A stretch of DNA of 64,000 nucleotides from an uncultured archaeon. GTDB taxonomy: Archaea; Aenigmatarchaeota; Aenigmatarchaeia; QMZP01; JAFGSV01. How positions within the stretch are numbered: the first letter of the stretch is position 1; every line of letters starts with the position of its first letter. A program made the position numbers and the translations under genes. Of the stretch, positions 1 through 64,000 are shown piece by piece. The notes below the pieces were generated by a model, which was given only the letters and a program-made list of their open reading frames with translations, made no database searches and was not told the origin of the DNA. Location: contig CAZLFZ010000001.1 in the NCBI GenBank assembly GCA_964559215.1, positions 3,985-67,984 on the forward strand, written 5' to 3'.

Positions 1-53
1 GTGCCTTAGTTATAGAATTCAAGCACAGAAGCAAACTTGGAACTACGAGGCAA

Positions 54-3032
54 ATGGAAAATGCATCACATCAACTGAAAGATTATCTGGTTTCTCTCTC
101 ATCAAAAGATGAAGCATACTTTTTAGGTGCTGTAACAGACGGTATCAAAATAAGATTTTTCACTTGCCAAAACAGCCAGGTGTTTGAAGAGCAACCTCAT
201 GAATTGAGGGGAGAAGATATAATCAGGCTGATGAGGAGTGCCATAGCATTGAATACAAAGACCCTGAGTGCCAAGAATTTGGTCTCGGAGTTCTGCGAAC
301 CGAAAACGGATAACTTGGCTAAAAATCTTATCAAAATTCTTTATAGAACCATAAAGAAATCTCCGACCCAAAAAACATACATGCTGAATGAGGAGTGGGA
401 GAGATTATTCAAATTGGGTCACGAAGACAAATCTCATCAGAAGAAGATAGAGGAGAGGGGGGTTGCATTGAGTAGGATTGTCGGTGAGAAAACCATGCCA
501 ATGTCGGAACAATACAAAGTCCTTTTCTGTGCTCAGACCGCATATGCCACAATAGTCAAGTTAATTGCATACAGGGTTATCTCGGACATTGTGTTCCATA
601 GTCCACTACAGAGTTTCAAATCCTTGTCGACAGCCGAAAGCAACAGCCTAAGAATATTTTTTTCCGAATTTGAAGAGGGTTCCACTTTCAGGGAGATAGG
701 AATAGACAACCTGCTGGAAGGAGACTTCTTTTCGTGGTATTGCACAAAAGAACAGTGGAATGAGGAAATTTACATGGTTTTGAAAGAAGTCATATCCCGA
801 CTCTCAGATTATGAAGACAAGCAAGACATATTCCACAAATCAACGGTAAACGACCTTTTCAGGGAACTTTATCAGCACATCATGCCTTCCGTAGTCCGCT
901 ACAGTCTGGGAGAATACTATACTCCGAAATGGCTCGCACAACATCTACTCGAAAACGCATCGAAAAACAAGGTCGGATGGAGAGGGTTAGACCCCTGTGC
1001 GGGCTCTGGAACCTTTCTGATAGCAATGATAGAGAAGGTGATTAATGAGAACAAGAACGCCCCAAGAGATAAGATTTTCAACGAAGTAATCCACAGAGTC
1101 AAGGGCATAGACTTGAATCCATTGGCTGTTTTGACATCCAGAGTTAACTATTTCATAGCAATCTCACCATATCTCCCGAAAGACATAAAATATATCGAAA
1201 TACCCGTGCATCTTGGTGATTCTGCGAACATACCAAGATTGGTAAATATCGCAGGTGTCGAGTGCATACAATACAAGATTGACACAAAAATAGACTCAAT
1301 GGAAATCACACTACCCCGAAGTTCTCTATCAGACCCGAAGAAATTTTCCGAAACAATGTTCAGGCTGGAGGCTTGTGTCTCACAGAAAAACAAAGACAAA
1401 GCCAAGGAACTAATCTGCGATTTGATAGCCAGTGAAGAAAGATCAACTGAAATAATACGGAGAATTGATATTTGGCTGGACTCTTTAATCAAGCTGGAGA
1501 TAAACAAATGGAACAGAATCTGGACGAGGATAGTAAAGAACTTCTTGACTACAGCAAATCTGGGTAAATTCGATGTCATAATTGGCAACCCACCGTGGAT
1601 AGATTGGAAAAACCTTCCAACGGGATACAGGGAGAAGATAAAATCTCTGTGCATAAAGAAAGAAATGTTTTCTGGAGACCACCTCACGGGTGGCATAAAC
1701 CTCAACATATGTGCCTTAATCACGAATGTCGTTGCAGAAAATTACTTGGATGATGACGGCACATTCGCATTCCTCATGCCAAAATCCATAATTTTCCAGC
1801 AGACTTATGAAGGCTTCAGGAACTTGAAAATTGAATATAGAGGTAACATGTATTTTCAGGAGTTCCACGATTGGACAAAATCTGGTCATCCATTTCACCC
1901 AGTTCAGCAACAATTTCTGACTTATTATATGTCGTTCAAGAAACCGAGAAGGGATTATGTTCCCGTCAGACGATACAGCAAGAACAGAGGGGAATCAATC
2001 AGAGGAAAGGAGAATAATGACTTGGAATCTGTAATCGGATTGTTTGACATCGAAGATTTTGTGTGCGGTCAGGTATCAGCATCAAACACGGCGTTCACCT
2101 ATGCCAAAACAAGGGAAGAACTTACAAAGTTCAGGGAAATATCAGGCATATGCACATACATCGGAAGGGAGGGTATTGAGTTTTACCCGCAAGAAATTAT
2201 GATATTATCACCTGATGCCGAGAAGGTAAGGTCTGGAGAAGGAATAATCTGGGTGAAGAATTTCCAGAATGAAAAATCCAAGTATAGAGTTCCCCAAAAA
2301 AGCGTGAGGATGGAGAAAAAGTATCTATACCCCCTTCTGAAAGGTGTTGATATAAAACGCTTCAGAATCGTTGACACAAACTATCTCGTCCCCTTTCCAT
2401 ATGAATCCAAGAACCCAAGAAAAGCATTGACTATCGAGGAGCTTGTAAGTAAATCCCCACTTTTATTGAAATATCTTGAATCATTCAAAGAGATTATTGA
2501 GAAACAGACCGAATATAATGAAAAGATAAAGGGGAAATATGGTGGCATCTACTATAGTCTCGCAAGGGTCGGAAAATACACCTTCGCTCCACACCATGTT
2601 GTTTTTAGGGACAACACGAAATGGTGTGCGGCTGTAGTGTCTTCAACCAATAACAAATGGGTAGGAAAAAAGCTATATCTGACACAGAATCACGCCGTTT
2701 CAATGTGTGAAGATGAAAAAGGAAATTTCATTGCGGAAGATGAGGCTCATTTCATATGTGCAATATTGAACTGTCCTATAGTAGAAAGATTTATACTTCA
2801 ATCATCCGACAGCAGGACTTTCAAGATACAACCGCCGATTTTTATCCCGAAATACAACATAAAAAATGTAAACCATGTTAAACTAAGGGACATTTCAATC
2901 AAGGCACACGAGAATCCAGATAATGTAGAAGAACTCAGAGAGGAAGCAGAAAAGATATACATGTCAATTTGTTCTTCGGGGAACCCAAACATAGAGGATA
3001 GCAACAAACAGGCAAATTTAAAACACTTCTGA
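54..3032 (+). CDS. Large N6-adenine DNA methyltransferase fusion protein; Type IIG/IIL (MmeI/Eco57I-like) restriction-modification candidate
   Basis: 992-aa ORF with gamma-class amino-MTase motif order: motif X 'GEYYTPKW', motif I 'LDPCAGSGTFL' (nt 990-1016) and motif IV 'IIGNPPWIDW' (NPPW at nt 1587-1598, in frame). A roughly 290-aa N-terminal domain and a roughly 470-aa C-terminal region consistent with a target-recognition domain, as in single-chain RM enzymes. The gene sits in a segment that is AT-rich relative to the rest of the window. Confidence 0.6.
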   Translation: MENASHQLKDYLVSLSSKDEAYFLGAVTDGIKIRFFTCQNSQVFEEQPHELRGEDIIRLMRSAIALNTKTLSAKNLVSEFCEPKTDNLAKNLIKILYRTIKKSPTQKTYMLNEEWERLFKLGHEDKSHQKKIEERGVALSRIVGEKTMPMSEQYKVLFCAQTAYATIVKLIAYRVISDIVFHSPLQSFKSLSTAESNSLRIFFSEFEEGSTFREIGIDNLLEGDFFSWYCTKEQWNEEIYMVLKEVISRLSDYEDKQDIFHKSTVNDLFRELYQHIMPSVVRYSLGEYYTPKWLAQHLLENASKNKVGWRGLDPCAGSGTFLIAMIEKVINENKNAPRDKIFNEVIHRVKGIDLNPLAVLTSRVNYFIAISPYLPKDIKYIEIPVHLGDSANIPRLVNIAGVECIQYKIDTKIDSMEITLPRSSLSDPKKFSETMFRLEACVSQKNKDKAKELICDLIASEERSTEIIRRIDIWLDSLIKLEINKWNRIWTRIVKNFLTTANLGKFDVIIGNPPWIDWKNLPTGYREKIKSLCIKKEMFSGDHLTGGINLNICALITNVVAENYLDDDGTFAFLMPKSIIFQQTYEGFRNLKIEYRGNMYFQEFHDWTKSGHPFHPVQQQFLTYYMSFKKPRRDYVPVRRYSKNRGESIRGKENNDLESVIGLFDIEDFVCGQVSASNTAFTYAKTREELTKFREISGICTYIGREGIEFYPQEIMILSPDAEKVRSGEGIIWVKNFQNEKSKYRVPQKSVRMEKKYLYPLLKGVDIKRFRIVDTNYLVPFPYESKNPRKALTIEELVSKSPLLLKYLESFKEIIEKQTEYNEKIKGKYGGIYYSLARVGKYTFAPHHVVFRDNTKWCAAVVSSTNNKWVGKKLYLTQNHAVSMCEDEKGNFIAEDEAHFICAILNCPIVERFILQSSDSRTFKIQPPIFIPKYNIKNVNHVKLRDISIKAHENPDNVEELREEAEKIYMSICSSGNPNIEDSNKQANLKHF

Positions 3033-3045
3033 CAGATTACTATCT

Positions 3046-3360
3046 ATGGTCGGGGATGGTCATGTCAGCGAAGTTGAAATAAACTGTCCTTTTTGCGGAA
3101 AGGCGAAAATAAACATCATACGCAAAGAGAGTATGAACCAGCCAAAAGTATCAAGAATTTCATCTGGCAAATCTTCAACTACATACAGGAGAACTGGAGT
3201 AATGTGCATCGTTGCCACAGACTGTCCCATTTGCGGAAGGAAGAAGAACGACATAAGGAGAGCACTTGATGGAGAGATAGGCACGAAAACACACGAGGAA
3301 CGCCTAAAACGCCTGCAAGCATCAGGATTACCCACGAAGATTGTGAATAAGAGGGGATGA
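3046..3360 (+). CDS. Zinc-ribbon protein (two CPxCG pairs), function unknown; co-oriented with upstream MTase
   Basis: 104-aa ORF with 'CPFCG' and 'CPICG' spaced about 45 aa apart, which gives a 4-Cys zinc ribbon. Its start lies 14 nt after the MTase stop and its stop 2 nt before the next ORF, so the layout is operon-like. Confidence 0.4.
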   Translation: MVGDGHVSEVEINCPFCGKAKINIIRKESMNQPKVSRISSGKSSTTYRRTGVMCIVATDCPICGRKKNDIRRALDGEIGTKTHEERLKRLQASGLPTKIVNKRG

Positions 3361-3361
3361 A

Positions 3362-3979
3362 ATGGTAAAGGAGTTCGGGGATCAGTTTGAGGAATTCGTG
3401 ATGTCATACTTCAAGAGAGTGAAAAAATGTAAAGTCGCTGTTAGGGATTATTCTTTTCATAAATCTCATAAAACAAAAGGGGGTGGAACAAGAAACAGTC
3501 CAACAGATTTGGATGTCGTGGCATTCGGAAAGAGCAAAATTTATGCAATTTCATGCCAAGAATTTATTCCATTCACGCCAAAAAAAGCACCTGAAAATTG
3601 TAAGAACATTGTTGATAATCTTAAGCAAGGAATTGAAAACCTTAAACAAAATCTTGGAAAGGGAAAAATTGAACCCGTTATAGCCTGTATTTCTATAAGC
3701 AAATATGGCTACCAAGAACTAATGAAACATACAAGAAGAATGTTTGGAAAAGAACTTGAAATCAAATTTCTTTTTGATATGGTTTCTGAATATGTCAATT
3801 TTTTAACTCATAAGGACTTCAAAAAGATGTCTGCTATCAGTTTTGGAACGCTCGATTGGTTTCTATGTAGAATTGTTGGGTGGTATGGTTTAAACTTCAC
3901 AAAAGAACTGGAAGATTTGAAACCAGAGGAAAGAAAAAGGGTATATACTATATTCAGGGAAAGACAACTCAAGGAATGA
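3362..3979 (+). CDS. Restriction-endonuclease-fold protein with Hjc (archaeal Holliday-junction resolvase)-like N-terminal domain and unknown C-terminal domain
   Basis: The N-terminal ~75 aa ('QFEEFV...KVAVRD...GGGTRNSPTDLDVVAFGKSKIYAISCQEF') align by eye to Hjc 'AERELI...GFAVVRSAGS..VDLVAGNGKKYLCIEVK'. The first catalytic Glu and Asp are conserved, but the terminal E-x-K reads S-C-Q. An extra domain of about 130 aa follows. Confidence 0.35.
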   Translation: MVKEFGDQFEEFVMSYFKRVKKCKVAVRDYSFHKSHKTKGGGTRNSPTDLDVVAFGKSKIYAISCQEFIPFTPKKAPENCKNIVDNLKQGIENLKQNLGKGKIEPVIACISISKYGYQELMKHTRRMFGKELEIKFLFDMVSEYVNFLTHKDFKKMSAISFGTLDWFLCRIVGWYGLNFTKELEDLKPEERKRVYTIFRERQLKE

Positions 3980-4022
3980 TTTGTAAACATCGGTTTTATT
4001 AGTCAGTGTTGAAACTATAACT

Positions 4023-4334
4023 ATGAAGCTCCAAAAATTGACGTATCTGTTATTCATAGTAAATTCAGCTTTAGATAGCGGAAAAGATATAGACATAAAA
4101 TTTGAAGAAGTTAGGAATCATGCCGAAAAGCAAAATTTCGTGGGTTATCTAAAAGTAAAGCTGGATAGAGACCTCAATCTCACAGCAGAAGAAACAGCAG
4201 AATTGAATGAAAAAATTGAGAGATTGTCTAATGCTGTCTATGATAGGGAGAGAAGAAAGTTTGGAGTAGAAAATAATGGCTTATGCTTGATTATTGCTTA
4301 CCTAACTGAGATAATACAGAATTATTTGGATTGA
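4023..4334 (+). CDS. Hypothetical small protein (103 aa) in AT-rich islet
   Basis: ORF only; no motif recognised. AT-rich codon usage matches the neighbouring islet genes. Confidence 0.2.
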   Translation: MKLQKLTYLLFIVNSALDSGKDIDIKFEEVRNHAEKQNFVGYLKVKLDRDLNLTAEETAELNEKIERLSNAVYDRERRKFGVENNGLCLIIAYLTEIIQNYLD

Positions 4335-4400
4335 CTTTAAGAGCAAAAATCATACTTTAGGAGCAGAATTCACTTTAAGAGCAAAGCCGTCCTGAGGTTA
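4330..4400. repeat. Three imperfect ~19-bp direct repeats (core 'ACTTTAAGAGCAAA') at the boundary of the AT-rich islet
   Basis: 'actttaagagcaaaaatcat' / 'actttaggagcagaattc' / 'actttaagagcaaagcc' read directly at nt 4334-4386. They lie just before composition switches to the higher-GC core genes. Confidence 0.5.
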
Positions 4401-4443
4401 AGCTTTTTAAAGTAGGGCTTTAATTTTAAGTTGATACGTAAAA

Positions 4444-5043
4444 GTGGGCGAAGTGGGAATAAGCTCGGTAAAGCGCGAAATAAGGATAGTAGGATGGGAC
4501 GATGCGCCCTTCAGCTTCAGGGACAAGAAAACCGCCCTCGTAGGAACCATATACAGGGGAGGTTCCTGGCTTGACGGGGTAATAACGAGCGATGTAAAAA
4601 TAGACGGTCTCGACTCGAGCGAGAAAATAATAGCGGCCGTTAACAGTTCACCCCACAAAAAACAGCTCAGGATAATAATGCTTGACGGCACAACGTTCGG
4701 GGGGTTCAACATAGTCGACATGGATAAGATAAACAATGAGACATCCTTGCCCGTGATAGCGGTTGTCAGGGAAAAACCGAACTTCGATTCGATTAAACTC
4801 GCACTGCAACGGTTCAAGGACTCAGCCAAAAGGTGGGAGCTGATCTTAAAGGCGGGGCCTGTTAATGGACTTGAGGTGAGGAACCCCAAGACAGGAAAGA
4901 TTAAAAAGATATGGTTCCAAAATAGGGGTATTGAATCTGACGCCGCGAGAGAAGTCATCAAGATTTCATCCACCCGATCATTCATTCCGGAACCCCTGAG
5001 GGTGGCGCATCTGATCGCACATGGTTTAGGAGGTTGTAAATGA
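4444..5043 (+). CDS. DUF99/UPF0215 family protein (conserved archaeal, RNase H-like fold, function unclear)
   Basis: 199-aa ORF with a GTG start. I recognise the sequence pattern ('IVGWDDAPF...IMLDGTTFGGFNIVD') as the UPF0215/DUF99 archaeal family. Confidence 0.5.
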   Translation: MGEVGISSVKREIRIVGWDDAPFSFRDKKTALVGTIYRGGSWLDGVITSDVKIDGLDSSEKIIAAVNSSPHKKQLRIIMLDGTTFGGFNIVDMDKINNETSLPVIAVVREKPNFDSIKLALQRFKDSAKRWELILKAGPVNGLEVRNPKTGKIKKIWFQNRGIESDAAREVIKISSTRSFIPEPLRVAHLIAHGLGGCK

Positions 5044-5528
5044 AAGGCGATGTGAAGGAAACGGTGCTGTACATTGTCATCGGGGTGTTGCTTGCCTGGG
5101 GGATAAACCAAGGCATGGCGTTCGCCCTGACCACGGATATGCCGGTTGTTGCCGTGGAATCAAACAGCATGGTGCCGATGTTTTACAAGGGTGATATCCT
5201 TGTGCTGCATGGGATGGAACCCGATGCGTTGCGTGTCGGGGACGTCATAGTCTATTCCGTGGCCGGCCGGGATGTTCCCATTGTTCACAGAATAAAAAGA
5301 ATCAACGCCGACGGCTCCTTCCAGACCAAGGGGGATGCCAACAGCGGGCAGCTGGATTTCGAGTATTATGTAGACCCGGAAAATGTTCACGGAAAGGTGT
5401 TCGTGATAATCCCTTACCTGGGGTGGGTGAAGATAGGCATAATGCAATACGTGTTGCCCAACATTTTATTCGTACTGACAGCGATCGTGGTTATCGCTGT
5501 CATATACTACGGCAGGAGGTTGATCTAA
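5040..5528 (+). CDS. Signal peptidase I, archaeal/eukaryotic Sec11 type (S26B)
   Basis: 162 aa with an N-terminal TM segment, the catalytic Ser box 'VESNSMVP', the 'GDIL' and 'HRI' boxes, and 'GDAN'. Its start overlaps the upstream stop. Confidence 0.7.
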   Translation: MKGDVKETVLYIVIGVLLAWGINQGMAFALTTDMPVVAVESNSMVPMFYKGDILVLHGMEPDALRVGDVIVYSVAGRDVPIVHRIKRINADGSFQTKGDANSGQLDFEYYVDPENVHGKVFVIIPYLGWVKIGIMQYVLPNILFVLTAIVVIAVIYYGRRLI

Positions 5529-5851
5529 TGGAATTTTGTCCAAGGTGTGAATTGGCTTTGGTAGTTAAGGAGGATGAAGGTAAAAGGGTTCTTGTGTGCA
5601 GGAAATGCGGTTACAAGACGGACAAATACAAACCCCTGCAGATATCGGAAAGGGTGGAAAAGAATCCCATGGACTCCGTTGTTGTGATAGAAAAAAACGA
5701 AGAGGCGCTGCCAAAGACCAGGGCTCCCTGCCCAAAGTGCGGCCACAAGGAAGCCGTGTGGTGGGTCCAGCAGACACGCTCCGCTGACGAGGCTCCCACG
5801 CTTTTCTTCAGGTGCGTCAAGTGCAAGCACAGCTGGAGGGAATACGGCTGA
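5528..5851 (+). CDS. tfs: Transcription factor S / RNA polymerase subunit M (TFIIS-type zinc ribbon)
   Basis: 107 aa from the ATG at 5528 (ATGA overlap with the upstream stop). N-terminal 'CPRC...CRKC' zinc ribbon and C-terminal 'CPKCGH...FFRCVKCKHSW' TFIIS-type ribbon with the acidic 'SADE' tip. Confidence 0.7.
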   Translation: MEFCPRCELALVVKEDEGKRVLVCRKCGYKTDKYKPLQISERVEKNPMDSVVVIEKNEEALPKTRAPCPKCGHKEAVWWVQQTRSADEAPTLFFRCVKCKHSWREYG

Positions 5852-5861
5852 GAACCGCTAA

Positions 5862-5881
5862 TTCTTTTTTTATTCCTTTTG
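5862..5881 (+). terminator. T-rich tract downstream of tfs (archaeal intrinsic terminator candidate)
   Basis: 'ttcttttttta' run 12 nt after the TGA stop. Confidence 0.25.
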
Positions 5882-5894
5882 CAATCTCTTTATT

Positions 5895-7049
5895 ATGATA
5901 AGGGTTTTGGTCCTGGGGTCAAAGGAGTATCCCTTCGGCACTAACATGGGTGATGACCCCATACCGAGCGGGGGGATGGAAACTTATCTGAATGACTTAG
6001 CACCCGAATTGTCGAAATTGTGCAAGTTGCTGATAATCACGAGACGTTTCACTGGAACGGAAAAATGTCAAAAAATCGGCAAGAATATCTCCGTAAGAAG
6101 GGTCCCGTGGGTAAGGGGAAAGTGGCTCAGGAACCCGAGCTTTAACTTCTTTTCATGCTTATCTTCCATGAAAGTCATGAAAAATATTGACGTTATCTAT
6201 TCAAACGGCATCATATCTGGCCTTTTTGCTCTTTTGTTGGGCAGGATGTTCCGAAAGAATGTTGTCTACAGGCCTGCAGGCATAGGGTTCGTCCAGTACG
6301 GGTTCCCTCTTAAACAGTTACTCTTTGCCCTTGAAAGGCTGGTGTTCGCCAAATCCGATGCGGTCATTTTCCATTCACATGGCGAGAAAAGAAACGCGGA
6401 ATCGGTGTTCAAAATAAGATTCAGGGACGCAAGCGTGATCTTGACAGGGTTCCCGGTCGGGAAATTCAAGACGGGAAATAAAGGGCTCGGAAAAGAGTTC
6501 GGAATCGGAAACGAAACCGTGATAAGTGCCGTGTCGAGGTTCGTCCCTGTAAAAGGTCTCGAATATCTGCTTGAGGCGTGTTCGCAACTGGATTCCGATT
6601 TCAGGCTGCTGCTGGTTGGCTCAGGTCTTGAGGAAGGGAGGCTGAAAAAGCTGAGCAGCGATCTGGGCATCGCCAACAAGGTCATTTTTGCCGGTTTCAG
6701 GCATGATGTGCCTGACATTCTGGCCATAACCGACATTTTCGTTGTCACTTCTTTGTTCGAGGGCCTGCCGACATCCCTGCTGGAGGCTATGGCCGCTGGC
6801 TTGGCCTGCGTTGTCACCGATATAGGGCTGCCTGTCCAGCATATGAAAACGGGGCTCGTTATCAGGCCGAAAGACCCGTCCGCGTTGAAAAATGCGATGG
6901 AATCGCTGATAAAGGACAAGGGTATGAGAGAAAAACTGGGAGAGAATGCCAGGGAATTTGTGACCGAGAACTGCACCCAGAAAAAGGCCGCGCTCGGGCA
7001 TGTAAAGCTGTTCAGGAAAATTTTAAAGTGTGATTTGAAGGAGGATTGA
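5895..7049 (+). CDS. Glycosyltransferase family 4 (GT-B, retaining)
   Basis: 384 aa. C-terminal GT4 signature region 'FVVTSLFEGLPTSLLEAMAAGLACVVTDIG' (EX7E-like). Confidence 0.7.
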   Translation: MIRVLVLGSKEYPFGTNMGDDPIPSGGMETYLNDLAPELSKLCKLLIITRRFTGTEKCQKIGKNISVRRVPWVRGKWLRNPSFNFFSCLSSMKVMKNIDVIYSNGIISGLFALLLGRMFRKNVVYRPAGIGFVQYGFPLKQLLFALERLVFAKSDAVIFHSHGEKRNAESVFKIRFRDASVILTGFPVGKFKTGNKGLGKEFGIGNETVISAVSRFVPVKGLEYLLEACSQLDSDFRLLLVGSGLEEGRLKKLSSDLGIANKVIFAGFRHDVPDILAITDIFVVTSLFEGLPTSLLEAMAAGLACVVTDIGLPVQHMKTGLVIRPKDPSALKNAMESLIKDKGMREKLGENAREFVTENCTQKKAALGHVKLFRKILKCDLKED

Positions 7050-7061
7050 AATCGGATTATT

Positions 7062-8177
7062 ATGAACGCCGGGATCGTTTTCGCATTCCACAGCTCCATC
7101 GAAGGCACGCTCGGGAGGGCGGGGGGCAATGCGAAGCCTGTATCGGAATTTTTGCTGTTCAAGCGTTATTCGGAGACGTTCGATCAGGTTTTCATTTTCA
7201 GCGCCGACTCCAAGTCTTACGATAAGATGTTGCCGGAAAACTGCCGCCACATAAAGCTGGTCAACAGGCCCCTTTTCATTCTGTTCGGGTGGCTTGTCCT
7301 GTTGCTTTACGCCTGGAGATACAAGTTCAATGTCATCAGGCTCATAAGTTCTCCCGCGATGCCCACGGTTTTTTTGACAGGGAAGCTCGCTCGAGCGAAG
7401 GTCATCCTAAAATACTACTATCTTTGGTACAATACCACCATAGACCCTGTGAAGAGGGATCTGACGCTGAAGGCGTTTTTGATTAAAAAAATTGAGAAAT
7501 TCCTGTTGTATTTCGTCGACTATGTGATAGCGGGCAACAAGGAGGTGGAAGAATTCGTTGGGGATGAAAGGAAAATACTTGACATAAACGAGGGCATAAT
7601 AACGGATGAATTTGACCCGGCAAAGGTCAAGGAAGACGGGCTGATGAAAAGGCTCAAAGGTGTCAAGCTCATTTTCGTCGGCAGGCTGAATAACTTCAAA
7701 GACCCTCTGACCATGCTGAGAGGCTACGGTATAGCGAAAAAGCGAATCCCGGACCTGAAATTGGTCATCTGCGGCGACGGTGATATGAGACCGGATTGTG
7801 AAAAACTGGCCGACAAGGATGTCCATTTTCTGGGATTTGTGGGCAACGTGCCTCCCCTTTTGAGGGGGGCCGATATCTACGTCATCACCTCCGTTTATGA
7901 CGCTTCCCCGAGAAGCCTCATGGAGGCCATGTGCATGGGTCTGCCGTGCATCGCAACAAGGGTTGGGGGGATTCCGGAATATCTTCCCGAAGACTGCGGT
8001 GTTCTGATCGAGCCGGGAAACCCCGGGCTGCTCGCAGAAAAGATAGTGCAGCTAGCCAAAAACCGGGAGATGAGAGAAGGCGCAGGGAAGAAATCCAGGG
8101 AAAGGATTTTAAAATATCATGACCTGGAGAAAAACCTGGACAAGGAAATAAAATTCCTGACCAAGGGCCGTTGCTAA
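7062..8177 (+). CDS. Glycosyltransferase family 4
   Basis: 371 aa. 'YVITSVYDASPRSLMEAMCMGLPCIATRVGGIPE' matches the GT4 C-terminal domain. A GGAGG-like purine tract lies upstream of the ATG. Confidence 0.65.
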   Translation: MNAGIVFAFHSSIEGTLGRAGGNAKPVSEFLLFKRYSETFDQVFIFSADSKSYDKMLPENCRHIKLVNRPLFILFGWLVLLLYAWRYKFNVIRLISSPAMPTVFLTGKLARAKVILKYYYLWYNTTIDPVKRDLTLKAFLIKKIEKFLLYFVDYVIAGNKEVEEFVGDERKILDINEGIITDEFDPAKVKEDGLMKRLKGVKLIFVGRLNNFKDPLTMLRGYGIAKKRIPDLKLVICGDGDMRPDCEKLADKDVHFLGFVGNVPPLLRGADIYVITSVYDASPRSLMEAMCMGLPCIATRVGGIPEYLPEDCGVLIEPGNPGLLAEKIVQLAKNREMREGAGKKSRERILKYHDLEKNLDKEIKFLTKGRC

Positions 8178-8193
8178 AATCAGAACAGGCCCC

Positions 8194-9297
8194 TCAGATT
8201 TTCAAAATGCCTAGCTTCAGCAGATAACGAACGGTGCCGAACTTTAGCAACAACTTGAAGTTTTTCTGGACCGCGCTTGCCAGGTCGCACGAAAAAAAGC
8301 AGTGCTTGCAGATATCCCCTTTTTTTATGATGTTTCGGATTTCAGCCGCCTTCTTCGAATACCAGATTTCCCTGATCGCTTTTTCCCTCAAGTTACCGAC
8401 TTTAGGCAGATTGTTGCAGAAATAAACATCGGCATAGGGGTTTATCGAGAACGTCCCTGATCCGGCATCGCATGGCAAAAACCTTTTTTTCTTCTCTATT
8501 TGCTTATGAGTGTAGTAATCAATGAAATGGTTCCTGGTGAAAAGTCCCTTTACCTGCTCATCGGTCAGCCCGAGATGCCTCTTGTCTATGTTCTTGTAAA
8601 AGGGATCCTGGAAAGAAGCCACGGTCAAGGAGCTGGGGAGGCCATTCGCATTGCAGAAGCGCTGAAGTTCTTGCATGTGATTGATGTTCATCTGCGAAAC
8701 CACGCACTGCGTGGTTAGCAGCAGGTTATCATGCTGCTTTTCCAGTTTTTTCAGGGCAAAAATCGTTTTGCTCGTTTTTTTGAAGGCGCCTCTCACACCC
8801 CTGATCCTGTCGTGGGTCTCACCCACTCCGTCCAGGCTCACGGAGATGCCCACATTCAATCTTAGACTTGGAACGACCTCCTTGACAAAGCCTGTTATTT
8901 TCTTTGTCAGGAAACCGTTTGTGGATATGTCTATTTCTTGGAGGTTTTTGCATTTGTCCTGCCACAGGAGAATTAAATCAATCAGGTCTTTCCTCAAGAA
9001 AGGCTCCCCGCCCGTGACATTCATGGTGCTCAAGGAAGACCAGAACGGCTTGTCGCTCAGCATATCCTCGTACTCGTCCAGCGTGATTGTCTTTGTCGAA
9101 TCCTGCAGCCTGCTGATATTGCACATCACGCAGTTGCCATTGCATCGCCAGGTGACTATGTTGACCAGATGCCTGGGCTTGGTAGCCTTGGATTTATCGA
9201 ACAGGCTTTGAGCGCTGTACCTCAGGCTGCCTAAGACGAAATTTATTTTTCTGGTATAAGATAATTTATCAATGCCCGTTGTCTCTTTTTCGCTCAT
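8194..9297 (-). CDS. Radical SAM protein with C-terminal SPASM/twitch-like Cys cluster
   Basis: 367 aa. 'CNGNCVMCN' CxxxCxxC near the N-terminus. C-terminal 'CDAGS...C...CKHCFFSC' auxiliary cluster cysteines. Confidence 0.65.
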   Translation of the reverse strand: MSEKETTGIDKLSYTRKINFVLGSLRYSAQSLFDKSKATKPRHLVNIVTWRCNGNCVMCNISRLQDSTKTITLDEYEDMLSDKPFWSSLSTMNVTGGEPFLRKDLIDLILLWQDKCKNLQEIDISTNGFLTKKITGFVKEVVPSLRLNVGISVSLDGVGETHDRIRGVRGAFKKTSKTIFALKKLEKQHDNLLLTTQCVVSQMNINHMQELQRFCNANGLPSSLTVASFQDPFYKNIDKRHLGLTDEQVKGLFTRNHFIDYYTHKQIEKKKRFLPCDAGSGTFSINPYADVYFCNNLPKVGNLREKAIREIWYSKKAAEIRNIIKKGDICKHCFFSCDLASAVQKNFKLLLKFGTVRYLLKLGILKI

Positions 9298-9350
9298 TTT
9301 ACCATTCGCTTAAAATCCTATTTATTAAAATCGCTAAATTAATTCATATT

Positions 9351-10271
9351 ATGCCAGTTTCATTTATAATCCTAACCTACAACTCAGCGAAAACCGTAAA
9401 GAAATGCTTGGAATCTGTTCTGAAACAAAAATGTAAAAAGGAGATAATGGTGGTTGATGGTTGTTCTACTGACAAAAGCGTAGAAATAGTGAAAAAAATC
9501 AAGGGTGTGCACATTCTTCTCGCCAAAAAGGATGGGATTGCCCCGGCAAGAAACATGGGCCTGAAAGCAGCCAGAGGCGATTATATTGCATTTGTCGATT
9601 CTGATGTCGTCCTGCCGCCAGGATGGTGTAAAAAGGCGATAAGCCTGCTCGAAAGGGACGAAAAAATCGCCGGGGTTGGAGGGCCTGGGATAAGTCCCGA
9701 AAAAGGGGCCGTCACAGAATCGCTGAACATGCTCCTTTTTGGAAAAACCCCGGCTGAGGAAAGGGAGGTCAGATCAATAGCAACGATGGATGCCATGTAC
9801 AAGAGAGAAGCCGTGGCCGGGCATGTTTTCGATGAAACGCTCGAGACCGGGGAAGACCCGGAATTCAATCTGAGGCTGATCAAAAGAGGTTACAAGCTAT
9901 TGTTCTCGGAAAAATTGCGGGTCTGGCACCATCACCCCGTGAGTTTAGGCGGGCTTGTAAAGAAATGGTACAACTATGGGAAGAATTACCCTATCATGTG
10001 CTCCAGGCACAGGGAATTCAAAAGCAAGGAATATTACGTCAGGATCTCTTACATGCCGTTGCTTATAGCCTTTCTCCTTCTTTCACTTTACGAAATAAAT
10101 TTCGCATTTTTGGCGTTTTTGCAGGTCTTTTCACTTTATCTTATTTATTTTGTAAAGGGTCTCAAGATTGGCGCGGGGCTCAAAACACCGGTTTTTTCAG
10201 GCATACACACACTGAAGCAACTCGCGCAGCTCGCTGGGAATCTGGTCGGTTTGAAGAAAGTGATGAGGTAG
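9351..10271 (+). CDS. Glycosyltransferase family 2
   Basis: 'VSFIILTYNSAKTVKKCLESV...DGCSTD...AFVDSDV' carries the GT2 DXD and a canonical N-terminus. The start is moved from the longer ORF to the ATG at 9351. Its C-terminus has TM helices. Confidence 0.65.
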   Translation: MPVSFIILTYNSAKTVKKCLESVLKQKCKKEIMVVDGCSTDKSVEIVKKIKGVHILLAKKDGIAPARNMGLKAARGDYIAFVDSDVVLPPGWCKKAISLLERDEKIAGVGGPGISPEKGAVTESLNMLLFGKTPAEEREVRSIATMDAMYKREAVAGHVFDETLETGEDPEFNLRLIKRGYKLLFSEKLRVWHHHPVSLGGLVKKWYNYGKNYPIMCSRHREFKSKEYYVRISYMPLLIAFLLLSLYEINFAFLAFLQVFSLYLIYFVKGLKIGAGLKTPVFSGIHTLKQLAQLAGNLVGLKKVMR

Positions 10272-11345
10272 CTATCTCCTTCCAAAAAGCCTCCAGCTCT
10301 TTCCCTCTATGTCGCTTATCCTGACATCATGCAGTTTGGCGTCCATTGCCCACTGCTCGACTTCGTGCCTCGTGTAATAGTTGTTGATGGGGGTCGCAAG
10401 CAAGTCGAAAGCGTCCGCGTGCTTTACCCGGAAAGGGAACCTTGCGTAGCCTTTGAACGGCACATAATTCGATAAACTTCTTGTCGCGTCATTGCCGTTG
10501 AGGAAATTGTAAATGAGATTGCATGAATGATAAATCCCTGCCGGCAGATAGCATAAGTAATACAACATCCTGTGCGGCATCCTGGATGTGATTTTCCTTA
10601 TAATTCCCTCCACCACATGTATTTTGAACCACCGGCCCTCCCGGCCGTAAAGCCAGACGAATATCGTGGTGCCTTTTTTCATCAAATTCACAAGGCTCAT
10701 GAAGCCCTTTTTGGGCCCCGGCAAGTGATGTAAAACGCCAATGGACATGATGAAGTCAAATTCGTGCCTGAACGGAGGATTGTAGATGTCCCCCTGCACT
10801 ATGTGCACATGCTCGAATTTCCTGCAGTTTTTGTAGGCGGCCTCAACCGCATCGCTCAGGTCAAAACCCACGACCTCGGCCCCGTATTTCGCCGCATAAT
10901 ATGTGTGCCGCCCGCTACCGCAGCCTGCATCAAGCACCACCTTGTTTTTGAAAAACGATGGCTTGAGGGGCTTGATATAATTCAGAAAGTTCTTTTCATA
11001 CTCCACGAACATTTCAGAGAAGACGTTCCACTGGAATCCGAAGGATTTTGATGTTAGCTCCTTGATTTTTTCGGTTTCGGCTCTTGTTTCCGTGCCGGTT
11101 TTGGGTATTTTTTCCCTATATTTTTCCAGGAAGGTGTTCAGCAGAAATTTGTTTATCATCGAAAGCGGCATCATCCTCGGTATCCCGTTAATCACGGGAT
11201 ACCATTTGCCGCATTTCTTGCAGGTAAGCACGCCTTCTAGCATTTCCCTTTTACCGGAGTAAGAAAACGCCTTCGACTGTAATGCGCCTTGGCATGCCGG
11301 GCATATCAGAATCTTGAGAAGGTTTCTTTTCATCTTGGGCACCAA
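10272..11345 (-). CDS. Class I SAM-dependent methyltransferase with N-terminal Trm112-like zinc ribbon
   Basis: 357 aa. N-terminal 'CPACQGAL...CKKCGKWYPVINGIPRMM' followed by 'VLDAGCGSGRH' (motif I) and 'GVLHHLPGP'. Confidence 0.6.
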   Translation of the reverse strand: MVPKMKRNLLKILICPACQGALQSKAFSYSGKREMLEGVLTCKKCGKWYPVINGIPRMMPLSMINKFLLNTFLEKYREKIPKTGTETRAETEKIKELTSKSFGFQWNVFSEMFVEYEKNFLNYIKPLKPSFFKNKVVLDAGCGSGRHTYYAAKYGAEVVGFDLSDAVEAAYKNCRKFEHVHIVQGDIYNPPFRHEFDFIMSIGVLHHLPGPKKGFMSLVNLMKKGTTIFVWLYGREGRWFKIHVVEGIIRKITSRMPHRMLYYLCYLPAGIYHSCNLIYNFLNGNDATRSLSNYVPFKGYARFPFRVKHADAFDLLATPINNYYTRHEVEQWAMDAKLHDVRISDIEGKSWRLFGRR

Positions 11346-11395
11346 ACCAGCTTAATAACGAATATGGTTAAATGATATAAATTGGTTCAACGAGT

Positions 11396-13192
11396 TTAAT
11401 GAACCGAGTTGCATGGTGTTCTGTAGATTTTTACCACAGGCGCGCCGTCAGCGAGCACGGAATGGACGGGGGAGCTCAAGTCCATGCATTCTCTTGTAAG
11501 TTCGTTTATATGGGCCTCGCTCTCGAAAAGGCCGCTCCTTGACATGAGCACGATGTAGTCCGCATCTTGCATCGTTTCCGGTCTCTCGATGACATCGTAA
11601 TAACTGACTATTTCAATATCGTCCCTCAGCAACGCATCCTGCTCAAAACTGAACTGGCCGAGCCCAACTGATGTGACATTGAATCTCGTTTTTATCTGCC
11701 CGATATCTCCGTATTTGTACGTGTTGAATATGTTGTGGGCCATAGGGATGTAAATCTTGGCATTCTCGACAGCGTTCTCGTTCAGCCAGCCAACTACCTC
11801 CAGATAAGGCTCTCCGGACCACACAGTCTCGTACAAGCCCGAATTGTAAACACCACCCGTACCTCCAACCATGAGATTGAAGTACGTATCAGTGTGCCCC
11901 TTCCAGATTGCAGCGAATCCAGGTGCTATCAGCAGCCCCGCAACCATGATTGTGAGGATGTTCTGCTTCTTCCTTAAAAGGACGGGGATTTTTGCAGAAT
12001 TAAGCAGGGAGTCCGCACCTATGCCGGACAGAATGCCAATGAACAGGAACGACTGCATGAACTGCTGGACGCCGTTGTATGCCACCTGAGAAACGCTCAA
12101 AATCAACAAGGGGGTCAGGGCGCTCAAAAGGAACAGCATGGATGTCCTGTTTTTGTTCGTCTTTGTATCTTTTATGGCAATGTAGCTGCCTAGGCAGGCG
12201 AATAGCAGTATCGGCACCGGCAAGGTAGCGGCTGCTAGGGAAAATATGTACAAAAACGATGGATGGGTAACCACGGTGCCAAGGAAATAAACGGGAACGG
12301 CACCCGTACTTATTGTACTCAGGTAATATGACTTCCACCAAACGAACCTGCTTATCGTATTGTGCCACAGCCAAGGCCATGACATAACCCATACGATGGG
12401 CGTGACAATTATCAGCGAAAGAACTGTGACCATTATCTTCGGGGGTTTCAGGCTTGCCATCCGATGTACGTTATCCAACACCTTGTCCCGGTAGCTGACC
12501 AGCAACCACACGATTATAATCACTGGGATGAAGACCGCCTGAGCCTTGGTCGCCAGGGCTAAACCCAGCATGACCCCTGAAAGCAGGCCATATTTCCAGT
12601 TTTTCATCCCAAGCCAAAAGAACCACAACGTCAGCACCCAAAATATTGCTACAGGCTCGTCCATCAGGACGTATTTGGAATGTGCGAAAAACCTTGGAAT
12701 GAAGATTATAGAGAGAACCGAGAACAGGGCTGCCCTTCTGCTATGCGTCCCCCTTACAAAAAGATACACTGCAGCAAGGCCTATCGCAGTTAAAAGTATT
12801 ATCGCAATGCGATGGGCCATTATGGAAGAAATAACATTGAGGCTGCCGCCGTTGAGGAACCAGATCCCAGCCCAGGTGATGCCGGACATCGTTATAGACA
12901 GCTTCGGTCTTCCCTCCCAGCACCTGCTTGCCCATTCGGCATTGATTTCATTGACATCCCTGGCGAGTTCGAAGTCAAGCGTCAGGTCGCAGAAGAACAA
13001 GTCTGGTTTGCCCGTGGCCATCGAGTAAAGGGAATACGCCCTGGCCTTTGCCTGCGCTATGTATCTGTTCTCATCGATTGTAATCCCCGTTGCCGGCAGG
13101 CTCCATAATGCGCCAACCAGATACACGGATAACAGGAACGATATCGCCAGCAAATCCGCTTTCGGATCCTTTAGGTGATTCTCCAAAATCAT
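11396..13192 (-). CDS. Polytopic membrane protein, GT-C-fold glycosyltransferase candidate (ArnT/PMT-like)
   Basis: 598 aa with about 11 predicted hydrophobic helices in the first 430 aa, then a roughly 170-aa soluble C-terminal domain. Acidic 'DE' in an early loop. No WWDYG motif, so it is not a canonical AglB. Confidence 0.4.
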   Translation of the reverse strand: MILENHLKDPKADLLAISFLLSVYLVGALWSLPATGITIDENRYIAQAKARAYSLYSMATGKPDLFFCDLTLDFELARDVNEINAEWASRCWEGRPKLSITMSGITWAGIWFLNGGSLNVISSIMAHRIAIILLTAIGLAAVYLFVRGTHSRRAALFSVLSIIFIPRFFAHSKYVLMDEPVAIFWVLTLWFFWLGMKNWKYGLLSGVMLGLALATKAQAVFIPVIIIVWLLVSYRDKVLDNVHRMASLKPPKIMVTVLSLIIVTPIVWVMSWPWLWHNTISRFVWWKSYYLSTISTGAVPVYFLGTVVTHPSFLYIFSLAAATLPVPILLFACLGSYIAIKDTKTNKNRTSMLFLLSALTPLLILSVSQVAYNGVQQFMQSFLFIGILSGIGADSLLNSAKIPVLLRKKQNILTIMVAGLLIAPGFAAIWKGHTDTYFNLMVGGTGGVYNSGLYETVWSGEPYLEVVGWLNENAVENAKIYIPMAHNIFNTYKYGDIGQIKTRFNVTSVGLGQFSFEQDALLRDDIEIVSYYDVIERPETMQDADYIVLMSRSGLFESEAHINELTRECMDLSSPVHSVLADGAPVVKIYRTPCNSVH

Positions 13193-13294
13193 CCGGCATC
13201 ACTTTATAATGACATTTGATATTGTTAATAATTAAATATTCTATCTATCTATGTTAAAACAAAATAAAACAAGAGGTCGGTCGTCTTGAAAGTA

Positions 13295-14752
13295 ATGATA
13301 ACATACCCTCCCATCGAATCTGAAAAGGGATTCCCCCTGCTGTCCCAGAACAGGCAGTTCCAGTGGTTCAACAATCCCACCTTGCTGTTCCCGGTAATTC
13401 CGGCGTCTGCAGCGACATTGCTTGACAGCAAGGGCTACGATGTCGTGTGGCTCGATGCCATCGCCGAGGGTTTGCCTTATGATGAGTATGTGGAATTTTT
13501 CAGGAGGGAGAGTCCTGACCTGGTCGCAATCGAAACCAAAACCCCCGTGATCAGGCGTCATTGGATAATAATCAACGAACTGAAAAAAATCTCACCGAAG
13601 ACGCGTTTTGTGCTGATGGGCGACCATGCAACCGCTTTGCCAAAAGAGTCGTTGGAGGAATGCGCTGGGCTCGATTTTGTGATTACGGGAGGGGACTACG
13701 ATTTTTTCCTGCTGGACCTGTGCGACTATCTGTCAAAAAAATCCAAAAAACCGCCTCATGGCCTGTGGTATCGCAAAGGCGATGCTATAAAGAACACGGG
13801 CCGGTTCCAGCTCAGCCACAACCTGGACGATCTGCCTTTCATAGACAGGGAGCTGACAAAAGGCAGCTTGTATAACGTGGAATACAACATCAAGGCGAGG
13901 CCCTTCGCCTACACGATGGCGGGCAGGGACTGCCCCTATCACAAATGCAAATTCTGCGCGTGGCCCATACTATTTCCGACGTTCAGGACGAGGAGCCCGG
14001 ACAATGTCTTGGACGAGATAGGCATGCTCATCGAGCGCTACGGGGTCAAAGAGGTCTTTGACGATACAGGGACCTTCCCACCGGGGGCATGGCTGAACAA
14101 GTTCTGCAAGGGTATGATAGATCGTGGTTACAACAAGCGGATAAGATTCTCGTGTAACATGAGGGTGGATTACATAAACGGGGAAAACGCGAGGATGATG
14201 AGGGAGGCGGGATTCAGGCTGCTTAAGGTGGGCCTTGAATCGGCCAACCAGACGACTCTTGACAGAATCAACAAGGGTATAAAGGTTGAGCAGATAACGC
14301 AAGCCTGCAAGATAGCGAAAAGGGTGGGCCTTGAGATTCACCTCACGATGATTGTGGGATATCCTTGGGAAACGAAAGGGGAAACAATGGAAACAATGGA
14401 GCTTGCAAAGGAGTTGATGACTAGCGGAAAGGCTGACGTCCTGCAGTCGACTGTCTTGGTTCCATATCCCGGGACGCCCTTGTGGAAAGAGGGGCTCAAA
14501 GAGGGATGGTTCAGATTCGACCCAGCGTCCTACGAGCGCTACGACATGTCGGAGCCTGTCTTCAAAACCCCCGACATGTCCTCGGGGGATGTTATGGAAA
14601 TGTGCAATTCAATCTACAGGAGTTTCGTTACCCCAGGATACATCATGAGGCGTTTGGTTGAAATAAGGTCCTGGAATGACATAAAGTATCTCCTGAGAGG
14701 TTTCAAGGCCGTGTTGGGTCACATGAAGGATTTTTCAAGAAAAGCTGGGTGA
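13295..14752 (+). CDS. B12-binding radical SAM enzyme (class B radical SAM)
   Basis: An N-terminal Rossmann-like cobalamin-binding domain followed by 'AGRDCPYHKCKFCAW' CxxxCxxC. ATG at 13295 chosen inside the TTG-initiated ORF. Confidence 0.7.
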   Translation: MITYPPIESEKGFPLLSQNRQFQWFNNPTLLFPVIPASAATLLDSKGYDVVWLDAIAEGLPYDEYVEFFRRESPDLVAIETKTPVIRRHWIIINELKKISPKTRFVLMGDHATALPKESLEECAGLDFVITGGDYDFFLLDLCDYLSKKSKKPPHGLWYRKGDAIKNTGRFQLSHNLDDLPFIDRELTKGSLYNVEYNIKARPFAYTMAGRDCPYHKCKFCAWPILFPTFRTRSPDNVLDEIGMLIERYGVKEVFDDTGTFPPGAWLNKFCKGMIDRGYNKRIRFSCNMRVDYINGENARMMREAGFRLLKVGLESANQTTLDRINKGIKVEQITQACKIAKRVGLEIHLTMIVGYPWETKGETMETMELAKELMTSGKADVLQSTVLVPYPGTPLWKEGLKEGWFRFDPASYERYDMSEPVFKTPDMSSGDVMEMCNSIYRSFVTPGYIMRRLVEIRSWNDIKYLLRGFKAVLGHMKDFSRKAG

Positions 14753-14756
14753 AGAT

Positions 14757-16049
14757 ATGGGGAAATACACAGCATACCCAGAAAAATTTGACAGGCAGCT
14801 TGATAAAGTGTTCGAAAAGGTAATCAAAGCCATCAGACAAGAAACAGATCCCGTTTCCATAATCTTGTTCGGTGGTTTTGGAAAGGGCGAGGGGAGCGCA
14901 GAAATAAAAAACGGGAAAATAATAGCGATGAACGACTTTGATTTATACGTCATCACCAAAGAAAAGGTCCCTGCATCTTTCTCGGATTATCTCACGGAAA
15001 AGTCATCAAAGGCCATAGGTGTTGGCGGCCTCGATTTCGTAGAGCACCCTGGCGAAAAGTACGACCCGCTCAAATTCTTCCATGTCGATGTTAGATGCAT
15101 AAGTTTTGACGAGTTGTCACGTCTCAGGAAAACGCAGAGAACCTTCGAGCTCAAGTACAGCAGCCAGGTGATCTGGGGTGACGAGAACGTTTTGGATAGG
15201 ATAAAGGATATAGGTGCCAACGAACTGCCGGTTCCCGAAGGAATCAGGCCTATGTTCAACAAGTTTGATACCCTTCTTCTTTGCATGGATGAAAAGAAAC
15301 TAAAAGGCGAGCTGGATGAAAATGAAAAGCGGATTATCGTTTTCTATTCCATGAAGGCGTTCATCACATGCGCCGAGGCCCTCCTCGTATTTAGCGGGAA
15401 TTTCAAGCCGACTTACTCGGAGAGATCAAGGGAACTGAAAAGGATATTTCACAAGGAGTTTCCAAGACTTAGGAAAAAAATCCCGGACCTGCCAAAAAAG
15501 GTTGAGTTGGCTACCAATTTCAAGCTGAAGCCAAACTTCAACATACCGGATTCTGTAAGGCTGTGGTTTGAAGCGAGGGATTGCCTGGGAACGGTGTTCA
15601 GGTATGTGATATCCGAATATCTTTCTCTCGAGTCTGACGATTGGCAAACCGTTGCGGACTCCTTTTATTCCGGAATGCCATTCAAATATTTCGAGCCTTA
15701 CATAGGCGAAATGCTTGAAAGAGTACACTTGCCGAAAATCCTGTCAAAGGTCTTGCTTCCTAGTCAGTACTTCCTGAACATACTGTATGCAAAGAAGCTG
15801 AAGGGGGCTGGAGAGTTCACGGTGAAGCCCCTACTGAGCTGGAAGGATGTGGGCCTCAAACTACCGGTTCCTCTTTTCCTGTTTCTGTTCTCGATAAAAA
15901 GGAATGGCAAATGCGATGCTAAATTGCTTGAGCTGAGCAAAAAATACCTGAATAAAATAAAAACAGTGAGAGCCGATATCGGATGGGAGGATTTGAGGAA
16001 AGAGATACTCTGTCTGTATGGGTTATATTATTTGCAAAAACTAATATGA
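14757..16049 (+). CDS. Pol-beta-superfamily nucleotidyltransferase-domain protein (430 aa), function unknown
   Basis: 'ILFGGFGKGEGS...NDFDLYVIT' matches the hG[GS]x9-13DhD NTase signature. A long helical C-terminal region follows. Confidence 0.35.
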   Translation: MGKYTAYPEKFDRQLDKVFEKVIKAIRQETDPVSIILFGGFGKGEGSAEIKNGKIIAMNDFDLYVITKEKVPASFSDYLTEKSSKAIGVGGLDFVEHPGEKYDPLKFFHVDVRCISFDELSRLRKTQRTFELKYSSQVIWGDENVLDRIKDIGANELPVPEGIRPMFNKFDTLLLCMDEKKLKGELDENEKRIIVFYSMKAFITCAEALLVFSGNFKPTYSERSRELKRIFHKEFPRLRKKIPDLPKKVELATNFKLKPNFNIPDSVRLWFEARDCLGTVFRYVISEYLSLESDDWQTVADSFYSGMPFKYFEPYIGEMLERVHLPKILSKVLLPSQYFLNILYAKKLKGAGEFTVKPLLSWKDVGLKLPVPLFLFLFSIKRNGKCDAKLLELSKKYLNKIKTVRADIGWEDLRKEILCLYGLYYLQKLI

Positions 16050-16133
16050 TAATACAAGCCGGCGAATACGTACATGGCAACGAGCAGACTGGCCGTTGCA
16101 TTGTAAGCTCTGGACGCCGGCAGGTGTGTATAT

Positions 16134-17282
16134 ATGTTATGCATATGCATAGACGCTTTCAAGCCCGATTATCTCAGATGCACCAAATATCTCAAATCCA
16201 TTGCCAAAGAATCCATGCATGGCGAACTGGAAAGCATCCTGGGATTCAGCGGCATAACAGCGACATTTCTGACCGGGACGTTCCCCAAAAAGCACGGGAT
16301 TGTGTCGATGTTCGATTATTCGCCAAGGTCATCAGTGGGGTGGGTCGGCAAGTACTCATTCCTTGGACGGACCATGCTCAATATAGCGATAAACCTGAAC
16401 AGGTACCTGAGGGATCAGAGATTCTTTTTCAAAATCCCTAAAATGCCGATCAAGTGGATGAAGTATTTCGACACGTGCTTGAACAAGGCGTTCCCCCAAG
16501 CTGGCTCTCTCAGGGTGAAGAGCCTTTACGATATCCTGAGGGAGAACGATAAGACATTCTGCGCCGTGGACTGGCCCAACGTAATACATTCCAAAGGCAG
16601 GTCTGTATTCATGTCCCATTCCAAGGAAAAAATCCTAAGCATAACCGAAAAGATGCTCAGAAAGGATCCAGACTTCTGTTTCACACATTTCTTCGAGCTG
16701 GATTATGTAGCGCATGAGTTCGGGACAACGTCAAAAGAACTCAAGGATGAGGTCAGGATGCTGGACGAGACCATAGAGAAGCTCGACACGGATGACTTGT
16801 TCGTCTTTTCCGACCATGGCATGATTGACGTCAAGGGGGGAGTCGATATCGCCCCTCTCATAGAAGACACAGGACTGGAGTTCGGCAAGGACTTCGCATA
16901 CTTCCTTGATTCGACGATGGCCCGCTTCTGGTTTAGGAAAGGGGATGCAGGCAAGGAGATCGAAGAAAAGCTGCTCGACATCAAGGGCGGTCACGTGCTA
17001 ACCCAGCAACAAATCGGCATGGTGTATAAACTCCCGCTTGATTGCTGCGATATGATATTCCTTGCAGACCCTGGCATCGTGATTAAAAGCAACTTCTTCC
17101 AAGGAGATGAACCGGTCAAGGCTATGCATGGATATGACCCCCGCCAGCCAGACCAGTTCGCGTTCTATCTGCTGAAAACGGGCGGTGAGAAAAAAAGCGC
17201 GAGAATGGTCGATATGCTGCCCACCCTGCTGGATTTCATGAACCTTCCTGGCATCAAGTGCGATGGAAAATCACTTCTTTGA
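16134..17282 (+). CDS. Alkaline-phosphatase-superfamily enzyme (type I phosphodiesterase / nucleotide pyrophosphatase-like)
   Basis: Starts 'MLCICIDAFKPDYL' (metal-ligand Asp box typical of the NPP/AP family). 'FVFSDHGM' His box later. Confidence 0.5.
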   Translation: MLCICIDAFKPDYLRCTKYLKSIAKESMHGELESILGFSGITATFLTGTFPKKHGIVSMFDYSPRSSVGWVGKYSFLGRTMLNIAINLNRYLRDQRFFFKIPKMPIKWMKYFDTCLNKAFPQAGSLRVKSLYDILRENDKTFCAVDWPNVIHSKGRSVFMSHSKEKILSITEKMLRKDPDFCFTHFFELDYVAHEFGTTSKELKDEVRMLDETIEKLDTDDLFVFSDHGMIDVKGGVDIAPLIEDTGLEFGKDFAYFLDSTMARFWFRKGDAGKEIEEKLLDIKGGHVLTQQQIGMVYKLPLDCCDMIFLADPGIVIKSNFFQGDEPVKAMHGYDPRQPDQFAFYLLKTGGEKKSARMVDMLPTLLDFMNLPGIKCDGKSLL

Positions 17283-18251
17283 TCCTTTATTCCTGGCAAT
17301 CAGCCCGCAAAGGAAACCAACGCCGTATGATATATGCGTAAGTATTATGCCAGGGAAGACCAGCCAGAACCTTTTCGGGCTCTTCAGCAAGCTCGCAGCA
17401 GCGACAACCACGACATAAAGAAGCACGGCGCCTGTGTAAAGGTTTCTGATTAAGGGGATTTGCAGCCACGGATTGAAAGACAACATGAAGCCCGATACCA
17501 GCGCCAGCACGAATATGGATGGGAGGAAGTAAAAAATCTTGTCTTTTGAGAAGAAGCTTTTGACAATGTGGGCCTTGTCCCTTCCGTACACCCATATCTG
17601 TTGCAGGTGCGGCCTGAAGAGGGGCCTTCTGTGATGGTACACTATGACGCCGGGGTCGTATACTATCTTCTTGCCGAGCTTTCTGGCTTCAAAGCATAGC
17701 TTGGCGTCTTCTGCCGTGAGCAATGAAGCGTCGAAACCGCCTATCCTGTTGAAGAGTTTCCTTTTCACGAGCAGATTGCATGAAGGCAGTTCGTTCACTT
17801 CCCTGTAACTCGTCATGGAATACCTGGCAGCGAAATGCCCGGCGGCTATCCTTGAGGAAAGAACGTCGTCACTCGCTTTCTGCAACATGCCATCATCCGG
17901 GGGCAAGAGGTTTGGCCCGCCTGTCACTTCGGCTCCCCGCTTCTCCATAACTTCCAATGCATTCCTTAGCCAGCTCTTCTCAGGATACGCATCTGAGTCT
18001 ATGAACGCAAGCACATCGGCACTGGTTTTCTTGGCAGCGGCATTCCTCTTGATGGAAGGCAAGACAGGACCCGTAGGCATTATCTTTGTCTTGGGAAACC
18101 TGTCATTTGAACCGGAATCCGGCAACAGTATTATGTCGAAATTGTCATAATCTAGTTTAAGGCATTCTCTCATGCACTGCTTTGTGTATGCGTCTATCTC
18201 CCTGCAAGGGATTATTATCGACACTTTTGGGGGAGTTTTCATATTTTTCAT
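17271..18251 (-). CDS. Glycosyltransferase family 2 with C-terminal TM helices
   Basis: 'VSIIIPCREID...LAFIDSDAYP' DXD. C-terminal hydrophobic segments. Confidence 0.65.
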   Translation of the reverse strand: MKNMKTPPKVSIIIPCREIDAYTKQCMRECLKLDYDNFDIILLPDSGSNDRFPKTKIMPTGPVLPSIKRNAAAKKTSADVLAFIDSDAYPEKSWLRNALEVMEKRGAEVTGGPNLLPPDDGMLQKASDDVLSSRIAAGHFAARYSMTSYREVNELPSCNLLVKRKLFNRIGGFDASLLTAEDAKLCFEARKLGKKIVYDPGVIVYHHRRPLFRPHLQQIWVYGRDKAHIVKSFFSKDKIFYFLPSIFVLALVSGFMLSFNPWLQIPLIRNLYTGAVLLYVVVVAAASLLKSPKRFWLVFPGIILTHISYGVGFLCGLIARNKGSKK

Positions 18252-18255
18252 ATGA

Positions 18256-18945
18256 TCAACTATTTTTCCTCATCTCAAAGATCAGGCTGACGCCGAAGGG
18301 GGCCCTTATGTTTTTTTCTATCTTGTATGCCAATCCTATCAGTGGGGTGAGTCTATTGATTTTCTTGGATCTCCCCCTATACGTCTTTGTCTGGTTAAGG
18401 AAAATATTGGAGAAGAGGAAGGGTGGGAACATCAGGCTGTTCGCATATCTGCATCTCTTCACAACAAATCCGTGGCGTTTTGCAAACTTTATGAACTTGT
18501 TCCTGTCATATCTCCTATAATGGCCCATATGCCTGTCGTGGGTGCCGTAAATGGAGCTATGTGCAGGGACCGTTATTATCGCCTTGCCATCTTTCTTCAA
18601 GAGGCTGCGAATCTCGTCCAGCACTAACCCGTCCTCGCGTACATGCTCCAGCATGTCCCCGCACACGACATAATCAAAAGAACCTTTCCTGAATGGCAGG
18701 TGCCGCGCATCGACAAGGAGTCGTTTTCCCCAAAGCTTCGCTATGTTACCCTTTTCCATGTCAGAAAAAATGACCTCATTATCACCGCTCAGCGAAGATC
18801 CTATGTATCCCGGGCCGCAGCCAAGGTCGAGTATCCTGTTTCCTTTGCCTTTCACCATTTCCATTATTATTCTCAGCCTCACGTTTACCCATATGTCGCT
18901 GCCCAACCTCCCATGCACAATTTTGATGTCGGTCATTGTCACCAA
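18256..18945 (-). CDS. Class I SAM-dependent methyltransferase
   Basis: 'ILDLGCGPGYIG' motif I. 'VVCGDMLEHVRED' post-II region. 229 aa. Confidence 0.6.
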   Translation of the reverse strand: MVTMTDIKIVHGRLGSDIWVNVRLRIIMEMVKGKGNRILDLGCGPGYIGSSLSGDNEVIFSDMEKGNIAKLWGKRLLVDARHLPFRKGSFDYVVCGDMLEHVREDGLVLDEIRSLLKKDGKAIITVPAHSSIYGTHDRHMGHYRRYDRNKFIKFAKRHGFVVKRCRYANSLMFPPFLFSNIFLNQTKTYRGRSKKINRLTPLIGLAYKIEKNIRAPFGVSLIFEMRKNS

Positions 18946-19065
18946 CCGAAAACGACACGAGTACCGAATCTATTCTTTCATTATTTTTCAAATGTTTTAA
19001 ATGCCTTTACGTATCTATAGAGCTTGGAAGGATTCAGAAGTTTTAAATTAAGATTGTTTATTATT

Positions 19066-20004
19066 TTATCTTTCAGCTGAAAATGCAAAAGCGGCGCCAA
19101 AAACCGCGATTACTACATAGCTTATTGTCACTGCTACCAGACTCATTACTACTACCATCTCCGATCCTACTCCGAAAATTGAAAAGAGAAAGACCAAAGT
19201 CGCCTCCCTTGTTCCCCATCCACCTACTGTTATGGGAATCAGTCCTATCAAAGTTGCAATCGGCAACATCGTGACAAATGCTGTGCAGGGTACGTCTATG
19301 CCCACAGAGATTGCTATCATATACGTTGAAGAATACAAAAACAGCCAACCTACAAGTGTCAAGACAAATGGGGCTATTATTTGCCTGAAATCGATTATGT
19401 TATCGTAGAATGAATTGAACGCATCCTTGGCTCTCGTCTTCATTTTTTTGGGTACAAACAACCTCCAGAATATTCTCGTTATTCCCCTGCTCGTCTTTTT
19501 GCGAACAAATATGAAAAGTACCGAAAAAAGTGCGAGGGAAATAACCGAGACGGCTGCAAACAATTCAAAAGAAAGATAATTTGCCAGTGATATCATCCCT
19601 ATTATTGCAAGTACAAAAAGTGCGGTGAAATCCAGCACTTTGTCTATTATCACGCTTACGCTGCATTCTCCCGTACTTTTTCCTGTTTTGTTTTTCATGT
19701 ACCTAATCCTTATAAAATTTCCAACCCTTCCCGGAGTGACAAGACCATAGAACGCACCTATGATATATATCCTAAAGAGTGTCCAAAAGCCCAGACTAAT
19801 GCCTTGCTTCCTGACGAGGTAACCCCATTTGAAATTCTGAATACAGAGATATGAAAAGAAGAGAAATGCCGCGGGAAGCAGATACCTGATGTCCACTTTC
19901 ATGAATGTTTCCAGTATCACCCCAGGTCCTGTTCTGAGAATCAGGTAAACAAGGATGCAGATGCCTATCAAAGGGAGTATCCTTGTCGCTTTTTTCATGG
20001 ACAT
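19066..20004 (-). CDS. UPF0104 / flippase-like integral membrane protein (LPG-synthase-TM-like)
   Basis: 312 aa with 8+ TM helices. 'TPGRVGNFIR' and 'GGWGTREATLVF' motifs match the 41632-42582 paralog. Confidence 0.5.
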   Translation of the reverse strand: MSMKKATRILPLIGICILVYLILRTGPGVILETFMKVDIRYLLPAAFLFFSYLCIQNFKWGYLVRKQGISLGFWTLFRIYIIGAFYGLVTPGRVGNFIRIRYMKNKTGKSTGECSVSVIIDKVLDFTALFVLAIIGMISLANYLSFELFAAVSVISLALFSVLFIFVRKKTSRGITRIFWRLFVPKKMKTRAKDAFNSFYDNIIDFRQIIAPFVLTLVGWLFLYSSTYMIAISVGIDVPCTAFVTMLPIATLIGLIPITVGGWGTREATLVFLFSIFGVGSEMVVVMSLVAVTISYVVIAVFGAAFAFSAER

Positions 20005-20060
20005 AGAAACACCATGAATTTAATTATCAAGATTTTTTAAATATCGGCCATAGGCTGTTC

Positions 20061-20780
20061 CTAATGCTTTTTTATTCTCATCTTTAGAACGGTGAAAAAC
20101 ATGTTAGGTATAGCCCTGCTGATCTTCAGGCTCGACATGGCCTTGTCTTCCCATCTGATAGGCACTTCCTTTATCCTGTAGCCCATCTTCTTTATGACGT
20201 AAAGCATGCACGCATCTATTGCAAAATTCGTCACACTCAGATTCTTTGCCACGGCCTTCACAACATCCCTTCTGAATACCTTGGCAGGGCACTGCGTATC
20301 CTTGTAATGCAGACCGAACAAAAGCCGTATCAGTATGTTGAATCCCCTGCTGGCAATCCTCCTGACAGGCCTCTGCTTCTTCACAACAATGGATCCCTTG
20401 AGCCACCTGGAGCCTATAACGCCGTCATATCTTCCTATCATATTGAGAAGCCTGAGCATCTCTTCGGGAGGCGTCGAGCCGTCGGCGTCCGTATACGCCA
20501 CATACTCTCCACTGGCATAGGCGAATCCACTGAGAAGAGCACCGCCCTTCCCCCCCTTTTCTGGATATACACGATAACGTATGTTTTTGTTTTTCCTTGA
20601 TTTTTCCCTGACTATCTGGGGCGTCCTGTCCGTGCACCCGTCCATGATGACGAGAATCTCGTAACTGTATTTATTTTTGCTGAAAAAATCAGAAAAACTG
20701 TCAAGCGTTTTGCCTATCCTTTTCTCCTCGTTGTATGCCGGAATTATGATGCTAAGTTTTGGTTTCATTTCATTTTCCAT
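20061..20780 (-). CDS. Glycosyltransferase family 2, dolichyl-phosphate hexose synthase (DPM1/AglD-like)
   Basis: 'LSIIIPAYNEEKRIGKTLDS...ILVIMDGCTD...YTDADGSTPPEE'. Start moved to the ATG at 20780. Confidence 0.65.
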   Translation of the reverse strand: MENEMKPKLSIIIPAYNEEKRIGKTLDSFSDFFSKNKYSYEILVIMDGCTDRTPQIVREKSRKNKNIRYRVYPEKGGKGGALLSGFAYASGEYVAYTDADGSTPPEEMLRLLNMIGRYDGVIGSRWLKGSIVVKKQRPVRRIASRGFNILIRLLFGLHYKDTQCPAKVFRRDVVKAVAKNLSVTNFAIDACMLYVIKKMGYRIKEVPIRWEDKAMSSLKISRAIPNMFFTVLKMRIKKH

Positions 20781-20836
20781 ATCTTCGATATTGGATGTTA
20801 TACTTAAATTTAATAAATGCAGAAGAGGTAGTAGAA

Positions 20837-21033
20837 TCACGCGTTGTGATGGTTGTTTATAGTCGTGTGATCTTTGTGTTTTTTGTACCAGTCCATAGTC
20901 TTTTTCAACCCTTCTTCAAGGCCAACTTTCGGTGAATAGCCGAGCACTTCTTTGGTTTTATTGATATTCGGCACCCTTTCCTCAATATCCACATAGTCAA
21001 TCTTCTTGACGCACTTCCCATATCATTTTACGG
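20837..21033 (-). pseudogene. 3'-terminal remnant (about 55 codons) of an NAD-dependent epimerase/dehydratase gene
   Basis: Minus-strand translation reads 'KKIDYVDIEERVPNINKTKEVLGYSPKVGLEEGLKKTMDWYKKHK...*'. This parallels the C-terminus of the intact epimerase at 23025-23984 ('KKIDYPDVKTRVPNIDKAREMLGFEAKVSLEEGLKKTIEWYRQNMKE*'). It is bounded upstream by an in-frame stop with no N-terminal part. Confidence 0.6.
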
Positions 21034-21247
21034 CCTCGGCACAAGGGACGCTGCCATGATATACCTCCTCGACCTTATAGGCATTGCTGCAGAATCAGCG
21101 GTGCCTTTTCCGTAATGATACCCATAGTCAACTACGTGCTTGTGGGTGTTGCTGGCATGATGCTCTGGGCAAAAAATCCAATAAACCTCAGGGGCCCGGT
21201 TGAACATGTTAATCAGTATGCTAAGGCCGGCGGCGGCGTTCAATATA

Positions 21248-21270
21248 CTTAAATATATACTTAATATATT
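21248..21270 (+). promoter_or_regulatory. Archaeal TATA/BRE-like element upstream of 21291 gene
   Basis: 'cttaaatatatacttaatatatt' sits 20-43 nt upstream of the ATG. Confidence 0.3.
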
Positions 21271-21290
21271 TCCTTTGATAGTGAAGTAAT

Positions 21291-23024
21291 ATGAAAAAAT
21301 ACAATGTAATCTGGATTGTTGGCGATCGTATCAGAAGCTACAAGACCAGCCCTGATGATGACGCCAGCAGGCTTAAAGTGATAGACACATTAGCCGAGGA
21401 TGCCGTAGAGTTCACAAACGCAATTACAAGCGCACCGAGCACTGTAATTTCTGCGTCAACGATGTTCACCGGCCTGCCAGGTTGCCTCATCAGCCGCCAT
21501 TACAATGATTGGAAATTTGATGAAAGGAGGATAAGTTCCATACAGAACACATTAAAGAAACACGGTTATGAGATATACACCATACATGACGCGAGGGAAT
21601 GCAGAAGGATGATGCAAGACCTTATACACCCTCTCTCTGCCAAGTACTTTCCTAAGGGAATAACCCACGACAACATGTGGACAAGCAAAGACGTCACTGA
21701 TATACTTGAGAATCTGCTTAACAATGCTGAAAAGAAGTCTCCGGCTTTCTACATGCTCTGGTATGACTGCAGAGATGATCCAAGCACCACAGACCATATG
21801 CAGAGGGCACTAGATCTCTTCAAGAAGCATGGATTGTATGAGAATTCTATAATCGTTCTGAACTCAGACCACGGCTATCCGGACGCCTCAACCGGCCTTA
21901 CTGGCGAGACCATGAGGAATTTTACACATGACATGATAATAACCGATGACAACATAAAGGTTCCACTCATACTGAAATACCCCGGCTGCCCTAAGGGCAA
22001 GAAAGTGAAGGGTGCGGTGGGAACCTTGGACATCGCTCCCACCATCTACGACATACTCGGCATACCGGAACAGAACACGAAATTCAAGTACAGGGGGAAG
22101 TCCGTCATGGGCATGATACGCGGGAAGGAAAAATCATCCAGGATGATAAGGACGGACACTAGGCTTAGTCTGGCAAACGGCAGGGCGACATCTCTCAGAT
22201 CGAACAGGTACAAATATGTATATTACTGGGATCAGAGAACCGAAGAACTGTACGACCTTCACAAGGACCCGTATGAGACGAAAGACCTCCTGTCCGGAAA
22301 GGTCTCGGCAAACATCAAGAGGGTCTTGCTTAATTTCAGAAAGATGCTAGAGGGAAGGGAAAGGGAAATCAACAATTTCAATATCTTGGTGCTGGATAAA
22401 AACTTCGTAAATAGCATGAACAAATCCTTTTCAAAAAACAGGCAAAAAAAGGTTTCACGGGTGCTAATAACCACGAAGTTTGCACCAAAGATGATGATGG
22501 AATGTTTCCTGAAGTCCTCGAGAAGGGTCTTCCCAAATGCCAAGATAGATGTCCTGTCAAATGATGCTGATCATAAGGAGTACAAGACTTTAGGGTTCGA
22601 TAACGCTTACTCCATCAAGAAACTTGATGCCAATAAGGTTTCCAAATCACCTGCCAAGAAAAACGTATATGACACAGTGTTCTACCTTACCGAGCAATCG
22701 AGGCTGGCTTTCGTGGACGAAAACATTATACAGATGACCAAGGATCTGAAGACTAGAAAATCTATAATGCTGGATTACAACTTTGAAAGCTACAGCAGGT
22801 TTTTTTCAAAGTGGATTGCTCCCATAAGAAGGTGCATGAACCGTAATGTAAAGTTCTACAAGGAGGAACCAACACTATTTTTCAAGGACATCCTCCTCAT
22901 GATAAGAGGCGGTATAAGCCATAACATCAAAAGGGATAGGCTTGATCCGATAGAAGCCGACAATGTTAAAAAAATAAGAGATAGGAAACTGAAACTGAAA
23001 AACAAATCAAGCCACAAAAACTGA
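21291..23024 (+). CDS. Sulfatase-like alkaline-phosphatase-superfamily protein with degenerate formylglycine motif and ~200-aa Lys-rich C-terminal extension
   Basis: 'LNSDHGYPD' sulfatase His box. The position of the C/S-x-P-x-R box reads 'SAPST' with no Arg. 577 aa. Confidence 0.5.
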   Translation: MKKYNVIWIVGDRIRSYKTSPDDDASRLKVIDTLAEDAVEFTNAITSAPSTVISASTMFTGLPGCLISRHYNDWKFDERRISSIQNTLKKHGYEIYTIHDARECRRMMQDLIHPLSAKYFPKGITHDNMWTSKDVTDILENLLNNAEKKSPAFYMLWYDCRDDPSTTDHMQRALDLFKKHGLYENSIIVLNSDHGYPDASTGLTGETMRNFTHDMIITDDNIKVPLILKYPGCPKGKKVKGAVGTLDIAPTIYDILGIPEQNTKFKYRGKSVMGMIRGKEKSSRMIRTDTRLSLANGRATSLRSNRYKYVYYWDQRTEELYDLHKDPYETKDLLSGKVSANIKRVLLNFRKMLEGREREINNFNILVLDKNFVNSMNKSFSKNRQKKVSRVLITTKFAPKMMMECFLKSSRRVFPNAKIDVLSNDADHKEYKTLGFDNAYSIKKLDANKVSKSPAKKNVYDTVFYLTEQSRLAFVDENIIQMTKDLKTRKSIMLDYNFESYSRFFSKWIAPIRRCMNRNVKFYKEEPTLFFKDILLMIRGGISHNIKRDRLDPIEADNVKKIRDRKLKLKNKSSHKN

Positions 23025-23984
23025 TTACTCTTTCATATTCTGCCTATACCATTCTATTGTCTTCTTGAGGCCTTCCTCCAAGGATACCTTTGCCTCGAAA
23101 CCCAGCATCTCCCTTGCCTTGTCTATGTTCGGCACCCTTGTCTTTACATCCGGATAGTCTATTTTTTTGAACGTTATTTTGGATTTTGAGCCGCTCAAAC
23201 GTATCATGGCTTCAGCAAGGCCAAGTATTGTACATGTTGCCTTAGCATTTCCTATGTTAAAAATATTTCCCACCGCCTTTTTGTTCCCCAGGATGAGCAG
23301 TATGCAGTCCACAAAATCGTCAATATAGCACCATGATCTTACCTGGATTCCGTCATTGTGTATCACAAGTTCCCTGTTGTTGATGATGTTATTGGCGAAC
23401 ATCATTACGGCCCCTATTCCCATCTGCCTCGGGCCATAGATATTGAACGGCCTTACTGATGTCACGGGTATACCATACTCCTTGAACCATGAGTGTGACA
23501 GGTACTCAGCAGACAACTTGCTCAGTGCATATACCCACCTTGGCTCGCCAATCGGGCCTATTGATGTATCATCCTTTTCCCCTGACTCATAAGCATCTGC
23601 TCCGTATACCTCGCTTGTGGAAAAATCAATAAAGCTTTCCAGGTCCATTTTCTTTGCAGCTTCAAGCGCATTGTATGTGCCCATCAGGTTCACCCTTAGT
23701 GTGAGATTAGGCATCTTCACAACAGTTGGGGCACCTGTTATTCCTGCGAGGTGCACTACCATGTCACTGCCTAGCATGGACTTTTCAAGCTTTTCCTTGT
23801 CCAGTACATCGCCCTTGATTATCTCCACGTTTGGGTGTTGCGGGATGTTTGTGTAGTTCAGGGAATCCCTGTGAAAAGTGCCATAGATTGTTATCTTATT
23901 GTCATCCATCAGCCTTTCAGCTATATGGCTGCCTATAAACCCCGCTCCGCCTGTCAGAAAAATGGATTTGTTTTTCAAATTCAT
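23025..23984 (-). CDS. NAD-dependent epimerase/dehydratase (extended SDR; UDP-sugar 4-epimerase-like)
   Basis: '[14 protein letters not shown]' Rossmann motif. YxxxK-containing extended-SDR fold. Convergent with the upstream AP-like gene. Confidence 0.7.
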   Translation of the reverse strand: MNLKNKSIFLTGGAGFIGSHIAERLMDDNKITIYGTFHRDSLNYTNIPQHPNVEIIKGDVLDKEKLEKSMLGSDMVVHLAGITGAPTVVKMPNLTLRVNLMGTYNALEAAKKMDLESFIDFSTSEVYGADAYESGEKDDTSIGPIGEPRWVYALSKLSAEYLSHSWFKEYGIPVTSVRPFNIYGPRQMGIGAVMMFANNIINNRELVIHNDGIQVRSWCYIDDFVDCILLILGNKKAVGNIFNIGNAKATCTILGLAEAMIRLSGSKSKITFKKIDYPDVKTRVPNIDKAREMLGFEAKVSLEEGLKKTIEWYRQNMKE

Positions 23985-24127
23985 ACACATATTATTGCAC
24001 ACCTTTTTATATACTTGAGCCAGATTTCATTTGGTTTTGTATGCAGATTCCTTGTTTGAAGCCAAAAGATGTAAGAATAAGGGAAAAAGATAAAAAAACA
24101 CTTTATCTAAACTTTTGTAGTGAAACT

Positions 24128-25351
24128 ATGAAAGTCACACTTATCGGCCCCCCTAGCCCGTATTTGGATAACGATGCCGCGTGCCCGCCGTCCGGTCTCA
24201 TGTACTTAGCAGCAGCTTTAGAAAATATTGGCCATGAAGTGGAAATCCTAGACCTCAGCGGCGGATCAGACTGGAGGAGTAAAGCCCCAAGACTTGAGGC
24301 TGATCTTTTTGGGATAACATGCGTCACACCAAACTTCAACGTAGTCCGAGAGTTGTCCAATCTTCTCCCAGAAGATAGGCCGATAATAATCGGTGGCGTG
24401 CACCCAACACATTTGCCGGAAGATGTCCTTCAGAAGATTCGTTGCGACTCCGTCGTGAGAGGAGAAGGGGAAGTGATAATCAAAAAAGTGATTGAGGACT
24501 TGGAAAGGGGGAAATTGCAGAGGATTTATGAGGGTGGTTTAGTTCCGGTTGAAGATATCCCGAAGCCGGCAAGGCACCTTGTTGACCTCCATAAATACAG
24601 GCCCGGGGGCGAAAAGACAACCCCGGTCTACACTTCAAGAGGATGCCCGTTTAACTGCAATTTTTGCTCAAGGATCACCGGGAGGACCTTCAGGGCCATT
24701 CCCATTCCGCGAGTTTTAGAGGAGATAAAGGAAGTGATGTCACTGGGTTTCAAGCACGTGTATTTCGGTGATGATAACATTGTAATCCAACGCGAAAGGA
24801 TGAAGGAGCTGCTGAAAGCCATCAAGCCCTTGGGTATAGAGTTCAGGCTGAACCATGATGCAAGAACTATAGATGAGGAGATAATCGCTTTGGCCGCTGA
24901 TGCGGGCTGTGATGAGATAAGCTTTGGCATCGAGTCGGGAAGCCAGAGGATGCTCGACCTGATGAACAAATGCACGACTGTTGAGGAAAACAAAAAGGCG
25001 ATGCTGCTAACAAAAAAACACGGAATAAAATCAAAGGCTTACATCGTGGTGAACTTCCCGGGAGAGACCGAGGAGACGGTCAAGGAGACCATAAAGTTCA
25101 TATCTGAGGCAAGACCGGACAAGTGGCTGCTGTCATCCTTTGCCCCTCTGCCAGGCTCCAATACTTTCCACCACCCAGAGAAATACGGAATCACTTGGAT
25201 GAGTAAAAACTGGGAAGACTACTATCTTGCTGGAAAGGATGGGAAATTCAAGCCCTGCTTCAAGACCGACGAACTTTCCTTTGAAAGACAGATATACCTT
25301 CATAATCTTCTTATAGAGAGCCTAAGGGAACAGATAGGAAGACAGCATTAA
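24128..25351 (+). CDS. B12-binding radical SAM enzyme (second intact copy)
   Basis: N-terminal B12-binding domain ('MKVTLIGPP...') then 'SRGCPFNCNFCS' CxxxCxxC. ATG at 24128 chosen within the longer ORF. Confidence 0.7.
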   Translation: MKVTLIGPPSPYLDNDAACPPSGLMYLAAALENIGHEVEILDLSGGSDWRSKAPRLEADLFGITCVTPNFNVVRELSNLLPEDRPIIIGGVHPTHLPEDVLQKIRCDSVVRGEGEVIIKKVIEDLERGKLQRIYEGGLVPVEDIPKPARHLVDLHKYRPGGEKTTPVYTSRGCPFNCNFCSRITGRTFRAIPIPRVLEEIKEVMSLGFKHVYFGDDNIVIQRERMKELLKAIKPLGIEFRLNHDARTIDEEIIALAADAGCDEISFGIESGSQRMLDLMNKCTTVEENKKAMLLTKKHGIKSKAYIVVNFPGETEETVKETIKFISEARPDKWLLSSFAPLPGSNTFHHPEKYGITWMSKNWEDYYLAGKDGKFKPCFKTDELSFERQIYLHNLLIESLREQIGRQH

Positions 25352-26289
25352 GACTCAGGGTTTGCCTTGAGGTGCTGCGCCAGCTTGTTGATGCCTTCTC
25401 CCAGTTTTATAGTCGGCTTAAAGGAAAAGAGCCTTTCCATCTCATGCGGGGAGATTCGGAATGAGATGTATTCAGGAATGGCTTCATTTGTATGCTTTAT
25501 ATCGATATTACTGACCCCGAATATGCGGGCAACCTCCTTGACAAACTCGTTTATACTCAGGGGATTCCCTGTTCCAAAATCAACAGTCACGCTTTTCTCC
25601 AGCCTTGTTTCCAAGACCTTTCTGAGCCCTTCAACCGCATCGTCTATATACATGGAATCTATGTAGCTTTCCCCATCCCCGAACACGGTAAACTCCTTTT
25701 TCCCTTCCAGAACGAACGTCTCCACGAGCTTGGCATGCAACTTTCTGGAAGGCTGGAGAGGACCATACGCATCAAAGAACCTCAGGATTACATAGTTCCC
25801 TATGCTCTTGCGCCTTTCCTGGAAGAACCTGACGTAGCTCTCTGCAGTCAACCTGGATATGGCATAAGGCAGCGTCGGCGAAACCCGGGACCCGGGCGAA
25901 ACAAGGCCCTTCAGGCTGCCATAAACTGCACCCGTTGAAAGGTAGATGAATTTTTCACAGGAAAAGTTCTCCAGGAAATTGACCAGTTCCCTCACATTCG
26001 AGTCCAGGTCAAAGAGAGGATCGCTAATGGACTTCCCCGGGTTCCTATTCCCTGCCAGATAGAGCATTGCGTCAAACTTGCTGCCTATATCCTTTGCTGT
26101 CTTCTGCACGCACTGGAAATCAGAAAGGTCGCAGCTCACAGGGGTGACATTCTTGAGGCCCTTCTCTTTCAGGAAATCTGGGAAACCGTCGGAGCCGAAA
26201 AAGAGTGCAGATATCTCCCAGTCGGGCGGTGCTTTGAGTAAGAAATTCTTGCCCAAAAAATCCGAAGAACCTGTTACAAACAGTTTCAT
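25348..26289 (-). CDS. NAD-dependent epimerase/dehydratase family protein
   Basis: 'MKLFVTGSSDFLGKNF' glycine-rich NAD motif. SDR-like fold. Start moved to the ATG at 26289. Confidence 0.6.
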   Translation of the reverse strand: MKLFVTGSSDFLGKNFLLKAPPDWEISALFFGSDGFPDFLKEKGLKNVTPVSCDLSDFQCVQKTAKDIGSKFDAMLYLAGNRNPGKSISDPLFDLDSNVRELVNFLENFSCEKFIYLSTGAVYGSLKGLVSPGSRVSPTLPYAISRLTAESYVRFFQERRKSIGNYVILRFFDAYGPLQPSRKLHAKLVETFVLEGKKEFTVFGDGESYIDSMYIDDAVEGLRKVLETRLEKSVTVDFGTGNPLSINEFVKEVARIFGVSNIDIKHTNEAIPEYISFRISPHEMERLFSFKPTIKLGEGINKLAQHLKANPES

Positions 26290-26400
26290 AAGACTTCCCA
26301 GTTTTACCCAATTTGTTTTATTTACGCTATTTATATATTTAAGATATGTTGGAAGAATCTGGTTATTGGACACCGTAAACAGCTGACCCACATCTGGAAT

Positions 26401-26415
26401 TAATTATATAAATAC
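26401..26415 (+). promoter_or_regulatory. TATA-box-like element upstream of wbpB-like gene
   Basis: 'taattatataaatac' lies about 20 nt upstream of the ATG at 26434. The same motif occurs in the decayed duplicate at ~35757. Confidence 0.35.
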
Positions 26416-26433
26416 TTCGTTTGATAGTTGCTT

Positions 26434-27378
26434 ATGGTAGTTAAAATCGGTGTTATAGGATGCGGAAAATGGGGAAGGAACCACGCTAGGGTTTATTCTG
26501 AACTGGATTGTGAGCTGGTTGCTCTATCTGATCTGAACTCCGAAGTGAAGGAGCTAGCAAAAAAATTCGGGGCCAGGTTTTTTTTGGACTACAGGGAGAT
26601 GCTTCCCCTTGTGGATGCTGTATCAGTGGTAGTGTCGACAGACATGCATTATGATGTCGTGAAAGCCTGCCTGGAAGCAGGCAAGCACGTGCTGGCGGAG
26701 AAGCCCATAACGCTTAACTCGAAAAGGGCAAAGGAGTTCTTGGACATAGCCAAGGAGAAAGGGCTCATCCTCACCGTGGGTTACCTTTTCAGGTTCAATG
26801 CCTCTGTCCTGGAGCTGAAAAAACGCCTGCAAGATGTCGGAACCATACAGTACATAACAGCAAGGTATATGCACTCTTCCAAGCCTCCCAGGAAGGATTG
26901 CGGCGTGATATTCAACTTAGCCGCCCACCTGATAGACATTCTGACTTTCCTCCTCGACAAGAAGCCGCAGAAGGTGTACTGCAAGAAGGGCAACTTCCTC
27001 TCTGAGGAAAGGGAGGACATGGCAATCATAATCTTGAATTATGGAGGCTTCATAACAGAGCTCGAGGTGAGCTGGTTGCACCCCCTCAAGAAAAGGGACA
27101 TGTGGATAATTGGCTCAAAGCAGAAGGTTTACTCGGATTTCCTGGGGCAGATGATGACCGTCTATCCTTTAGAGGTTTCATATGACGGCATCAAGGCAGA
27201 CAAGCAGTTCAATGTGGAGATAAGGAAGAACGAGCCGCTTAAAGCGGAGTTGAAACAGTTCTGCAAGGACGTGGGAAACGGGAAGGCGATGAATGCCCAT
27301 GACGAACACGTCATAACCAAGATATGTGAACTCTGCCTGCAATCTGCTGAAAAAGAAAAGGAGTTGGACGTGGCATGA
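26434..27378 (+). CDS. Gfo/Idh/MocA-family oxidoreductase, WbpB-like UDP-GlcNAcA 3-dehydrogenase candidate
   Basis: 'VVKIGVIGCGKWGRNHA' N-terminal Rossmann, then 'EKP' box ('LAEKPITL'). Forms an operon with a hexapeptide acetyltransferase and a DegT aminotransferase. Confidence 0.65.
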   Translation: MVVKIGVIGCGKWGRNHARVYSELDCELVALSDLNSEVKELAKKFGARFFLDYREMLPLVDAVSVVVSTDMHYDVVKACLEAGKHVLAEKPITLNSKRAKEFLDIAKEKGLILTVGYLFRFNASVLELKKRLQDVGTIQYITARYMHSSKPPRKDCGVIFNLAAHLIDILTFLLDKKPQKVYCKKGNFLSEEREDMAIIILNYGGFITELEVSWLHPLKKRDMWIIGSKQKVYSDFLGQMMTVYPLEVSYDGIKADKQFNVEIRKNEPLKAELKQFCKDVGNGKAMNAHDEHVITKICELCLQSAEKEKELDVA

Positions 27379-28001
27379 ACCATAAAATCCATGAGAACGT
27401 GGAAATCGGAGAGGGCTCCACTGTCGGTGATTACGTCATAATAGGCGTGTCCCCGAAAGGGAAAAAAGACGGGGAAGCCAAGACTGTCATAGGAAAGGGG
27501 GCAAACATACGCTCACATTCTGTCATATACGCCGGCAACGTCATAGGTGACAACTTCCAGACAGGCCATGGGGTCATGGTAAGGGAATATAATAAGATAG
27601 GGAATGATGTTAGCATAGGCACAAACACCGTTGTCGAAAGGGACTCGAAGATAGACGATGGCGCCAAGTTGCATAGTAATGTGTTTGTGCCGGAGTATAC
27701 TTGGATAGGCAAGGGCGCATGGATAGGCCCGAACGTTGTCTTCACGAACGTCCCGCATCCCCTTTGCCCAAAGGCAAAGGAATGTATGAAGGGTGCTGTC
27801 GTGGGCGAATGCGCCAAGATAGGCGCGAATTCCACCATACTGCCGTTCGTCAAGATAGGCGACAATGCTCTGATAGGCGCCGGCTCTGTCGTCACAAAGG
27901 ATGTGCCTGCTAGCATGACCGCTTTTGGCAACCCGGCAACTGTCAAAAAGGATGTCTCGGAACTCAAGTGCTCCAAAGGCATGGTAGACAAGCCGTATTA
28001 G
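27375..28001 (+). CDS. Left-handed beta-helix (hexapeptide-repeat) acetyltransferase, WbpD-like
   Basis: Repeated [LIV]G-x4 hexapeptides ('IGEGSTVGDYVIIG', 'IGKGANIRSHSVIY', 'IGPNVVF...'). Start overlaps the upstream stop. Confidence 0.65.
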   Translation: MNHKIHENVEIGEGSTVGDYVIIGVSPKGKKDGEAKTVIGKGANIRSHSVIYAGNVIGDNFQTGHGVMVREYNKIGNDVSIGTNTVVERDSKIDDGAKLHSNVFVPEYTWIGKGAWIGPNVVFTNVPHPLCPKAKECMKGAVVGECAKIGANSTILPFVKIGDNALIGAGSVVTKDVPASMTAFGNPATVKKDVSELKCSKGMVDKPY

Positions 28002-28143
28002 GTCTGTTTATATGGGATTGATTTTGGGATGCGTTTAAATAAGAATTCCACCAGTCCTATTTAACCAATTACCTGTAACTGGTGGATGAGCACTAAAAGG
28101 GGAATTAATTTAAAGTGATTGTTGTTAATTATGCAGTGATATA

Positions 28144-29247
28144 ATGATACCCATAGCTTATCCGAAAGGTGCGGTAGACAAAGAGATGATAAAGGCAGTG
28201 GTAGATACGCTCAATTCAGGCAGGTATGTAATGGGCGGCAACTCCAAGGGGTTTGAAAGGGAATTTTCCTCCTTCTGCGGGACCAAGGCCGCAGTTTCCA
28301 CATCTTCAGGGACGACCGCACTCCACCTGACGCTTACTGCCATAGGGATCGGAGCAGGGGACGAGGTCATAACGACCCCCCACACCTTCATAGCCACGTC
28401 CAACTCCATCATACACACTGGTGCAAAGCCTGTCTTTGTTGACATAGACCCGGATACGCATAACATAGACGCCTCAAAGATAGAGGCTGCCATAACACCA
28501 AAGACAAAGGCAATAATCCCTGTCCACATATACGGCACACCCGCTGACATGGATGCCATAATGGAGATAGCCGAGCAACACGGCCTCAAGGTGGTTGAGG
28601 ACGCCTGCCAGGCAGCTGGGGCAGAATACAGGGGAAGGAAAACGGGCTCGATGGGGAACGCAGGCTGCTTCAGCTTCTTCCCGTCAAAGGTCATGACAGT
28701 CGGCGGGGAAGGTGGAATGGTGGTCACCAGCGATGAGGAGCTGGAGAGGAAAATGGTGGCCCTAAGGGACCAGGGAAGGATGCCGGGTGAGAAGTACAGG
28801 CACGATATGATAGGGTTCAACTACAGGATGGGCGAGATATCGGCGGCCATAGGGCTGCAGGAACTGAAGCACCTTCCCGAATGGTTAGAGCGCAGGAGGA
28901 AGGTAGCTAAGGAATATTCAAGGCTCCTCCAGGAGGTGGATAATGTTAAACCTCCCACAGAGAAGGAATGGGCAAAATCCTCCTACTATGTGTATACTAT
29001 TACGGTTCCATCTCAGAACAGGGAGAAGCTAATAGAGTGGCTAAGGGGAGCAGGGATACAGGCCGGCATATACTATCCTATGCCCCTTCATTTGCAGCCA
29101 GCCTACAGCGGCATGGGTTTCAGGAAGGGTATGTTCCCTGTAGCTGAGGATATAGTTACCCGGATTCTTGCTCTTCCCATGCACCAGTATCTTAAGGCTG
29201 AAGAAATAGAATTCGTGGCTAAAAAAGTGGCAGAATTCAAGCCATGA
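28144..29247 (+). CDS. DegT/DnrJ/EryC1/StrS-family PLP-dependent sugar aminotransferase, WbpE-like
   Basis: 367 aa. 'SFFPSKVMTVGGEGGMV' with the PLP-lysine context. Family-typical N-terminus 'GNSKGFEREFSSFCGTK'. Confidence 0.75.
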   Translation: MIPIAYPKGAVDKEMIKAVVDTLNSGRYVMGGNSKGFEREFSSFCGTKAAVSTSSGTTALHLTLTAIGIGAGDEVITTPHTFIATSNSIIHTGAKPVFVDIDPDTHNIDASKIEAAITPKTKAIIPVHIYGTPADMDAIMEIAEQHGLKVVEDACQAAGAEYRGRKTGSMGNAGCFSFFPSKVMTVGGEGGMVVTSDEELERKMVALRDQGRMPGEKYRHDMIGFNYRMGEISAAIGLQELKHLPEWLERRRKVAKEYSRLLQEVDNVKPPTEKEWAKSSYYVYTITVPSQNREKLIEWLRGAGIQAGIYYPMPLHLQPAYSGMGFRKGMFPVAEDIVTRILALPMHQYLKAEEIEFVAKKVAEFKP

Positions 29248-29299
29248 TATGGGCGGTTTTTATTGTCATGACCTGCAACGGCGAGAGATAGAATTACAA

Positions 29300-29350
29300 G
29301 GAATCGGGACGGTTCCAAAGCCGGCAAGGCACCTTGTTGATCTTCATAAA
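29300..29350 (+). pseudogene. Left piece of a fragmented B12-radical-SAM paralog
   Basis: 'ccaaagccggcaaggcaccttgttgatcttcataaatataggcc' is near-identical to nt ~24565-24605 of the intact gene (PKPARHLVDLHKYRP). Confidence 0.6.
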
Positions 29351-29367
29351 TATAGGCCATGAGGAGA

Positions 29368-29438
29368 TAAATCATATGCCGTTTTACGAAGTTCGCTGAA
29401 AGCGAATTTGGGAAAATCAAGCAAAGCGTAGATTTTCC
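29368..29438. other. Long perfect-stem hairpin (11-bp outer stem with nested inner hairpin)
   Basis: 'gccgttttacg ... cgtaaaacggc' encloses 'aagttcgctgaaagcgaattt' (inner stem ttcgc/gcgaa). Located at the left end of the AT-rich insertion. Confidence 0.5.
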
Positions 29439-29568
29439 GTAAAACGGCTGTTATGTCTCCGAGCGTAGCGAGGCGAGGAGCGGAACGAAGTGAGCACCGC
29501 AGAGTTCCATCCGAGATTTTTAATCTGAGGCCGACAAAATTATAAATGTAAAGCTCTAACACGTAGTT

Positions 29569-30495
29569 ATGAAATCGCTAATCATAAAGCCCAAATCTCC
29601 GTATAATATTAAGCTACATTTTGATAATTGTACACACAAAGAGCCCCAGCCATATCAGTACAAAGATGAGAAATGGTGGCAAGCTTTGCGGCTCAAGAAC
29701 GGTAAGCTGGTACCGGTAGAAGTGATATTAAATAAGAATGTTGATAAGCCACAACTGAATGTGAATATTTTTGTAGATACGTCAAAAGAAGAAAATGAGG
29801 AAATTGTTAGTCAAATCAGGCGTATCTTTAATACAGATTATGACTTAAAGTCGTTGTATAAATTCATGAATAAAGATCTGATACTAAAACGTGTAAAAAA
29901 TAATCATTACGGGCTGGTCCCTTCTGCTTCTCCAAGCATTTACGAAGCGATAATCGCAGTGATTATTCAACAGCAAATTTCTTTGAAAGTGGCACGGCAC
30001 ATGACTGCATTATTGATCAAGAAATTTGGCGACTGCGTGAAAATAGATAACCGAGAATTTTGGGCATTTCCCACGTCATCCGAATTAGCTAATAGAAAAA
30101 TTTCAGAATTAAGAAAATGTAAATTAAGCGGTCGAAAGGCCGAGTATATAAAAGATATTTCAAAAGCAGTCGCTTCTGGTAAATTTGATCCAGAATCGCT
30201 GAGGGAATGCTCACACCAAGAAATAATTGACCGCTTGACACAGTTTAGAGGGCTGGGACGATGGACATCAGAAATGGTAATTTTAACTTCAATAACTTTA
30301 GATAATATAAATCCTGCAGGAGATTTGGGTGCACGCAAAGCGATTTCTCATTTCTTCAACAAAGATAAATTAATGTCAGAGAATGAAGTTAGAGCACTAA
30401 CAGATAAATGGGGCAAATACAAAGGGGTAATTACATATTATTGTGGTGCTGAAGTTCTACATCAGTCGCCGTATTTTTATCGAGGACGGAATTAG
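29569..30495 (+). CDS. HhH-GPD superfamily DNA glycosylase, AlkA-like (3-methyladenine DNA glycosylase II-type)
   Basis: 'IYEAIIAVIIQQQISLKVA' matches AlkA 'FEALVRAILGQQVSVAAA'. 'GLGRWTSEMVILTSITLDNINPAGDLGARKA' is the HhH plus Gly/Pro loop plus catalytic Asp, compared with AlkA 'GIGRWTANYFAL...PDDYL'. TATA-like 'aaattataaatg' lies about 20 nt upstream. The segment is AT-rich. Confidence 0.55.
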   Translation: MKSLIIKPKSPYNIKLHFDNCTHKEPQPYQYKDEKWWQALRLKNGKLVPVEVILNKNVDKPQLNVNIFVDTSKEENEEIVSQIRRIFNTDYDLKSLYKFMNKDLILKRVKNNHYGLVPSASPSIYEAIIAVIIQQQISLKVARHMTALLIKKFGDCVKIDNREFWAFPTSSELANRKISELRKCKLSGRKAEYIKDISKAVASGKFDPESLRECSHQEIIDRLTQFRGLGRWTSEMVILTSITLDNINPAGDLGARKAISHFFNKDKLMSENEVRALTDKWGKYKGVITYYCGAEVLHQSPYFYRGRN

Positions 30496-30501
30496 ACATA
30501 A

Positions 30502-30645
30502 CAACCCTATCTACACTTCGGGGGTTGCCCGTTCAATTGCAGCTTCTCCCCAAGGATTACCAGTGGGGCTTTCATGGGGTTTCCGTTCCAAGGGCCCTGG
30601 AGGGTGTGGAAGAGGTCATGTAATTGGGCTTCAAGCGTATATTAT
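30502..30645 (+). pseudogene. Right piece of the fragmented B12-radical-SAM paralog
   Basis: Translates as 'TLSTLRGLPVQLQLLPKDYQW...' in one frame and 'GCPFNCSFSPRITSGAFMGFPFQGPWRVWKRS' in another. This parallels intact 'TPVYTSRGCPFNCNFCSRITGRTFRAIPIPRVLEEIKEV' with stops and a shift. The track ORF 30443-30649 is an out-of-frame reading of this remnant. Confidence 0.6.
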
Positions 30646-30729
30646 CTGAGCCATTGATTAGCATAATGACCATCAATGGATATCGGTGTTGATATAAGCA
30701 ATTTATATCAAGGTTGGTATATTTAAGAC

Positions 30730-32277
30730 ATGCCTGAAGAAGTCGGGAATGGCTATCTGAAAACGATAGTAAAGGGAGCAGGAATTGTTTTCATCGGCTT
30801 GTTTGTATCAAAGATCCTCAGCTATCTTTTTAGGATTTTCATAGCGCGATACTTTGGGCTTGGGGATTATGGGCTGTTCTCGCTCGGTCTGGCAGTTCTG
30901 AGCTTTTTCGCGACCTTTGCGATTTTGGGTCTGCAGACTGGCGTAATCAGATACACGGCACATTACAGGGCGAAAGGTGATAAGAAGAGGGTCAAAGGTG
31001 TAATAACATCCAGCATTAAGCTCGTTTTGCCCGCCTCGGTCATAATGTCATTTTTGATGTTGATTTCTTCTCCTTACCTAGCAATCAATGTTTTCAAGGA
31101 GCCTGAACTGGTAAATGTTTTGCTAATTCTTTCGCTCTCGATCCCGTTTTCAGCACTGTTCGCTGTTCTTGTGTCTGTTTTCACGGGTTTCAAGCAAATC
31201 AAATACAAGGTTTGTTCTGAAAGCTTTTTCATCAATCTCGCAAAATTGGTTTTCATAATCGCTTTCGGGGCTTGGGGATTCGGGGTTGTCGGAATAGCAT
31301 GGGCATGGACCATCGCTACCATATTGGCACTCATGCTGTCTGCTTACTTTCTGAAAAAGGTTTATCCGATCTTCCGAACCAAGGTTGTTTCTATTCCAAT
31401 GAAAAAAGAACTGCTTTCATATTCTTTGCCCTTGTTGTTCACCGCCTCTATGAGCTTTTTCGTCTTGTGGACAGATACGCTCATGCTCGGTTATTTCAAA
31501 AATGTAAGCGATGTGGGCATTTACAATGCCGCCATGCCGACAGCCCAGCTTTTAATCATGTTTCCAAATGCACTAGCAGCTTTATTCCTGCCCATAATAA
31601 CGGAACTCCATGCAAAGAATAAAATTGTTGAACTGAAGAAAGTCTACAAAACAGTAACCCGCTGGACATTTTATATAAATTTTCCGATGTTTTTATTGCT
31701 TGTTTTCTTCTCAAGGCAGGTTTTGAATCTTCTCTTTGGACCAGAGTACATTACTGGGTACATCCCCCTGATAATTCTAAGCATGGGTCTTATGTTTCGT
31801 AAAAGCGTTCAATCGGTTAGGATACTGGAAATGCTCAAAAAAACCAGAAACATACTATACATTGTTATTTTAACAACAGTCTTGAATGTGTCACTCAATT
31901 ACCTTTTGATACCTTTATATGGCATGAGAGGCGCAGCCATTGCGACCATGGTTACTTATGTTGCTGCATTTTTCCTGTATTTTTTCTTTTCCTACCGTTT
32001 CTCGAAAATGACGCCCCTTTCTCTTAACATGATGAAAGCAGTTGTAGCAGGAATAACTTCGATAGCAATTGTCCATTCAGCGGCGCGCCTGTTGTTTGCA
32101 TCATTCTCCATATACATTCTGGCTGGCCTTTTCCTAGCATTTCTTTTCCTGTATGGTTTCATACTTCTTCTGCTCAGAAGCTTTAACAAGGAAGACATAG
32201 AAATAATGAAAACTATAGAAAGGAAAAGCGGACTGAAAATAGAATTTCTAAGAAATGTTTTAAAGAGATTTATGTGA
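30730..32277 (+). CDS. MOP-superfamily polysaccharide/oligosaccharide flippase (Wzx/PST-like)
   Basis: 515 aa with about 14 TM helices. N-terminal 'KGAGIVFIGLFVSKILSYLFRIFIARYFG' is typical of polysaccharide biosynthesis protein family transporters. Confidence 0.65.
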   Translation: MPEEVGNGYLKTIVKGAGIVFIGLFVSKILSYLFRIFIARYFGLGDYGLFSLGLAVLSFFATFAILGLQTGVIRYTAHYRAKGDKKRVKGVITSSIKLVLPASVIMSFLMLISSPYLAINVFKEPELVNVLLILSLSIPFSALFAVLVSVFTGFKQIKYKVCSESFFINLAKLVFIIAFGAWGFGVVGIAWAWTIATILALMLSAYFLKKVYPIFRTKVVSIPMKKELLSYSLPLLFTASMSFFVLWTDTLMLGYFKNVSDVGIYNAAMPTAQLLIMFPNALAALFLPIITELHAKNKIVELKKVYKTVTRWTFYINFPMFLLLVFFSRQVLNLLFGPEYITGYIPLIILSMGLMFRKSVQSVRILEMLKKTRNILYIVILTTVLNVSLNYLLIPLYGMRGAAIATMVTYVAAFFLYFFFSYRFSKMTPLSLNMMKAVVAGITSIAIVHSAARLLFASFSIYILAGLFLAFLFLYGFILLLLRSFNKEDIEIMKTIERKSGLKIEFLRNVLKRFM

Positions 32278-32499
32278 TTGCTTCCTTGAGTATCTGGCGT
32301 TCGGTGTTGACAATATCAGAATCCCGCCGGAATTTAGCATTTTCAACCAGTTCTTCAGAACTAGCCTATAATTTTTAACATGCTCTATAATTTCAAGAGC
32401 TACTATTGCATCATGGACATCATCATGTAGAAAATCATATTCTTCAACAGCCTGAATATCTTGTCGTATAGTTTCATCTGGCAACGTCCCTTTCGTCAA
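32260..32499 (-). pseudogene. C-terminal fragment of a class I SAM methyltransferase (no motif I)
   Basis: 'DAIVALEIIEHVKNY...LKMLNSGGILILSTPN' is the post-motif II/III region only. The upstream ORF (32474-32770) lacks a GxGxG box. Confidence 0.4.
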
Positions 32500-32747
32500 T
32501 CTTCCTGTATTTATATTCCCTCAATTTCTTATCCATCTTCTTCGCCATGATGTAGCTTTTTTTAAGGTTGCGAAACATATCCCGATGCGATTCGCAAATC
32601 GTTCCTGCCGGATTGCGTTTTTTCATTTCGGCTAAAAACCATTCATCTGAATATTCATCGACTAAAATGGTTGAAAACGTTTTGAACCTGTTCAATGCGT
32701 TTTCCACGAAACGGCCTATCCATGTTCGAACCCTTACTTTATTCGTG

Positions 32748-33681
32748 TCATCCTTGGGTACATTCGACATATTTCACCTCTGATTTATAGGCATCGCATT
32801 TGCTGCAAAGCGGCAGACTTCTTTTCAGTATGCCTTTTCTTGCCGCCTTGAATTTTGTACTGTCCATTATCTCTTCCAGACTGTTCTCTAACAAATTACC
32901 AAGCACATACTCATGATAGAAGTCCTTGCAGCAAAGGATGAGGTCGCCATTCCATGCTATGACCACAATCTCGAAAAGCTGCAAGCACTTCGTGATTTTT
33001 TTATGAGGCTTACGCAAGACCTGTAATTTGGCAAGCCTTTCCCTCATGTCCCCATCAAACTGGCTGAATGAGCACCGACTTGAATCTAACACCGTCAATG
33101 CCGAGAGACCTGCCGAGCCTTAGAATCTCGTTTTTCTGGTGCTGGTTGTGCTTCATTACGAGAAATTGTATGATGATTCTTGGACGCTTTGAAATGCCAC
33201 GCTGCCTAACGATTCCCTCTATATTGGCAAGGACCTTATCAAAGTTTCCGCCGACCCTGTACTTTTCATAGGTTTTCGCATCGGCACCGTCGACTGAGAA
33301 CTCTATCTCGTCAAAATAACGGACGACATGCTTATAATCGCTTTCATTGAACAATGTTCCATTGGTCTCCATTTTGACCCTGATTCCCTTGTCTGAGCAT
33401 ATTTTCGCCATTTTGAATATGTCCTTGTTAAGCATGGGTTACCCATGCAAGAAGAGTCCCACTTCTTTTATATCACCGAGATTATCCAGCACTTTCATGA
33501 AATTGGTCAGCGACATGGAACCCTTCTCTTTGACATGCCAGCTTGGACACAACGGACATCTCGAATTGCACATATTGGTCGGCTCTATCTTCGCTATGGT
33601 CGGCTTTATTGACATATATAAAAACGGGAAGAAATTCCTCAATACTGACATCATAAGCTTGTACTTATTTTTTCCAACCAT
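32748..33681 (-). pseudogene. Radical SAM / SPASM-domain gene disrupted by an in-frame TAA (33439-33441) and a frameshift near 33055-33098
   Basis: Three consecutive ORFs: 'CNSRCPLCP' radical SAM box (33439-33681), the mid barrel 'METNGTLF...' (33055-33435, same frame as the first and separated only by TAA-CCC-ATG), and the SPASM-like C-terminus 'CCKDFYHEY...CSKCDAYK' (32748-33098, other frame). Confidence 0.55.
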
Positions 33682-33712
33682 CTACAATCTCCTCTATCGT
33701 TCTGCCTTCCCA

Positions 33713-34407
33713 TCATTCAAGGATGTCTTTTAATGTGCGGTTATTTTGGCTTTGTGTATTTACCCTCCACTTCTGCCACCTGACTATCGTGTTTATGCAA
33801 AAGGTACACTGGTAAGGACACCCTCTCCCAGAATGGTCGTGTATATGTCTCCCGAAGTCCTCGCCCCCAAGAACATAATCCGACACATACTCTTTCATTT
33901 TAAGTAGATGCCAGCTTGGTGGAGACATCTCATTCAATTCCATGTAAGGCTTGATTGGGTTTCTTTTTATCTCACCTTTTTCAGAGTAAACCAGCCCGCT
34001 GATATCAGATATCTTTTTTTACCTTCCATATGTTGCATAAACTCTAATGCACCCTTTTCAGCCTCATCTCTTATGACAAAATCAACAGACCGGTCCATTA
34101 CTGTCTGTTCGGGAAAGAGGGTAGGGTGTGTCCCGCCCCAGACAACTGGTACATCGGAGTCAATTTCCTTGACAGTGTCTGAAAGTTCAAGTGCGTATTT
34201 CAGCTGTGTCGTCATAACGGAAAACCCTATGACATCCGATTTTTTGATCAGGCTCTTCAACTTCTTCTTTTCATTTTCCACCTGATAATCTATCACATTC
34301 ACCTTGCACCCAGCTTTGTCAAGAACCGTGCCAAGATAAAGAACTGCCATGAACAACTGAGGCGGTGACTTGTCTTCTGCCTTCGGATTTACAATGGTAA
34401 AATTCAT
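33713..34407 (-). pseudogene. Truncated, frameshifted N-terminal portion of a third B12-binding radical SAM paralog
   Basis: 33967-34407 encodes a B12-binding domain ('VIGFSVMTTQ...VVWGGTHPTLFPE'). 33713-33943 in another frame encodes 'RGCPYQCTFCIN' CxxxCxxC. There is no C-terminal half, and it abuts the SPASM pseudogene. Confidence 0.5.
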
Positions 34408-34499
34408 GATAAACCTTAAAATAATGGTTTTAAAAAGACATCTAAAATTAATTTGAAGGCATAACCGTGATTAGGACTATTAAAAATAGTCATGGCACC

Positions 34500-34514
34500 G
34501 TATTATATATTTAA
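34500..34514 (+). promoter_or_regulatory. TATA-box-like element upstream of GT4 gene
   Basis: 'gtattatatatttaa' sits 18-32 nt upstream of the ATG at 34532. Confidence 0.3.
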
Positions 34515-34531
34515 TTCATGAAATTCATCTT

Positions 34532-35710
34532 ATGAGACCAATCAATGTCTTTATGGTGATCCACCGTTTCAGGCCACTTATTGGAGGGGTTGAAGTTTAC
34601 GCGGAAAATCTTGGGAAACGTCTAGTAGAAAAAGGGCACAATGTAAATGTGCTCACGCTTGTTGTGCGCTCAACACCGAGAAGAGAGAATATTGACGGTA
34701 TGAATGTACGCCGTTTGTCTGCTCCGGGAATACCAGGCCTGAGATTCATGTTTTTCTTTTTGAGAGTGTTTATCGAGCTTTTCAAAAACCGGTCCAAGAT
34801 AGATGTCATTCATACATATCAGATTTATACTGCCGGAATAGTTCTGGTCCTTTTTGGAAAGATCTTAAGGAAACCCGTTATCATAAGAGAAGGAAGCCAG
34901 ACTATATACTACTTCATGACATTGAAAGGATTTCTAAAAGGGAGAATGATGTCTTGGGCGATAAGAAATGCAAAAGAAATGTATTCTATCACACCAAAGT
35001 TTGTGAAGAGTATGAAGATGGCAGGTGCTAGGCCGGATGTGCTCTGGTCTCCTGTGGACTCACACCTATTCAGTCCTCCAAACAACAAGAATTCGGAAAA
35101 AAGAAAAGTAGGATTTCATGGAAGGTTCGTCGTGCTCTATGTCGGCAGGCTGGCAGGATTCAAGAATGTTTCCTGTCTCATAGACGCCGTGCCCAGCATT
35201 TCCAAGAAAGTGAAGAAGATTGGCGTTCTCATCGTGGGTGACGGTCCGGAAAGAGAGAAACTGGAAAAGCAAGCTGAGATGCTTGGCGTTTCCGATAAGA
35301 TAGAATTCATAGGGAGTGTACCTTCGAGAAATGTGGCTAAATACTTCAAGATTGCTGATGTCTTTGTACATCCTGCAGTGTCCGATATGAAGTATGAAAA
35401 GGACTTGTCTTTCCCGTCGAATACAATCTACCAGGCAATGGCATCGGGACTCCCTTCTGTTTCGACAGTGGAACATCAGCTTTCGGAATCCAGGCTTCCT
35501 GAAGTAAAGGACACGCTTGTCATGGATTCAGCCGTTGCTATAAAACCGAACTCTCCAGAATGCCTCGCTGAGGCGGTTTTAAAATTATACAAATCCGAAA
35601 CTCTCAGGAAGAAGTTAGGAAAAAATGCGAGGAAAACTGCATTAAAAAAACTTGACTGGGATTTGCATGTAAAAAAAATAATCGGAAAGTATGAAAAAAT
35701 GATTTCTTAG
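34532..35710 (+). CDS. Glycosyltransferase family 4
   Basis: 392 aa. 'FVHPAVSDMKYEKDLSFPSNTIYQAMASGLPSVST' region and 'GRLAGFKNV'. Two-Rossmann-domain GT-B architecture. Confidence 0.65.
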   Translation: MRPINVFMVIHRFRPLIGGVEVYAENLGKRLVEKGHNVNVLTLVVRSTPRRENIDGMNVRRLSAPGIPGLRFMFFFLRVFIELFKNRSKIDVIHTYQIYTAGIVLVLFGKILRKPVIIREGSQTIYYFMTLKGFLKGRMMSWAIRNAKEMYSITPKFVKSMKMAGARPDVLWSPVDSHLFSPPNNKNSEKRKVGFHGRFVVLYVGRLAGFKNVSCLIDAVPSISKKVKKIGVLIVGDGPEREKLEKQAEMLGVSDKIEFIGSVPSRNVAKYFKIADVFVHPAVSDMKYEKDLSFPSNTIYQAMASGLPSVSTVEHQLSESRLPEVKDTLVMDSAVAIKPNSPECLAEAVLKLYKSETLRKKLGKNARKTALKKLDWDLHVKKIIGKYEKMIS

Positions 35711-35756
35711 ATGACTTGATTGTTTTTATCAAATACGCAAATAGTTGGCTCAGATT

Positions 35757-35995
35757 TGGAAATAATTTTATAAATACGTTATTTTCTGGTTTCTTATGGT
35801 AGTGAAGATGGTGTGATAGGATGTGGTAAATGAGGAATAAACCACGTAAGAGTTTATTCTGAGATAGAGTGTGATTTTGTTGCTGTTTCTGACCCCAGAC
35901 CGGAAATCAAGAATGTTGCAAAGAAGCTTGGTGTCAGGTTTTTTTCGGATTACAAGGACATGCTGCCTCTTGTGGACGCTGTATCAGGTGTAGTG
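35757..35995 (+). pseudogene. Decayed duplicate of the promoter and first ~65 codons of the wbpB-like oxidoreductase gene
   Basis: 'tttataaatacg...cttatggtagtgaagatggtgtgataggatgtggtaaatgagga...gtttattctga...caggtttttttcggattacaaggacatgctgcctcttgtggacgctgtatcag' aligns at roughly 70% identity to 26404-26650. It contains in-frame TGA/TAG/TAA codons. Confidence 0.6.
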
Positions 35996-36052
35996 CCAAC
36001 TGACATGCATTTCTCCGTTTTCTGCTTCAAGAATTTACACTCTGCACTACCG

Positions 36053-36991
36053 TTATTTTTCTTCGATGCCTTTAAAGTACTTTATCGTATCTTTCAGGCC
36101 CCGATTAAGCGATATCTTTGGTTCCCATCCCAGCACTTTTTTCGCAACGGAAATGTCAGGGCATCGCTGCTTCGGGTCATCCTCTGGGAGCGGCTTGAAG
36201 ATAATCTTGGAGTCGGATTTGATTAACTTAAGAACAATCTTGGCCAGTTCAATAATTGTCTTCTCGTCCGGATTTCCCATATTCACAGGTATATGATATT
36301 CTTTATGCATTAATCTCCAGATGCCTTCAACCATATCAGATACGTAACAGAAGCTTCTGGTTTGTTTCCCGTTACCGAAAACCGTCAAGGGCTTGCCTGC
36401 AAGAGCTTGTGTAATGAAAGTGGGTATCACCCTGCCATCATTTGCTCTCATTTTGGGGCCGAAGGTGTTGAAAATACGAACTATCCCCGTATCCACACCA
36501 TGCTTTCGATGGTATGCCATCGTCAAAGCCTCCCCGCAGCGCTTGGATTCGTCATAGCATGAGCGAATGCCTATGGGGTTAACACGGCCCCAGTATGATT
36601 CCGGCTGTGGGTTTACCTCGGGATCGCCATAGACCTCGGATGTCGATGCGAACAGGAACTTGGCGCCTTTGACATTCGCCAGACCCAGGGCGTTGTGTGT
36701 TCCAAGGGTGCCGACTTTCAGCGTCTTGATTGGGTATTGCTTGTAGTCTATCGGACTTGCAAGGGAGGCAAAATGCAGCACGTAGTCAACTTCTCCCTTC
36801 AACTTTATCCGCTTTGTCACGTCGTGCTTTATGTAAACGAAATTATCGTTGTCTATCAGATGCATTATATTCTCGCTTTTTCCGGTCACGAGATTGTCCA
36901 TGCAGATTACTCCGTACCCTTCACGCAAGAGCCTCTCGCATAGATGGGAACCTATGAATCCTGCGCCACCGGTAACCAGACATCTTTTCAT
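36053..36991 (-). CDS. UDP-glucuronate decarboxylase (UDP-xylose synthase)-like extended SDR
   Basis: 312 aa. '[25 protein letters not shown]' and overall length and pattern typical of UXS/ArnA-decarboxylase-type SDRs. Confidence 0.55.
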
Positions 36992-36993
36992 AT

Positions 36994-37836
36994 CTATCTG
37001 CCGCCATCCTCTTCATGCCTTTTTATCTTGCGCATCATCCTTTCTCTTTCCTTGATGTGCATATCCATGTCGAGGAATTTCAGCAGTTCCCTCTCTGTAT
37101 GCAGTATGGTTTTCCACTTGCCTATGTCCAGATACCTGCCTCGCAGGACAAGCCCGCGGACCTTTTCCCCATTACGCAGCGCCAGTCCTATTGCATCCGT
37201 TACATAAATTTCCCCCTTTAAGCCCGGCCTTGTCTTTTCCAGATATTTGAAAATTTGCGGCTCGAATATGTAGGCTCCGCACATCGCGTAATACCCGTTG
37301 TTTGTCTTGTATTCTGCTGCCTGCCTGGCGGTGGGTTTCTCTTTAACCTTTTCTATCTCTCCTTTCCCGTTCTGGATGTTTTTGAATTTTGCCAGCCCGT
37401 AACCCTTGGGGTTATCGACTTCGAACAAAAGCAGCGTCGCTACAGGCCCGTGCCTTTTATGATCCCTGATCAGCTCCAGGATCTCCTTTTTGGGTTCTAT
37501 GAACGAGTCTCCCAGCAGTGTTATAAAGGTTGTGTTTATCCAGTCTTTTGCCTGGTAGATGGCATGCCCCAGGCCCAGTCTTTTCATCTGGTACACGTAT
37601 GCGACATTCACGCCGAAAAAAGAGCCGTCTCCTATGTAATCCATCAATGCCCCCTTCTGGTATCCTACCACCATGAATATCTTTTTTATCCCCCCTGCAC
37701 GCAGATTATCGACGCAGTGCTCTATAACGGCTTTGCCCAGTATGGGATACATTTCCTTGGGAACCGCCCGGGCGAAGGGATAAAGCCTGGTGCCGCTCCC
37801 TGCCGCAGGTATCAAGCCTACAGTTTCTCTTTCCAT
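36994..37836 (-). CDS. UTP--glucose-1-phosphate uridylyltransferase (GalU-like sugar-1-phosphate nucleotidyltransferase)
   Basis: '[34 protein letters not shown]' matches the GalU signature '[23 protein letters not shown]'. 280 aa. Confidence 0.6.
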
Positions 37837-37922
37837 ATTATCTACTAATATTTCCCTTTTAATATTGGTTTATCTTTCTATAGCACTTTTTTGTAGCAAC
37901 CACTACATATTCAACGCGTCTT

Positions 37923-39815
37923 TCAATTACGGAAGTAGTTTATTCTATAAAAAATCAGAATTGCCACAGCGGTCATCCATGCCACTGAGGATATTAGAAC
38001 TCCCATCCAAAATACCGAAGGGGTTTTGAATTCGATGATGATATCCTCATCCTTGTCTGCATGGAAGCTCATGTGACCGCCATCTGACTCTAAAGGAACA
38101 GCCTTACCATAACTTGTTTTGGCTTCCCATGCAGGAAAATATGTCAACTTTATGGTATGCCGGCCATCAGCGACGGTTCTGACATGTATCCTCCTCGAAG
38201 AATAGGAAACTTCTACCAAATCATCAGGGAACATGGTGCGAGGGGTCTTAAAAAGGTAAATTTTTCCTGAGCTCATAATCTCTTCATATCCCAATTCTCT
38301 GAATGCTTTAGCCGCTTCGACTGAATCCGAAATGATGTATGCTGTCCCCAGGAATCTGCTTTTTTCATCGATATTTGAAAGGGTTATGGGTTCGTTGAAG
38401 AACTCGATTATGTATGTCGGTGTGAACTGCCATGACATGCTGGCGTCGCTTTCCATAAGGCCATACTTGACTATCCCCATCCGAGAGGCAATGGCCCTCG
38501 TATTCTCCGACCCGAATACCAGGAACCTTCTGTTGGTTTCTATGTTGCCCAATACATGCTCAATGTCGGAAACATCGTCAGTGGATTTCAATTGAACAGT
38601 CACGAATTCTTCGGCCTTCTGCAAAAAAGGAACTCCCAACCCATAAAAGAGTACAAAGCTTACCAGCAAGAATATCATCATCTTTCTGGCAACGCCGTGA
38701 CGTTCGAAGAAATGTGGGGAGTTGATCATGAGCATTAGCATGACGTACGTGCCCATGGCGTAAATCATCACTTCATTAGAGGTGCTGTATGAAAGGTTGA
38801 TAAGATTTGCCGCTGCCAGCAGGGAAATAAATACGAGTATGTACACGTAAATGAATGCAGGCCTTTCCCTTTTCCACATCTCCTTACCTGCAACCTTTGA
38901 GAATATCAACAAGGCGAAAAGGATTATTATTGGTGTGACGAGGATGCTCCAGCCGTATGTCATTTTAAATTCCCAGCGCCCCATCCCCCATCCGTAATCA
39001 ATGTAATACAATGCGTACAAGAACCAGAACGCCACCATCGCCATCGAAGCAACCGGAATGAGGAAATAGGAAAATGACATCTTGTATTCGCGTTTAACCA
39101 GGCTGAAAAGCAGATACATTCCTATCATACCTGTGGCCAATATGAAAGGTAAATAGTGCGAGAGGAGCGATAATGAAAGGGCCGCCCCGGAATATACAGC
39201 AAACCTGACATCGCGGGTGTCCCTGTATCTGATGAAGAAATAAAGGAATGCTATCACAAAGGTCCATGAAGTCAATTCTGCAAACCTTCCCAATTTAAGG
39301 AACTGGTGTATGAAGAAAGGGTTGGCTCCCCACAGCAAGGCAACAATTATCGACTTTTTCCGGTCGAAGCCTCGAAGCTTGTACAATATCAGATAAATCA
39401 TTATCATCTGGGCAACGACATGCAGGATGAAAGTTACCCCTATTGAATATGATGCACCCAATAGTGGGTAAAATATCGCTGCCGTAAAGAATCCGAGCGG
39501 GGGGTAGAATGTCAATGCCAGATATCCGTTACAGGTCTGGTCGCTCCACAAGTATTGGCCCGTTGCAGCAAAGTATACCCTTGGCACAAAGTTTTGCAGG
39601 TCATTGTTGACTATATATGTCACGTCCGGTATCAACAGCTGCGAAAGGATGCGTGACAGGATTATGATGAGAACAAATGCCATGATTAAGTCCAAGTTGA
39701 ATTTCATACATAATATACAGTACGAAATTAAAATATAAGTTGTCTCGCCAATACTATTTTTGATGATATGCTTGGCGTTCACCGTTTCTCTGTTAAGGAG
39801 AAACTTCCCTTGCAC
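37923..39815 (-). CDS. Large polytopic membrane protein with ~200-aa extracytoplasmic C-terminal domain; GT-C-like glycosyltransferase/polymerase candidate
   Basis: 630-aa ORF (the true start is probably an internal Met near 39707) with 12 or more hydrophobic helices. No WWDYG motif. Lies between the GalU-like gene and the FAD oxidoreductase. Confidence 0.35.
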   Translation of the reverse strand: MQGKFLLNRETVNAKHIIKNSIGETTYILISYCILCMKFNLDLIMAFVLIIILSRILSQLLIPDVTYIVNNDLQNFVPRVYFAATGQYLWSDQTCNGYLALTFYPPLGFFTAAIFYPLLGASYSIGVTFILHVVAQMIMIYLILYKLRGFDRKKSIIVALLWGANPFFIHQFLKLGRFAELTSWTFVIAFLYFFIRYRDTRDVRFAVYSGAALSLSLLSHYLPFILATGMIGMYLLFSLVKREYKMSFSYFLIPVASMAMVAFWFLYALYYIDYGWGMGRWEFKMTYGWSILVTPIIILFALLIFSKVAGKEMWKRERPAFIYVYILVFISLLAAANLINLSYSTSNEVMIYAMGTYVMLMLMINSPHFFERHGVARKMMIFLLVSFVLFYGLGVPFLQKAEEFVTVQLKSTDDVSDIEHVLGNIETNRRFLVFGSENTRAIASRMGIVKYGLMESDASMSWQFTPTYIIEFFNEPITLSNIDEKSRFLGTAYIISDSVEAAKAFRELGYEEIMSSGKIYLFKTPRTMFPDDLVEVSYSSRRIHVRTVADGRHTIKLTYFPAWEAKTSYGKAVPLESDGGHMSFHADKDEDIIIEFKTPSVFWMGVLISSVAWMTAVAILIFYRINYFRN

Positions 39816-39920
39816 TTTGGCTTGGTTATCCAGTTTGGATTTAAGCTTAATAAAATCGCGGTGTAAAACTCATATTAAAAAACTAAAGCTTCAGTAGTTT
39901 TTAATTATTTCAATTATAGG

Positions 39921-41390
39921 TTGGATAAAATGAAAAAAGATTTGCAGGATGGGATTGTGAAAAAATCGAAGGTCGAAAAACCTGTGGTCATTGTTGGTGC
40001 AGGCCTTGCGGGGCTTTCCGCTGCCTACAAATTGCAACAAGCCCCTAATCATAATTTTATTGTTTACGAGAAGGGGAGTTTCATTGGTGGCCACTCCCGA
40101 ACGGAAAAATTTAAAGACTTCAGATTTGACCTCGGTGGTCATAGGTTCTATACGAAAAAAAAATATATAGAAAATATTGTCCGCAAACTTATTGGAAAAG
40201 ACGTCTTGACTGTGGACAGGCTCAGCCGTATACTTTTTAAAGGCCGCTTCGTGGACTATCCATTGAGCGCTTTCAATACACTGCGTGCCCTTGGAATATA
40301 CGGTGCCTGCAAGGCAATTATTGATTACTTGCTGGTGAAATCGAAAAACGTGTTGTCAAAAAAGGTGGGGGAGGTGACCTTTGAAGAATGGGCACTGAAT
40401 AGGTTCGGGAAATATCTTTACAATGTTTATTTCAAAATATATACGGAAAAAATGTGGGGCGTCCCTTGCGATGAACTGTCCGCAGACTTTGCGGAACAGA
40501 GAATAAAGGGTTTGTCGTTTAGGGAGGCAATCAAAGACGCACTTACTAAAAAGGGGGACAGTGTTGAGTTAATAAGGAGTTTCTTATACCCCAGGTTTGG
40601 TTTCGGTGAAATCCCTAAAGCCTTGGCCAGGACTGTTCTCCCTCCGAACAGGATAATTTTGAACCATGAAGTCGTTGAGGTTAGCCACGACGGTGAAAGG
40701 ATATTATCAGTAAAGGTTCAAGGCAAAGGAAATGCGAAAAAGAAACAGGAGTGTTCCAGCCTGATAAACTGCATGCCGCTTGGAGATTTTTTAAGAACAC
40801 TTAAGCCAGCCGCACCAGAAGGGGCAATCAAAGCCGCTGACGAGCTTATTTATCGTGAAATAGTCATTCTTTTACTTACGCTGAACGTTGAAAGAATCAC
40901 CCCTGACCACTGGATTTACATATCCTCAGGGGATATACCCTTCATAAGGATACATGAACCTAAGAACTGGAGCCCTGAGATGTCCCCCCCAAAAGAGACA
41001 TCACTGGTGATTGAATTCTCCTGTACTGAGGGCGACCGCTATTGGGAAATGAAACCGAATGATCTTGCAGAAGAAGGAATTTCGAATCTCGTTAAAATGG
41101 GTCTGATAAAACGGGAATGGGTGACCGATTTCACAACAGCACGCATGAAGAAGGCATATCCGGTATACAAGGTTGGTTATACCAAACACCTCGATGAGAT
41201 CAACAAATATTTGAGCCGTTTCTCCAATCTCTATAATATTGGGCGCAATCCTTCTTTCGTATACAACAGCGGGGACCATTATATGGACATGGGTATCAAG
41301 GCTGCAGAAAACATTCTCGGCCATAGGCATGATTTGTCAAAAATAGGCCTGGAGCACGGCTATGCCGAAACCTGGAATGATAGAAAATGA
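39921..41390 (+). CDS. FAD-dependent oxidoreductase (amine-oxidase/UDP-galactopyranose-mutase-like fold)
   Basis: 'VVIVGAGLAGLSAAYKL' dinucleotide-binding motif. 'GGHSRT...FRFDLGGHRF' resembles Glf/PPOX-family FAD enzymes. 489 aa. Confidence 0.5.
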   Translation: MDKMKKDLQDGIVKKSKVEKPVVIVGAGLAGLSAAYKLQQAPNHNFIVYEKGSFIGGHSRTEKFKDFRFDLGGHRFYTKKKYIENIVRKLIGKDVLTVDRLSRILFKGRFVDYPLSAFNTLRALGIYGACKAIIDYLLVKSKNVLSKKVGEVTFEEWALNRFGKYLYNVYFKIYTEKMWGVPCDELSADFAEQRIKGLSFREAIKDALTKKGDSVELIRSFLYPRFGFGEIPKALARTVLPPNRIILNHEVVEVSHDGERILSVKVQGKGNAKKKQECSSLINCMPLGDFLRTLKPAAPEGAIKAADELIYREIVILLLTLNVERITPDHWIYISSGDIPFIRIHEPKNWSPEMSPPKETSLVIEFSCTEGDRYWEMKPNDLAEEGISNLVKMGLIKREWVTDFTTARMKKAYPVYKVGYTKHLDEINKYLSRFSNLYNIGRNPSFVYNSGDHYMDMGIKAAENILGHRHDLSKIGLEHGYAETWNDRK

Positions 41391-41631
41391 AGATACCGAA
41401 AACCATCTTCTGAGCATCAAACAATTTTATTGGGAACGTCAATGGAAAATCCAGTTTTTACGGATACAGAGATTGCTGAAAATTGGTTGGTGTTGAATAA
41501 AAGGGCTTCATAAATCATAATCTACATAATCCTTGTAGCGGCCTATTACCTTTCATTTTTTAAGAAGGTTTGCAGGGTAGCATGAAGTTCTTTAAAGATA
41601 TTATAAGATTGAATGTGACCTATTCAGCAGA

Positions 41632-42582
41632 TTATTTGATTTTTATCGGGTCACGAATCCACAGGAGCATACCCACAAAGCCGTTTACCAGATAAATCAT
41701 GATGAAAATAAGAAGTGACAAGGATACCGCCGTCTCAGCGGATGCTCCATTCAGTGAAAAGAAAAATACCAGTGCTGCTTCTCTGGTCCCAATACCAGAA
41801 AAGGAAACGGGCAGGGCATCAAGGAGTGCTACAGCAGGAACTATGGCGAAAAAGAATAGAAACGGCAATTCTATATTAAGGGCAAGTGAAAACAAATAAT
41901 ATTGCAAAATCACTACGATCCATGCAACAAATGCTACAAACACTGTAATTGCTATGTTATATTTGCTGATTAAATCGATCCCGTGATAGAAATCGTGGAA
42001 CACCCTGCTAAGATCGGCTTGGTATTTGGCAGGCGTTACTCTTTTCGACAGTGGTTTCAGAACGAATCTTGTGAAGCTTTTCTTTGAAAAAGCGGATAGC
42101 CCCAACAAGAAGATAATGAACAGGAATATTATGTAGAACAATATCTCCCATGCCTTGGAAAATACGGTTGCTATCATCACTAACCCCACAGATGCGAGAA
42201 AGAACAACATACCGATATCCACAATCCTGTCCGCAATGACCGTTGTAAGGGAACTGCCCATATTGATGTTGCCCTCTCTCCTTAGGTAATATGCTCTTGA
42301 CAGGTCACCGATCCTTCCTGGGGTTATTATTCCCAGAAAGAATCCTATTAGCCACGCCTTTGCGGCGCTCATCAGAGAGAATTTCGTTTCATACGACTTT
42401 ATTATAATCTTCCATTTAACCGCTCTAAGTAAAATTGCCGGTATCAAAAGGCTCAGAGACAGAAAAACGTATTCAAGTCTGATTCTTGCGAATAGGCCGA
42501 TAATCACGTTCAGGTCGATGTTCACAAGTATTGAAACGAACAATAAAATTCCGATCAGGGGGAGAAATTTCCTTTTTTCCAT
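41632..42582 (-). CDS. UPF0104 / flippase-like integral membrane protein (paralog of 19066-20004)
   Basis: 'GIITPGRIGDLSRAYYL' and 'SFSGIGTREAALVFFF' motifs are shared with the other copy. 316 aa with 8 TM helices. Confidence 0.5.
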   Translation of the reverse strand: MEKRKFLPLIGILLFVSILVNIDLNVIIGLFARIRLEYVFLSLSLLIPAILLRAVKWKIIIKSYETKFSLMSAAKAWLIGFFLGIITPGRIGDLSRAYYLRREGNINMGSSLTTVIADRIVDIGMLFFLASVGLVMIATVFSKAWEILFYIIFLFIIFLLGLSAFSKKSFTRFVLKPLSKRVTPAKYQADLSRVFHDFYHGIDLISKYNIAITVFVAFVAWIVVILQYYLFSLALNIELPFLFFFAIVPAVALLDALPVSFSGIGTREAALVFFFSLNGASAETAVSLSLLIFIMIYLVNGFVGMLLWIRDPIKIK

Positions 42583-42837
42583 AATGCTATCCTAACGAAT
42601 ATATAACATAAAGTGTCATCCATTAATTAAATATTGCTGATGACGAAAATTTATAATCTCTTATTTCGGTTTAAGACTTGCGAAAATATGGCCCTGCGTT
42701 TGTCTTCTTATGATTATACATCTTGTGGGGGGATGGAAAAAAACAGCAAGGTATTTTTTCAAAAAAGAGGGCACTGTTTGCTTTTAAATGGTTTTGGCAG
42801 TTTGATTCTTTATAAAGAATTTGTTGTTCCAAAGCTT

Positions 42838-44130
42838 CTACCAGCAGACACCCTCGAACTTCTTGACCTTTCCCGGGTCCAGGACCTTTCTGCCTTCTAT
42901 TATCACTTTTCCGAGCATGACATTAAAATCTTCATCGGTAAGGCTTTTGAACTCGGGCCATTCCGTCAAAATCAGGCACGCATCCGCGCCTTCCAATGCT
43001 TCTTTCGCGTGCATACAATAGGTTATGTTTTTATAAATCCTTTTGAAGTTTTCCGCTGCCTGCGGATCGTAGGCCTTTATTTTGGCCTTTTTGTGTAGCA
43101 AGGCCCCAACTATCTTTAACGAGCACGCCTCTCTTATATCATCCGTTCCGGGCTTGAACGCCAACCCCAGAACGGCGATTGTTTTGCCTTTGAGATTGGG
43201 TATGCGCTTTTTCAGCATCTCTATCACTAGCAGCGGCTGCTCCTTGTTTACCTTCTCGACAGCATCCATCATCTCCATCTTAAGGCCCGACTTTTTCCCT
43301 TTCGCGATTATGGCCTTCACGTCTTTGGGAAAGCACGAACCCCCGTAACCAATGCCAGAATCAAGGAATTTCCTCTCTATCCTGCCGTCGTATCCCATCC
43401 CGGCGGCAACCTCGTATGCGTCTATTCCTAGTTTTTTACACAGGTTTCCCAGCTCATTCGAGAATGATATTTTGGCGGCAAGAAATGCGTTGCTCGCGTA
43501 CTTTATCATCTCGGCTGTCCTGGGGTTCGTTTCCATCACCGGGCATTTGAAATCCTTGTAAAGCCTGCCGACCCTTTCTATCGACTCTTCGTCAATCCCC
43601 CCTATCACTATCCTGTCGGGGTTCATGAAATCAGCAACGGCTTTGCTCTCCTTGAGGAATTCCGGGTTCATGGCCACGCCGAAATCCCTGCCGGCCTCTT
43701 TTCCTGAGAATTTTTCAAGCATGGACAACACGACATCTTCAGTTGTCCCCGGCGTCACAGTGGACTTTACAACCACCGTGTGATACGCGCCTTTTTCTTT
43801 GAGCGCTTTGCCTATGTCCTCGGCGGCCTTTTTTACGTAAACCATGTCTATGCTGCCATCTCTTCTTGACGGGGTCCCCACGGCTATGAACGTCATGTCA
43901 GAATCGATCACCGCCTTCTCGAGGCGCGTGGTGGCGTGCAATCTCCCGTGCCCGATATTCTTCTTGAGCATCCTGTCCAGGTTTTCCTCGTATATAGGCG
44001 CTATCCCCCCGTTGATCTTGTCCACCTTGTCCCGGATGACGTCCACCAGAATTACGCTGTTTCCCATTTCTGCAAAGCAAACGCCGCTTATTAAACCAAC
44101 ATAGCCGCAGCCGATGATTGAGATGCGCAT
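42838..44130 (-). CDS. UDP-glucose 6-dehydrogenase
   Basis: 'MRISIIGCGYVGLISGVCFAEMGNSV' and catalytic Cys box 'GYGGSCFPKDVKAI'. 430 aa. Confidence 0.75.
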   Translation of the reverse strand: MRISIIGCGYVGLISGVCFAEMGNSVILVDVIRDKVDKINGGIAPIYEENLDRMLKKNIGHGRLHATTRLEKAVIDSDMTFIAVGTPSRRDGSIDMVYVKKAAEDIGKALKEKGAYHTVVVKSTVTPGTTEDVVLSMLEKFSGKEAGRDFGVAMNPEFLKESKAVADFMNPDRIVIGGIDEESIERVGRLYKDFKCPVMETNPRTAEMIKYASNAFLAAKISFSNELGNLCKKLGIDAYEVAAGMGYDGRIERKFLDSGIGYGGSCFPKDVKAIIAKGKKSGLKMEMMDAVEKVNKEQPLLVIEMLKKRIPNLKGKTIAVLGLAFKPGTDDIREACSLKIVGALLHKKAKIKAYDPQAAENFKRIYKNITYCMHAKEALEGADACLILTEWPEFKSLTDEDFNVMLGKVIIEGRKVLDPGKVKKFEGVCW

Positions 44131-44245
44131 AGAATTATGTTTCAGGTAGTAATTTATATAATTTCCCTTGATTGCGTATCGTTTGGCAAATTTGGTGTGA
44201 ATCGTGCTGATTGGCTTTTTTTAAGTATTACTTCAATATTACTCC

Positions 44246-45079
44246 ATGCGCAAAAAACGGATTTCCATGACCATATCACCCGAGGTTCTGGGCAGGCTTG
44301 ATTCGATAGTCGACGGCAACGTGATACGGTCCAGGTCCGAGGCCATAGAGACCATAATGTCCCAGTATCTGGAAGCCAACAAGACCGCCGTCTTTCTCGG
44401 TGGAGGCGATCTCGAGAGCCTTTTAATAAACGATCAACTTAAACCGCTGCTCAAAATAAAGGGGAAATGCCTGATTGAGTATAATGTGGAGATGCTGAAA
44501 AAAGCGGGTTTCAGGAAGGTATACGTAATAGGGAAAAGCGAGCTCATAGGGGAATGCTTCAAGCTGCTCGGCAACGGTTCAAAGCAGGGCGTCAGCATAG
44601 AGTATATAGAGGAAACGAAAACGCTGGGCAACGCGAAAACCCTGCAGTTGGCGGAGCCGTACATAAAGTCGAGCTTTCTTGTCCTGCCTGTAGACAATTT
44701 CTTCGGTTTTGATCTCAACTATCTCGCCAAGGCCCACATGCATGGCAACAGCACGGCAACGCTCGCAGTGCAGGCGAACAGGGGCTCCGTGACAGACCTG
44801 GGTGTTGTCGATATGGTTGGAAACCGGATAATAGATTACGAGGAGAGGCCTGTGAAACCGAAAACGTTCCTTACAGCCACATTCATAGGCATGTACGAGC
44901 CGCGCGTGTTCGAGTATATACCGCGCGGCAAGATGAAATGGGTCCTGCAGACCAACGTCTTCGGCAAGCTGGTAGCTGAAAACGCGCTGTATGGCTGCAT
45001 AGTCCCGGGCTTTTACATGAATATAGACACGGAGAAGGATGTGAAGAGCGTTGAGGATTTCCTGCGCAGGAATAAGTAA
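44246..45079 (+). CDS. Fusion of an N-terminal ribbon-helix-helix (CopG/NikR-like) domain with a sugar-phosphate nucleotidyltransferase domain
   Basis: N-terminus 'RISMTISPEVLGRLDSIVDGNVIRSRSEAIETIM' (beta-strand then two helices, RHH pattern). After that, 'AVFLGGGDLESL...KPLLKIKGKCLIEYNVEMLKKAGFRKVYVI' is an NTP-transferase fold. Confidence 0.5.
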   Translation: MRKKRISMTISPEVLGRLDSIVDGNVIRSRSEAIETIMSQYLEANKTAVFLGGGDLESLLINDQLKPLLKIKGKCLIEYNVEMLKKAGFRKVYVIGKSELIGECFKLLGNGSKQGVSIEYIEETKTLGNAKTLQLAEPYIKSSFLVLPVDNFFGFDLNYLAKAHMHGNSTATLAVQANRGSVTDLGVVDMVGNRIIDYEERPVKPKTFLTATFIGMYEPRVFEYIPRGKMKWVLQTNVFGKLVAENALYGCIVPGFYMNIDTEKDVKSVEDFLRRNK

Positions 45080-45148
45080 TACTAAAGTATTACCTGATAA
45101 TAAATAGTTATTTAAAGGTCCGGAATCAATTTCTCCTCAGGTGTTACT

Positions 45149-46483
45149 ATGGGGCTCAAGGAATATCTGCTTAACGGCGACAAAAATGTAGGTATATGGG
45201 GGACCGGATTCATCGGATTCACTACCATGGCCAACATGGCTTTCAACGGTGTTAGATGCATCGGATTTGACGTGGAGAAAGAAAAGGTTGATACGATAAA
45301 CAGGGGCGATATCCCCATAGAGAATCTTGAGTACTGGCTGGGCTTTGATATAAAGAACCTCGTGGGGAATGGTGTCCTCAAAGCGACGACGGATTGGAAA
45401 GAAATGCTGAGCAGTGACATTGCTGTCCATTTCGTCTGCATCCCGACAGAAAGGGGTGGTAAGCCATATGACGACATCCTTGTGGACGTGATAAAGAAGA
45501 TAACGCATCTCAAAGATGTGAAATACGACAAGCCTCCCATAGTTATAGTGGAATCCACGCTTACGCCAGGAAGGAGCGACCAGATAGTTCTTCCAATCTT
45601 CAGGGATGCTGGGATAGAAATAGGCAGGGACATACTTTACGGCGTTGCGCCCAGACGGGACTGGTTCGTCTCGCCTGAGAAAAGCCTGCTAAAGCTTCCG
45701 AGGGTTTTCGGGGGGACAAGCAAAAAAACGACCGACTTGATGCGGGAAGTCCTGTCCATTGTGTGCGAAAACCTTGTCCCGGCACCTGACCACAAGCATG
45801 CGGAGATGGTGAAGAGTATAGAGAACGCGTACAGGCACATGGACATAACGCTTGCCAACCAGCTTAGTCTCGCCTATCCGGGCGTGAACATGACGGAGGT
45901 GCTCAGGCTAGTCGGAACCAAGTGGAACGTGGAAACGTACCACCCGAGTTTCGGTACGGGTGGGTACTGCATTCCGTTATCAAGCCAGTACGTTTTGCTC
46001 GGTGCCAAGAGACCGGAGTATCTTACAATTTTGCGTGACACTATAGAATCGGATAAAAAACAGCCTGCTATAGTTGCGAAAAGCCTAGCCAAAAGAGGAA
46101 TCAGAAAAGTCGGAATTCTGGGGCTTGCCTATAAGGGCGACATAAAGGTCTCTATTCTGTCCCCTACTATCATGATAGCAAAAAAACTGCTTGAGTTGGG
46201 CGTTGATGTCAAGGTGAACGACCCTTACTACAGCAAGGCCGAGATCCTGAAAATAGCCGGGACAGACTCTTTCGAGTTTCCAGACGGCCTCAGGGAGTTC
46301 GACGCCGTATTGATAGTCGCTGACCACCAGCATTACAGATCCATGCCGCACAACGCCATTCTGGCTGCTCTCGGGGGCTGTAAGATTGTCCTGGACAACA
46401 CCGAAATCTGGTGCGACATCGACTTCAAAAGCAAGGGAATCGAGTATCACGTAGCGGGTGATGCAGAATGGATAAAGACGTAA
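45149..46483 (+). CDS. UDP-N-acetyl-D-hexosamine 6-dehydrogenase (WbpA/WecC-like nucleotide-sugar dehydrogenase)
   Basis: 'VGIWGTGFIGFTTMANMA' Rossmann motif and catalytic Cys 'SFGTGGYCIPLS'. 444 aa. Lies in the locus with WbpB/D/E homologs. Confidence 0.6.
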   Translation: MGLKEYLLNGDKNVGIWGTGFIGFTTMANMAFNGVRCIGFDVEKEKVDTINRGDIPIENLEYWLGFDIKNLVGNGVLKATTDWKEMLSSDIAVHFVCIPTERGGKPYDDILVDVIKKITHLKDVKYDKPPIVIVESTLTPGRSDQIVLPIFRDAGIEIGRDILYGVAPRRDWFVSPEKSLLKLPRVFGGTSKKTTDLMREVLSIVCENLVPAPDHKHAEMVKSIENAYRHMDITLANQLSLAYPGVNMTEVLRLVGTKWNVETYHPSFGTGGYCIPLSSQYVLLGAKRPEYLTILRDTIESDKKQPAIVAKSLAKRGIRKVGILGLAYKGDIKVSILSPTIMIAKKLLELGVDVKVNDPYYSKAEILKIAGTDSFEFPDGLREFDAVLIVADHQHYRSMPHNAILAALGGCKIVLDNTEIWCDIDFKSKGIEYHVAGDAEWIKT

Positions 46484-47202
46484 ACGAAATAAAAGATAAG
46501 ATAGTTGAATGGCTTAAGGAAAAGCTGAAAGAATCAGGCGCAGGCGGAGCTGTCATAGGGCTAAGCGGTGGTTTGGATTCGTCCGTTGTCGCTGTGCTCG
46601 CGAAAACCGCGCTTGGCGGCGATGTTCTTGGCGTGATAATGCCTTGTCAGTCCAACGATGAGGACACCGAACATGCGAGGATGCTTGCCAGGAAATTCGA
46701 CATAAAAACGGAATTTGTCGATCTCAAGCCTGTTTTTAACAAATTGAAACGAATTTTGCCACCCGGAGCTAGGCTTGCCGATGCAAACCTGAAGCCCAGG
46801 CTCAGGATGCTGACCCTGTACTATTTCGCCAATTTACATAACTATATCGTTCTGGGAACGGGCAACAAAACAGAAATAATGATAGGCTATGCCACCAAGC
46901 ATGGAGATGCAGGCTGCGACCTGCTTCCCTTGGGGAGCCTGTACAAGTCCCGGGTGAGGGAACTGGCTGGAATTCTTGGCGTCCCGGATGAGATAATCAG
47001 CAAGCCGCCATCTGCCGGTCTGTGGCATGGTCAGACAGATGAAGGTGAGATAGGCATGAGCTACGATGACCTGGACGAGACACTGCGCGCAATCGAAAAA
47101 AATGAAACTGCTGGCATTGATTCCAGCAAACTTATAAAGGTTAAAGCGATGGTTAAAAAATCACTGCATAAAAGACAGATACCGGAGATATTCAAGCCGT
47201 GA
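46468..47202 (+). CDS. nadE: NH3-dependent NAD+ synthetase
   Basis: 'AVIGLSGGLDSSVVAVLA' PP-loop (SGGxDS). 244 aa. Confidence 0.7.
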   Translation: MDKDVNEIKDKIVEWLKEKLKESGAGGAVIGLSGGLDSSVVAVLAKTALGGDVLGVIMPCQSNDEDTEHARMLARKFDIKTEFVDLKPVFNKLKRILPPGARLADANLKPRLRMLTLYYFANLHNYIVLGTGNKTEIMIGYATKHGDAGCDLLPLGSLYKSRVRELAGILGVPDEIISKPPSAGLWHGQTDEGEIGMSYDDLDETLRAIEKNETAGIDSSKLIKVKAMVKKSLHKRQIPEIFKP

Positions 47203-48050
47203 TTCTCATGGATGTTACGACTGAACCGAAAAGGGGGGGAATTCAGCAACTGGTCAAACTTGCCCTGGAAGAGGACATCGGCTCCGGGGACATAACGACG
47301 GACGCGGTCATACCGGCTGATATGAGGGCGCATGCCGTACTGTTCGCAAAGGAGGACTGCGTAATATGCGGCCTTGATGTCGCCAAGCTTGTTTTTCTGC
47401 AACTGGATAAGGAAGCGGAATTCAAAAAAACGGTCGAAGACGGTGACGCGGTAAAATCGGGCCAGGTGCTGGCAGCGGTAACAGGCAACGCAAGGACCCT
47501 GCTGGGCGGCGAAAGGACCGCGCTGAACTTCATGCAGAGGCTGAGCGGGATAGCCACGAAAACGCGGGAGTATGCGGAAAAAATAAAAGACTACGATGTC
47601 AAGCTGCTCGACACACGAAAAACGACGCCGTGCATGAGGGTGCTGGAAAAGTATGCCGTCAGGACTGGCGGGGGCGGCAATCACAGGTTCGGCTTGTACG
47701 ATGCGGTTCTGATAAAGGACAATCACATCAAATTGACAGGACTGGAGAATGCCGTTGCTAAAGCCAAAAAAACCGGCAAGAAAGTTGAAGTGGAGGCCTG
47801 TACCCTGAACGAGGTGAAAAGTGCTGTGAAAGCAGGATCCGACATCATAATGCTTGACAACATGTCTATTGACGACATTGAAAGGGCAATAAAGATTATA
47901 GATAAAAAGGCTGTAATAGAGGTTTCTGGCGGTGTGAATGGCAAAGACATTGTAAAAATAGCCAGGCTGGGTGTTGACTGGATTTCCGTTGGCAGGCTGA
48001 CGCACTCCGTAAGGTCTGTGGAAATCGGTATGGATATCGTGGATGAATAG
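47199..48050 (+). CDS. nadC: Nicotinate-nucleotide pyrophosphorylase [carboxylating] (quinolinate phosphoribosyltransferase)
   Basis: 283 aa. 'LLDTRKTTPCMRVLEKYAVRTGGGGNHRFGLYDAVLIKDNH' is the conserved QPRTase core. Confidence 0.7.
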   Translation: MILMDVTTEPKRGGIQQLVKLALEEDIGSGDITTDAVIPADMRAHAVLFAKEDCVICGLDVAKLVFLQLDKEAEFKKTVEDGDAVKSGQVLAAVTGNARTLLGGERTALNFMQRLSGIATKTREYAEKIKDYDVKLLDTRKTTPCMRVLEKYAVRTGGGGNHRFGLYDAVLIKDNHIKLTGLENAVAKAKKTGKKVEVEACTLNEVKSAVKAGSDIIMLDNMSIDDIERAIKIIDKKAVIEVSGGVNGKDIVKIARLGVDWISVGRLTHSVRSVEIGMDIVDE

Positions 48051-48096
48051 CTCCTGCAACGAGAATGTGAAGAGTATAGAGAGAGATGGCTGGGTT

Positions 48097-49032
48097 TCAG
48101 ATTCTGCCGCTCAGTAACTCTCTTAGCCCTTCTTTCAGGCTGATAGTTGCTTTAAATCCCAACAACTCCTCAGCCAGCCTGGTGTCAGCCAGAGAATCCT
48201 TGATGTCCCCTTTCCTTTGCGGCTTGTAGACAACCTTGAGGCCTTTGCCTGATATCTTTTCCAGTATCCTTATCATTTCGTTGAGCGAAACCGACTTCCC
48301 TGTCCCGACATTTATCGCCTTTCCCACTGCTTTTTTCGATGTCGCCGCAAGCACGTTCGCCCTCACCACGTCCCTGACATCGACAAAGTCCCTTGTCTGC
48401 TTGCCGTCGCCGAACACCGTGACTTTCCTGCTATCTTTCATGTTCTTGGTGAAAATTGAAATCACGCCAGAATATGGGCTGTCAGAATTCTGCCTCGGGC
48501 CGTACACGTTGAAATATCGCAGGGAGACGGTTTCCAGGCCGTAGAGCTGGTTATAGAGCTTGACGTAGGATTCCCCTGCCATTTTCGACACCGCGTAAGG
48601 AGACACCGGATTCAGGCGCCGCTCTTCGGTTATGGAGATTCTTCCCGTGTCCCCGTAAATGGCCGAAGACGATGCGAAAACTATTCGGCTCACGTCATGC
48701 AGTCTGCAAGCCTCGAGAACGTTCAAGGTTCCCCCTATGTTTATATCGGAGTCCATTATCGGGTCTTCTATGGAGGCTTGGATTTGAACATTAGCCGCTT
48801 CGTGAAAGACTACATCCGTGCCTTTTAAGGATGCTGCTACAGTTTCTGCGTTTCTCACATCGCCCCTTATTACCCGTATTTTGTTCCTTATGTGTTGCAG
48901 GTTCTCTATCTTGCCTGCGGAGAGGTTATCAAGAACATTTACCTCATTTCCTTCTGCTAGTGTTTCCGCTAGCCAGGAGCCGATAAAGCCGGCCCCCCCT
49001 GTTACGACTATGTTCCTGTTAGCCAAAGTCAT
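48097..49032 (-). CDS. NAD-dependent epimerase/dehydratase (UDP-GlcNAc/UDP-Glc 4-epimerase-like)
   Basis: '[18 protein letters not shown]' and 'YAVSKMAGE' (YxxxK). Start moved to the ATG at 49032. Confidence 0.65.
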   Translation of the reverse strand: MTLANRNIVVTGGAGFIGSWLAETLAEGNEVNVLDNLSAGKIENLQHIRNKIRVIRGDVRNAETVAASLKGTDVVFHEAANVQIQASIEDPIMDSDINIGGTLNVLEACRLHDVSRIVFASSSAIYGDTGRISITEERRLNPVSPYAVSKMAGESYVKLYNQLYGLETVSLRYFNVYGPRQNSDSPYSGVISIFTKNMKDSRKVTVFGDGKQTRDFVDVRDVVRANVLAATSKKAVGKAINVGTGKSVSLNEMIRILEKISGKGLKVVYKPQRKGDIKDSLADTRLAEELLGFKATISLKEGLRELLSGRI

Positions 49033-49063
49033 AAATTTAATAACCATCCGGTAAAATAAATAA

Positions 49064-49411
49064 GTGAGGGTTATGCATTTCTCTATTGACGAATTCGAGC
49101 GTGTCGGCAGGGTTGTCAAAAAGACCGACGTTTACACCATTCTTGACGTCTCGCTCCTTGAAAACCTCGTTGTATCAATGACCATTCTGCATCATGGACA
49201 TGAAACCTCAGGCCATTCCCACAGCGAGGCAGACGAGGTGTATTTTTTCGTTGATGGCAACGGTAGAATGCAGCTTGATGAAGAAAAAATTGACGTCAAG
49301 GCCAAAGATATAGTTTTGATTCCAAGAGGCAAATTCCACAAGGTTTTCAACGAATCGAAGAATGATCTGGTCTTCGTGTGCGTTTTCGAAAAATACGGGG
49401 ACAGGGCCTAA
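49064..49411 (+). CDS. Cupin-domain protein (sugar isomerase/epimerase-like cupin_2)
   Basis: 'HHGHETSGHSHSEADEVYFFVDGNG' metal-binding His cluster in a two-motif cupin arrangement. 115 aa. Confidence 0.5.
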   Translation: MRVMHFSIDEFERVGRVVKKTDVYTILDVSLLENLVVSMTILHHGHETSGHSHSEADEVYFFVDGNGRMQLDEEKIDVKAKDIVLIPRGKFHKVFNESKNDLVFVCVFEKYGDRA

Positions 49412-50163
49412 TTTTTTTCCTTGTAGACCTCGTTGGCCTCTTTGTAGCTTTCCATGCTCCCTATGTCAAACCATTTGCTGTTCCCGTTGAAAACAAATCC
49501 CTGCACAGCCATCTGCTTGGCCAGCCATGAAATGAAAAATCCAGGAGCGTCTGCGTTGTTTTTCCCGTTCAGGTACTCGTAAATCATCTCGACTGCTTTT
49601 TTTGGAAAAAAGTAGCAGCCCGTGCTGATCAGGGTGGATGGCGGATGTTCCGGCTTTTCATGGAATTCTTTTATGATGTCTTTCTCGTCAAGAACGACAA
49701 CCCCGTATTTTTTCTTTATCTTTTCCTTGTCTTCAATGTCATACAGCGCAACCACCGGAAAACCGTTATCCTTCCCATCAATGAATTTTTTCATGTCAAA
49801 ATCAAACAGGTTGTCGCCGGCGACAACGATTATATCCTCGCTGATGCCTTTTTTTCTGAGCAAAAAGCCTAGAGCCCCTACGGCGCCCAGTTTGTCCTCT
49901 TCGCACGTTGTTGGCTCCGCCACGATCTCCAGTTCTTTTCCGAATTTTGCCCCAGCCAACCATTGCCTGAACTGGGGCTCAAATCGCTGATTTACCGATA
50001 TGTAAACCTTGTCGATTTCTTCTATATCGCCCAGCTTTTCCAGTATGTGCTCTATTATAGGCCTTCCAGCCACGGAAAGCAGTGGCTTGGGCCTGTCGTG
50101 TGTAAGAGGCCACAGCCTCCTTGCAAATCCACCTGCCAGTACTACTGCCTGCATTTTCACCAC
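49408..50163 (-). CDS. Sugar-1-phosphate nucleotidyltransferase (short-form NTP-transferase)
   Basis: 'MQAVVLAGGFARRLWPLTHDRPKPLL' G-x-G-x-R-L signature. 251 aa. Confidence 0.6.
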   Translation of the reverse strand: MVKMQAVVLAGGFARRLWPLTHDRPKPLLSVAGRPIIEHILEKLGDIEEIDKVYISVNQRFEPQFRQWLAGAKFGKELEIVAEPTTCEEDKLGAVGALGFLLRKKGISEDIIVVAGDNLFDFDMKKFIDGKDNGFPVVALYDIEDKEKIKKKYGVVVLDEKDIIKEFHEKPEHPPSTLISTGCYFFPKKAVEMIYEYLNGKNNADAPGFFISWLAKQMAVQGFVFNGNSKWFDIGSMESYKEANEVYKEKN

Positions 50164-50230
50164 TTTTCCTATTTATTAGTGACAAATTTAAATACCTTAA
50201 ATTGAATACAGATTTAAGTATTTAAAAGCT

Positions 50231-50246
50231 TGCTTTAAAATATTTA
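50231..50246 (+). promoter_or_regulatory. TATA-box-like element upstream of rpl10e
   Basis: 'tgctttaaaatattta' about 25 nt upstream of the ATG at 50271. Confidence 0.35.
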
Positions 50247-50270
50247 CTCTTATACCCAATGGTGATCGTT

Positions 50271-50786
50271 ATGGCGCTCAGACCGGCAAAATGCTACAGC
50301 AAACTGGAAAGGCCCAATACCAGGGTCTCGCGACACAAGCCAAGGAAGTCCTACGTAAAGGGTGTTCCTTCCCCCAAAATCAGGTCGTTTGAAATAGGCA
50401 CGCCTAAGCCCGAATTCAAGTCCAGGATTTGCCTTGTTGCCAAAAATGGCGCCCAAATCCGGCACAACGCCCTTGAAGCGGCCAGGGTCTCCACCAACAA
50501 GACGCTTGAAAGGGAGCTTGGGAAAGGGATGTACTTCTTCAAGGTTTTGGTTTACCCGCATCACATCCTCAGGGAAAATCCCATTGCAACAGGAGCGGGG
50601 GCCGACAGGTACCAGACCGGCATGAGGCTATCCTTCGGCAGACCCGTATCGACAGCCGCAAGGGTCAAACAGGGGCAACGCATCATTTTGGTCAGGGTGC
50701 CAGTCGGGAAGGAAGATGTGGCAAAACGGGCCCTCAAAATAGCCTCGTCAAAGCTGCCTGTCCCCTGCTCGATTCGGTTTAAATGA
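50271..50786 (+). CDS. rpl10e: 50S ribosomal protein L10e (uL16)
   Basis: 'MALRPAKCYSKLERPNTRVSRHKPRKSYVKGVP...ATGAGADRYQTGMRLSFGRP' is archaeal L10e. Confidence 0.8.
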   Translation: MALRPAKCYSKLERPNTRVSRHKPRKSYVKGVPSPKIRSFEIGTPKPEFKSRICLVAKNGAQIRHNALEAARVSTNKTLERELGKGMYFFKVLVYPHHILRENPIATGAGADRYQTGMRLSFGRPVSTAARVKQGQRIILVRVPVGKEDVAKRALKIASSKLPVPCSIRFK

Positions 50787-50851
50787 TCTTTGTTCGCTTG
50801 CATTTCTTAAAATTATAAATTTTAGCGGACAATAATCAACTGGGTGTTTTT

Positions 50852-53029
50852 TTGTACGTTGTAAAGCAGGAAGAGGCCAGCAGCCGGGAAGAGTTCGGCT
50901 ACAAGGCAGCGACCCTAGCGGATATGCAAAAGTCGGCCTTGCCCGTGCCCAAGGGGTTCGTAATATCCCCCAAAGCGCTGGAACTCTTTATTTCCAGGAA
51001 CGGTTTGGAGGACAAAATCCGGTCGGTAGCTGAGACTCCCGACAGGGGACTGTCCGGCTTGCAGGCAATCGAGCGTAACACCAGGGAGCTTTTTCTTAAC
51101 GCTTTCATACCGGATGAGATAAAAAAGGAGGTTCTGGCCGCCTACGAAAAACTTTCACTGTCGGATGAAGTCCGGCGCGCTGATACAGCCGCACTTGACC
51201 TTATAAAGGCCGGCCGGGACCACGAACGGGTGGCCGTGCGCTCTTCTGTGATAAGGGAGCCGGAAAACAGCTTTGCCGGTGTTACGAACACCTTTCTTAA
51301 CGTCAGCGGCGAGGACGAGTTGTGGAGATGCATAAAGCTCTGCTGGGCATCGCTGTTCTATCCCTATGCTCTGCTCTACAGCGAGAGAAGGGGCATATCC
51401 AGCTTGCCGCGGATGTCCGTACTAGTGCAAAGGATGGTAGAGGCTGAAAAAAGCGGTTCCATATTAACGAACTTCGGGAACGACAAAGTACTCGTGGAGG
51501 GGGCATGGGGCCTGGGAAATGCCGTGAGTTCTGGCATTGTCACGCCAGACGAGTACCTGCTGGACAAGAACGGTTCCCTGCTAGAGAAAAACATCAGCAA
51601 GAAATTGTGGATGTATGCCAGGGATCCCATGTCAGGGAAAACCGAAAAAGAGCATGTGCCGGGCTCCGAAATGGATGCACAGGTGCTCACGGACATTGAG
51701 CTGAAAAAGTTGTGCGAGCTGGCCGATAAAGTGCAAGGGTCTAAACCAGGACAGCATGTTGTGGACTGGTGTATATGGAGGAACAGGGCCTTTATACTTG
51801 ATGCCAAGCCGGGCAACTACGAAATCTCCATGGGGGAAGAGCAAGCCGGCGATGTACTGGTCACGGGCCGATGTGCATCTCAGGGGGCCGTAGCCGGCAA
51901 AATCGCCATTTTCCCCAGTGAAATAGAGGGTCGATTTGATGCTACTAACATAGTCGTGTCCGAAAGCCCTTCCATTTCAGTCCTTCTCTCTTTCCCTGAT
52001 ATCGCTGGTTATGTTACCAGTGATGGTGGAAGGCTGTGCAACTTTAGCATACTGGCCAGGGAACTGAAAATCCCGGCTTTGACCGCAACCCAGAATGCCA
52101 CATCAATCCTGCGTGAAGGGGATGGCGCTAAGGTGCTTGCGGAACAGGGAAAGGTCATCGCTGTTCCAGAAGAAGTCCCCGAAATCCAGGAAGGGGGCAT
52201 AAGCCCCGATTTCCCTCTTCCCATCGAGCCTATCGAAAAGGATGCCGCCATCCGTGAAAAACCGCTCAGCGGGACCAGGATATTCGCCAAGCTTTCTCCG
52301 GGGCGGATTGAAAAAATCGCTGGTGTGGATGGGTTCATCCTGTTAAATTCTGCCGGGGAGTCGGATCTTGTCCCACCTCCAGGCACTGATATTGAAAACA
52401 TGCAAGCCCTTTCGGATTCGCCAGTCTGGCTGCAATCCAAGGGCGAAAATGATTTTTCCATTTCCGTGGACATGGCTAAAAGACTGCATGATTCCGGATT
52501 TGCTGGCATTGGCGTGCTGATTCCGGTCACGAGGGGCGTTAATGACATTGAGAGGTGGAGATACCAGATACCGGCGAACGCGCGGCTCGGTGTTGAAATC
52601 AAAACACCGGCCATGGCCCTGGCAACCGGTTCCCTTCTAAAAGAGGGGATGAGCATGGTCAATCTCGAGCTCAAAAGCCTCGTCCAGCTTAGCATGGGCC
52701 TTGCCAGGCCTGACCAGGAGATACACCCTGCCGTTCTTGATTTGATAGCAAGCGTGACGGACAAGTGCAGGGAGATAGGAGCCAAGGTCTGCATAAGCGC
52801 GGAATCTGAGCATCTAACGCCTGAGAACATAGAGGCGATGATAAAGCGTGGCGTTGATGTTGTGTGCGTTGAGCCCGGCATGATCGATGATTTGAAGGAT
52901 GTCTTGTCAAGGGTGGAGAAAAAAATGCTGCTCGGCCACGGTGTCGTGAAAAAGGAACCTGAACCCCAGGACGACACCCAGCCAGCGCCAGAATCAGACG
53001 ATTTCAGTCACGCTTTTTCTTTGCCTTGA
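50852..53029 (+). CDS. PEP synthase (pyruvate, water dikinase)-like three-domain protein with Asn in place of the phospho-carrier His
   Basis: TTG-initiated 725-aa ORF. N-terminal PPDK-type nucleotide-binding domain ('ALPVPKGFVISP'). The mobile-domain box reads 'VTSDGGRLCNFSILARELKIPAL' against the canonical '[23 protein letters not shown]'. C-terminal PEP-utilizing barrel with 'GAKVCISAES'. Confidence 0.6.
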   Translation: MYVVKQEEASSREEFGYKAATLADMQKSALPVPKGFVISPKALELFISRNGLEDKIRSVAETPDRGLSGLQAIERNTRELFLNAFIPDEIKKEVLAAYEKLSLSDEVRRADTAALDLIKAGRDHERVAVRSSVIREPENSFAGVTNTFLNVSGEDELWRCIKLCWASLFYPYALLYSERRGISSLPRMSVLVQRMVEAEKSGSILTNFGNDKVLVEGAWGLGNAVSSGIVTPDEYLLDKNGSLLEKNISKKLWMYARDPMSGKTEKEHVPGSEMDAQVLTDIELKKLCELADKVQGSKPGQHVVDWCIWRNRAFILDAKPGNYEISMGEEQAGDVLVTGRCASQGAVAGKIAIFPSEIEGRFDATNIVVSESPSISVLLSFPDIAGYVTSDGGRLCNFSILARELKIPALTATQNATSILREGDGAKVLAEQGKVIAVPEEVPEIQEGGISPDFPLPIEPIEKDAAIREKPLSGTRIFAKLSPGRIEKIAGVDGFILLNSAGESDLVPPPGTDIENMQALSDSPVWLQSKGENDFSISVDMAKRLHDSGFAGIGVLIPVTRGVNDIERWRYQIPANARLGVEIKTPAMALATGSLLKEGMSMVNLELKSLVQLSMGLARPDQEIHPAVLDLIASVTDKCREIGAKVCISAESEHLTPENIEAMIKRGVDVVCVEPGMIDDLKDVLSRVEKKMLLGHGVVKKEPEPQDDTQPAPESDDFSHAFSLP

Positions 53030-54173
53030 GCCTTCGCTCGTGTTTTTCTACCGACTTCACGATATTGTCAGCTTCGGCCTTTGTGTTGCCTACTCCGGAT
53101 GTGTTGCCAACGCCCACTATTATGATCTTGTCGGACCTCTTGGTCCTGGATATGCTCCTTGAGATGGACTCCTTAACCTTGGGCAGGGAATCTATCATTT
53201 TCTTTCTCATGTGCTGTATGGCCTCCTCGGCCGACATCTTTACAACTATGCTGTCGATGGGTATGTTCTGACGAACCGCGGCGTCTTCTATGTAGCTTCT
53301 CTCCACGCCAGGGCCTCCCAAGGCCACGCCCACGCCCTCCGCTATGGAGCCGGTCTCTTCGCCTTCAAGCTTTGCAGCGGCGTCTATGCTTATTATCTTT
53401 GCTATCTTGTGCTTCTTCATCACATTTTCCACCGCCTTCCCAGGATATCCTACCCTGCCTCCGGGACCTCTCGCCCTCAGCAAAAACGCCTTTCTGCCGT
53501 CAATTGTCTTCTCTGCGAGTATTATGTCCTCCTCTATCTCGCGTGTTGGCTGGTCGCCTGCGAGTTTGGCTATTATCCATGGTCCTATGCCGTCCCCCAC
53601 GGGCTCCCCCCTTGCCAGGGACTTTGTCCCCTTGAAAAGGGCCTTGGCAATCCTCTCTATTAAAGGCAGCTGCATCTGGATAATCATGGCTATCTGGTAT
53701 GACTTTGTCTTCTTTATCATCTCCACATAGTGCCGGACTATCTTGGATATCATGTGCAACTCTATGCCGCCAGCCATGCCCATCTCTATGTTCGCCCTTC
53801 TCTCTTCGCCAAGATGCGGAGCAGCCTGGTCGACGAAATATTTGAACCGGGCCTTCTCGTTCTTTATCAGGTGGTCCATCTTACGCACGATTCCGTACGG
53901 GTCAAGGCTTACTGGCTCTATGATGAAAAACTCGAAAAACCTGTCCACACTGTCTTTTACTGTCTTTGTCGGCTTTTTGCTTATTTCACTGACAAGGAAT
54001 TTTCTGGACTGCGCAGACAACTGCTCCAGCCTCTTGGCGCTGCCCTCCAGACGCCACATTATCTGCGACAACATAATCCTGGGATAGAACATGAAAAAAA
54101 CCATGAAAAATATCAGCCACACTAGCCACGATACCAAGTCCCCTCCTTGACCTATGAACTGGTTCAGATACAT
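53004..54173 (-). CDS. Conserved archaeal hypothetical protein with N-terminal TM helix (DUF1512-like, tentative)
   Basis: 389 aa. N-terminal hydrophobic segment 'LVSWLVWLIFFMVFFMF'. Gly-rich 'GVGVALGGPGVERSYIEDAAV' and a basic C-terminus. Family name recalled from memory, not verified. Confidence 0.3.
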   Translation of the reverse strand: MYLNQFIGQGGDLVSWLVWLIFFMVFFMFYPRIMLSQIMWRLEGSAKRLEQLSAQSRKFLVSEISKKPTKTVKDSVDRFFEFFIIEPVSLDPYGIVRKMDHLIKNEKARFKYFVDQAAPHLGEERRANIEMGMAGGIELHMISKIVRHYVEMIKKTKSYQIAMIIQMQLPLIERIAKALFKGTKSLARGEPVGDGIGPWIIAKLAGDQPTREIEEDIILAEKTIDGRKAFLLRARGPGGRVGYPGKAVENVMKKHKIAKIISIDAAAKLEGEETGSIAEGVGVALGGPGVERSYIEDAAVRQNIPIDSIVVKMSAEEAIQHMRKKMIDSLPKVKESISRSISRTKRSDKIIIVGVGNTSGVGNTKAEADNIVKSVEKHERRLKAKKKRD

Positions 54174-54284
54174 AAATCCCCTTTCATTGCATTGCCCTTC
54201 TAATGCCTATATTATAGGTTATATAAATATATCCTATAAGTTTAAATTTTAACTTGTTAAAGTTAAATTGGATAGTGGTGTGAG

Positions 54285-54860
54285 ATGCAAAGAAAGGGTA
54301 TGCTTGAATGGAAAATTCTTGCAGCCATATTCGCGGTGCTGATAGTTTTATCGTCCGCGTTGGTCGGCTCTAGCGGAATCAAGGACTTTTTCCTTAATGC
54401 AACGGGAAATCTTGGCGACTGGATGCATGGGTCCCCGTTCGGGTCCCTCTTCTCTACACCACAGAAGGGCATGAATCATGTCGTGATAAAGCTGATGGCC
54501 GATAATGTGACACTGAATATAGAAACGCCCGTCAATGTTACCGCGGGCACAGCAAGCATTCTGAATTTCAAGGGGGCTGTGAGTTTAGATTTTCGCAAAA
54601 ATTCATCCACGTTCTTGCCAGCCGACTCGGATATCCGCCTCGATACGGAATTGGGCGGAACCACGATGCATGATGTGCGAATTTCCAAGCTCATACTCAA
54701 AAACATCGATTTCGTTGTAACCAGTGAAAAAACCAACATGACCGCGTCCGATGATAGCATAGAGATATACGATTTTAGTGGCGAGATCGCCGTTACAGAC
54801 CACGTGCTGCTGAGCGGCAACGTCAGCAAGGTCAAGGACGAGCAATGGTCAATCGGTTAG
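54285..54860 (+). CDS. Secreted/membrane-anchored hypothetical protein
   Basis: 191 aa with an N-terminal signal/anchor 'LEWKILAAIFAVLIVLSSALVGS'. No motif recognised. Confidence 0.3.
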   Translation: MQRKGMLEWKILAAIFAVLIVLSSALVGSSGIKDFFLNATGNLGDWMHGSPFGSLFSTPQKGMNHVVIKLMADNVTLNIETPVNVTAGTASILNFKGAVSLDFRKNSSTFLPADSDIRLDTELGGTTMHDVRISKLILKNIDFVVTSEKTNMTASDDSIEIYDFSGEIAVTDHVLLSGNVSKVKDEQWSIG

Positions 54861-55232
54861 TTTTAGTTTATATTCTTGTGTATGCATGCATTGGATTGGA
54901 ACGTGCCTGGATTGAAGATTTTTAAAGCTTTGGCATTAATTCATGCTCATGTATCGAGCTGAACCGGGGAAGAAAAGTGTAACTGTTCCGATCGGGTCGC
55001 CTCCCGCATCTGCCAACGGTTCGTATGCTGGAGAACCACACAGTCCTTTAGATCCGGGTTATGACACGTACTGGGATAACCCCGAGCTGCTTTCTCCTAT
55101 GCACATGGTTGGCACCAGGAGGCATAAAGACATTCCTGATTTCAGCAACAGATCATGGTTTTAGACATATGAGAGCGCACAGGGCGCGAATTCGAGAAAT
55201 TGTTCTTATGAATCTTTACTTTATGTTATTGG

Positions 55233-57032
55233 TCACTCATCTCTTCTCCTTTCCAAGGTCATTTCGATTATCCTCGCATAAGCGGGCCTAGTGATAAGAA
55301 TTCCTACCAGTATCCCTACGATCGTGGTGATCACGAAACCCCTGATGAACACACCAGCTGCGACAAAAAGCAAAGGCAACAGCGCCATTATCGTGGTAGT
55401 TGCGGCTGTGAATATTATGAAGAACGCCCTGCCTATCCTTTCCTTCAGGGAGTAGATTTTTTTCATGACCATTCTCCCTCCAAGGGTCTCGTCGGCTATC
55501 ACTATCATCTGGTCCACGCCAATCCCTATCGCGGCTATGATGCCGCCTATGGCAGGCAGGTCGATGTTCCAGCTCATCAGCCCAAGCAACGGTATCAAAA
55601 TGGCTCCTGCCCATGCGGAAACATCGGATTCATGCAACTTCCACCATACCATTGTTATTATCACCAGGTTCACAACAAGAACTCCCATCCACACAGGGCT
55701 GTCATTCATTGCGGATATTCCCAGTATAATGACCGCCTCGGACAAGCCTGTCAGGACCAGGGGTATCCCTATACGCAAACTTCTGTACCTGATGAAGACT
55801 ATGACAACTACCATTATCCCGGCAGCCATGGCTGCTAAAAGAGCGGATTGGATGAAGTTTGAGCCGAGCGTCGGCGATATGATGGAGATGGATGTTGTCT
55901 CCATACTGACCGGCAGGGCCCCTGACCTGAGAATGGTCTGCAGCCTCATCTTTTCCTCTGCGGCGTCCAGCCTTTTTTCCCTGCCTCCCTCTATCTGCGG
56001 CGTCTGATAAGCCTTTCCCCCAAGGCTTGATGATATTCGCAGGCTTGATTGCAGCTCCTTGTCCAGGTACAGGTATATGCTGCTGTCCTTCAGATAGTAT
56101 TCCCCGCTGTTCAGGTCCATCTGGCTGGGGATGCCTGACGTTACCTTGGCGAAGCGCTGCGCGCCATCGTTTGAAACCAGGATGGTGAAGTAAAACCTGA
56201 AGTAATCCCCGACGGGGACCATCCCTGAATGCTGTGGGTCCGTATAAATCAGCTCTATGTCCTCACCCCTGTACACCGTGGCCATGAGCAGAATCTTGTT
56301 GTTCGTGATATTCCCAAGCTCAAAATCTATGCCTTCAAGGATGAAAGAGCCGTTAGCAGGGACCCTTTTTCCGTCAACGGTCACTGTATCGTTCAGTACT
56401 TGCACGTCGTAATAATTAGAACCAAGCTGTATCCTGCCTTTTCCATCCCGCAGCTCAACCGGCTTTGATATCTTGGCTTCAAAAGAGCCCTTGGATGTCA
56501 GCAGCTCGTCCACGACCTTGGAGCCTATCCCTGTAGCCTCGATCTGCACGTACCAGCCTTGTGGCGACTCCACTGGGAAGAACTTTATCTCCTTGAGGCC
56601 GTATATGTTGATTCTGGTCTGCAGCGTTCCTATCACCTGTTCTATCGTGGAGCGTGTGGCGTTCTCCCTCGGCTTTAAGATTATTCTCGTGCCTCCCCGC
56701 AGGTCCAGGCCGAAGTCCAGGTTTAATCTCTCCAGTGCCTGGGCCTCTATTCCCAGCGACCGATTAACGAAAAAATTGTATTCGCGGCCGTCCACAACCA
56801 GCGTGACGGACCCGGTGATGTTGGCTGTGTATTTGGTCCACTCTTCCATGTTTTCGACGGAAAAGTCGTTCACCCTGGAAATCGCCATGCCCTGCTTAAG
56901 CTGGCCTGATGCAGGGGAGTCCCTGGTGACATAGACTATTTCGACGCCATGGCTCCTTGGCTTGAGACCTATCGCGAGGATGGAACCAAAGACTACCACC
57001 AACAGCAGCCACAATCTCCAGTATTTCAGCAT
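55233..57032 (-). CDS. secD: Protein-export membrane protein SecD
   Basis: 'GLDLRGGTRIILKP' SecD periplasmic-domain box. C-terminal 6-TM bundle. Start moved to the ATG at 57032, overlapping the secF stop. Confidence 0.7.
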   Translation of the reverse strand: MLKYWRLWLLLVVVFGSILAIGLKPRSHGVEIVYVTRDSPASGQLKQGMAISRVNDFSVENMEEWTKYTANITGSVTLVVDGREYNFFVNRSLGIEAQALERLNLDFGLDLRGGTRIILKPRENATRSTIEQVIGTLQTRINIYGLKEIKFFPVESPQGWYVQIEATGIGSKVVDELLTSKGSFEAKISKPVELRDGKGRIQLGSNYYDVQVLNDTVTVDGKRVPANGSFILEGIDFELGNITNNKILLMATVYRGEDIELIYTDPQHSGMVPVGDYFRFYFTILVSNDGAQRFAKVTSGIPSQMDLNSGEYYLKDSSIYLYLDKELQSSLRISSSLGGKAYQTPQIEGGREKRLDAAEEKMRLQTILRSGALPVSMETTSISIISPTLGSNFIQSALLAAMAAGIMVVVIVFIRYRSLRIGIPLVLTGLSEAVIILGISAMNDSPVWMGVLVVNLVIITMVWWKLHESDVSAWAGAILIPLLGLMSWNIDLPAIGGIIAAIGIGVDQMIVIADETLGGRMVMKKIYSLKERIGRAFFIIFTAATTTIMALLPLLFVAAGVFIRGFVITTIVGILVGILITRPAYARIIEMTLERRRDE

Positions 57033-57928
57033 TATCCAGCACCCCTTGACTCGCAATACCACCTGAGCAACACAGAGTTAAGCAGCCATGTGTTCACGAT
57101 ATCGACGGAAAGGCCGATGAATATCACGCTCGCTATCTGAACCAGCACCGGAGGCAACGGTATGACTAGCAGGGCCGCAACCGCCCCTATGCTCGTGAAC
57201 GTCATGGTCAGGCCGGTTTTCAGCGCCCTGAGTATCTTTTCGTTCATGCTGAGCCCCTCTTCCGATTCCCTCAGCAGCCTGCTGGTGAGCATGATGTCTG
57301 TGTCTACCGAGTATCCTATCAACATGAGCAATGCCCCGAGAGACGCCAGACTGAATTCTATGCCGAAGACCTGCATCATGGCGAGGGTGACTATGATATC
57401 AGAAGCGGCCGATATCACGATTGCTATCGACGGCACGAATGTCCTGAAAACCACAAAGGCTACTATTCCCATCAGGATGAATGCTATGATTATGCCTGTT
57501 TGTGCCTGGGACCAGAACATCGATCCCAGGCTCGGCCCTATGTTTTCGAGCGAAAAGTCGATTATATTGATGCCGCTGCCCTCAAGCCTGGCCATAACCA
57601 TGGTATAGTTGACGCTGGCATCCATCTCTATCGAAGCCCCCTGCTCACCAAAGCTTCTCAGTCCCCTAACGTTCACAGAGCCGAAATCGGGGGAAAGCAG
57701 TTCCTCCACTCCGCTGACGGAAACCGGGGACCCCGTCTTTATGGTAAGCAGCGTGCCGCCCCTCAGGTCTATGCTCCTCTTGAACCATTCTCCGGTGGTA
57801 GCGTACTGGTTGGCCAGAAAACCAGCGGAAATAAGCAGCAGGGCAATTGGTATCAGGGCTAACAGCCTGTAATCGAAACGCAAACCGAATACCTGAATAC
57901 TGTGTGCCTCTCCCATCTTAACCATCAT
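57032..57928 (-). CDS. secF: Protein-export membrane protein SecF
   Basis: 'IDLRGGTLLTI' box and a 6-TM C-terminal region. 298 aa. Directly upstream of secD. Confidence 0.7.
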   Translation of the reverse strand: MMVKMGEAHSIQVFGLRFDYRLLALIPIALLLISAGFLANQYATTGEWFKRSIDLRGGTLLTIKTGSPVSVSGVEELLSPDFGSVNVRGLRSFGEQGASIEMDASVNYTMVMARLEGSGINIIDFSLENIGPSLGSMFWSQAQTGIIIAFILMGIVAFVVFRTFVPSIAIVISAASDIIVTLAMMQVFGIEFSLASLGALLMLIGYSVDTDIMLTSRLLRESEEGLSMNEKILRALKTGLTMTFTSIGAVAALLVIPLPPVLVQIASVIFIGLSVDIVNTWLLNSVLLRWYCESRGAG

Positions 57929-58009
57929 CCATTCCCTTGATATTCCCTCAAGTGAAGGTTTTTATTTGGCGTAATGGTATTTTAATGCAGTTGTTTTTAT
58001 TAAAATATT

Positions 58010-59107
58010 ATGTACGACATGATCGTCATTGGCGCGGGACCAGCAGGTTCATATCTTGCGTCACTTTGCTCTTCACAGATGCAAGTACTGGTTCTCGAAG
58101 AAAAAAACGTCCCTGGGAACAAGGCATGCACAGGCCTGGTGAGCGGCAGGATAAAGGAGATTCTGCCGGGATATGTGATCGACACCCCGGGGATTATCCA
58201 GCATGCCGTCAAGGGGGCAAAAATACACATTTTTGGGCATGAGTTAGAAGTGAGGAAGAAAGGTACTGCTGCGTATGTGATAGACAGGGATCTGCTGGAT
58301 AAAAGGCTTGCAGAGCATGCCTCATCAATGGGTTGCGAAATAAAATTCAAAACAAGGGTTAGAGAGATTTCGGTAATGCCTGATCGTGTCTCCGTTAAAA
58401 CCGGCAAGGGGGTTTTTGAATCGAAATTGGTGGCAGGATGTGGCGGAGCGCGTTCAGTCGCGGCAAAATACATCGGCGCGAAACCAGCAGAATTGCTCAA
58501 TGGCCTTGTTTTATACGTGAATGAGGAAGACCGGTCTGATTGCGTTGAGATGTGGTTTGGCGGGCAAAAAGCAAGAGACGGCTTTTGCTGGAGGATACCC
58601 AGAGGCTCGCAGACGGAATTCGGCGCGATGGGAAAGAATCTTAGCTTTTCCTGGGTAGAAAAGTTTTTTGGATTGGAAAAGGAAAAAATAGTGCAAAGAG
58701 GGGCTGCTCCGATACCCATCGGGCTCGTCAGGTCCTTTTCAAACCGGCTTCTGCTCGTGGGGGATTCGGCATGCCAGACCAAGCCATGGTCAGGGGGTGG
58801 GGTAATCTATGGTCTGCTTGCTGCCCAAGTTGCATCAAAAATTATCAAGCATGCCGTTGGAAATAACGAGTTTAGCGAAAATTTCTTGTCAGAATACGAG
58901 GCCGGATGGAAAAAAATCTTGCTCAAAGACATACAGGCCGGGCTTATGTTCAGGCAATTGTACAAGGATCTGCCTGGGGACGAAGTCTCGAAACTCATCA
59001 AAAAATTGTCTGCGCTGAAAACTTCAGAGAATAAGACGGATTTCGATTTTCCCTTTTCCAGTCTGTTAAATGAAATTGGTGGTGTTGGTGATGTCATTGG
59101 AACCTGA
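58010..59107 (+). CDS. Geranylgeranyl reductase family protein (digeranylgeranylglycerophospholipid reductase-like)
   Basis: 'MYDMIVIGAGPAGSYLA' FAD motif. 'GDSACQTKPWSGGGVIYGL' is the GGR family C-terminal box. 365 aa. Confidence 0.7.
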   Translation: MYDMIVIGAGPAGSYLASLCSSQMQVLVLEEKNVPGNKACTGLVSGRIKEILPGYVIDTPGIIQHAVKGAKIHIFGHELEVRKKGTAAYVIDRDLLDKRLAEHASSMGCEIKFKTRVREISVMPDRVSVKTGKGVFESKLVAGCGGARSVAAKYIGAKPAELLNGLVLYVNEEDRSDCVEMWFGGQKARDGFCWRIPRGSQTEFGAMGKNLSFSWVEKFFGLEKEKIVQRGAAPIPIGLVRSFSNRLLLVGDSACQTKPWSGGGVIYGLLAAQVASKIIKHAVGNNEFSENFLSEYEAGWKKILLKDIQAGLMFRQLYKDLPGDEVSKLIKKLSALKTSENKTDFDFPFSSLLNEIGGVGDVIGT

Positions 59108-59681
59108 AAAACTACGCGAACTCGAAATAGACAAAAGGTCCGGATATGGTATCCCAGACGTTGTGCGCCTGTTTTTGATAATTTCAACCAGGCCGAGCGG
59201 CAGACCTGCCCTGGTCCGGAAATTAAAACTGGGTGAGGCCACCGTGAAGACTATGATAAAGTTCCTGAAAGAGATGGACCTGGTGGAGCAGGGAACAAGG
59301 GGAGTTTATCCGACCGGCAAGGGCCTTTCATTGTTTTCGTTTTGCAGCCATTTTTCTGCTTTGACAGAGGTCGGCGTCCCAAACTTTTCAAAAAACACCG
59401 TTGCCCTGCTTGTAAAAAATTCTGCCGCCAAGGTGAAAGCCGGCATAGAGCAGAGGGACGAGGGCGTGAGGTTTGGCGCGAAGATAATCACCCTGATAAA
59501 AAAGAGCGGCGAACTCATGCTGGCGGGAGTCCCCAAGCATGAACCCCCGTATACGGAAGAGATTGAAAATTCCTTGAAAACGGAAGAAAACGACGTTGTC
59601 ATATTGTCAGGGGCAGACTCCCTGCTGGATGCGGAAAGGGGCGCTGTAGCTGCTGGGCTGGCGACAGTCTCAGAAATGTGA
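59091..59681 (+). CDS. Hypothetical winged-helix-like protein
   Basis: ORF only. 'RPSGRPALVRKLKLGEATVKTMIKFLKEMDLVEQG' looks like a wHTH. Start at the internal ATG 59091 is assumed. Confidence 0.25.
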   Translation: MSLEPEKLRELEIDKRSGYGIPDVVRLFLIISTRPSGRPALVRKLKLGEATVKTMIKFLKEMDLVEQGTRGVYPTGKGLSLFSFCSHFSALTEVGVPNFSKNTVALLVKNSAAKVKAGIEQRDEGVRFGAKIITLIKKSGELMLAGVPKHEPPYTEEIENSLKTEENDVVILSGADSLLDAERGAVAAGLATVSEM

Positions 59682-59690
59682 TGCCTCGCC

Positions 59691-60098
59691 TCATTTAATA
59701 TAAGCATGAATTGGTTGGATAACTCCAATTTCAATCAATATGATTAGGATAATCGAATAAACCAAGGAAACGACCAAATCGTTTAACAATTCCTTTATTG
59801 TATACTTGCGCTGAATTTCGGAACTTGAGATTATGTGTTTTGCCCCTTTGTGTAACATAACCAAACCTACGATATTTGTAATCCAGTATGTTGTAATAAA
59901 CGCTCCTGCAAACAATTGTTGGTTTATCCATGCAAACATTGTTGCCGCTGCCCATGCAATTGGGATGTTTACGAACAGGTCGTTCCACCAGGAAACCGGA
60001 GAGAGTATGAATCCTATAAAGCCGATAAGCGAACCATTGGCTATTCTTTTTGCTGTTTGTTTATTCATATTGTTTATAATTGGTGATAATGAATTCAA
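59691..60098 (-). CDS. Small integral membrane protein (135 aa), unknown function
   Basis: Four hydrophobic segments. No motif recognised. Confidence 0.25.
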   Translation of the reverse strand: MNSLSPIINNMNKQTAKRIANGSLIGFIGFILSPVSWWNDLFVNIPIAWAAATMFAWINQQLFAGAFITTYWITNIVGLVMLHKGAKHIISSSEIQRKYTIKELLNDLVVSLVYSIILIILIEIGVIQPIHAYIK

Positions 60099-61033
60099 AA
60101 ATTTATTATGCCGCCGTATGTCCCAAGCAAGTGCGTATTGGATAAAGGGTTTATCATGCCCGCTCCCTGATGACCATCATAGGCATTTCCAATGCCGTTG
60201 TATTGCTGCAGCAGGTTCTTGACCCTGTGGAAATCAGGAACGCCCCCGCATGAACCGTCGCTTTCCTCCGCGTATCTCCATTCGATCACATCGCCTTTTT
60301 TCAGCTTTTGCTTGTCCACGGCGCTCTCCCCTATCTCACCGTTCAGGTAGAATTCGTTGAAGTTTCCCGCAGTGCCTTCTTTTTTCTGGTTTATCGACGT
60401 GAATATCATGGTGTCGAAATCGAAATCGTATGACGCCGAAACCTCGATTCCCACTTCCACGAGTTTTCTCATGGTCATCTCGTAAACGGTTTCCCCTTCC
60501 GCATCCGCCTCGAGAACCATTCTCTGGTACGTCCTCTGGCCGTTTATCAGCTCCGGTGCCTCGTATTCTATGTTCAGCAGGCCGGGCTGCTGGTACGTCT
60601 CTCCTTCCAGCCCTTTCATCATGCCGTCAGAATATGCCTGGATTATCGTATCCCTGTATTCCGCCGTGTCTGCCTCACCGGTCAACAGGAAATCGGAGCG
60701 CAAGCTTTCTTCTTTTTCCGGGTCTTCTGCCTTGGTGATGGGCCGCTCTCCGAATTCGTTGAAAGCCGTGTCTTTGCCGTGGCCGTTATATTCCTTTTCA
60801 AGTCTCTTTTGCTCGTGCCCCATGTACACTTCCGGCATTGACAGGCTGAATTCAGAATTGTAGTCATGTGTTGCCCCTTCTTCATCTTCGTCCTCGTCAT
60901 CTTCATCGTGATTATAAAGGCTGGCTTCGTCGTTTCCGCTGTCGAGCAAGTCCTCAAGGATGCAGGACAGTTGCGGAATTTCGACGTCGTGCAGATCGTC
61001 AAGTCCCGGCCAAAATCTGGATAATTTATCCAT
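60095..61033 (-). CDS. Hypothetical protein with highly acidic N-terminal region
   Basis: 312 aa. 'HDEDDEDEDEEG' acidic tract. No motif recognised. Overlaps the downstream ORF start by 4 nt. Confidence 0.25.
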   Translation of the reverse strand: MDKLSRFWPGLDDLHDVEIPQLSCILEDLLDSGNDEASLYNHDEDDEDEDEEGATHDYNSEFSLSMPEVYMGHEQKRLEKEYNGHGKDTAFNEFGERPITKAEDPEKEESLRSDFLLTGEADTAEYRDTIIQAYSDGMMKGLEGETYQQPGLLNIEYEAPELINGQRTYQRMVLEADAEGETVYEMTMRKLVEVGIEVSASYDFDFDTMIFTSINQKKEGTAGNFNEFYLNGEIGESAVDKQKLKKGDVIEWRYAEESDGSCGGVPDFHRVKNLLQQYNGIGNAYDGHQGAGMINPLSNTHLLGTYGGIINF

Positions 61034-61112
61034 CTCTACAAAAGGAGCCTGTTATTAATAAAGGTTAAGGGTGGATTATGGGTGGACAGAAATGGCAAGG
61101 CAGGGATTTGGC

Positions 61113-61523
61113 TTACTTGACGGGCCTGAACTTGAAGCCGTACAACACGAGCCCTGATTTGTTTTGCTCTCTTATTTTTCTGAAGCATGCCTCAACGGAC
61201 ATTCCTATCTGAACCTCTTCCGGCTTGCAGTCAACCAGCTGGGAAACAACCCTTGCGCCCTCTTCCAGCTCGACTATTGCCATTAGGTAAGGAATGAAGA
61301 TCTCGAATCCCGTTGGCGGCGTCCTTACCACGGTGAAAGAATAAACGCTTCCCTTGCCTGAAAATCTGTGCTCCGACATCTTTCCCTTTCGTCTGCATGC
61401 AGGGCATATCACCCTGCCAGGAAAGAAATACCTGCCACAAAGCTCGCACTTGGAGCCTACAAGCCCGTAGCGTTCCCTGAAAGCCCTCCAGTGAAATGCG
61501 ACTGCCTTTTCTTCCATTAGCAC
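61113..61523 (-). CDS. DUF35 zinc-ribbon/OB-fold protein (scaffold partner of archaeal thiolase and HMG-CoA synthase)
   Basis: 'CELCGRYFFPGRVICPACRRKG' rubredoxin-like ribbon followed by an OB-fold region. It is the last gene of the HMGCS-thiolase-DUF35 operon, with 4-nt and 7-nt overlaps. Confidence 0.6.
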   Translation of the reverse strand: MLMEEKAVAFHWRAFRERYGLVGSKCELCGRYFFPGRVICPACRRKGKMSEHRFSGKGSVYSFTVVRTPPTGFEIFIPYLMAIVELEEGARVVSQLVDCKPEEVQIGMSVEACFRKIREQNKSGLVLYGFKFRPVK

Positions 61524-62704
61524 ACCTTGCCCCTATTCCTTGAGAGTATGTGTATCGCCACGGTTGAGCCCGAGCCGCCGACATTGTGAGCAAGGGCCGT
61601 CTCTGCACCGTCGACCTGCCTCTTCCCGGCATCGCCTCTCAACTGCTTGACGAGTTCAACTATCTGGCCTGCGCCTGTCGCGCCTACCGGGTGGCCCTTT
61701 GCCTTCAGGCCACCGCTCGTGTTTACGGGTATGCGGCTACCGATCTGCGTCTCTCCTTCTTGCACCATCTTTCCCCCGGCACCCTTTTTGCAAAAGCCTA
61801 GGTCCTCGCAGCTAATTATCTCGTTTATGGTAAAGCAGTCATGGACTTCTGCCACGTCTATACCAGCGGGCTTGACGCCTGCCATCTGATATGCCAGTTT
61901 CGCCGCTTGTATGTTCGCGTTGATTGTGGTTATATCATGTCTCATGTACATTCCCAGCGTGTCTGATGCCTGGACCGATGCCCGGATGTATATGGGAGTA
62001 TCCGTGTATTTCCTGGCCGATTCCGCAGGGACTATTATGATACATGCAGCGCCATCGGCTATGGGAGAACAGTCCAGCAATCTCAGGGGGTCCGCCACCA
62101 GCGGCGAACGCATAACGTCGTCCACGCTGATTTTCCTGTGATACTGGGCATAGGGATTGTGCATGGCGTTGCTGTGATTTTTCACCGCGACAAGGGAGAG
62201 CTGTTCCCTCGTGGTCCCGTACTGATGCATGTGCCTCTTTGCCATCATGGCGTAAACACCCGGGAATGTCAGGCCGAAGTAAGCCTCGTTGTCCCTGTCC
62301 ATTGCGCCCGCCAGCGCCGTTGTCGCCTGGGAACCGTACACGTCTGTCATTTTCTCGGCTCCGCCGATAGCCACGCAGTCGTGCATGCCCGATGCGATGG
62401 CCATGCACCCGACCCTCAAGGCCACGCTGGAACTGGCGCATGCGGCCTCTGTCCGGATGGCTGGCTTGGGGTTAAGCCCCATGTAGTCTGCAAACAGCGC
62501 CCCTGTGTGCTCCTGACCGACGAACATGCCGCTCGACATGGAGCCTCCTACTATGAGCTCTATGTCATTTCCGGATATCTTGGCATCTTCAAGGGCCCGG
62601 ATACCCGCTTCCGTAATCAGGTCCTTCAGGCTGTAATTCCAGTGTTCACCGTATTTTGTTGTGCCAACACCGATTATGGCAATGTCCCTTTTGGGCGCCT
62701 TCAT
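61517..62704 (-). CDS. Acetyl-CoA C-acetyltransferase (archaeal thiolase)
   Basis: 395 aa. 'AACASSSVAL' active-site Cys region. C-terminal 'NVGGSG' thiolase box. Confidence 0.75.
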   Translation of the reverse strand: MKAPKRDIAIIGVGTTKYGEHWNYSLKDLITEAGIRALEDAKISGNDIELIVGGSMSSGMFVGQEHTGALFADYMGLNPKPAIRTEAACASSSVALRVGCMAIASGMHDCVAIGGAEKMTDVYGSQATTALAGAMDRDNEAYFGLTFPGVYAMMAKRHMHQYGTTREQLSLVAVKNHSNAMHNPYAQYHRKISVDDVMRSPLVADPLRLLDCSPIADGAACIIIVPAESARKYTDTPIYIRASVQASDTLGMYMRHDITTINANIQAAKLAYQMAGVKPAGIDVAEVHDCFTINEIISCEDLGFCKKGAGGKMVQEGETQIGSRIPVNTSGGLKAKGHPVGATGAGQIVELVKQLRGDAGKRQVDGAETALAHNVGGSGSTVAIHILSRNRGKVC

Positions 62705-63768
62705 CTTACAACCCCCTTCAGCTTATTTCTGAATTTCACGTACTGGGCATAACCTATGTACTCCTTGGCTGTTATCATGTCCTTAACCAACGGCGCTAGT
62801 TTTCTCTTTTCCGGAATCAAATCCGTCACCGTCATTGAAAATGAGTCGGAGCCTGCCCCTGAACCGAACGATGTGATCAGGATATTTTCCCCTGGCTTGG
62901 CTATATCCAGCACAGCCGACAGGGCAAGCAAACTGGACGCCGAATACGTGTTGCCTATCAACGGAACGAGCAAACCCGGCATAACCTTTTCCGGCGGTAT
63001 CGAAAGCGTTTTCGCTGCTTTCATTGGAAACTTGGCGTTCGGCTGGTGAAAAACAAAGTGATCATAGTCCTCAACCGTGGTTCCTGTCTTTTCCAACAAG
63101 CCCCTGGTTGCAGACAGCACGTGTGTGAAGTAGGCCGGTTCGCCCGTGAATCTCCCTCCGTGCCTGGGGAATTCCTCCCCCTCCCTGCGCCAGAAATCGG
63201 GCGTGTCCGTTGTGTAGGAGTACGTGTCCTGAATTTTTGCCAGGATGTCGTGATTTCCGAGTATAAAAGCCGCTGCCCCCGATGCCGCGGTGTACTCCAG
63301 CTCGTCTCCAGGCCGGCCCTGGGCGGTGTCAGAACCTATCGCCAGCCCGTATTTTATCCGGCCCGACTCTATGAGACCCATGACAATCTGTATGGCGGCC
63401 GTGCCCGCCTTGCAGGCGAATTCCAGGTCAGCCGCTGTAAGCTCGGGGGTCGCATCCAGGGCCTCCGCAACTATGCTCGATGTGGACTTCACCACGTAAG
63501 GATGGGATTCTGAACCGACATAGACCGCTCCAATTTTCTTTGGGTTTATGCCTGCTCTGGCAAGCGCGCTTTTACCGGCTTCCACGGCCATGGTTGCAGC
63601 GTCCTCGTCCAGGCTGCATACAGATTTTTCCCCAACGAGATTATTAGTTCTCTCATTGTCAGATCCCCAGATCTCTGCTATCGATGAGGACTTTATCCTC
63701 CATCTGGGGACGTATGCGCCGTATCCGACTATTCCAACCGTCATGATCATACCTTTATTTTTATTCAT
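62701..63768 (-). CDS. Hydroxymethylglutaryl-CoA synthase (archaeal type)
   Basis: 'VGIVGYGAYVPRWRI' archaeal HMGCS N-terminus. 'SDTAQGRPGDELEYTAASGAAAFILG'. Its stop overlaps the thiolase start. Confidence 0.75.
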   Translation of the reverse strand: MNKNKGMIMTVGIVGYGAYVPRWRIKSSSIAEIWGSDNERTNNLVGEKSVCSLDEDAATMAVEAGKSALARAGINPKKIGAVYVGSESHPYVVKSTSSIVAEALDATPELTAADLEFACKAGTAAIQIVMGLIESGRIKYGLAIGSDTAQGRPGDELEYTAASGAAAFILGNHDILAKIQDTYSYTTDTPDFWRREGEEFPRHGGRFTGEPAYFTHVLSATRGLLEKTGTTVEDYDHFVFHQPNAKFPMKAAKTLSIPPEKVMPGLLVPLIGNTYSASSLLALSAVLDIAKPGENILITSFGSGAGSDSFSMTVTDLIPEKRKLAPLVKDMITAKEYIGYAQYVKFRNKLKGVVR

Positions 63769-64000
63769 TGCTCAAGCCTCTTTTGAAAAGAAGCTTACTA
63801 CATGTTTCTATTAAAGGGCACCGTAATCTATTTAAATGTTAACCTGGGGTTCGACGATTGACTTTAATTTCTTTGCACAAAAACATTTTAGTGGAAAATT
63901 ATGCAACAAATTGGTTTTGCGCAGAGGGGGATTTCTGGATGGTCCGGAGGGTATGCAATCGAAAGGTTCGGTTATTTAATAGATGGTTCAAGATTCGGTG

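What the first reader, a model, noticed from the sequence alone, without database searches (positions are those of the whole stretch)
54..3979. AT-rich islet with a three-gene module: MmeI-like giant N6A-methyltransferase, zinc-ribbon protein and Hjc-like nuclease-fold protein
The first ~4.4 kb is visibly more AT-rich than the rest of the window, roughly high-30s % G+C by eye against about 50%. It carries three co-oriented genes with gaps of 14 nt and 2 nt. The first is a 992-aa protein with gamma-class amino-MTase motifs (X 'YYTPKW', I 'DPCAGSGTF', IV 'NPPW') flanked by a ~290-aa N-domain and a ~470-aa C-domain, which is the layout of Type IIG/IIL single-chain RM enzymes such as MmeI. It is followed by a 4-Cys zinc ribbon and a protein whose N-terminus resembles the archaeal Holliday-junction resolvase Hjc. 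That trio is not a textbook Type I, II or III arrangement. It could be a Type IIG enzyme with accessory proteins or a different MTase-anchored defense system (for example BREX- or DISARM-style logic in miniature).
Basis: partly seen in the sequence, partly recalled or inferred. Interest (0 to 1): 0.7.

Follow-up and report, generated by a model that had tools for sequence, protein, structure and literature searches.

The report
Transposon carrying a restriction-modification gene
The AT-rich stretch is the right-hand 4.4 kb of a 7.7-kb jumping-gene element in an archaeal chromosome; it carries an ordinary single-protein restriction-modification enzyme, and the small genes behind that enzyme are rare orphans, not conserved partners.

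Summary
The ORFs, the methyltransferase motifs and the low G+C are real. G+C is 38.9% for window 1-4388 against 46.8% for the rest.

The "992-aa" protein is cut by the window edge. Identical metagenome contigs show a 1103-aa protein. It has an invariant N-terminal D-x8-E-x-K nuclease motif, a gamma-class N6-adenine methyltransferase and a C-terminal recognition domain. It matches a Type IIG profile end to end (E 5e-161) and belongs to a large family of more than 2000 proteins, mostly bacterial.

In 70 homolog loci with at least 700 nt of downstream sequence, none carries a relative of the 104-, 205- or 103-aa proteins.
- The 205-aa protein has a restriction-endonuclease-like (PD-(D/E)xK) fold. 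It is not an Hjc-family member, its motif is non-canonical (S-C-Q-E), and its family has only 15 members among 1.84 billion representatives.
- The 104-aa protein is a 4-Cys zinc ribbon with one known homolog.

The islet has exact borders: perfect 17-bp terminal inverted repeats, each abutted by a perfect 9-bp direct repeat. Inside are an IS5-family (IS903-like) transposase and two ribbon-helix-helix genes, the second overlapping the enzyme gene's start. It is a cargo-carrying transposon, a new member of a known kind.

The parts
1..3032 (+). 3' 3032 nt of a 3312-nt Type IIG restriction-modification gene (codons 94-1103 of 1103). The reading frame is open from base 3, and the true start codon lies 279 nt upstream of the window.
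   Evidence: Frame open to the window edge. An 1103-aa gene is called on identical contigs L001, L002 and L003. PADLOC Type IIG profile E 5e-161 over profile positions 12-1055 of 1100. More than 2069 homologs.
15..23 (+). E-F-K codons, the ExK half of the N-terminal PD-(D/E)xK nuclease motif (E99, K101 of the full protein). The partner D90 is encoded just upstream of the window.
   Evidence: D90, E99 and K101 are invariant in a 38-sequence family alignment. Translation.
915..1598 (+). Gamma-class N6-adenine methyltransferase motifs: X (YYTPKW, 915-932), I (DPCAGSGTF, 990-1016) and IV (NPPW, 1587-1598).
   Evidence: Motif positions. These residues are invariant in the family. Pfam Eco57I and N6_Mtase score above cut-off. 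The model of a 60%-identical homolog matches CamA, PglX, DrdV and MmeI.
3046..3360 (+). 104-aa four-cysteine zinc-ribbon protein (CPFC...CPIC) with a conserved C-terminal tail, HEERLKRLQASGLPTKIVNKR. Function unknown.
   Evidence: ORF. No family match above cut-off; the Lar-like hits are zinc-knuckle matches below cut-off. One distant homolog, P0006, sits beside an integrase and ParE in another element. The tail shows 11 synonymous and 0 non-synonymous codon differences.
3362..3979 (+). 205-aa protein with a restriction-endonuclease-like (PD-(D/E)xK) core in residues 1-150. The motif is non-canonical: E10, P47-x-D49-x-D51, S64-C65-Q66-E67.
4023..4334 (+). 103-aa orphan ORF, the last ORF of the element. 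No homolog found.
   Evidence: ORF. No family hit. Its cluster has one member. No tblastn hit in any fetched locus other than the identical contigs.
4334..4367 (+). Two subterminal copies of the end motif ACTTTARGAGCARA (4334-4347 and 4354-4367). They are candidate transposase-binding sites.
   Evidence: Direct repeats D6 and D17 and inverted repeat I12. Sequence.
4372..4388 (-). Right terminal inverted repeat of the element: GGCTTTGCTCTTAAAGT, read on the minus strand. Its perfect partner lies 7,681 nt upstream, outside the window (L003 318-334).
   Evidence: 17/17 inverted repeat. Found in 2 of 500 composition-preserving shuffles. It shares its first 7 nt with the IS903B end GGCTTTGTTGAATAAATC.
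4389..4397 (.). Right copy of the 9-bp target-site duplication GTCCTGAGG. The left copy (L003 309-317) directly abuts the left inverted repeat and overlaps the last base of the rpoL stop codon.
   Evidence: Both junctions are identical in three independent assemblies.

Best explanation
Window 1-4388 is the right-hand part of a 7,715-bp IS5-family (IS903-like) transposon. It inserted between rpoL and the endonuclease-dU gene of an archaeal chromosome and duplicated 9 bp of target (GTCCTGAGG).

Gene order in the element:
- left inverted repeat
- a 237-aa unknown protein and a 165-aa SocA/Panacea-domain protein (a possible toxin-antitoxin pair)
- a DDE transposase on the opposite strand
- two ribbon-helix-helix (RHH) genes separated by a repeat-rich spacer
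- the Type IIG gene, whose start overlaps the second RHH gene by 4 nt
- the 104-aa zinc ribbon, the 205-aa nuclease-fold protein and the 103-aa orphan
- right inverted repeat

The Type IIG enzyme is self-sufficient. This part is inferred from family knowledge:
- its C-terminal domain reads a short asymmetric DNA site;
- the gamma-class methyltransferase (NPPW) marks adenine in host sites;
- the N-terminal D-x8-ExK nuclease cuts unmarked incoming DNA at a distance;
- the upstream RHH protein probably acts like a controller protein and times expression after the element enters a new cell.

The three downstream genes are probably co-transcribed passengers. They are not conserved partners of the enzyme. 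The 205-aa protein is most likely a DNA-binding or DNA-cutting protein of the restriction-endonuclease fold with an altered active site. The zinc ribbon's role is unknown.

Shown here: gene identities, folds, borders and the lack of co-conservation. Inferred: enzymatic activities, regulation and co-transcription.
For: Gene 1:
- It is cut by the window edge and is 1103 aa on contigs identical to the window.
- Full-length match to the PADLOC Type IIG profile.
- D90, E99, K101, DPxxGSGTF and NPPW are invariant in 38 homologs.
- Homologs are stand-alone genes, for example on a Vibrio owensii plasmid.

No co-conservation:
- No relative of the 104-, 205- or 103-aa proteins in 80 genome loci or in the closest metagenome loci.
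- Their few homologs sit in other contexts.

Transposon:
- Perfect 17-bp inverted repeats lie exactly at both G+C shifts, each abutted by the same 9 bp.
- The junctions are identical in three assemblies.
- A 17-nt inverted repeat arises in 2 of 500 shuffles before the 9/9 direct repeat is also required.
- The internal DDE_Tnp_1 transposase (1.6e-27) has no inverted repeats of its own. Its annotated relatives are IS5/IS903B.
- An IS903B copy shows the end GGCTTTG... and a 9-bp duplication.
- The closest homolog of the enzyme (60% identity) is likewise preceded by a divergent transposase 48% identical to this one, plus a small ORF that I read by eye as RHH-like; no family matched it.

RHH genes upstream: and L017.
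Against: - No empty site and no second copy of the element was found. Both metagenome scans returned nothing, but the second should have hit a known JGI contig and did not, so these negatives are uninformative.
- The transposase gene has host-like GC3 (0.645) while the cargo has 0.31-0.46. The transposase could therefore be a later arrival, or the element is a mosaic.
- The nuclease domain of the enzyme is poorly modelled around the catalytic Asp (pLDDT below 50). Its assignment rests on motif invariance and the profile match, not on a fold match.
- The tight gene spacing (13 nt and 1 nt) leaves room for a lineage-specific functional link between the enzyme and the small genes.
- No activity was measured.
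Confidence: 0.8

Rival explanations
1. The Type IIG enzyme, the zinc ribbon and the nuclease-fold protein form one multi-gene defence system. For example, the 205-aa protein could supply second-strand cleavage, as the small subunit of R.BspD6I does, or could act as an effector.
For: - Same strand, with gaps of 13 nt and 1 nt.
- A 40%-identical homolog in a Bathyarchaeia genome lies about 4 kb downstream of a PglX-like methyltransferase plus BrxL, with a zinc-ribbon gene beside it.
- The closest homolog of the enzyme is also followed by small 4-Cys proteins, which are unrelated in sequence.
Against: - None of 70 loci of enzyme homologs carries relatives of the small genes.
- Homologs of the 104-aa and 205-aa proteins never occur together.
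- GC3 of the 205-aa gene (0.31) differs from that of the enzyme gene (0.46).
- The canonical catalytic Glu and Lys of the 205-aa protein are replaced by Ser and Gln.
- No PADLOC model matches either small protein.
Confidence: 0.12
2. The outer inverted repeats belong to a non-autonomous element moved in trans, and the internal transposase gene is a later, independent arrival rather than the element's own enzyme.
For: GC3 of the transposase (0.645) and of the first RHH gene (0.57) is host-like, unlike the rest of the cargo. The transposase ORF overlaps the end of the Panacea-domain gene by 6 nt, as an insertion might produce.
Against: - No inverted repeats flank the transposase gene.
- There is no other copy of it in the 64-kb window.
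- The outer ends match the IS5/IS903 style to which this transposase is related: a GGCTTTG terminus and a 9-bp duplication.
- The transposase-small ORF-enzyme arrangement recurs in a diverged contig.
Confidence: 0.15
3. The 205-aa nuclease-fold protein serves transposition, like TnsA of Tn7, which cuts the second strand at transposon ends, rather than defence.
For: It is a restriction-endonuclease-fold protein encoded next to a transposon end in an element with a DDE transposase.
Against: Its homologs occur in loci without any transposase. The related element on L110 has no homolog of it. IS5-family elements are not known to need such a partner (general knowledge, not tested here).
Confidence: 0.03

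Closest known systems
Type IIG / IIL single-chain restriction-modification enzymes (Eco57I-type methyltransferase domain; solved examples DrdV, MmeI, BpuSI)
   Same: One polypeptide with an N-terminal PD-ExK nuclease motif, a helical connector, a gamma-class N6-adenine methyltransferase (NPPW) and a C-terminal recognition domain. It matches the PADLOC Type IIG profile over its full length. Fold matches to DrdV, MmeI and BpuSI.
   Different: There is no sequence-level membership in the MmeI family: no Pfam MmeI_* domain matched, and the PDB profile search gave only a weak motif-level hit to DrdV at E 2.6e-5. The best structural match of the methyltransferase plus recognition part is CamA/M.BseCI. 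In the closest relatives the gene is preceded by an RHH gene.
IS903 and the IS5 family of insertion sequences; IS with passenger genes ("transporter IS")
   Same: DDE_Tnp_1 transposase, terminal inverted repeats beginning GGCTTTG, and a 9-bp target duplication. These features were checked on an IS903B copy.
   Different: The element is 7.7 kb with nine passenger ORFs instead of about 1 kb. The transposase is only about 23% identical to IS903B and has a longer N-terminus with a Cys/His-rich stretch. The host is archaeal. The transposase sits internally rather than at an end.
Transposon-like units of restriction-modification genes flanked by inverted repeats and short target duplications (Furuta et al. 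2010, PMC2853133)
   Same: RM genes, including a Type IIG homolog, bounded by inverted repeats with an 8-bp duplication were described there. Here the repeats are 17 bp and the duplication 9 bp.
   Different: This element carries an apparently intact transposase of a family that fits the ends, a putative RHH controller and extra orphan cargo. It sits in an archaeon.
PD-(D/E)xK (restriction-endonuclease-like) superfamily: AF1548, FokI cleavage domain, R.BspD6I small subunit, NucS, Hjc
   Same: The 205-aa protein shares the alpha-beta-beta-beta-alpha-beta core, the helix-1 Glu and the P-x-D at the start of the second strand.

Membership tests
Type IIG restriction-modification enzyme | Nuclease and methyltransferase in one polypeptide | tested here: met
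   D-x8-ExK (D90, E99, K101) and methyltransferase motifs X, I and IV lie in one 1103-aa ORF and are all invariant in 38 homologs. PADLOC REase_MTase_IIG E 5e-161 over profile positions 12-1055 of 1100.
Type IIG restriction-modification enzyme | Gamma-class N6-adenine methyltransferase fold with its own target-recognition domain | tested here: met
Type IIG restriction-modification enzyme | N-terminal domain has a PD-(D/E)xK fold | tested here: inconclusive
   The motif is invariant.
Type IIG restriction-modification enzyme | Site-specific methylation and cleavage at a fixed distance from the site | not testable with these tools
   Needs biochemistry or methylome data.
MmeI family (Type IIL) | Match to the MmeI-specific domains (Pfam MmeI_N, MmeI_hel, MmeI_Mtase, MmeI_TRD, MmeI_C) | tested here: not met
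BREX / DISARM / MADS methyltransferase-anchored systems | Presence of the other core genes (PglZ, BrxC, BrxL; DrmA/B/C; other mad genes) | tested here: not met
   The PglX and mad2 hits cover only the methyltransferase core and score far below the Type IIG profile. None of the other element genes matches a PADLOC model of these systems.
Hjc Holliday-junction resolvase family | Match to the Hjc family profile and closest fold similarity to Hjc | tested here: not met
PD-(D/E)xK nuclease superfamily (205-aa protein) | Alpha-beta-beta-beta-alpha-beta core fold | tested here: met
PD-(D/E)xK nuclease superfamily (205-aa protein) | Canonical catalytic D ... (D/E)-x-K residues | tested here: not met
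   The P-x-D is present (D49), but the (D/E)xK position reads S64-C65-Q66. Distant relatives have E-C-K. The invariants are D49, D51, C65 and E67. Activity is therefore uncertain.
IS5 family, IS903-like transposable element | DDE_Tnp_1 transposase related to IS5/IS903 | tested here: met
   Pfam DDE_Tnp_1 1.6e-27. tblastn hits are annotated IS5 family or IS903B, at about 23% identity over 82-96% of the length.
IS5 family, IS903-like transposable element | Terminal inverted repeats and a 9-bp target-site duplication | tested here: met
   17/17 inverted repeats abutted by 9/9 GTCCTGAGG. An IS903B copy shows the end GGCTTTGTTGAATAAATC and a 9-bp duplication, and the first 7 nt of the two ends are identical.
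IS5 family, IS903-like transposable element | Evidence of mobility: an empty site or copies at other sites | tested here: inconclusive
   Scans for an empty site and for the end sequence found nothing. The positive control (the known JGI contig L002) was also missed, so the negative carries no weight.
Lar restriction-alleviation family (104-aa protein) | Score above the family cut-off over the whole domain | tested here: not met
   TIGR03655 scores 28.3 bits against a cut-off of 39.6 and covers only 20 residues around the first CxxC. Pfam Lar_restr_allev E 0.018.

The most novel reading that the evidence does not exclude
The zinc-ribbon and nuclease-fold genes, and perhaps the 103-aa ORF, are a lineage-specific add-on that works with the Type IIG enzyme. 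The 205-aa protein could be a FokI- or R.BspD6I-small-subunit-like partner that completes double-strand cleavage, or a separate effector. Alternatively, they form a new small defence or anti-defence cassette that rides on archaeal transposons.
Probability: 0.1. Interest if true: 0.55.

Novelty: new member of a known kind. Interest (0 to 1): 0.3.

Why it matters
It gives a cleanly delimited example, with exact ends and a target duplication, of an archaeal IS5-family transposon that moves a complete Type IIG restriction-modification gene. The gene travels with a putative ribbon-helix-helix controller and a possible toxin-antitoxin pair. This adds to the evidence that restriction systems travel as transposon cargo, and it extends that evidence to archaea.

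The finding does not point to a new defence mechanism.

Tried and rejected
- Exact look-up of the 992-aa reading found nothing because that reading is an edge artefact.
- A single-sequence scan of genome contigs found no relatives. The alignment-based scan did.
- A PDB sequence search with the single protein gave no hit.
- Lar-like restriction alleviation for the 104-aa protein was rejected. The hits are below cut-off and cover only a zinc knuckle, and neither its homolog nor the positional analogs strengthen them.
- PHROGs and PADLOC found nothing for the small proteins.
- tblastn of the 104-aa protein against phages and of the 205-aa protein against plasmids gave no match.
- Viral contigs held no relatives of the 205-aa family or of the transposase. 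The nine single hits of the 17-mer are what chance would give.
- A search for the transposase's own inverted repeats, and for further copies of it in the window, found none.
- No tRNA gene lies at the borders, and no Rfam family is present in the window. A tRNA-targeted integrase island is therefore unlikely.
- I considered that the island had inserted into the loop of an ancestral hairpin. I rejected this because a 9-bp direct repeat lies outside the inverted repeats.
- The bacterial-type promoter and terminator scan was not informative for an archaeon.
- The afdb50 fold library was unavailable.

Full report
**Observation.** A fourth co-oriented ORF lies at 4023..4334. The gaps are 13, 1 and 43 nt.
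- The motifs YYTPKW, DPCAGSGTF and NPPW sit at residues 288, 313 and 512 of the 992-aa reading.
- Pfam Eco57I (7.5e-11) and N6_Mtase (6.9e-10) both pass their cut-offs.
- The region is AT-rich: 38.9% G+C for window 1-4388 against 46.8% for the rest.
- The flanking genes are archaeal housekeeping genes. They include endonuclease dU, a signal peptidase, transcription factor S, archaeal SecD and a thiolase that matches the NF053570 (AcCoTHIOL_METTL) acetyl-CoA acetyltransferase model just under its cut-off.

**The first gene is cut by the window edge.** Its frame is open back to base 3 and reads ALVIEFKHRSKLGTTRQ before the listed ATG.
- Metagenome contigs from several samples match the window at 100% identity over the stretches they share. 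Three of them span the whole region.
- On these contigs the gene is 1103 aa and starts 279 nt upstream of the window.
- The extra N-terminus, together with window bases 15-23, holds GRMDSNIGALVIEFK, that is D90-x8-E99-x-K101.
- In an alignment with 37 homologs of 43-61% identity, D90, E99, K101, the DPxxGSGTF motif and NPPW are all invariant.
- The full protein matches the PADLOC Type IIG profile PDLC03630 at E 5e-161 over profile positions 12-1055 of 1100. The window-only reading began at profile position 87.
- The family is large, with more than 2069 hits at E below 1e-10. It is mostly bacterial and of uniform length, about 1085-1100 aa. It is also found on plasmids, where the gene can stand alone, as in Vibrio owensii.

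**Structure of the enzyme.** An AlphaFold model of the closest homolog P0007 (60% identity, pLDDT 81) was compared with the PDB.
- At sequence level only a weak motif-level hit to DrdV appears, and no Pfam MmeI domain matches.
- The protein is therefore a Type IIG enzyme with the MmeI/DrdV-type layout, but it is not an MmeI-family member.
- Caveat: the model is poor around the catalytic Asp. The nuclease assignment rests on motif invariance and the profile match.

**Are the small genes partners of the enzyme?**
- I fetched 80 genome loci of homologs with 6-kb flanks and the contigs of the closest metagenome homologs.
- tblastn with the 104-, 205- and 103-aa proteins found nothing except the identical contigs and their own few homologs.
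- Of 70 loci with at least 700 nt downstream, 55 have some co-oriented ORF nearby, but none resembles ours.
- The 205-aa protein has four relatives in the 5.8-billion-protein word-indexed search, counting the identical sequence itself. An exhaustive profile search of 1.84 billion representatives found 15.
- Its homologs sit in two other contexts. In a Bathyarchaeia genome one lies about 4 kb downstream of a PglX-like methyltransferase plus BrxL. Elsewhere they sit beside ORFs whose translations suggest a divergent nuclease-fold gene and a RadC-like gene; I did not scan those neighbours against any family library.
- The 104-aa protein has one homolog, next to an integrase and a ParE-like gene.
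- GC3 also separates the genes: enzyme 0.455, zinc ribbon 0.438, the 205-aa gene 0.306 and the 103-aa gene 0.317.

**What the small proteins are.**
- The 205-aa model (pLDDT 66.6 overall, about 80-89 for residues 1-150) has the alpha-beta-beta-beta-alpha-beta core of restriction-endonuclease-like nucleases.
- Across 17 family members the invariants are V2, G6, D49, D51, C65, E67 and W166.
- The canonical (D/E)xK position reads E-C-K in distant members but S-C-Q in this protein and its close kin. Whether it still cuts DNA is open.
- The 104-aa protein is a two-CxxC zinc ribbon. Its Lar-like hits are below cut-off and cover one zinc knuckle.
- Its last 21 residues, HEERLKRLQASGLPTKIVNKR, are identical in its only homolog despite 11 synonymous codon changes. 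The gene is therefore real and its tail is under strong constraint, but the partner is unknown.
- The 103-aa ORF has no relatives.

**The islet is a transposon.**
- On the longer contigs the low-G+C region runs from just after rpoL to just before the endonuclease-dU gene.
- It is bounded by a perfect 17-bp inverted repeat: GGCTTTGCTCTTAAAGT at L003 318-334, and its complement at 8016-8032, which is window 4372-4388.
- Each repeat is directly abutted on the outside by GTCCTGAGG (L003 309-317 and 8033-8041, the latter being window 4389-4397).
- A perfect 17-nt inverted repeat arises in 2 of 500 composition-preserving shuffles. The added 9/9 direct repeat makes chance negligible.
- Both junctions are identical in three independent assemblies.
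- Two more copies of the end motif lie just inside the right end, at window 4334-4367.
- Inside the 7,715-bp element is a 405-aa DDE_Tnp_1 transposase. It has no inverted repeats of its own and no other copy in the window.
- The transposase's annotated relatives are IS5 family and IS903B.
- An IS903B copy that I inspected ends in GGCTTTGTTGAATAAATC and is flanked by a 9-bp duplication. It shares the first seven bases and the duplication length with our element.
- The closest homolog of the enzyme (L110) is also preceded by a divergent transposase, 48% identical to ours, and a small upstream ORF.
- The rest of the cargo consists of:
  - a 237-aa unknown protein plus a SocA/Panacea-domain protein, a possible toxin-antitoxin pair;
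  - two small genes: the first matches only Pfam HicB, just below its cut-off, and reads as ribbon-helix-helix by eye; the second is a clear ribbon-helix-helix (RHH_3) match. They are separated by a spacer full of short repeats, and the second overlaps the enzyme's start codon by 4 nt.
- RHH genes also precede two close homologs: L016 by tblastn and L017 by a Pfam RHH_1 match. The 48-aa ORF upstream of the gene on L110 looks RHH-like by eye, but no family matched it.

**Mechanism.** Shown here: the gene identities, the folds, the borders and the absence of co-conservation. Inferred from established knowledge of Type IIG enzymes, C-protein-controlled restriction systems and IS5-family transposition:
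- the element moves by its DDE transposase and duplicates 9 bp of target;
- the RHH protein delays or limits enzyme expression;
- the enzyme methylates adenine at its own sites and cleaves unmethylated DNA nearby;
- the three downstream ORFs are read through as passengers.

**Limits.**
- No empty site or second copy was found. The metagenome collection also failed to return a known positive contig, so those negatives do not count.
- The host-like GC3 of the transposase (0.645) leaves open that it joined the element late.

**Comparison and novelty.** Restriction-modification genes inside transposon-like units with inverted repeats and short target duplications have been described before, including a Type IIG homolog (Furuta et al. 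2010, PMC2853133). IS elements with passenger genes are a recognised class. This is therefore a new member of a known kind. It is notable for its clean ends, its archaeal host and its extra orphan cargo. The three-gene defence-module reading is not supported. It survives only as a low-probability lineage-specific possibility.

Noticed in passing
window 3295-3357 (last 21 codons of the 104-aa ORF); L010 2472-2534: The C-terminal tail HEERLKRLQASGLPTKIVNKR is identical in the only homolog, despite 11 synonymous codon differences. The rest of the two proteins is only weakly similar (40% identity over the whole alignment). This is a strongly constrained peptide with no known partner.
   Followed up: partly
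L003 2965-3368 (upstream of the window, same element): Two 52-aa genes lie here. The second matches Pfam RHH_3; the first matches only HicB, below its cut-off, and looks ribbon-helix-helix by eye. An 86-nt spacer packed with AATACTTATATTAC-type repeats separates them. The second gene overlaps the Type IIG start codon by 4 nt. RHH genes also precede two of the closest homologs (L016, L017), and L110 has a 48-aa upstream ORF that looks RHH-like by eye. This looks like a controller-protein arrangement built on RHH rather than helix-turn-helix.
   Followed up: partly
L003 418-1662 (upstream of the window, same element): A 237-aa protein with no homolog is followed by a 165-aa SocA/Panacea-domain protein (Pfam 5.1e-07). 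They may be a toxin-antitoxin pair that stabilises the transposon.
   Followed up: no
L054, L062, L064, L066, L088, L092 and L044, L065, L079, L090 (downstream of the Type IIG homolog in each): Distant homologs of the enzyme (25-28% identity) have their own tightly coupled downstream genes. One conserved partner is about 270 aa (six loci, overlaps of 16-19 nt) and another about 380 aa (four loci, 4-nt overlap). Neither is related to the small genes here.
   Followed up: no
L007 2197-11793 (Bathyarchaeia genome GCA_038874395.1): A 1219-aa PglX/MmeI-like methyltransferase is followed directly by a BrxL-like gene. Then come a double zinc-ribbon gene, the 217-aa homolog of the 205-aa protein and a weakly DUF6308-like gene. 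This is a small defence island without the other BREX genes.
   Followed up: no
Vibrio parahaemolyticus and V. owensii plasmids, e.g. NZ_CP150860.1 17894-19789: Many shrimp-associated Vibrio plasmids of 66-75 kb match only residues 429-1063 of this Type IIG family (47% identity) and annotate the region as hypothetical protein. These look like truncated copies.
   Followed up: no
Metagenome-contig collection: An end-sequence pattern that is present in the JGI contig Ga0315549_1005192 (L002) returned no match. That collection evidently does not hold every JGI contig reachable by the protein look-up, so negative scans there are weak evidence.
   Followed up: no
window 5895-8177 and onward: Directly right of the insertion site, after the endonuclease-dU, signal-peptidase and TFS genes, come two ORFs that look like glycosyltransferases and one that looks like a radical-SAM enzyme, all judged by eye. 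Further along, NCBIfam scans found a MurJ/MATE-like flippase, a nucleotide-sugar dehydrogenase and a sulfatase-like protein. This looks like a cell-surface glycan cluster.
   Followed up: no

Follow-up and report, generated by a model that had tools for sequence, protein, structure and literature searches.

Radical SAM enzymes of three families in a probable archaeal cell-surface glycan assembly locus

For the calditol synthase Cds of Sulfolobus acidocaldarius, a radical SAM enzyme, contraction of a lipid-linked hexose to a cyclopentitol has been proposed, and the reaction of HpnJ is known from genetics only (PMC13459092). AprD4, a radical SAM diol dehydratase, works with the NADPH reductase AprD3 in the C3' deoxygenation of paromamine (PMC5461906). 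The class B methylases (GenK, GenD1, Fom3, MoeK5, TsrM, TokK and MgmA) place an N-terminal Rossmann B12-binding domain before a radical SAM barrel, an architecture shared by the B12-type enzymes described here, and several of them methylate sugars. Three-component glycosylation systems based on lipid carriers combine a GtrB/ArnC-type GT2, a flippase and a GT-C enzyme such as ArnT. GT-C fold enzymes use lipid-phosphate-sugar donors extracellularly, and sugar modification in the Arn pathway takes place on the lipid carrier.

Within the window (the whole 64,000-nucleotide stretch of archaeal DNA that was analysed), five radical SAM genes or remnants lie inside 26 kb, surrounded by GT4, GT2, GT-C, Wzx, SDR and aminotransferase genes (Table 1). 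With moderate confidence, we read this region as a cell-surface glycan assembly locus built of separately conserved modules, in which the three intact radical SAM enzymes, each of a different family, tailor glycans. These families are unrelated and uncharacterised, and we found no coverage of them in the literature searched. Two of them, here termed F1 and F2, recur with glycan genes across many genomes, so that more than chance clustering is at work; since both adjoin sugar-handling genes in many other genomes, they probably perform radical chemistry of unknown kind on sugars. The original prediction had held such chemistry to be uncharacterised for archaeal glycans, and in the open-access literature searched no paper indeed connected archaeal N-glycan loci with radical SAM enzymes.

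Gene content of the locus

Open reading frames and Pfam domains agree with the predicted inventory of three intact radical SAM enzymes, two intact class I methyltransferases and one C-terminal methyltransferase fragment, and independent metagenome assemblies contain all the intact proteins, residue-for-residue. Two further class B remnants had been predicted, a count that was wrong by one. A B12-binding domain (33967-34407, 69 bits) and a piece bearing CPYQCTFC (33713-33943) together form a single truncated class B enzyme, which aligns to residues 1-180 of the intact enzyme only. The other remnant is a SPASM-type enzyme spread over three frames (33439-33681, 33055-33435, and 32748-33098 with a SPASM match of 53 bits). 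The breaks in these remnants are real, because the 5,597 nt containing them are 100% identical in an assembly from a different sequencing run. A DNA glycosylase gene is also present in the locus.

Table 1. Features of the locus, with positions in the window
Feature	Position	Strand	Evidence
GT4 glycosyltransferases (two)	5895-7049, 7062-8177	+	Pfam Glycos_transf_1 130.8 and 100.9 bits
Radical SAM, intact, abbreviated SPASM	8194-9297	-	Pfam Radical_SAM 48.7, SPASM 41.3 bits
GT2a, GT2 with membrane helices at C-terminus	9279-10271	+	Glycos_transf_2 113 bits; hydropathy
Class I SAM methyltransferase, N-terminal Trm112-like Cys4 zinc ribbon	10272-11345	-	Pfam Trm112p 42, Methyltransf_11 61.8 bits
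GT-C fold glycosyltransferase (PMT_2, ArnT-like), at least 7 membrane helices	11396-13192	-	PMT_2 51 bits; hydropathy
B12rSAM1, family F1	13295-14752	+	Radical_SAM 73.6, B12-binding 38.5 bits (cutoff 32.1)
430-aa protein, Pol-beta nucleotidyltransferase-fold N-terminus	14757-16049	+	Motif GGFGKGEGS...NDFD...HVD; begins 4 bp past B12rSAM1
Alkaline-phosphatase-superfamily phosphodiesterase or phosphotransferase	16134-17282	+	Pfam Phosphodiest 73.3 bits
GT2b, membrane-anchored GT2, 3-4 C-terminal helices	17271-18251	-	Hydropathy; conserved partner of B12rSAM1
Class I SAM methyltransferase	18256-18945	-	Methyltransf_11 51.7 bits; shares minus-strand operon with GT2b
LPG_synthase_TM (flippase-like) membrane protein	19066-20004	-	Pfam 169.7 bits; TIGR00374 116.8 bits, above cutoff
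GT2c, soluble DPM1/ArnC/AglJ-like GT2	20061-20840	-	NCBIfam PgfS, ArnC, AglJ, dolichyl-phosphate hexose transferase, all under cutoff
Sulfatase-like alkaline-phosphatase-superfamily protein	21291-23024	+	Pfam Sulfatase and SGSH_C
SDR epimerase/dehydratase, divergent from B12rSAM2	23025-24002	-	Pfam Epimerase 183.9 bits
B12rSAM2, family F2	24128-25351	+	Radical_SAM 97.1, B12-binding 68.6 bits; CPFNCNFC
Divergent SDR, convergent with B12rSAM2, 4 nt overlap	25348-26391	-	Pfam Epimerase 86.4 bits
UDP-GlcNAc 3-dehydrogenase-like, hexapeptide acetyltransferase, DegT aminotransferase	26428-29247	+	NF040723 220.7 bits (under cutoff); DegT 451 bits
Wzx-type flippase	30730-32277	+	Polysacc_synt 102.5 bits
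Class I methyltransferase, C-terminal fragment	32260-32499	-	Methyltransf_23 profile positions 80-126 of 164 only
SPASM-type radical SAM pseudogene, frameshifted, three frames	32748-33681	-	SPASM 53 bits; identical in an independent assembly
Class B radical SAM remnant, truncated	33713-34407	-	B12-binding domain and CPYQCTFC
GT4 glycosyltransferase	34532-35710	+	Pfam search, as for the first two GT4 genes

The larger of the intact methyltransferases has the Trm112-like N-terminus foreseen for it, its ribbon (C15xxC18...C42xxC45) being fused to a Methyltransf_11 domain with motif I VLDAGCGSG; conservation of this protein beside radical SAM families elsewhere was not found. Homologues of the smaller one occur in six related loci, immediately after the radical SAM gene in one (L065) and close downstream in another (L085). 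A Pfam search with the 430-aa protein gave nothing above cutoff; its homologues accompany radical SAM genes in 11 DPANN loci (the motif together with weak PF18765 matches in 6 of 11), and those of the phosphodiesterase-like protein are found in 10-11 DPANN loci. In the sulfatase-like protein, which has no membrane helix, SAPST replaces the (C/S)xPxR formylglycine motif. The top NCBIfam match of GT2b is MftF (114.6 bits, under cutoff), the LPG_synthase_TM protein has a weak HpnL profile match (53.9 bits), and GT2c is probably a polyprenyl-phosphate sugar synthase. The dehydrogenase-like, acetyltransferase and aminotransferase genes would provide a route to 2,3-diacetamido sugars. Neither AglB nor a deacetylase is encoded in the window.

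Family F1 and its relation to HpnJ

By sequence, F1 is a large, strongly conserved and uncharacterised family: a search returned 5,871 matches at E<=1e-10, of which the best 120 are all at least 56% identical, and 539 genome loci were confirmed in bacteria and archaea. A GT2b homologue (median 38.5% identity) lies at most 10 kb from F1 in 56 of 80 loci, and in 46 of 77 it stands immediately 5' of F1 in the same orientation (by tblastn, 50 of 80). GT2c-like genes, typically just upstream of GT2b, are present in 44 of 80; other companions are LPG_synthase_TM (14 loci), AglB (12 loci) and GT-C enzymes, the PMT_2 type among them (11 related loci). The DPANN members adjoin AglB and AglH. Two DPANN loci (L012 and L028) have the order AglB-AglH-LPG_synthase_TM-GT2b-radical SAM...CE4 deacetylase-GT2c-nucleotidyltransferase-like-second B12 radical SAM-phosphodiesterase...GT-C, which is essentially the gene set of the window; the window differs in that GT2b lies 2.5 kb from B12rSAM1 and on the opposite strand.

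Among the characterised enzymes compared, HpnJ, which is proposed to contract a sugar ring and is no methylase, appears to be the nearest relative of B12rSAM1. It is the top NCBIfam model (191.5 bits, where the cutoff is 577.6; BchE scores 139.5) and is 28% identical to F1 over 460 aa (E 1e-40). Placed against class B enzymes by neighbour-joining, a distance method applied to few characterised sequences, F1 joined HpnJ plus a Lawsonia radical SAM protein with bootstrap values of 72% and 82%, and BchE or a MoeK5-like enzyme with 0%; pairwise BLAST did not tell HpnJ and BchE apart. F1 and HpnJ also deviate alike in their motifs: both show [EH]T[KS]TP, GG has lost its first Gly, and GEGE is replaced by [FY]D. 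In B12rSAM1 the cobalamin-site motifs read AIETK, GDH and GGD, so that the conserved cobalamin contacts looked for in both B12-type enzymes are canonical in B12rSAM2 alone. The same division holds for the CxxxCxxC cluster motif originally predicted for both: B12rSAM1 has CPYHKCKFC, that is C-x4-C-x2-C, with C213, C218 and C221 invariant across F1.

The resemblance to the hpn system extends to gene order, hpnI(GT2)-hpnJ-hpnK(deacetylase)-LPG_synthase_TM paralleling the DPANN F1 loci. In both, a membrane GT2 stands immediately 5' of a radical SAM gene of class-B-type architecture, LPG_synthase_TM lies alongside and, in the DPANN versions, a deacetylase is nearby. However, that deacetylase is of the CE4 and not the YdjC type; HpnJ has CX3CX2C, whereas F1 has CX4CX2C (61 of 77 members) or CX7CX2C (16 of 77); GT2b is no orthologue of HpnI (23% identity over 131 aa); and pairwise comparison of the window's LPG_synthase_TM protein with HpnL gave nothing significant. 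The F1 locus has no hopanoid genes in its vicinity, its host is an archaeon and its context is glycan assembly. Cds, compared by description only, is proposed to act on a lipid-linked sugar by chemistry of the same kind, but its homologues are reported mainly in acidophiles; F1, by contrast, occurs widely in anoxic sediments.

Family F2 and the SPASM-type enzyme

Judged on its motifs (CX3CX2C, GITCV, GGVH and GEGE), B12rSAM2 is a canonical class B enzyme and represents a second uncharacterised family. An SDR gene is present in 36 of 41 F2 loci, immediately downstream in 23, together with GT2 genes in 25 and UDP-GlcNAc 2-epimerase in 15. The SDR-radical SAM-SDR triad is retained in a relative 83% identical to B12rSAM2, and another relative sits inside a Wzx/Wzy cluster. 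The partner SDRs elsewhere are 29-30% identical to those of the window, no better than an unrelated SDR, and are not clear orthologues.

The AlphaFold2 models of B12rSAM1 and B12rSAM2 (pLDDT 86.7 and 87.2) both resemble AprD4 most closely among PDB structures (TM 0.72-0.79), followed by MgmA, TsrM and OxsB, and AprD4 is the top PDB match by sequence as well. AprD4 has a sugar substrate, and its partnership with AprD3 is mirrored by the pairing of F2 with a nicotinamide-dependent SDR. Against this stand a sequence identity of only 16-20%, scores of 57-87 bits with the NCBIfam AprD4 model (cutoff 500), the canonical cobalamin motifs retained by B12rSAM2, and the setting, which for AprD4 is an aminoglycoside cluster and here a primary cell-surface glycan locus.

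That radical SAM enzymes form part of the glycan machinery, as originally predicted, is well supported: F1 is found with GT2, DPM1-like GT2, LPG_synthase_TM, GT-C and AglB, F2 with SDR, GT2 and UDP-GlcNAc 2-epimerase, and the homologues of neither family are consistently tied to non-glycan pathways. The SPASM-type enzyme has the cluster motif C52NGNC56VMC59 (CNGNCVMC) and five Cys in its SPASM domain versus the canonical seven. No NCBIfam model reached its cutoff, and only three homologues exceed 40% identity. Its relatives adjoin GT4 and PMT_2, GT2, or other radical SAM genes with GT9 and GT4; we propose that the enzyme, itself next to GT4 and GT2 genes, is a tailoring enzyme confined to its lineage.

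A candidate pathway and competing readings

The domains, family assignments, conserved neighbourhoods and tree positions described above are observations; for module 1 (about 11.4-20.8 kb; two convergent operons and the GT-C gene), we infer substrates, step order and chemistry as follows. GT2c would produce a polyprenyl- or dolichyl-phosphate sugar, and membrane-anchored GT2b would add a sugar to a lipid-linked acceptor on the cytoplasmic face. A 5'-deoxyadenosyl radical of B12rSAM1, which may also use cobalamin, would take hydrogen from the sugar added by GT2b, which would thereby be remodelled. The product would be flipped, the LPG_synthase_TM protein being the candidate flippase, and transferred extracellularly by the PMT_2 GT-C enzyme; the class I methyltransferases, the nucleotidyltransferase-fold protein and the phosphodiesterase-like protein may add further decorations. 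The DPM1/ArnC-like GT2, flippase-like membrane protein and PMT_2/ArnT-like GT-C recall the three-component systems, from which module 1 differs in its additional membrane GT2 and radical SAM enzyme and in a flippase candidate that is neither GtrA nor ArnE/F. In module 2 (23.0-26.4 kb), B12rSAM2 lies between two SDRs and would probably act on a nucleotide sugar, either by C-methylation or by a radical dehydration in the manner of AprD4/AprD3 with a subsequent ketoreduction (deoxygenation). For B12rSAM1 our tentative first choice is an HpnJ-type skeletal rearrangement, with ring contraction to a cyclitol; C-methylation ranks next, as nearly as likely.

It seems doubtful that the two B12-type enzymes both transfer methyl groups in a cobalamin-dependent way, as GenK, GenD1, Fom3 or MoeK5 do, to unactivated sugar carbons of nucleotide- or lipid-linked intermediates. 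MoeK5 sets a precedent for C-methylation of a lipid-linked sugar. Methylases are the majority of characterised class B enzymes (PMC9204698), B12rSAM2 carries all three canonical cobalamin motifs (GxTxV, GG, GE) and scores about 140 bits with PhpK-type methylase models, and the structural matches include MgmA, TsrM, CysS and TokK. However, the window enzymes reach the cutoff of no methylase family model, the nearest characterised relative of B12rSAM1 is a non-methylase, its cobalamin motifs are deviant, the MoeK5-like sequence stands apart from it in the tree, a dehydratase is the top structural match of both models, and the two class I methyltransferases could explain O or N methylation. The original emphasis on C-methylation (GenK, Fom3, TsrM) is thus not supported specifically. 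The known analogues HpnI/J and Cds both work on membrane lipids (PMC13459092), and the membrane anchoring of GT2b and the regular company of LPG_synthase_TM, as in hpn operons, would also suit a B12rSAM1 module that modifies a membrane-lipid head group and not protein glycans: the GT2 would glycosylate archaeol, GDGT or diacylglycerol and the radical SAM enzyme would form a cyclitol, as in calditol or the bacteriohopanetetrol cyclitol ether. We consider this unlikely, given the AglB, AglH, Wzx, GT-C and GT4 genes co-located with the module and the similarity of GT2c to polyprenyl-phosphate sugar synthases. Moreover, F1 occurs in thousands of organisms, and we are not aware that cyclitol ether lipids have been reported in any of these.

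Glycan tailoring, our preferred role for all three enzymes, has a competitor in the case of the SPASM-type enzyme, which might instead be a protein maturase of the anaerobic sulfatase-maturating type (anSME) acting on the sulfatase-like or phosphodiesterase-like proteins. Anaerobic sulfatase-maturating enzymes are radical SAM/SPASM enzymes, two alkaline-phosphatase-superfamily proteins are encoded in the locus, and one distant homologue is labelled AslB (JGI). This role is nonetheless improbable: no anSME model is among the 25 NCBIfam matches listed of 58 families, those listed being far under cutoff; (C/S)x(P/A)xR is absent from both candidate substrates; and the relatives of the enzyme adjoin glycosyltransferases, not sulfatases. 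Pseudogenes (32260-34407), the DNA glycosylase gene and a gene order unlike that of other genomes would fit a variable genomic island in which the radical SAM genes are unrelated passengers with no role in a glycan pathway. This we regard as the least probable reading of all, as both B12-type families keep their gene pairing across dozens of phyla and the window has operon-like starts and stops, one gene following the last after 4 bp and others overlapping by 4 nt.

Radical SAM genes in an archaeal glycan region

The three intact radical SAM (rSAM) enzymes of the window belong to three different families, two of which keep fixed partners among glycan genes in many phyla. All three lie in a single large archaeal glycan-biosynthesis region at ~5.9-50 kb, recognised from the ORF listing and from Pfam and NCBIfam scans and flanked by archaeal markers. 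Its reach to ~50 kb follows from further nucleotide-sugar genes and the three genes tabulated among them. No RNA genes were found in the window with Rfam, and every intact protein has an exact match, residue by residue, on independent metagenome contigs from JGI and Logan.

Positions of the features discussed, in window coordinates. The gathering cutoff of Radical SAM (PF04055) is 29.5 bits.
Feature	Position	Strand	Details
Eco57I-type fused restriction-modification enzyme (N6 DNA methylase)	54-3032		992 aa; left edge, followed by small ORFs without family match
EndoDU/NucS	4444-5043		Archaeal marker flanking the glycan region
TFS	5423-5851		Archaeal marker flanking the glycan region
SPASM-type rSAM	8194-9297	-	PF04055 48.7 bits
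Ribbon-bearing methyltransferase	10272-11345	-	Methyltransf_11 61.8 bits; motif I VLDAGCGSG
GT-C	11396-13192
B12rSAM1 (family F1)	13295-14752	+	PF04055 73.6 bits
430-aa nucleotidyltransferase-fold protein	14757-16049	+
Alkaline-phosphatase-superfamily phosphodiesterase	16134-17282	+
GT2b, membrane-anchored GT2	17271-18251	-
Second intact methyltransferase	18256-18945	-	Methyltransf_11 51.7 bits; motif I ILDLGCGPG
GT2c, soluble DPM1/ArnC/AglJ-like GT2	20061-20840	-
Sulfatase-like protein	21291-23024		577 aa
B12rSAM2 (family F2)	24128-25351	+	PF04055 97.1 bits
HhH-GPD DNA glycosylase	29569-30495		Inside the glycan locus, between an aminotransferase and a Wzx flippase
Debris with rSAM and methyltransferase remnants	32260-34407	-
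Methyltransferase fragment	32260-32499	-	Without motif I
ORF without Pfam match	37923-39815		630 aa; among further nucleotide-sugar genes
Flavin amine-oxidase / UDP-galactopyranose-mutase-like protein	39921-41390		Among further nucleotide-sugar genes
Second LPG_synthase_TM gene	41632-42582		Among further nucleotide-sugar genes
DUF4430 protein	60095-61033		24.9 bits (cutoff 23.8)
SecDF			Archaeal marker flanking the glycan region
Thiolase/HMG-CoA synthase pair	61.5-63.8 kb		Archaeal-type; flanking marker

The original prediction had placed three intact rSAM genes, two intact class I methyltransferases and one methyltransferase fragment in this region, and the ORF listing and Pfam recovered all of them at the same coordinates. 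It had also counted two class B remnants, of which the minus-strand debris holds just one: a truncated class B rSAM consisting of a B12-binding domain (69 bits) and CPYQCTFC and spanning only the first ~180 residues. It is accompanied by a SPASM-type rSAM broken into three frames and by the C-terminal half of a methyltransferase. Assembly error is ruled out as the origin of these three items, which are real pseudogenes, because these 5,597 nt recur unchanged in an assembly made from a separate sequencing run. Nor are they paralogues of the intact genes: the class B remnant is 26-30% identical to B12rSAM2, and the other two gave no BLAST match to the intact genes of the window.

Two of the intact enzymes carry the canonical [4Fe-4S] cluster motif CX3CX2C, as CNGNCVMC in the SPASM-type enzyme and CPFNCNFC in B12rSAM2. 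The CPYHKCKFC of B12rSAM1, earlier read as CxxxCxxC, in fact has the spacing CX4CX2C, and its three cluster cysteines (C213, C218 and C221) are invariant in an alignment of 15 sequences. The same spacing is found in 61 of 77 genomic F1 members, and CX7CX2C (CWWRKDGGCTFC) in the remaining 16, which come from Bathyarchaeia, Methanocaldococcus indicus and Hecatella (e.g. loci L085, L065 and L042); the canonical spacing occurs in none of the 77.

The B12-binding domain (PF02310, cutoff 32.1) scores 38.5 bits in B12rSAM1 and 68.6 in B12rSAM2, and a precomputed match is absent from several F1 members. Class B enzymes contact cobalamin through Gx(S/T)xX on beta-3, GG on beta-4 and GE at alpha-5 (PMC9204698). 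B12rSAM2 has all of these in canonical form (GITCV, GGVH, GEGE), whereas all three are altered in B12rSAM1 (AIETK, GDH, GGD), as they also are in HpnJ, a proposed hopanoid sugar ring-contraction rSAM. No clear gene for cobalamin uptake or synthesis was found within the 64-kb window; its sole possibly cobalamin-related gene is the marginal DUF4430 match, a domain which we take to resemble cobalamin-binding proteins.

Both intact methyltransferases show motif I of class I SAM methyltransferases, (V/I)LDxGCGxG. The first bears a Cys4 zinc ribbon of Trm112 type (PF03966, 42 bits, cutoff 22; C15xxC18...C42xxC45). This ribbon is fused to the enzyme and is no free-standing Trm112, since it reaches 58.8 bits against the archaeal Trm112 equivalog, short of the 77 bits required. 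Neither methyltransferase accompanies the rSAM families consistently; Methyltransf_11 genes are seen again in six F1 loci and adjoin F2 in two relatives.

The F1 family and its gene partners

A protein search with B12rSAM1 returned 5,871 matches at E<=1e-10, the best 120 of which are all ~485 aa long and share 56% identity or more. None of the NCBIfam models attains its cutoff, and DPANN bins supply the closest rSAM homologues that carry a name. Scanning genomes confirmed 539 loci, of which the 80 best, at 50-67% identity, are spread over DPANN archaea, Bathyarchaeia, Methanocaldococcus indicus and many bacterial phyla, with hosts that include Omnitrophota, Desulfobulbaceae, Dehalococcoidia, Spirochaetia and Latescibacterota. 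Bacterial and archaeal members of F1 share 50% identity or more.

Gene neighbourhoods were counted over the best 80 of the 539 loci. A homologue of GT2b (median identity 38.5%) lies within 10 kb of the rSAM gene in 56 of the 80, and directly upstream on the same strand in 46 of 77; a soluble DPM1/ArnC/AglJ-like GT2 resembling GT2c is nearby in 44 of 80. In Methanocaldococcus indicus (L085), the GT2b-rSAM pair adjoins additional GT2s and an ORF of 974 aa without Pfam match. Other neighbours are an LPG_synthase_TM protein (14/80), AglB/STT3, AglB being the archaeal oligosaccharyltransferase (12/80), a PMT_2-type GT-C (11/80) and a WecG/TagA-like transferase (11/80), the last of which adjoins the rSAM in about nine loci without an upstream GT2b.

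About ten DPANN loci (e.g. L012 and L028) share the order AglB - AglH-like - LPG_synthase_TM - GT2b - rSAM - (CE4 deacetylase) - GT2c, continuing with a homologue of the 430-aa protein, a second B12 rSAM, a phosphodiesterase and a GT-C. The window holds the same gene set in another order, as two convergent operons together with the GT-C: the rSAM, the nucleotidyltransferase-fold protein and the phosphodiesterase on the plus strand, and GT2c, LPG_synthase_TM, a methyltransferase and GT2b on the minus strand. Because F1 adjoins AglB in these genome-reduced archaea, the arrangement suggests that it is important for the DPANN envelope.

The 430-aa protein carries a Pol-beta nucleotidyltransferase signature (GGFGKGEGS...NDFD...HVD); no Pfam family exceeded threshold, and its profile returned nothing significant against PDB sequences. 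The phosphodiesterase gene comes after it; the two are found together again in about ten DPANN loci, and their products may equip the glycan with a phospho-substituent. CE4 polysaccharide deacetylase genes, absent from the window, were observed with the rSAM modules of DPANN loci and of the closest relative of B12rSAM2 (L012, 12289-13071; L028; L175, 9855-10616).

Likeness of F1 to HpnJ and candidate chemistry

HpnJ provides the best NCBIfam model for B12rSAM1, with a full-length score of 191.5 bits; BchE reaches 139.5. Membership is rejected at this score, the curated equivalog cutoff of TIGR03471 being 577.6 bits; BLASTP against annotated HpnJ gave 28% identity over 460 aa (E 1e-40). In neighbour-joining trees, F1 was sister to a group of HpnJ and an HpnJ-like rSAM from a glycan locus on a Lawsonia plasmid (bootstrap 72% and 82%), and grouped with neither BchE nor the probable MoeK5 homologue of S. 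clavuligerus pSCL4. F1, HpnJ and the Lawsonia enzyme depart in common from the class B cobalamin motifs: they carry [E/H/D]T[K/S]T[P/A] on beta-3, lack the first Gly of 'GG' and have [F/Y]D instead of 'GEGE'. HpnJ is the closest to F1 of the characterised enzymes that were sampled. According to genetics, HpnJ, which is not counted among the methylases, contracts the glucosamine ring of BHT-glucosamine to a cyclitol ether (PMC13459092, PMC9204698). The original prediction had proposed rSAM glycan tailoring with an emphasis on methylation; the general idea holds up, while the emphasis does not, a non-methylase being nearest to F1.

Two chemistries are weighed for B12rSAM1. A rearrangement of the HpnJ type is put forward tentatively, with C-methylation slightly less likely. 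B12rSAM1 would remodel a sugar put by GT2b on a lipid-linked intermediate, and the product would then be flipped and transferred by a GT-C enzyme. The annotated hpn operon runs hpnI (membrane GT2) - hpnJ - hpnK (deacetylase) - LPG_synthase_TM, and the DPANN F1 loci contain these four kinds of protein. Orthology of GT2b with HpnI was rejected (23% identity over 131 aa), as was that of the window's LPG_synthase_TM protein with HpnL (no detectable BLAST similarity); Pfam and NCBIfam scans of the window found no YdjC deacetylase and no squalene-hopene cyclase, and the host is an archaeon. We consider it unlikely that GT2b-B12rSAM1 and LPG_synthase_TM, with the CE4 deacetylase in DPANN, form an HpnIJKL-like cassette converting a lipid-linked (amino)sugar to a carbocyclic cyclitol that is built into surface glycans or lipids. 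Were this nonetheless so, thousands of anaerobic bacteria and archaea would be expected to carry a glycosidase- and acid-resistant 'carbasugar' unit in their cell-surface glycans or lipids, among them DPANN lineages with the cassette beside AglB. Such glycoconjugates would constitute a widespread class that has gone unrecognised, the product of an rSAM family with an unusual CX4/CX7CX2C motif.

The enzymes fall in a known superfamily, within which the F1/GT2 module forms a distinct, uncharacterised variant that is very widespread and whose cluster motif is unusual. The F1 reaction, once worked out, would give a function to thousands of genes; a carbocyclic, C-methyl or deoxy sugar are the candidate products. 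The answer could bring new sugar structures to light, and the GT2b-rSAM pair is a small, defined unit.

The HpnJ-like rSAM of Lawsonia intracellularis plasmid 1 (NC_008012.1, 7920-9383) scores 375.8 bits against the 577.6-bit cutoff. No hopanoid genes are annotated within the stretch examined, where the rSAM is surrounded by GT2s, GalE, SIS, HAD, a GHMP kinase, a second rSAM and five class I methyltransferases.

The F2 family and the SPASM-type enzyme

B12rSAM2 is 24% identical to B12rSAM1 and belongs to a separate family, F2, which is monophyletic at 100% bootstrap and has 3,750 matches at E<=1e-10. Across 52 metagenome loci, a GT2 occurs in 25 and a UDP-GlcNAc 2-epimerase in 15; of the 41 loci whose sequence extends far enough downstream, 36 contain an SDR epimerase/dehydratase, and 23 have it directly downstream. 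An 83%-identical relative keeps exactly the window's triad SDR(-)|rSAM(+)|SDR(-), and a 66%-identical one is housed in a Wzx/Wzy-type cluster. These neighbourhoods therefore point to a nucleotide-sugar substrate, on which B12rSAM2 would act jointly with an SDR. That the SDR partners elsewhere are orthologues of the window's own SDRs is not supported.

The pairing recalls AprD4, an rSAM sugar diol dehydratase, and its reductase partner AprD3 (PMC5461906). AF2 models of both B12-type enzymes (pLDDT 86.7 and 87.2) match AprD4, MgmA, TsrM, OxsB and TokK across their full length, and AprD4 is the best solved structure for both (TM 0.72-0.79). Sequence identity to AprD4 is only 16-20%, methylases follow close behind in the structural ranking, and scores of 57.3 and 86.7 bits against a cutoff of 500 exclude both from the AprD4 family (NF033070); the likeness lies at the level of the fold only.

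The two B12-type enzymes probably tailor glycans or lipid-linked sugars. Two of the three rSAM families are large and strongly conserved, with fixed gene partners and without a curated family model. To our knowledge, the surface-glycan tailoring described in archaea and bacteria consists of class I methylation, acetylation, amination and sulfation, and we know of no rSAM chemistry described for any archaeal glycan pathway. The searched literature contained no paper linking rSAM enzymes to archaeal N-glycan loci and none on F1, F2 or the SPASM-type family, the search having covered rSAMs together with AglB and N-glycans, HpnJ homologues in archaea, and B12 rSAMs in DPANN or polysaccharide loci.

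The SPASM domain of the third enzyme (PF13186) reaches 41.3 bits (cutoff 21.5) and has five cysteines (276, 294, 330, 333, 337; C-x17-C...C-x2-C-x3-C) where the canonical domain has seven. Three homologues alone exceed 40% identity, the others being generic rSAM/SPASM proteins at ~30%. A role as sulfatase maturase (anSME) is rejected: the 25 NCBIfam matches listed, out of 58 families matched, include no anSME model, and neither alkaline-phosphatase-superfamily protein of the window carries (C/S)x(P/A)xR. The sulfatase-like protein has SAPST in place of (C/S)xPxR and no membrane helix, and no Pfam family matched its long C-terminal half. Homologues of the SPASM-type enzyme occur in glycosyltransferase-rich contexts: with GT4 and PMT_2, with GT2, and in a cluster with three B12 rSAMs, GT9 and GT4. 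One metagenome locus (L167; JGI 3300038380, Ga0434945_000502) combines two SPASM rSAMs and three B12-binding rSAMs in a single cluster, interleaved with GT9, GT4 and an epimerase, and multi-rSAM glycan loci therefore exist elsewhere.

What the first reader, a model, noticed from the sequence alone, without database searches (positions are those of the whole stretch)
14757..17282. Pol-beta-type nucleotidyltransferase plus alkaline-phosphatase-superfamily phosphodiesterase pair inside the glycan island
A 430-aa protein with the minimal NTase signature (GG...GS...DxD) sits next to a 382-aa AP-superfamily enzyme that starts with the 'CIDAFKPDY' metal box. Together they suggest installation or removal of a phosphodiester-linked substituent on the glycan or its lipid carrier, such as phosphoglycerol, phosphocholine or a nucleotide-activated head group. 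Neither gene is a standard member of described agl pathways.
Basis: inference. Interest (0 to 1): 0.55.

Follow-up and report, generated by a model that had tools for sequence, protein, structure and literature searches.

The report
Conserved nucleotidyltransferase–phosphodiesterase glycan-tailoring gene pair
Two neighbouring genes in an archaeal sugar-coat gene island encode an uncharacterised nucleotide-attaching enzyme and a nucleotide-cleaving enzyme that travel together, usually with a vitamin-B12 radical enzyme, across hundreds of uncultured archaea and bacteria, which points to an undescribed step in building surface sugars or glycolipids.

Summary
Both ORFs are real and sit exactly where stated: 14757-16049 (430 aa) and 16134-17282 (382 aa).

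**The 430-aa protein (NT)** founds a large family with no Pfam model, within the Pol-beta nucleotidyltransferase superfamily.
- The family has 2,499 clusters at 50% identity.
- The GG..GEGS..DxD..D core is invariant.
- Its closest folds are the two-domain small-molecule NTases ANT(9)/AadA, and the match is only weak.

**The 382-aa protein (AP)** is a cytoplasmic NPP-type two-metal phosphodiesterase/pyrophosphatase.
- TM is 0.71 to Xanthomonas NPP and ENPP4-7.
- It is not a phosphomutase.

**The pair is conserved.**
- AP lies downstream on the same strand in 34 of 43 species-level loci.
- The gap is 25 nt or less, or the genes overlap, in 24 of those.
- Only one fully flanked locus lacks AP.
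- Hosts are DPANN archaea, CPR (WWE3), Chloroflexi and this uncultured archaeon.
- The next most constant neighbour is a class-B (B12) radical SAM enzyme, sometimes placed between the two genes. GT2, a flippase-like membrane protein, GT-C and methyltransferases follow.

**Best reading (inferred, about 0.35).** NT transiently attaches a nucleotide to a sugar or lipid-linked intermediate. The radical SAM enzyme modifies that form. AP then removes the nucleotide. This resembles Fom1/Fom3/FomD in fosfomycin biosynthesis.

The toxin-antitoxin and housekeeping-mutase readings are rejected. Function is untested.

The parts
14757..16049 (+). NT: 430-aa Pol-beta-superfamily nucleotidyltransferase of an unannotated family. 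N-terminal NTase domain (about 1-150) plus a large conserved helical domain (about 160-430).
   Evidence: ORF. Invariant G39, G44, E45, D60, D62, D111, also kept in the distant subfamily. 34/46 members hit Pfam Polbeta. AF2 pLDDT 94. Foldseek best hits ANT(9) 6xz0 (E=1.5e-4) and AadA, HalB. 2,499 clusters at 50% identity.
16134..17282 (+). AP: 382-aa cytoplasmic NPP-type two-metal phosphodiesterase/pyrophosphatase with no signal peptide. Metal ligands D7, D190, H194, D227, H228, H332; candidate nucleophile S39.
   Evidence: Pfam PF01663, 73 bits, full length. AF2 pLDDT 97. Foldseek Xac NPP 7mw8 E=1.8e-19, TM 0.71, plus ENPP4/5/6/7. Profile hits to ENPP4/7/5. Ligand conservation.
13286..14752 (+). 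Class-B (B12-binding) radical SAM enzyme, 'type 1' orthogroup. Same strand; its stop lies 4 nt before the NT start. Gene callers use the ATG at 13295.
   Evidence: Pfam B12-binding + Radical_SAM. Best NCBIfam hit is HpnJ at 191 bits, far below the 577 cut-off, then BchE. Orthologs at 44-63% identity in cassette loci. B12-rSAM lies within 3 kb of NT in 35/49 loci. Junction sequence.
16050..16133 (+). 84-nt NT-AP spacer with a stable hairpin that ends just 5' of the AP Shine-Dalgarno-like GCAGGTG.
   Evidence: Sequence. RNA fold -34.1 kcal/mol, z=-3.1. Function not tested.
17271..18251 (-). GT2 glycosyltransferase with C-terminal transmembrane helices, architecturally like a polyprenyl-phosphate or lipid glycosyltransferase. 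Convergent with AP, overlapping it by 12 nt.
   Evidence: Pfam Glyco_tranf_2_3 / Glycos_transf_2. Hydrophobic C-terminus read from the translation. GT2 within 8 kb of NT in 32/49 loci.
18256..18945 (-). Class-I SAM methyltransferase.
   Evidence: Pfam Methyltransf_11/23/25. MTase within 8 kb of NT in 28/49 loci.
19066..20004 (-). LPG_synthase_TM / flippase-like membrane protein (distantly HpnL- and MprF-flippase-like).
   Evidence: Pfam PF03706 E=1.4e-49; TIGR00374 flippase-like domain. Within 8 kb of NT in 30/49 loci.
20061..20840 (-). Second, soluble-type GT2 glycosyltransferase.
   Evidence: Pfam Glycos_transf_2 E=3e-31.
11396..13192 (-). GT-C glycosyltransferase (PMT_2/ArnT-like), divergent from the rSAM-NT-AP operon across a 93-nt AT-rich region.
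   Evidence: Pfam PMT_2 and PMT. A GT-C gene within 8 kb of NT in 25/49 loci. Intergenic sequence.

Best explanation
The two genes are the stable core of a conserved, probably co-transcribed tailoring module, rSAM -> NT -> AP in this window. The module works on a sugar, sugar-phosphate or lipid-linked sugar intermediate of surface-glycan or glycolipid synthesis.

Proposed mechanism:
1. NT, a Pol-beta-type enzyme built like the small-molecule O-nucleotidyltransferases ANT(9)/AadA, uses an NTP to attach an NMP to a hydroxyl or phosphate of the intermediate.
2. The nucleotide-tagged intermediate is the form recognised and modified by the adjacent class-B (B12) radical SAM enzyme. The modification would be C-methylation or a rearrangement. 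Neighbouring methyltransferases may also act at this stage.
3. AP, a cytoplasmic NPP-type two-metal nucleotide phosphodiesterase/pyrophosphatase, removes the NMP, leaving either the free group or a phosphate.
4. The product then passes to the GT2, flippase-like and GT-C machinery.

This is the same put-on/take-off logic as Fom1 -> Fom3 -> FomD in fosfomycin biosynthesis, carried out by unrelated folds.

Shown: the folds, the intact catalytic residues, the gene linkage and the glycan context.
Inferred: the substrate, which nucleotide is used, the order of steps, and the handle logic itself.
For: Linkage:
- AP is downstream of NT on the same strand in all 34 of the 43 GTDB species loci that contain it. 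In 24 the gap is 25 nt or less, or the genes overlap. Only one fully flanked locus (L013) lacks it.
- The pairing persists in WWE3/CPR (L050), L053, L054, L056 (order reversed) and L057, at 25-30% identity.
- NT and AP divergence is correlated: Mantel r=0.79, 0 of 2,000 permutations reach it.

rSAM link:
- A B12-rSAM lies within 3 kb in 35/49 loci and within 8 kb in 40/49, more often than any other neighbour.
- A second rSAM orthogroup sits between NT and AP in L005, L007 and L034. It follows AP directly in many DPANN loci, and follows NT in L056.
- In the window, the rSAM stop is 4 nt from the NT start.

Chemistry:
- The NT catalytic core is invariant.
- The best structural matches are small-molecule NTases ANT(9)/AadA.
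- AP matches nucleotide pyrophosphatases/phosphodiesterases at TM 0.71 with all six metal ligands kept.

Precedent:
- Fom3 methylates only the CMP-linked substrate and FomD then hydrolyses the CMP off (PMC8158854).
- Among the solved sequence relatives of the cassette's type-2 rSAM (the orthogroup that sits beside or between NT and AP in other loci) is OxsB; from my own knowledge, not from that result, OxsB acts on a nucleotide.
Against: - No biochemistry exists for any family member.
- L040, L041 and L057 carry NT-AP with no rSAM within 8 kb. L050 and L053 have only a non-B12 rSAM. The rSAM link is therefore frequent but not obligatory.
- The Ser/Thr nucleophile expected of NPP enzymes is present in the window protein (S39) but replaced by W, Q, K, G or H in many NT-linked partners. 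So the AP chemistry may not be a simple NPP-type hydrolysis.
- NT and AP have different folds from Fom1-CyTase and FomD, so the analogy is functional only.
- Glycan islands are rich in rSAM and methyltransferase genes anyway, and I could not measure a background rate.
Confidence: 0.35

Rival explanations
1. Installation of a phosphodiester-linked substituent. NT makes a nucleotide-activated phospho-compound (NDP-X), or nucleotidylylates the glycan. The AP-family enzyme then transfers or trims it, so that a phosphate or phospho-X group stays on the glycan or lipid carrier.
For: The linkage and glycan context are the same as for the best explanation. AP-superfamily enzymes include phospho-group transferases (EptA, LtaS and the PF01663-bearing GPI ethanolamine-phosphate transferases; established knowledge, not tested here). 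Methyltransferases lie directly next to the pair in L056, L057 and L011-type loci.
Against: Known AP-type phosphotransferases are membrane proteins that use lipid donors, whereas this protein is soluble and cytoplasmic. A covalent phospho-enzyme transferase would need the Ser/Thr nucleophile, which is not conserved in the family. No gene that would make a head group (kinase, CDP-alcohol enzymes, PEP mutase) was seen among about 47 window ORFs scanned. This reading does not explain the rSAM linkage.
Confidence: 0.25
2. Non-canonical nucleotide-sugar supply. The AP-superfamily protein acts as a phosphomutase (sugar-n-P to sugar-1-P), and NT acts as the sugar-1-phosphate nucleotidyltransferase feeding the cassette's epimerases and GTs.
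For: Mutase plus nucleotidyltransferase is the usual gene pair for making NDP-sugars. Most DPANN/CPR cassettes shown lack a canonical NTP_transferase gene nearby. Many AP-family members also touch Pfam Metalloenzyme PF01676.
Against: All top-50 Foldseek hits are NPP/ENPP enzymes, none a mutase. PF01676 scores 12.8 bits against a 24.3 cut-off. Pol-beta NTases are not known to make NDP-sugars (established knowledge). The window already encodes three to four canonical NTP_transferase enzymes.
Confidence: 0.1
3. Membrane-lipid head-group remodelling. AP acts like a phospholipase C/D (as ENPP2/6/7 do) on a phospholipid. NT re-activates the lipid phosphate. GT2, deacetylase, the HpnJ-like rSAM and the flippase-like protein then build and flip a new amino-sugar or cyclitol head group.
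For: ENPP6, ENPP7 and autotaxin are among the best structural matches. GT2, polysaccharide deacetylase and LPG_synthase_TM recur in the cassette. LPG_TM proteins hit HpnL and the GlcN-PG flippase model weakly. Both rSAM types score best against HpnJ. A review notes an 'unknown phosphatase' is needed before lipid glycosylation in calditol synthesis.
Against: All Hpn-family scores are far below their cut-offs. The cassette often includes a GPT, GT-C and AglB, which points to polyprenyl-linked glycans. The module occurs in both ether-lipid archaea and ester-lipid bacteria. Nothing indicates lipid binding by NT.
Confidence: 0.1
4. Toxin-antitoxin or anti-phage element. NT is an MNT-type antitoxin or a signalling NTase (Hailong/CBASS-like), and AP degrades the signal.
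For: The N-terminal 130 residues superpose on MntA, and the whole model weakly matches Hailong HalB.
Against: The protein is 430 aa with a conserved C-terminal domain, and no HEPN or effector gene is adjacent. There are no PADLOC hits for NT, AP, LPG_TM or the rSAM. The constant context is glycan genes across 49 loci.
Confidence: 0.03

Closest known systems
Aminoglycoside O-nucleotidyltransferases ANT(9) / AadA (ANT(3'')(9))
   Same: Pol-beta NTase domain followed by a helical substrate-binding domain. These are the best structural matches (E 1e-4 to 1e-3, about 300 aligned columns). They act on hydroxyls of sugar-like small molecules.
   Different: Only 11-13% identity, with TM 0.30-0.35 on the query. 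The window protein is about 170 aa longer, with extra conserved helices. It has no Pfam hit to the AadA C-terminal domain. Its context is glycan genes rather than resistance genes.
Nucleotide pyrophosphatase/phosphodiesterases (Xanthomonas NPP, ENPP4-7; Pfam PF01663)
   Same: Same fold (TM about 0.71), a full-length Pfam match, and all six metal ligands conserved.
   Different: Cytoplasmic, with no signal peptide. The TFPNH nucleophile motif is replaced by G-[FY]-[ST]-G-I, and the Ser/Thr is lost in many family members. Only 16-19% identity.
Fom1 (cytidylyltransferase) / Fom3 (B12-rSAM) / FomD (CMP hydrolase) of fosfomycin biosynthesis
   Same: A three-part logic: a nucleotidyltransferase, a class-B radical SAM enzyme acting on the nucleotide-linked substrate, and a hydrolase that removes the nucleotide (PMC8158854). 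The same three enzyme classes are adjacent here.
   Different: The NTase and the hydrolase have unrelated folds. No PEP mutase or phosphonate genes are present. The context is glycans rather than an antibiotic. The analogy is inferred, not tested.
MNT-HEPN toxin-antitoxin nucleotidyltransferases
   Same: The minimal NTase core superposes over about 130 residues, and the weak Pfam Polbeta/NTP_transf_2 hits are shared.
   Different: MNTs are about 100-140 aa and are paired with a HEPN toxin. This protein is 430 aa, is paired with an NPP-like enzyme, and sits in glycan clusters.
Hopanoid side-chain genes HpnI/J/K/L and lipid glucosaminylation systems (GT2 + deacetylase + flippase)
   Same: The cassette repeatedly combines a membrane GT2, a polysaccharide deacetylase, a B12-rSAM whose best model is HpnJ, and an HpnL/MprF-like membrane protein.
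   Different: All scores are far below the family cut-offs. There are no hopanoid genes. Those systems have no NT or AP component.
LicC/LicD and PntC-type phospho-substituent pathways
   Same: They use nucleotide activation to decorate cell-surface glycans with phospho-groups.
   Different: LicC and PntC have a GT-A-like NTP_transferase fold, and LicD has its own Pfam family. None is hit here. No AP-superfamily partner is known in those pathways (from my own knowledge).

Membership tests
Pol-beta nucleotidyltransferase superfamily | hG[GS] ... DxD motif plus a third carboxylate on the adjacent strand of a minimal alpha/beta NTase fold | tested here: met
   G39/G40, G46-S47, D60, D62 and D111 lie on strands 34-38, 60-67 and 109-116 of the model. 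They are conserved in the distant subfamily. 34/46 members hit Pfam Polbeta.
MNT (minimal NTase) antitoxins of MNT-HEPN systems | Small single-domain protein (about 100-140 aa) encoded next to a HEPN toxin | tested here: not met
   The protein is 430 aa with a conserved 270-aa helical domain. Its neighbours are a rSAM and an NPP-like gene, with no HEPN. No PADLOC hit.
LicC-like / sugar-phosphate nucleotidyltransferases | GT-A-like NTP_transferase fold (Pfam PF00483/PF12804) | tested here: not met
   No such Pfam or NCBIfam hit for the protein or for 46 family members. The fold matches are Pol-beta type.
GlnE/GlnD-like protein adenylyl/uridylyltransferases | GlnE/GlnD-type NTase domain with its characteristic helical domain (Pfam GlnE, GlnD_UR_UTase) | tested here: not met
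   No Pfam hit in any of 46 members. None appears among the top 50 structural matches.
Aminoglycoside nucleotidyltransferases (ANT(9)/AadA) | NTase domain plus the AadA-type C-terminal helical domain, with detectable sequence similarity | tested here: not met
   Only a structural resemblance (TMq 0.30-0.35, 11-13% identity). No PDB sequence hit. No Pfam C-terminal domain hit.
NPP / type I phosphodiesterase family (PF01663) | Pfam model above the gathering score, and the NPP fold | tested here: met
   73.3 bits against a cut-off of 23, covering profile positions 2-342 of 342. Foldseek E=1.8e-19, TM 0.71 to Xac NPP.
NPP / type I phosphodiesterase family (PF01663) | Six conserved ligands of the two-metal site | tested here: met
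   D7, D190, H194, D227, H228 and H332 are conserved in 46 homologs and in all 36 NT-linked partners.
NPP / type I phosphodiesterase family (PF01663) | Invariant Thr/Ser nucleophile | tested here: inconclusive
   The window protein has S39, within one residue of the ENPP4 nucleophile in the profile alignment. The position is W, Q, K, G or H in many NT-linked family members. No coordinates were available to check the geometry.
NPP / type I phosphodiesterase family (PF01663) | Secreted or ecto-enzyme with a signal peptide or membrane anchor | tested here: not met
   The protein starts directly at strand 1 (MLCICID...), with no hydrophobic leader.
Cofactor-independent phosphoglycerate mutase / phosphopentomutase (PF01676) | Metalloenzyme Pfam model above cut-off, with mutases as the closest structures | tested here: not met
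   PF01676 scores 12.8 bits against a 24.3 cut-off. All 50 best structural matches are NPP/ENPP enzymes.
Fom1/Fom3/FomD-type transient nucleotidylylation pathway | NTase, class-B rSAM and nucleotide-removing hydrolase encoded together | tested here: met
   rSAM-NT-AP lie on the same strand with 4-nt and 84-nt gaps. The triad recurs in 35-40 of 49 loci.
Fom1/Fom3/FomD-type transient nucleotidylylation pathway | The rSAM enzyme requires the nucleotide-linked substrate, and the hydrolase releases NMP afterwards | not testable with these tools
   This needs enzyme assays. It is known only for Fom3/FomD (PMC8158854).
Fom1/Fom3/FomD-type transient nucleotidylylation pathway | Homology to Fom1 CyTase or FomD, and a phosphonate (PEP mutase) context | tested here: not met
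   The folds here are Pol-beta and NPP. No PEP mutase was found among about 47 window ORFs scanned.
Hopanoid HpnI/HpnJ/HpnL set | Scores above the NCBIfam equivalog cut-offs | tested here: not met
   HpnJ 191.5 against 577.6; HpnL 53.9 against 195.65; HpnI 20.7 against 310. The DPANN cassette gives similar values.

The most novel reading that the evidence does not exclude
NT, the class-B radical SAM enzyme and AP form a general 'nucleotide-handle' system. In this reading, genome-reduced DPANN archaea and CPR bacteria, along with some free-living archaea, tag a lipid-linked or free sugar with a nucleotide. A B12 radical enzyme can then carry out difficult chemistry on it, either C-methylation or an HpnJ/OxsB-like ring contraction to a carbocyclic pseudo-sugar. 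The tag is then removed and the product is flipped to the cell surface. This would extend the fosfomycin-type transient nucleotidylylation logic from one antibiotic pathway to a widespread class of surface glycans or glycolipids. It would also define two new enzyme families.
Probability: 0.15. Interest if true: 0.8.

Novelty: new variant of a known kind. Interest (0 to 1): 0.55.

Why it matters
The NT family is large: about 2,500 clusters at 50% identity, nearly all from uncultured DPANN, CPR and other lineages. It has no Pfam or NCBIfam model, no solved relative detectable by sequence, and no described function. Even so, it is locked to an NPP-type partner and usually to a B12 radical SAM enzyme inside surface-glycan or glycolipid cassettes.

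Working out its chemistry would fill a recurring gap in the cell-surface biosynthesis of ultra-small symbiotic archaea and bacteria, whose surfaces mediate host attachment. It could also show a second, much more widespread use of transient nucleotidylylation as a substrate handle for cobalamin radical SAM enzymes.

The NPP-like partner matters for a further reason. Its loss of the canonical nucleophile in many members hints at an unusual mechanism within the alkaline-phosphatase superfamily.

Tried and rejected
- Sequence searches of the NT against the PDB, with the single sequence and with a profile, gave only noise: nucleoporin and flavodoxin at E>0.4.
- NCBIfam has no model for the NT.
- The PADLOC defence library gave no hits for NT, AP, LPG_TM or the rSAM.
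- tRNA and Rfam scans of the window found nothing.
- The organism name could not be recovered. Exact-sequence cluster look-ups for the pair and for housekeeping proteins returned no names. A profile search with distant NT members returned no named or cultured source.
- Literature searches for a described NTase + AP/NPP pair in glycan pathways or DPANN found nothing relevant. The archaeal N-glycosylation review mentions no such enzymes.
- Fusion ('Rosetta stone') search: the long NT members carry only low-complexity inserts. The 541-aa AP homolog P0186 carries just the first ~39 NT columns and looks like a degraded or frameshifted copy.
- A ~255-aa unannotated protein upstream of NT in L050 and L053 was tested as a third partner. 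The L053 form recurs only in L040 and L041, and the L050 protein matched nothing else.
- HpnIJKL membership was rejected on scores.
- MNT/HEPN, LicC-like, GlnE-like, iPGM and phosphopentomutase assignments were rejected (see the membership table).
- Model coordinates are not exposed, so active-site geometry, pockets and surface hydrophobicity could not be examined.


Full report
**1. Observation**

- The first protein carries F38-GGFGKGEGS-47 and N59-DFD-62.
- The second begins MLCICIDAFKPDY.
- Both are real genes. Identical proteins occur on several independent metagenomic contigs with the same neighbours.
- Each has many homologs: at least 164 and 1,082 in the word-indexed searches, and 2,499 clusters at 50% identity for the first in an exhaustive profile search.
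- The region from about 5.9 to 50 kb is a glycan island. It holds GT4, GT2 and GT-C enzymes, a Wzx-like flippase, epimerases/dehydratases, a DegT aminotransferase, an acetyltransferase, NDP-sugar pyrophosphorylases, UDP-sugar dehydrogenases, methyltransferases and three radical SAM genes.
- Genes at the right end mark the host as an archaeon outside DPANN: DUF1512, archaeal-type SecDF, thiolase + HMG-CoA synthase, and DUF4443.

**2. The 430-aa protein (NT)**

- As a single sequence it hits only Pfam Polbeta, at E=0.035 and below the cut-off. It has no NCBIfam model and no PDB sequence relative.
- At family level the assignment is solid. Of 46 aligned homologs at about 40% identity, 34 hit Polbeta and 18 hit NTP_transf_2.
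- G39, G44, E45, D60, D62 and D111 are invariant. The GG/GS..GEGS..DxD core is also kept in a subfamily at about 25% identity.
- The AlphaFold model is confident (pLDDT 94). It places these residues on the standard NTase strands and follows them with a large helical domain.
- Against the PDB the best matches are the two-domain small-molecule O-nucleotidyltransferases ANT(9) and AadA, and the Hailong NTase HalB. These score E 1e-4 to 1e-3 with about 300 aligned columns, but TM is only 0.30-0.35 on the query at 11-17% identity. MNT antitoxins match only the first ~130 residues.
- The protein is therefore a new family inside a known superfamily. It is not LicC-like, GlnE-like or a minimal MNT.

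**3. The 382-aa protein (AP)**

- It matches Pfam Phosphodiest (PF01663) over the whole profile, at 73 bits against a cut-off of 23.
- The model has pLDDT 97. It matches Xanthomonas NPP, ENPP4, 5, 6 and 7 and autotaxin at E about 1e-19 to 1e-16 and TM about 0.7. None of the top 50 hits is a phosphomutase.
- The six metal ligands (D7, D190, H194, D227, H228, H332) are conserved in every homolog examined, including the short 277-295-aa DPANN variants.
- It has no signal peptide, so unlike classical NPPs it is cytoplasmic.
- One feature is unexplained. The Thr/Ser nucleophile is invariant in NPP and alkaline phosphatases. In the window protein and its close relatives it is present as S/T39, in the motif G-[FY]-[ST]-G-I. 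In many other NT-linked partners that position is W, Q, K, G or H.

**4. Linkage**

A scan of one genome per GTDB species with the NT alignment found 43 loci. Almost all are DPANN (Pace-, Woese- and Nanoarchaeota). The rest are a Chloroflexi MAG, an unclassified bacterium and an Iainarchaeum.

- In 34 of the 43 loci an AP homolog is present. In every one of these it lies downstream of NT on the same strand.
- In 24 the gap is 25 nt or less, or the genes overlap.
- Eight of the nine loci without AP have less than 4 kb of sequence downstream of NT (three of them under 1.1 kb). Only L013 has full flanks and no AP.
- Further contexts were reached from the AP side or from distant NT members, and all show the same pairing:
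  - a CPR (WWE3) bacterium, L050;
  - L053;
  - L054, where the two genes are divergent;
  - L056, where the order is reversed;
  - L057.
- NT and AP pairwise identities are correlated: Mantel r=0.79, reached by 0 of 2,000 permutations.
- A more distant bacterial AP subfamily (motif GYSSTCDPT) lacks NT. It follows a STAS gene at the head of Wzx/Wzy polysaccharide clusters.

**5. The rest of the cassette**

Counts below are for 49 loci.

| Neighbour | Within 3 kb of NT | Within 8 kb of NT |
|---|---|---|
| B12-binding radical SAM | 35 | 40 |
| GT2 | 20 | 32 |
| LPG_synthase_TM (flippase-like) | 20 | 30 |
| Class-I methyltransferase | 17 | 28 |
| PMT_2-type GT-C | 14 | 25 |
| GPT | 3 | 16 |
| Polysaccharide deacetylase | 7 | 11 |

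AglB and a PterinBD-DUF4346 protein occur in subsets of loci.

There are two B12-rSAM orthogroups.
- Type 1 includes the window gene at 13286-14752. Its stop codon lies 4 nt before the NT start.
- Type 2 sits between NT and AP in L005, L007 and L034. It follows AP directly in many DPANN loci, and follows NT in L056.
- Both types score best against HpnJ and BchE, far below the cut-offs.
- Their closest solved relatives are AprD4, OxsB, TokK and CysS.
- NT-AP can also occur without any nearby rSAM, in L040, L041 and L057. The pair is therefore the stable unit.

In the window, rSAM-NT-AP share a strand. An AT-rich divergent promoter region lies upstream, and a stable hairpin occupies the 84-nt NT-AP spacer.

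**6. Mechanism**

What is shown:
- An intact NTase active site of a type that usually nucleotidylylates hydroxyls.
- An intact two-metal nucleotide-phosphodiesterase-type site.
- Obligate gene pairing.
- A glycan or lipid-linked-sugar context.
- A strong link to class-B radical SAM enzymes.

A writer of NMP esters and an enzyme built to cleave them, in one operon with a B12-rSAM, fits the verified fosfomycin precedent. There Fom1 cytidylylates the substrate, Fom3 (a class-B rSAM) methylates the CMP-linked form, and FomD hydrolyses the CMP off (PMC8158854).

I therefore propose transient nucleotidylylation of a sugar or lipid-linked sugar as a handle for the radical SAM step, followed by removal by AP. 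Confidence is about 0.35. The substrate, the nucleotide and the order of steps are all inferred.

Rivals:
- An unconventional mutase + NDP-sugar synthase pair (0.1).
- Lipid head-group remodelling together with the GT2, deacetylase and flippase-like genes (0.1).
- Toxin-antitoxin or defence (0.03).

The non-conserved nucleophile in AP argues against a covalent phospho-enzyme transferase. It leaves room for hydrolysis by metal-activated water, or for attack by a substrate hydroxyl.

**7. Comparison with the known, and novelty**

- The folds are known.
- The NT family, the NT-AP pairing and the cassette are not described in Pfam, NCBIfam, PADLOC or the PDB, nor in the literature I could search.
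- It works like an ANT-type small-molecule NTase plus an NPP, and possibly like Fom1/Fom3/FomD. It is not a member of those families (see the membership table).
- I rate it a new variant of a known kind, with moderate interest (0.55). It is a well-supported, widespread and completely uncharacterised enzyme pair with a testable mechanistic hypothesis, but there is no functional evidence yet.

Noticed in passing
window 16050-16133: The 84-nt spacer between NT and AP folds into a stable hairpin (GCCGGCG...CGCCGGC; -34.1 kcal/mol, z=-3.1). It ends just before the AP Shine-Dalgarno-like GCAGGTG. It may be an intra-operon regulatory or processing element.
   Followed up: partly
AP family: window 16134-17282, plus L004, L008, L011, L024, L034, L042, L056, L057: The Ser/Thr nucleophile that is invariant in NPP and alkaline phosphatases is replaced by W (short DPANN variants, G-F-W-G-G-M-D/E) or by Q, K, G or H in many NT-linked partners. 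All six metal ligands are kept.
   Followed up: partly
window 21291-23024 (+): A 577-aa sulfatase/SGSH_C-type protein, a second alkaline-phosphatase-superfamily enzyme, lies in the same island four genes from the pair.
   Followed up: no
window 24041-25351 (+), 8194-9297 (-), 41632-42582 (-): The island holds a second B12-binding radical SAM gene that belongs to neither cassette orthogroup (about 30% identity to both). It also holds a rSAM-SPASM gene and a second LPG_synthase_TM flippase-like gene.
   Followed up: partly
window 54-3032 (+): A 992-aa Eco57I / N6-DNA-methylase-type (type IIG-like) restriction-modification protein sits at the left edge of the island.
   Followed up: no
L008:7564-7986 and 10 other DPANN loci: A 140-aa PterinBD-DUF4346 (pterin-binding) protein sits directly upstream of NT, next to a type-2 B12-rSAM. 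This hints at a pterin-linked methyl supply for the cobalamin enzyme.
   Followed up: no
L051:7636-9143, L052:7641-9194: In bacteria, a distinct AP subfamily (motif GYSSTCDPT) has no NT partner. It is preceded by a small STAS-domain gene and opens Wzx/Wzy-type polysaccharide clusters downstream of signalling genes.
   Followed up: no
L055:7001-8626 (protein P0186): A 541-aa AP homolog lies in a high-GC bacterial island that also contains MotA/MotB and CMP-sugar genes. It ends with the first ~39 residues of an NT domain and then unrelated sequence, so it is probably a decayed or frameshifted NT copy.
   Followed up: partly
L027, L008, L054 and other DPANN cassettes: The recurrent trio of membrane GT2, polysaccharide deacetylase and LPG_synthase_TM resembles lipid glucosaminylation systems. 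One LPG_TM protein weakly hits the NCBIfam 'glucosaminyl phosphatidylglycerol flippase' model (39.8 bits, below its 320-bit cut-off).
   Followed up: partly
window 53004-63768: Archaeal housekeeping genes flank the island: DUF1512, SecD/SecF, a geranylgeranyl-reductase-like flavoprotein, DUF4443, thiolase and HMG-CoA synthase. The host is therefore a lipid-synthesising archaeon, not a DPANN. Its NT is nevertheless only 38-45% identical to the DPANN copies and 50% identical to a Chloroflexi copy, which is compatible with horizontal spread of the cassette.
   Followed up: no
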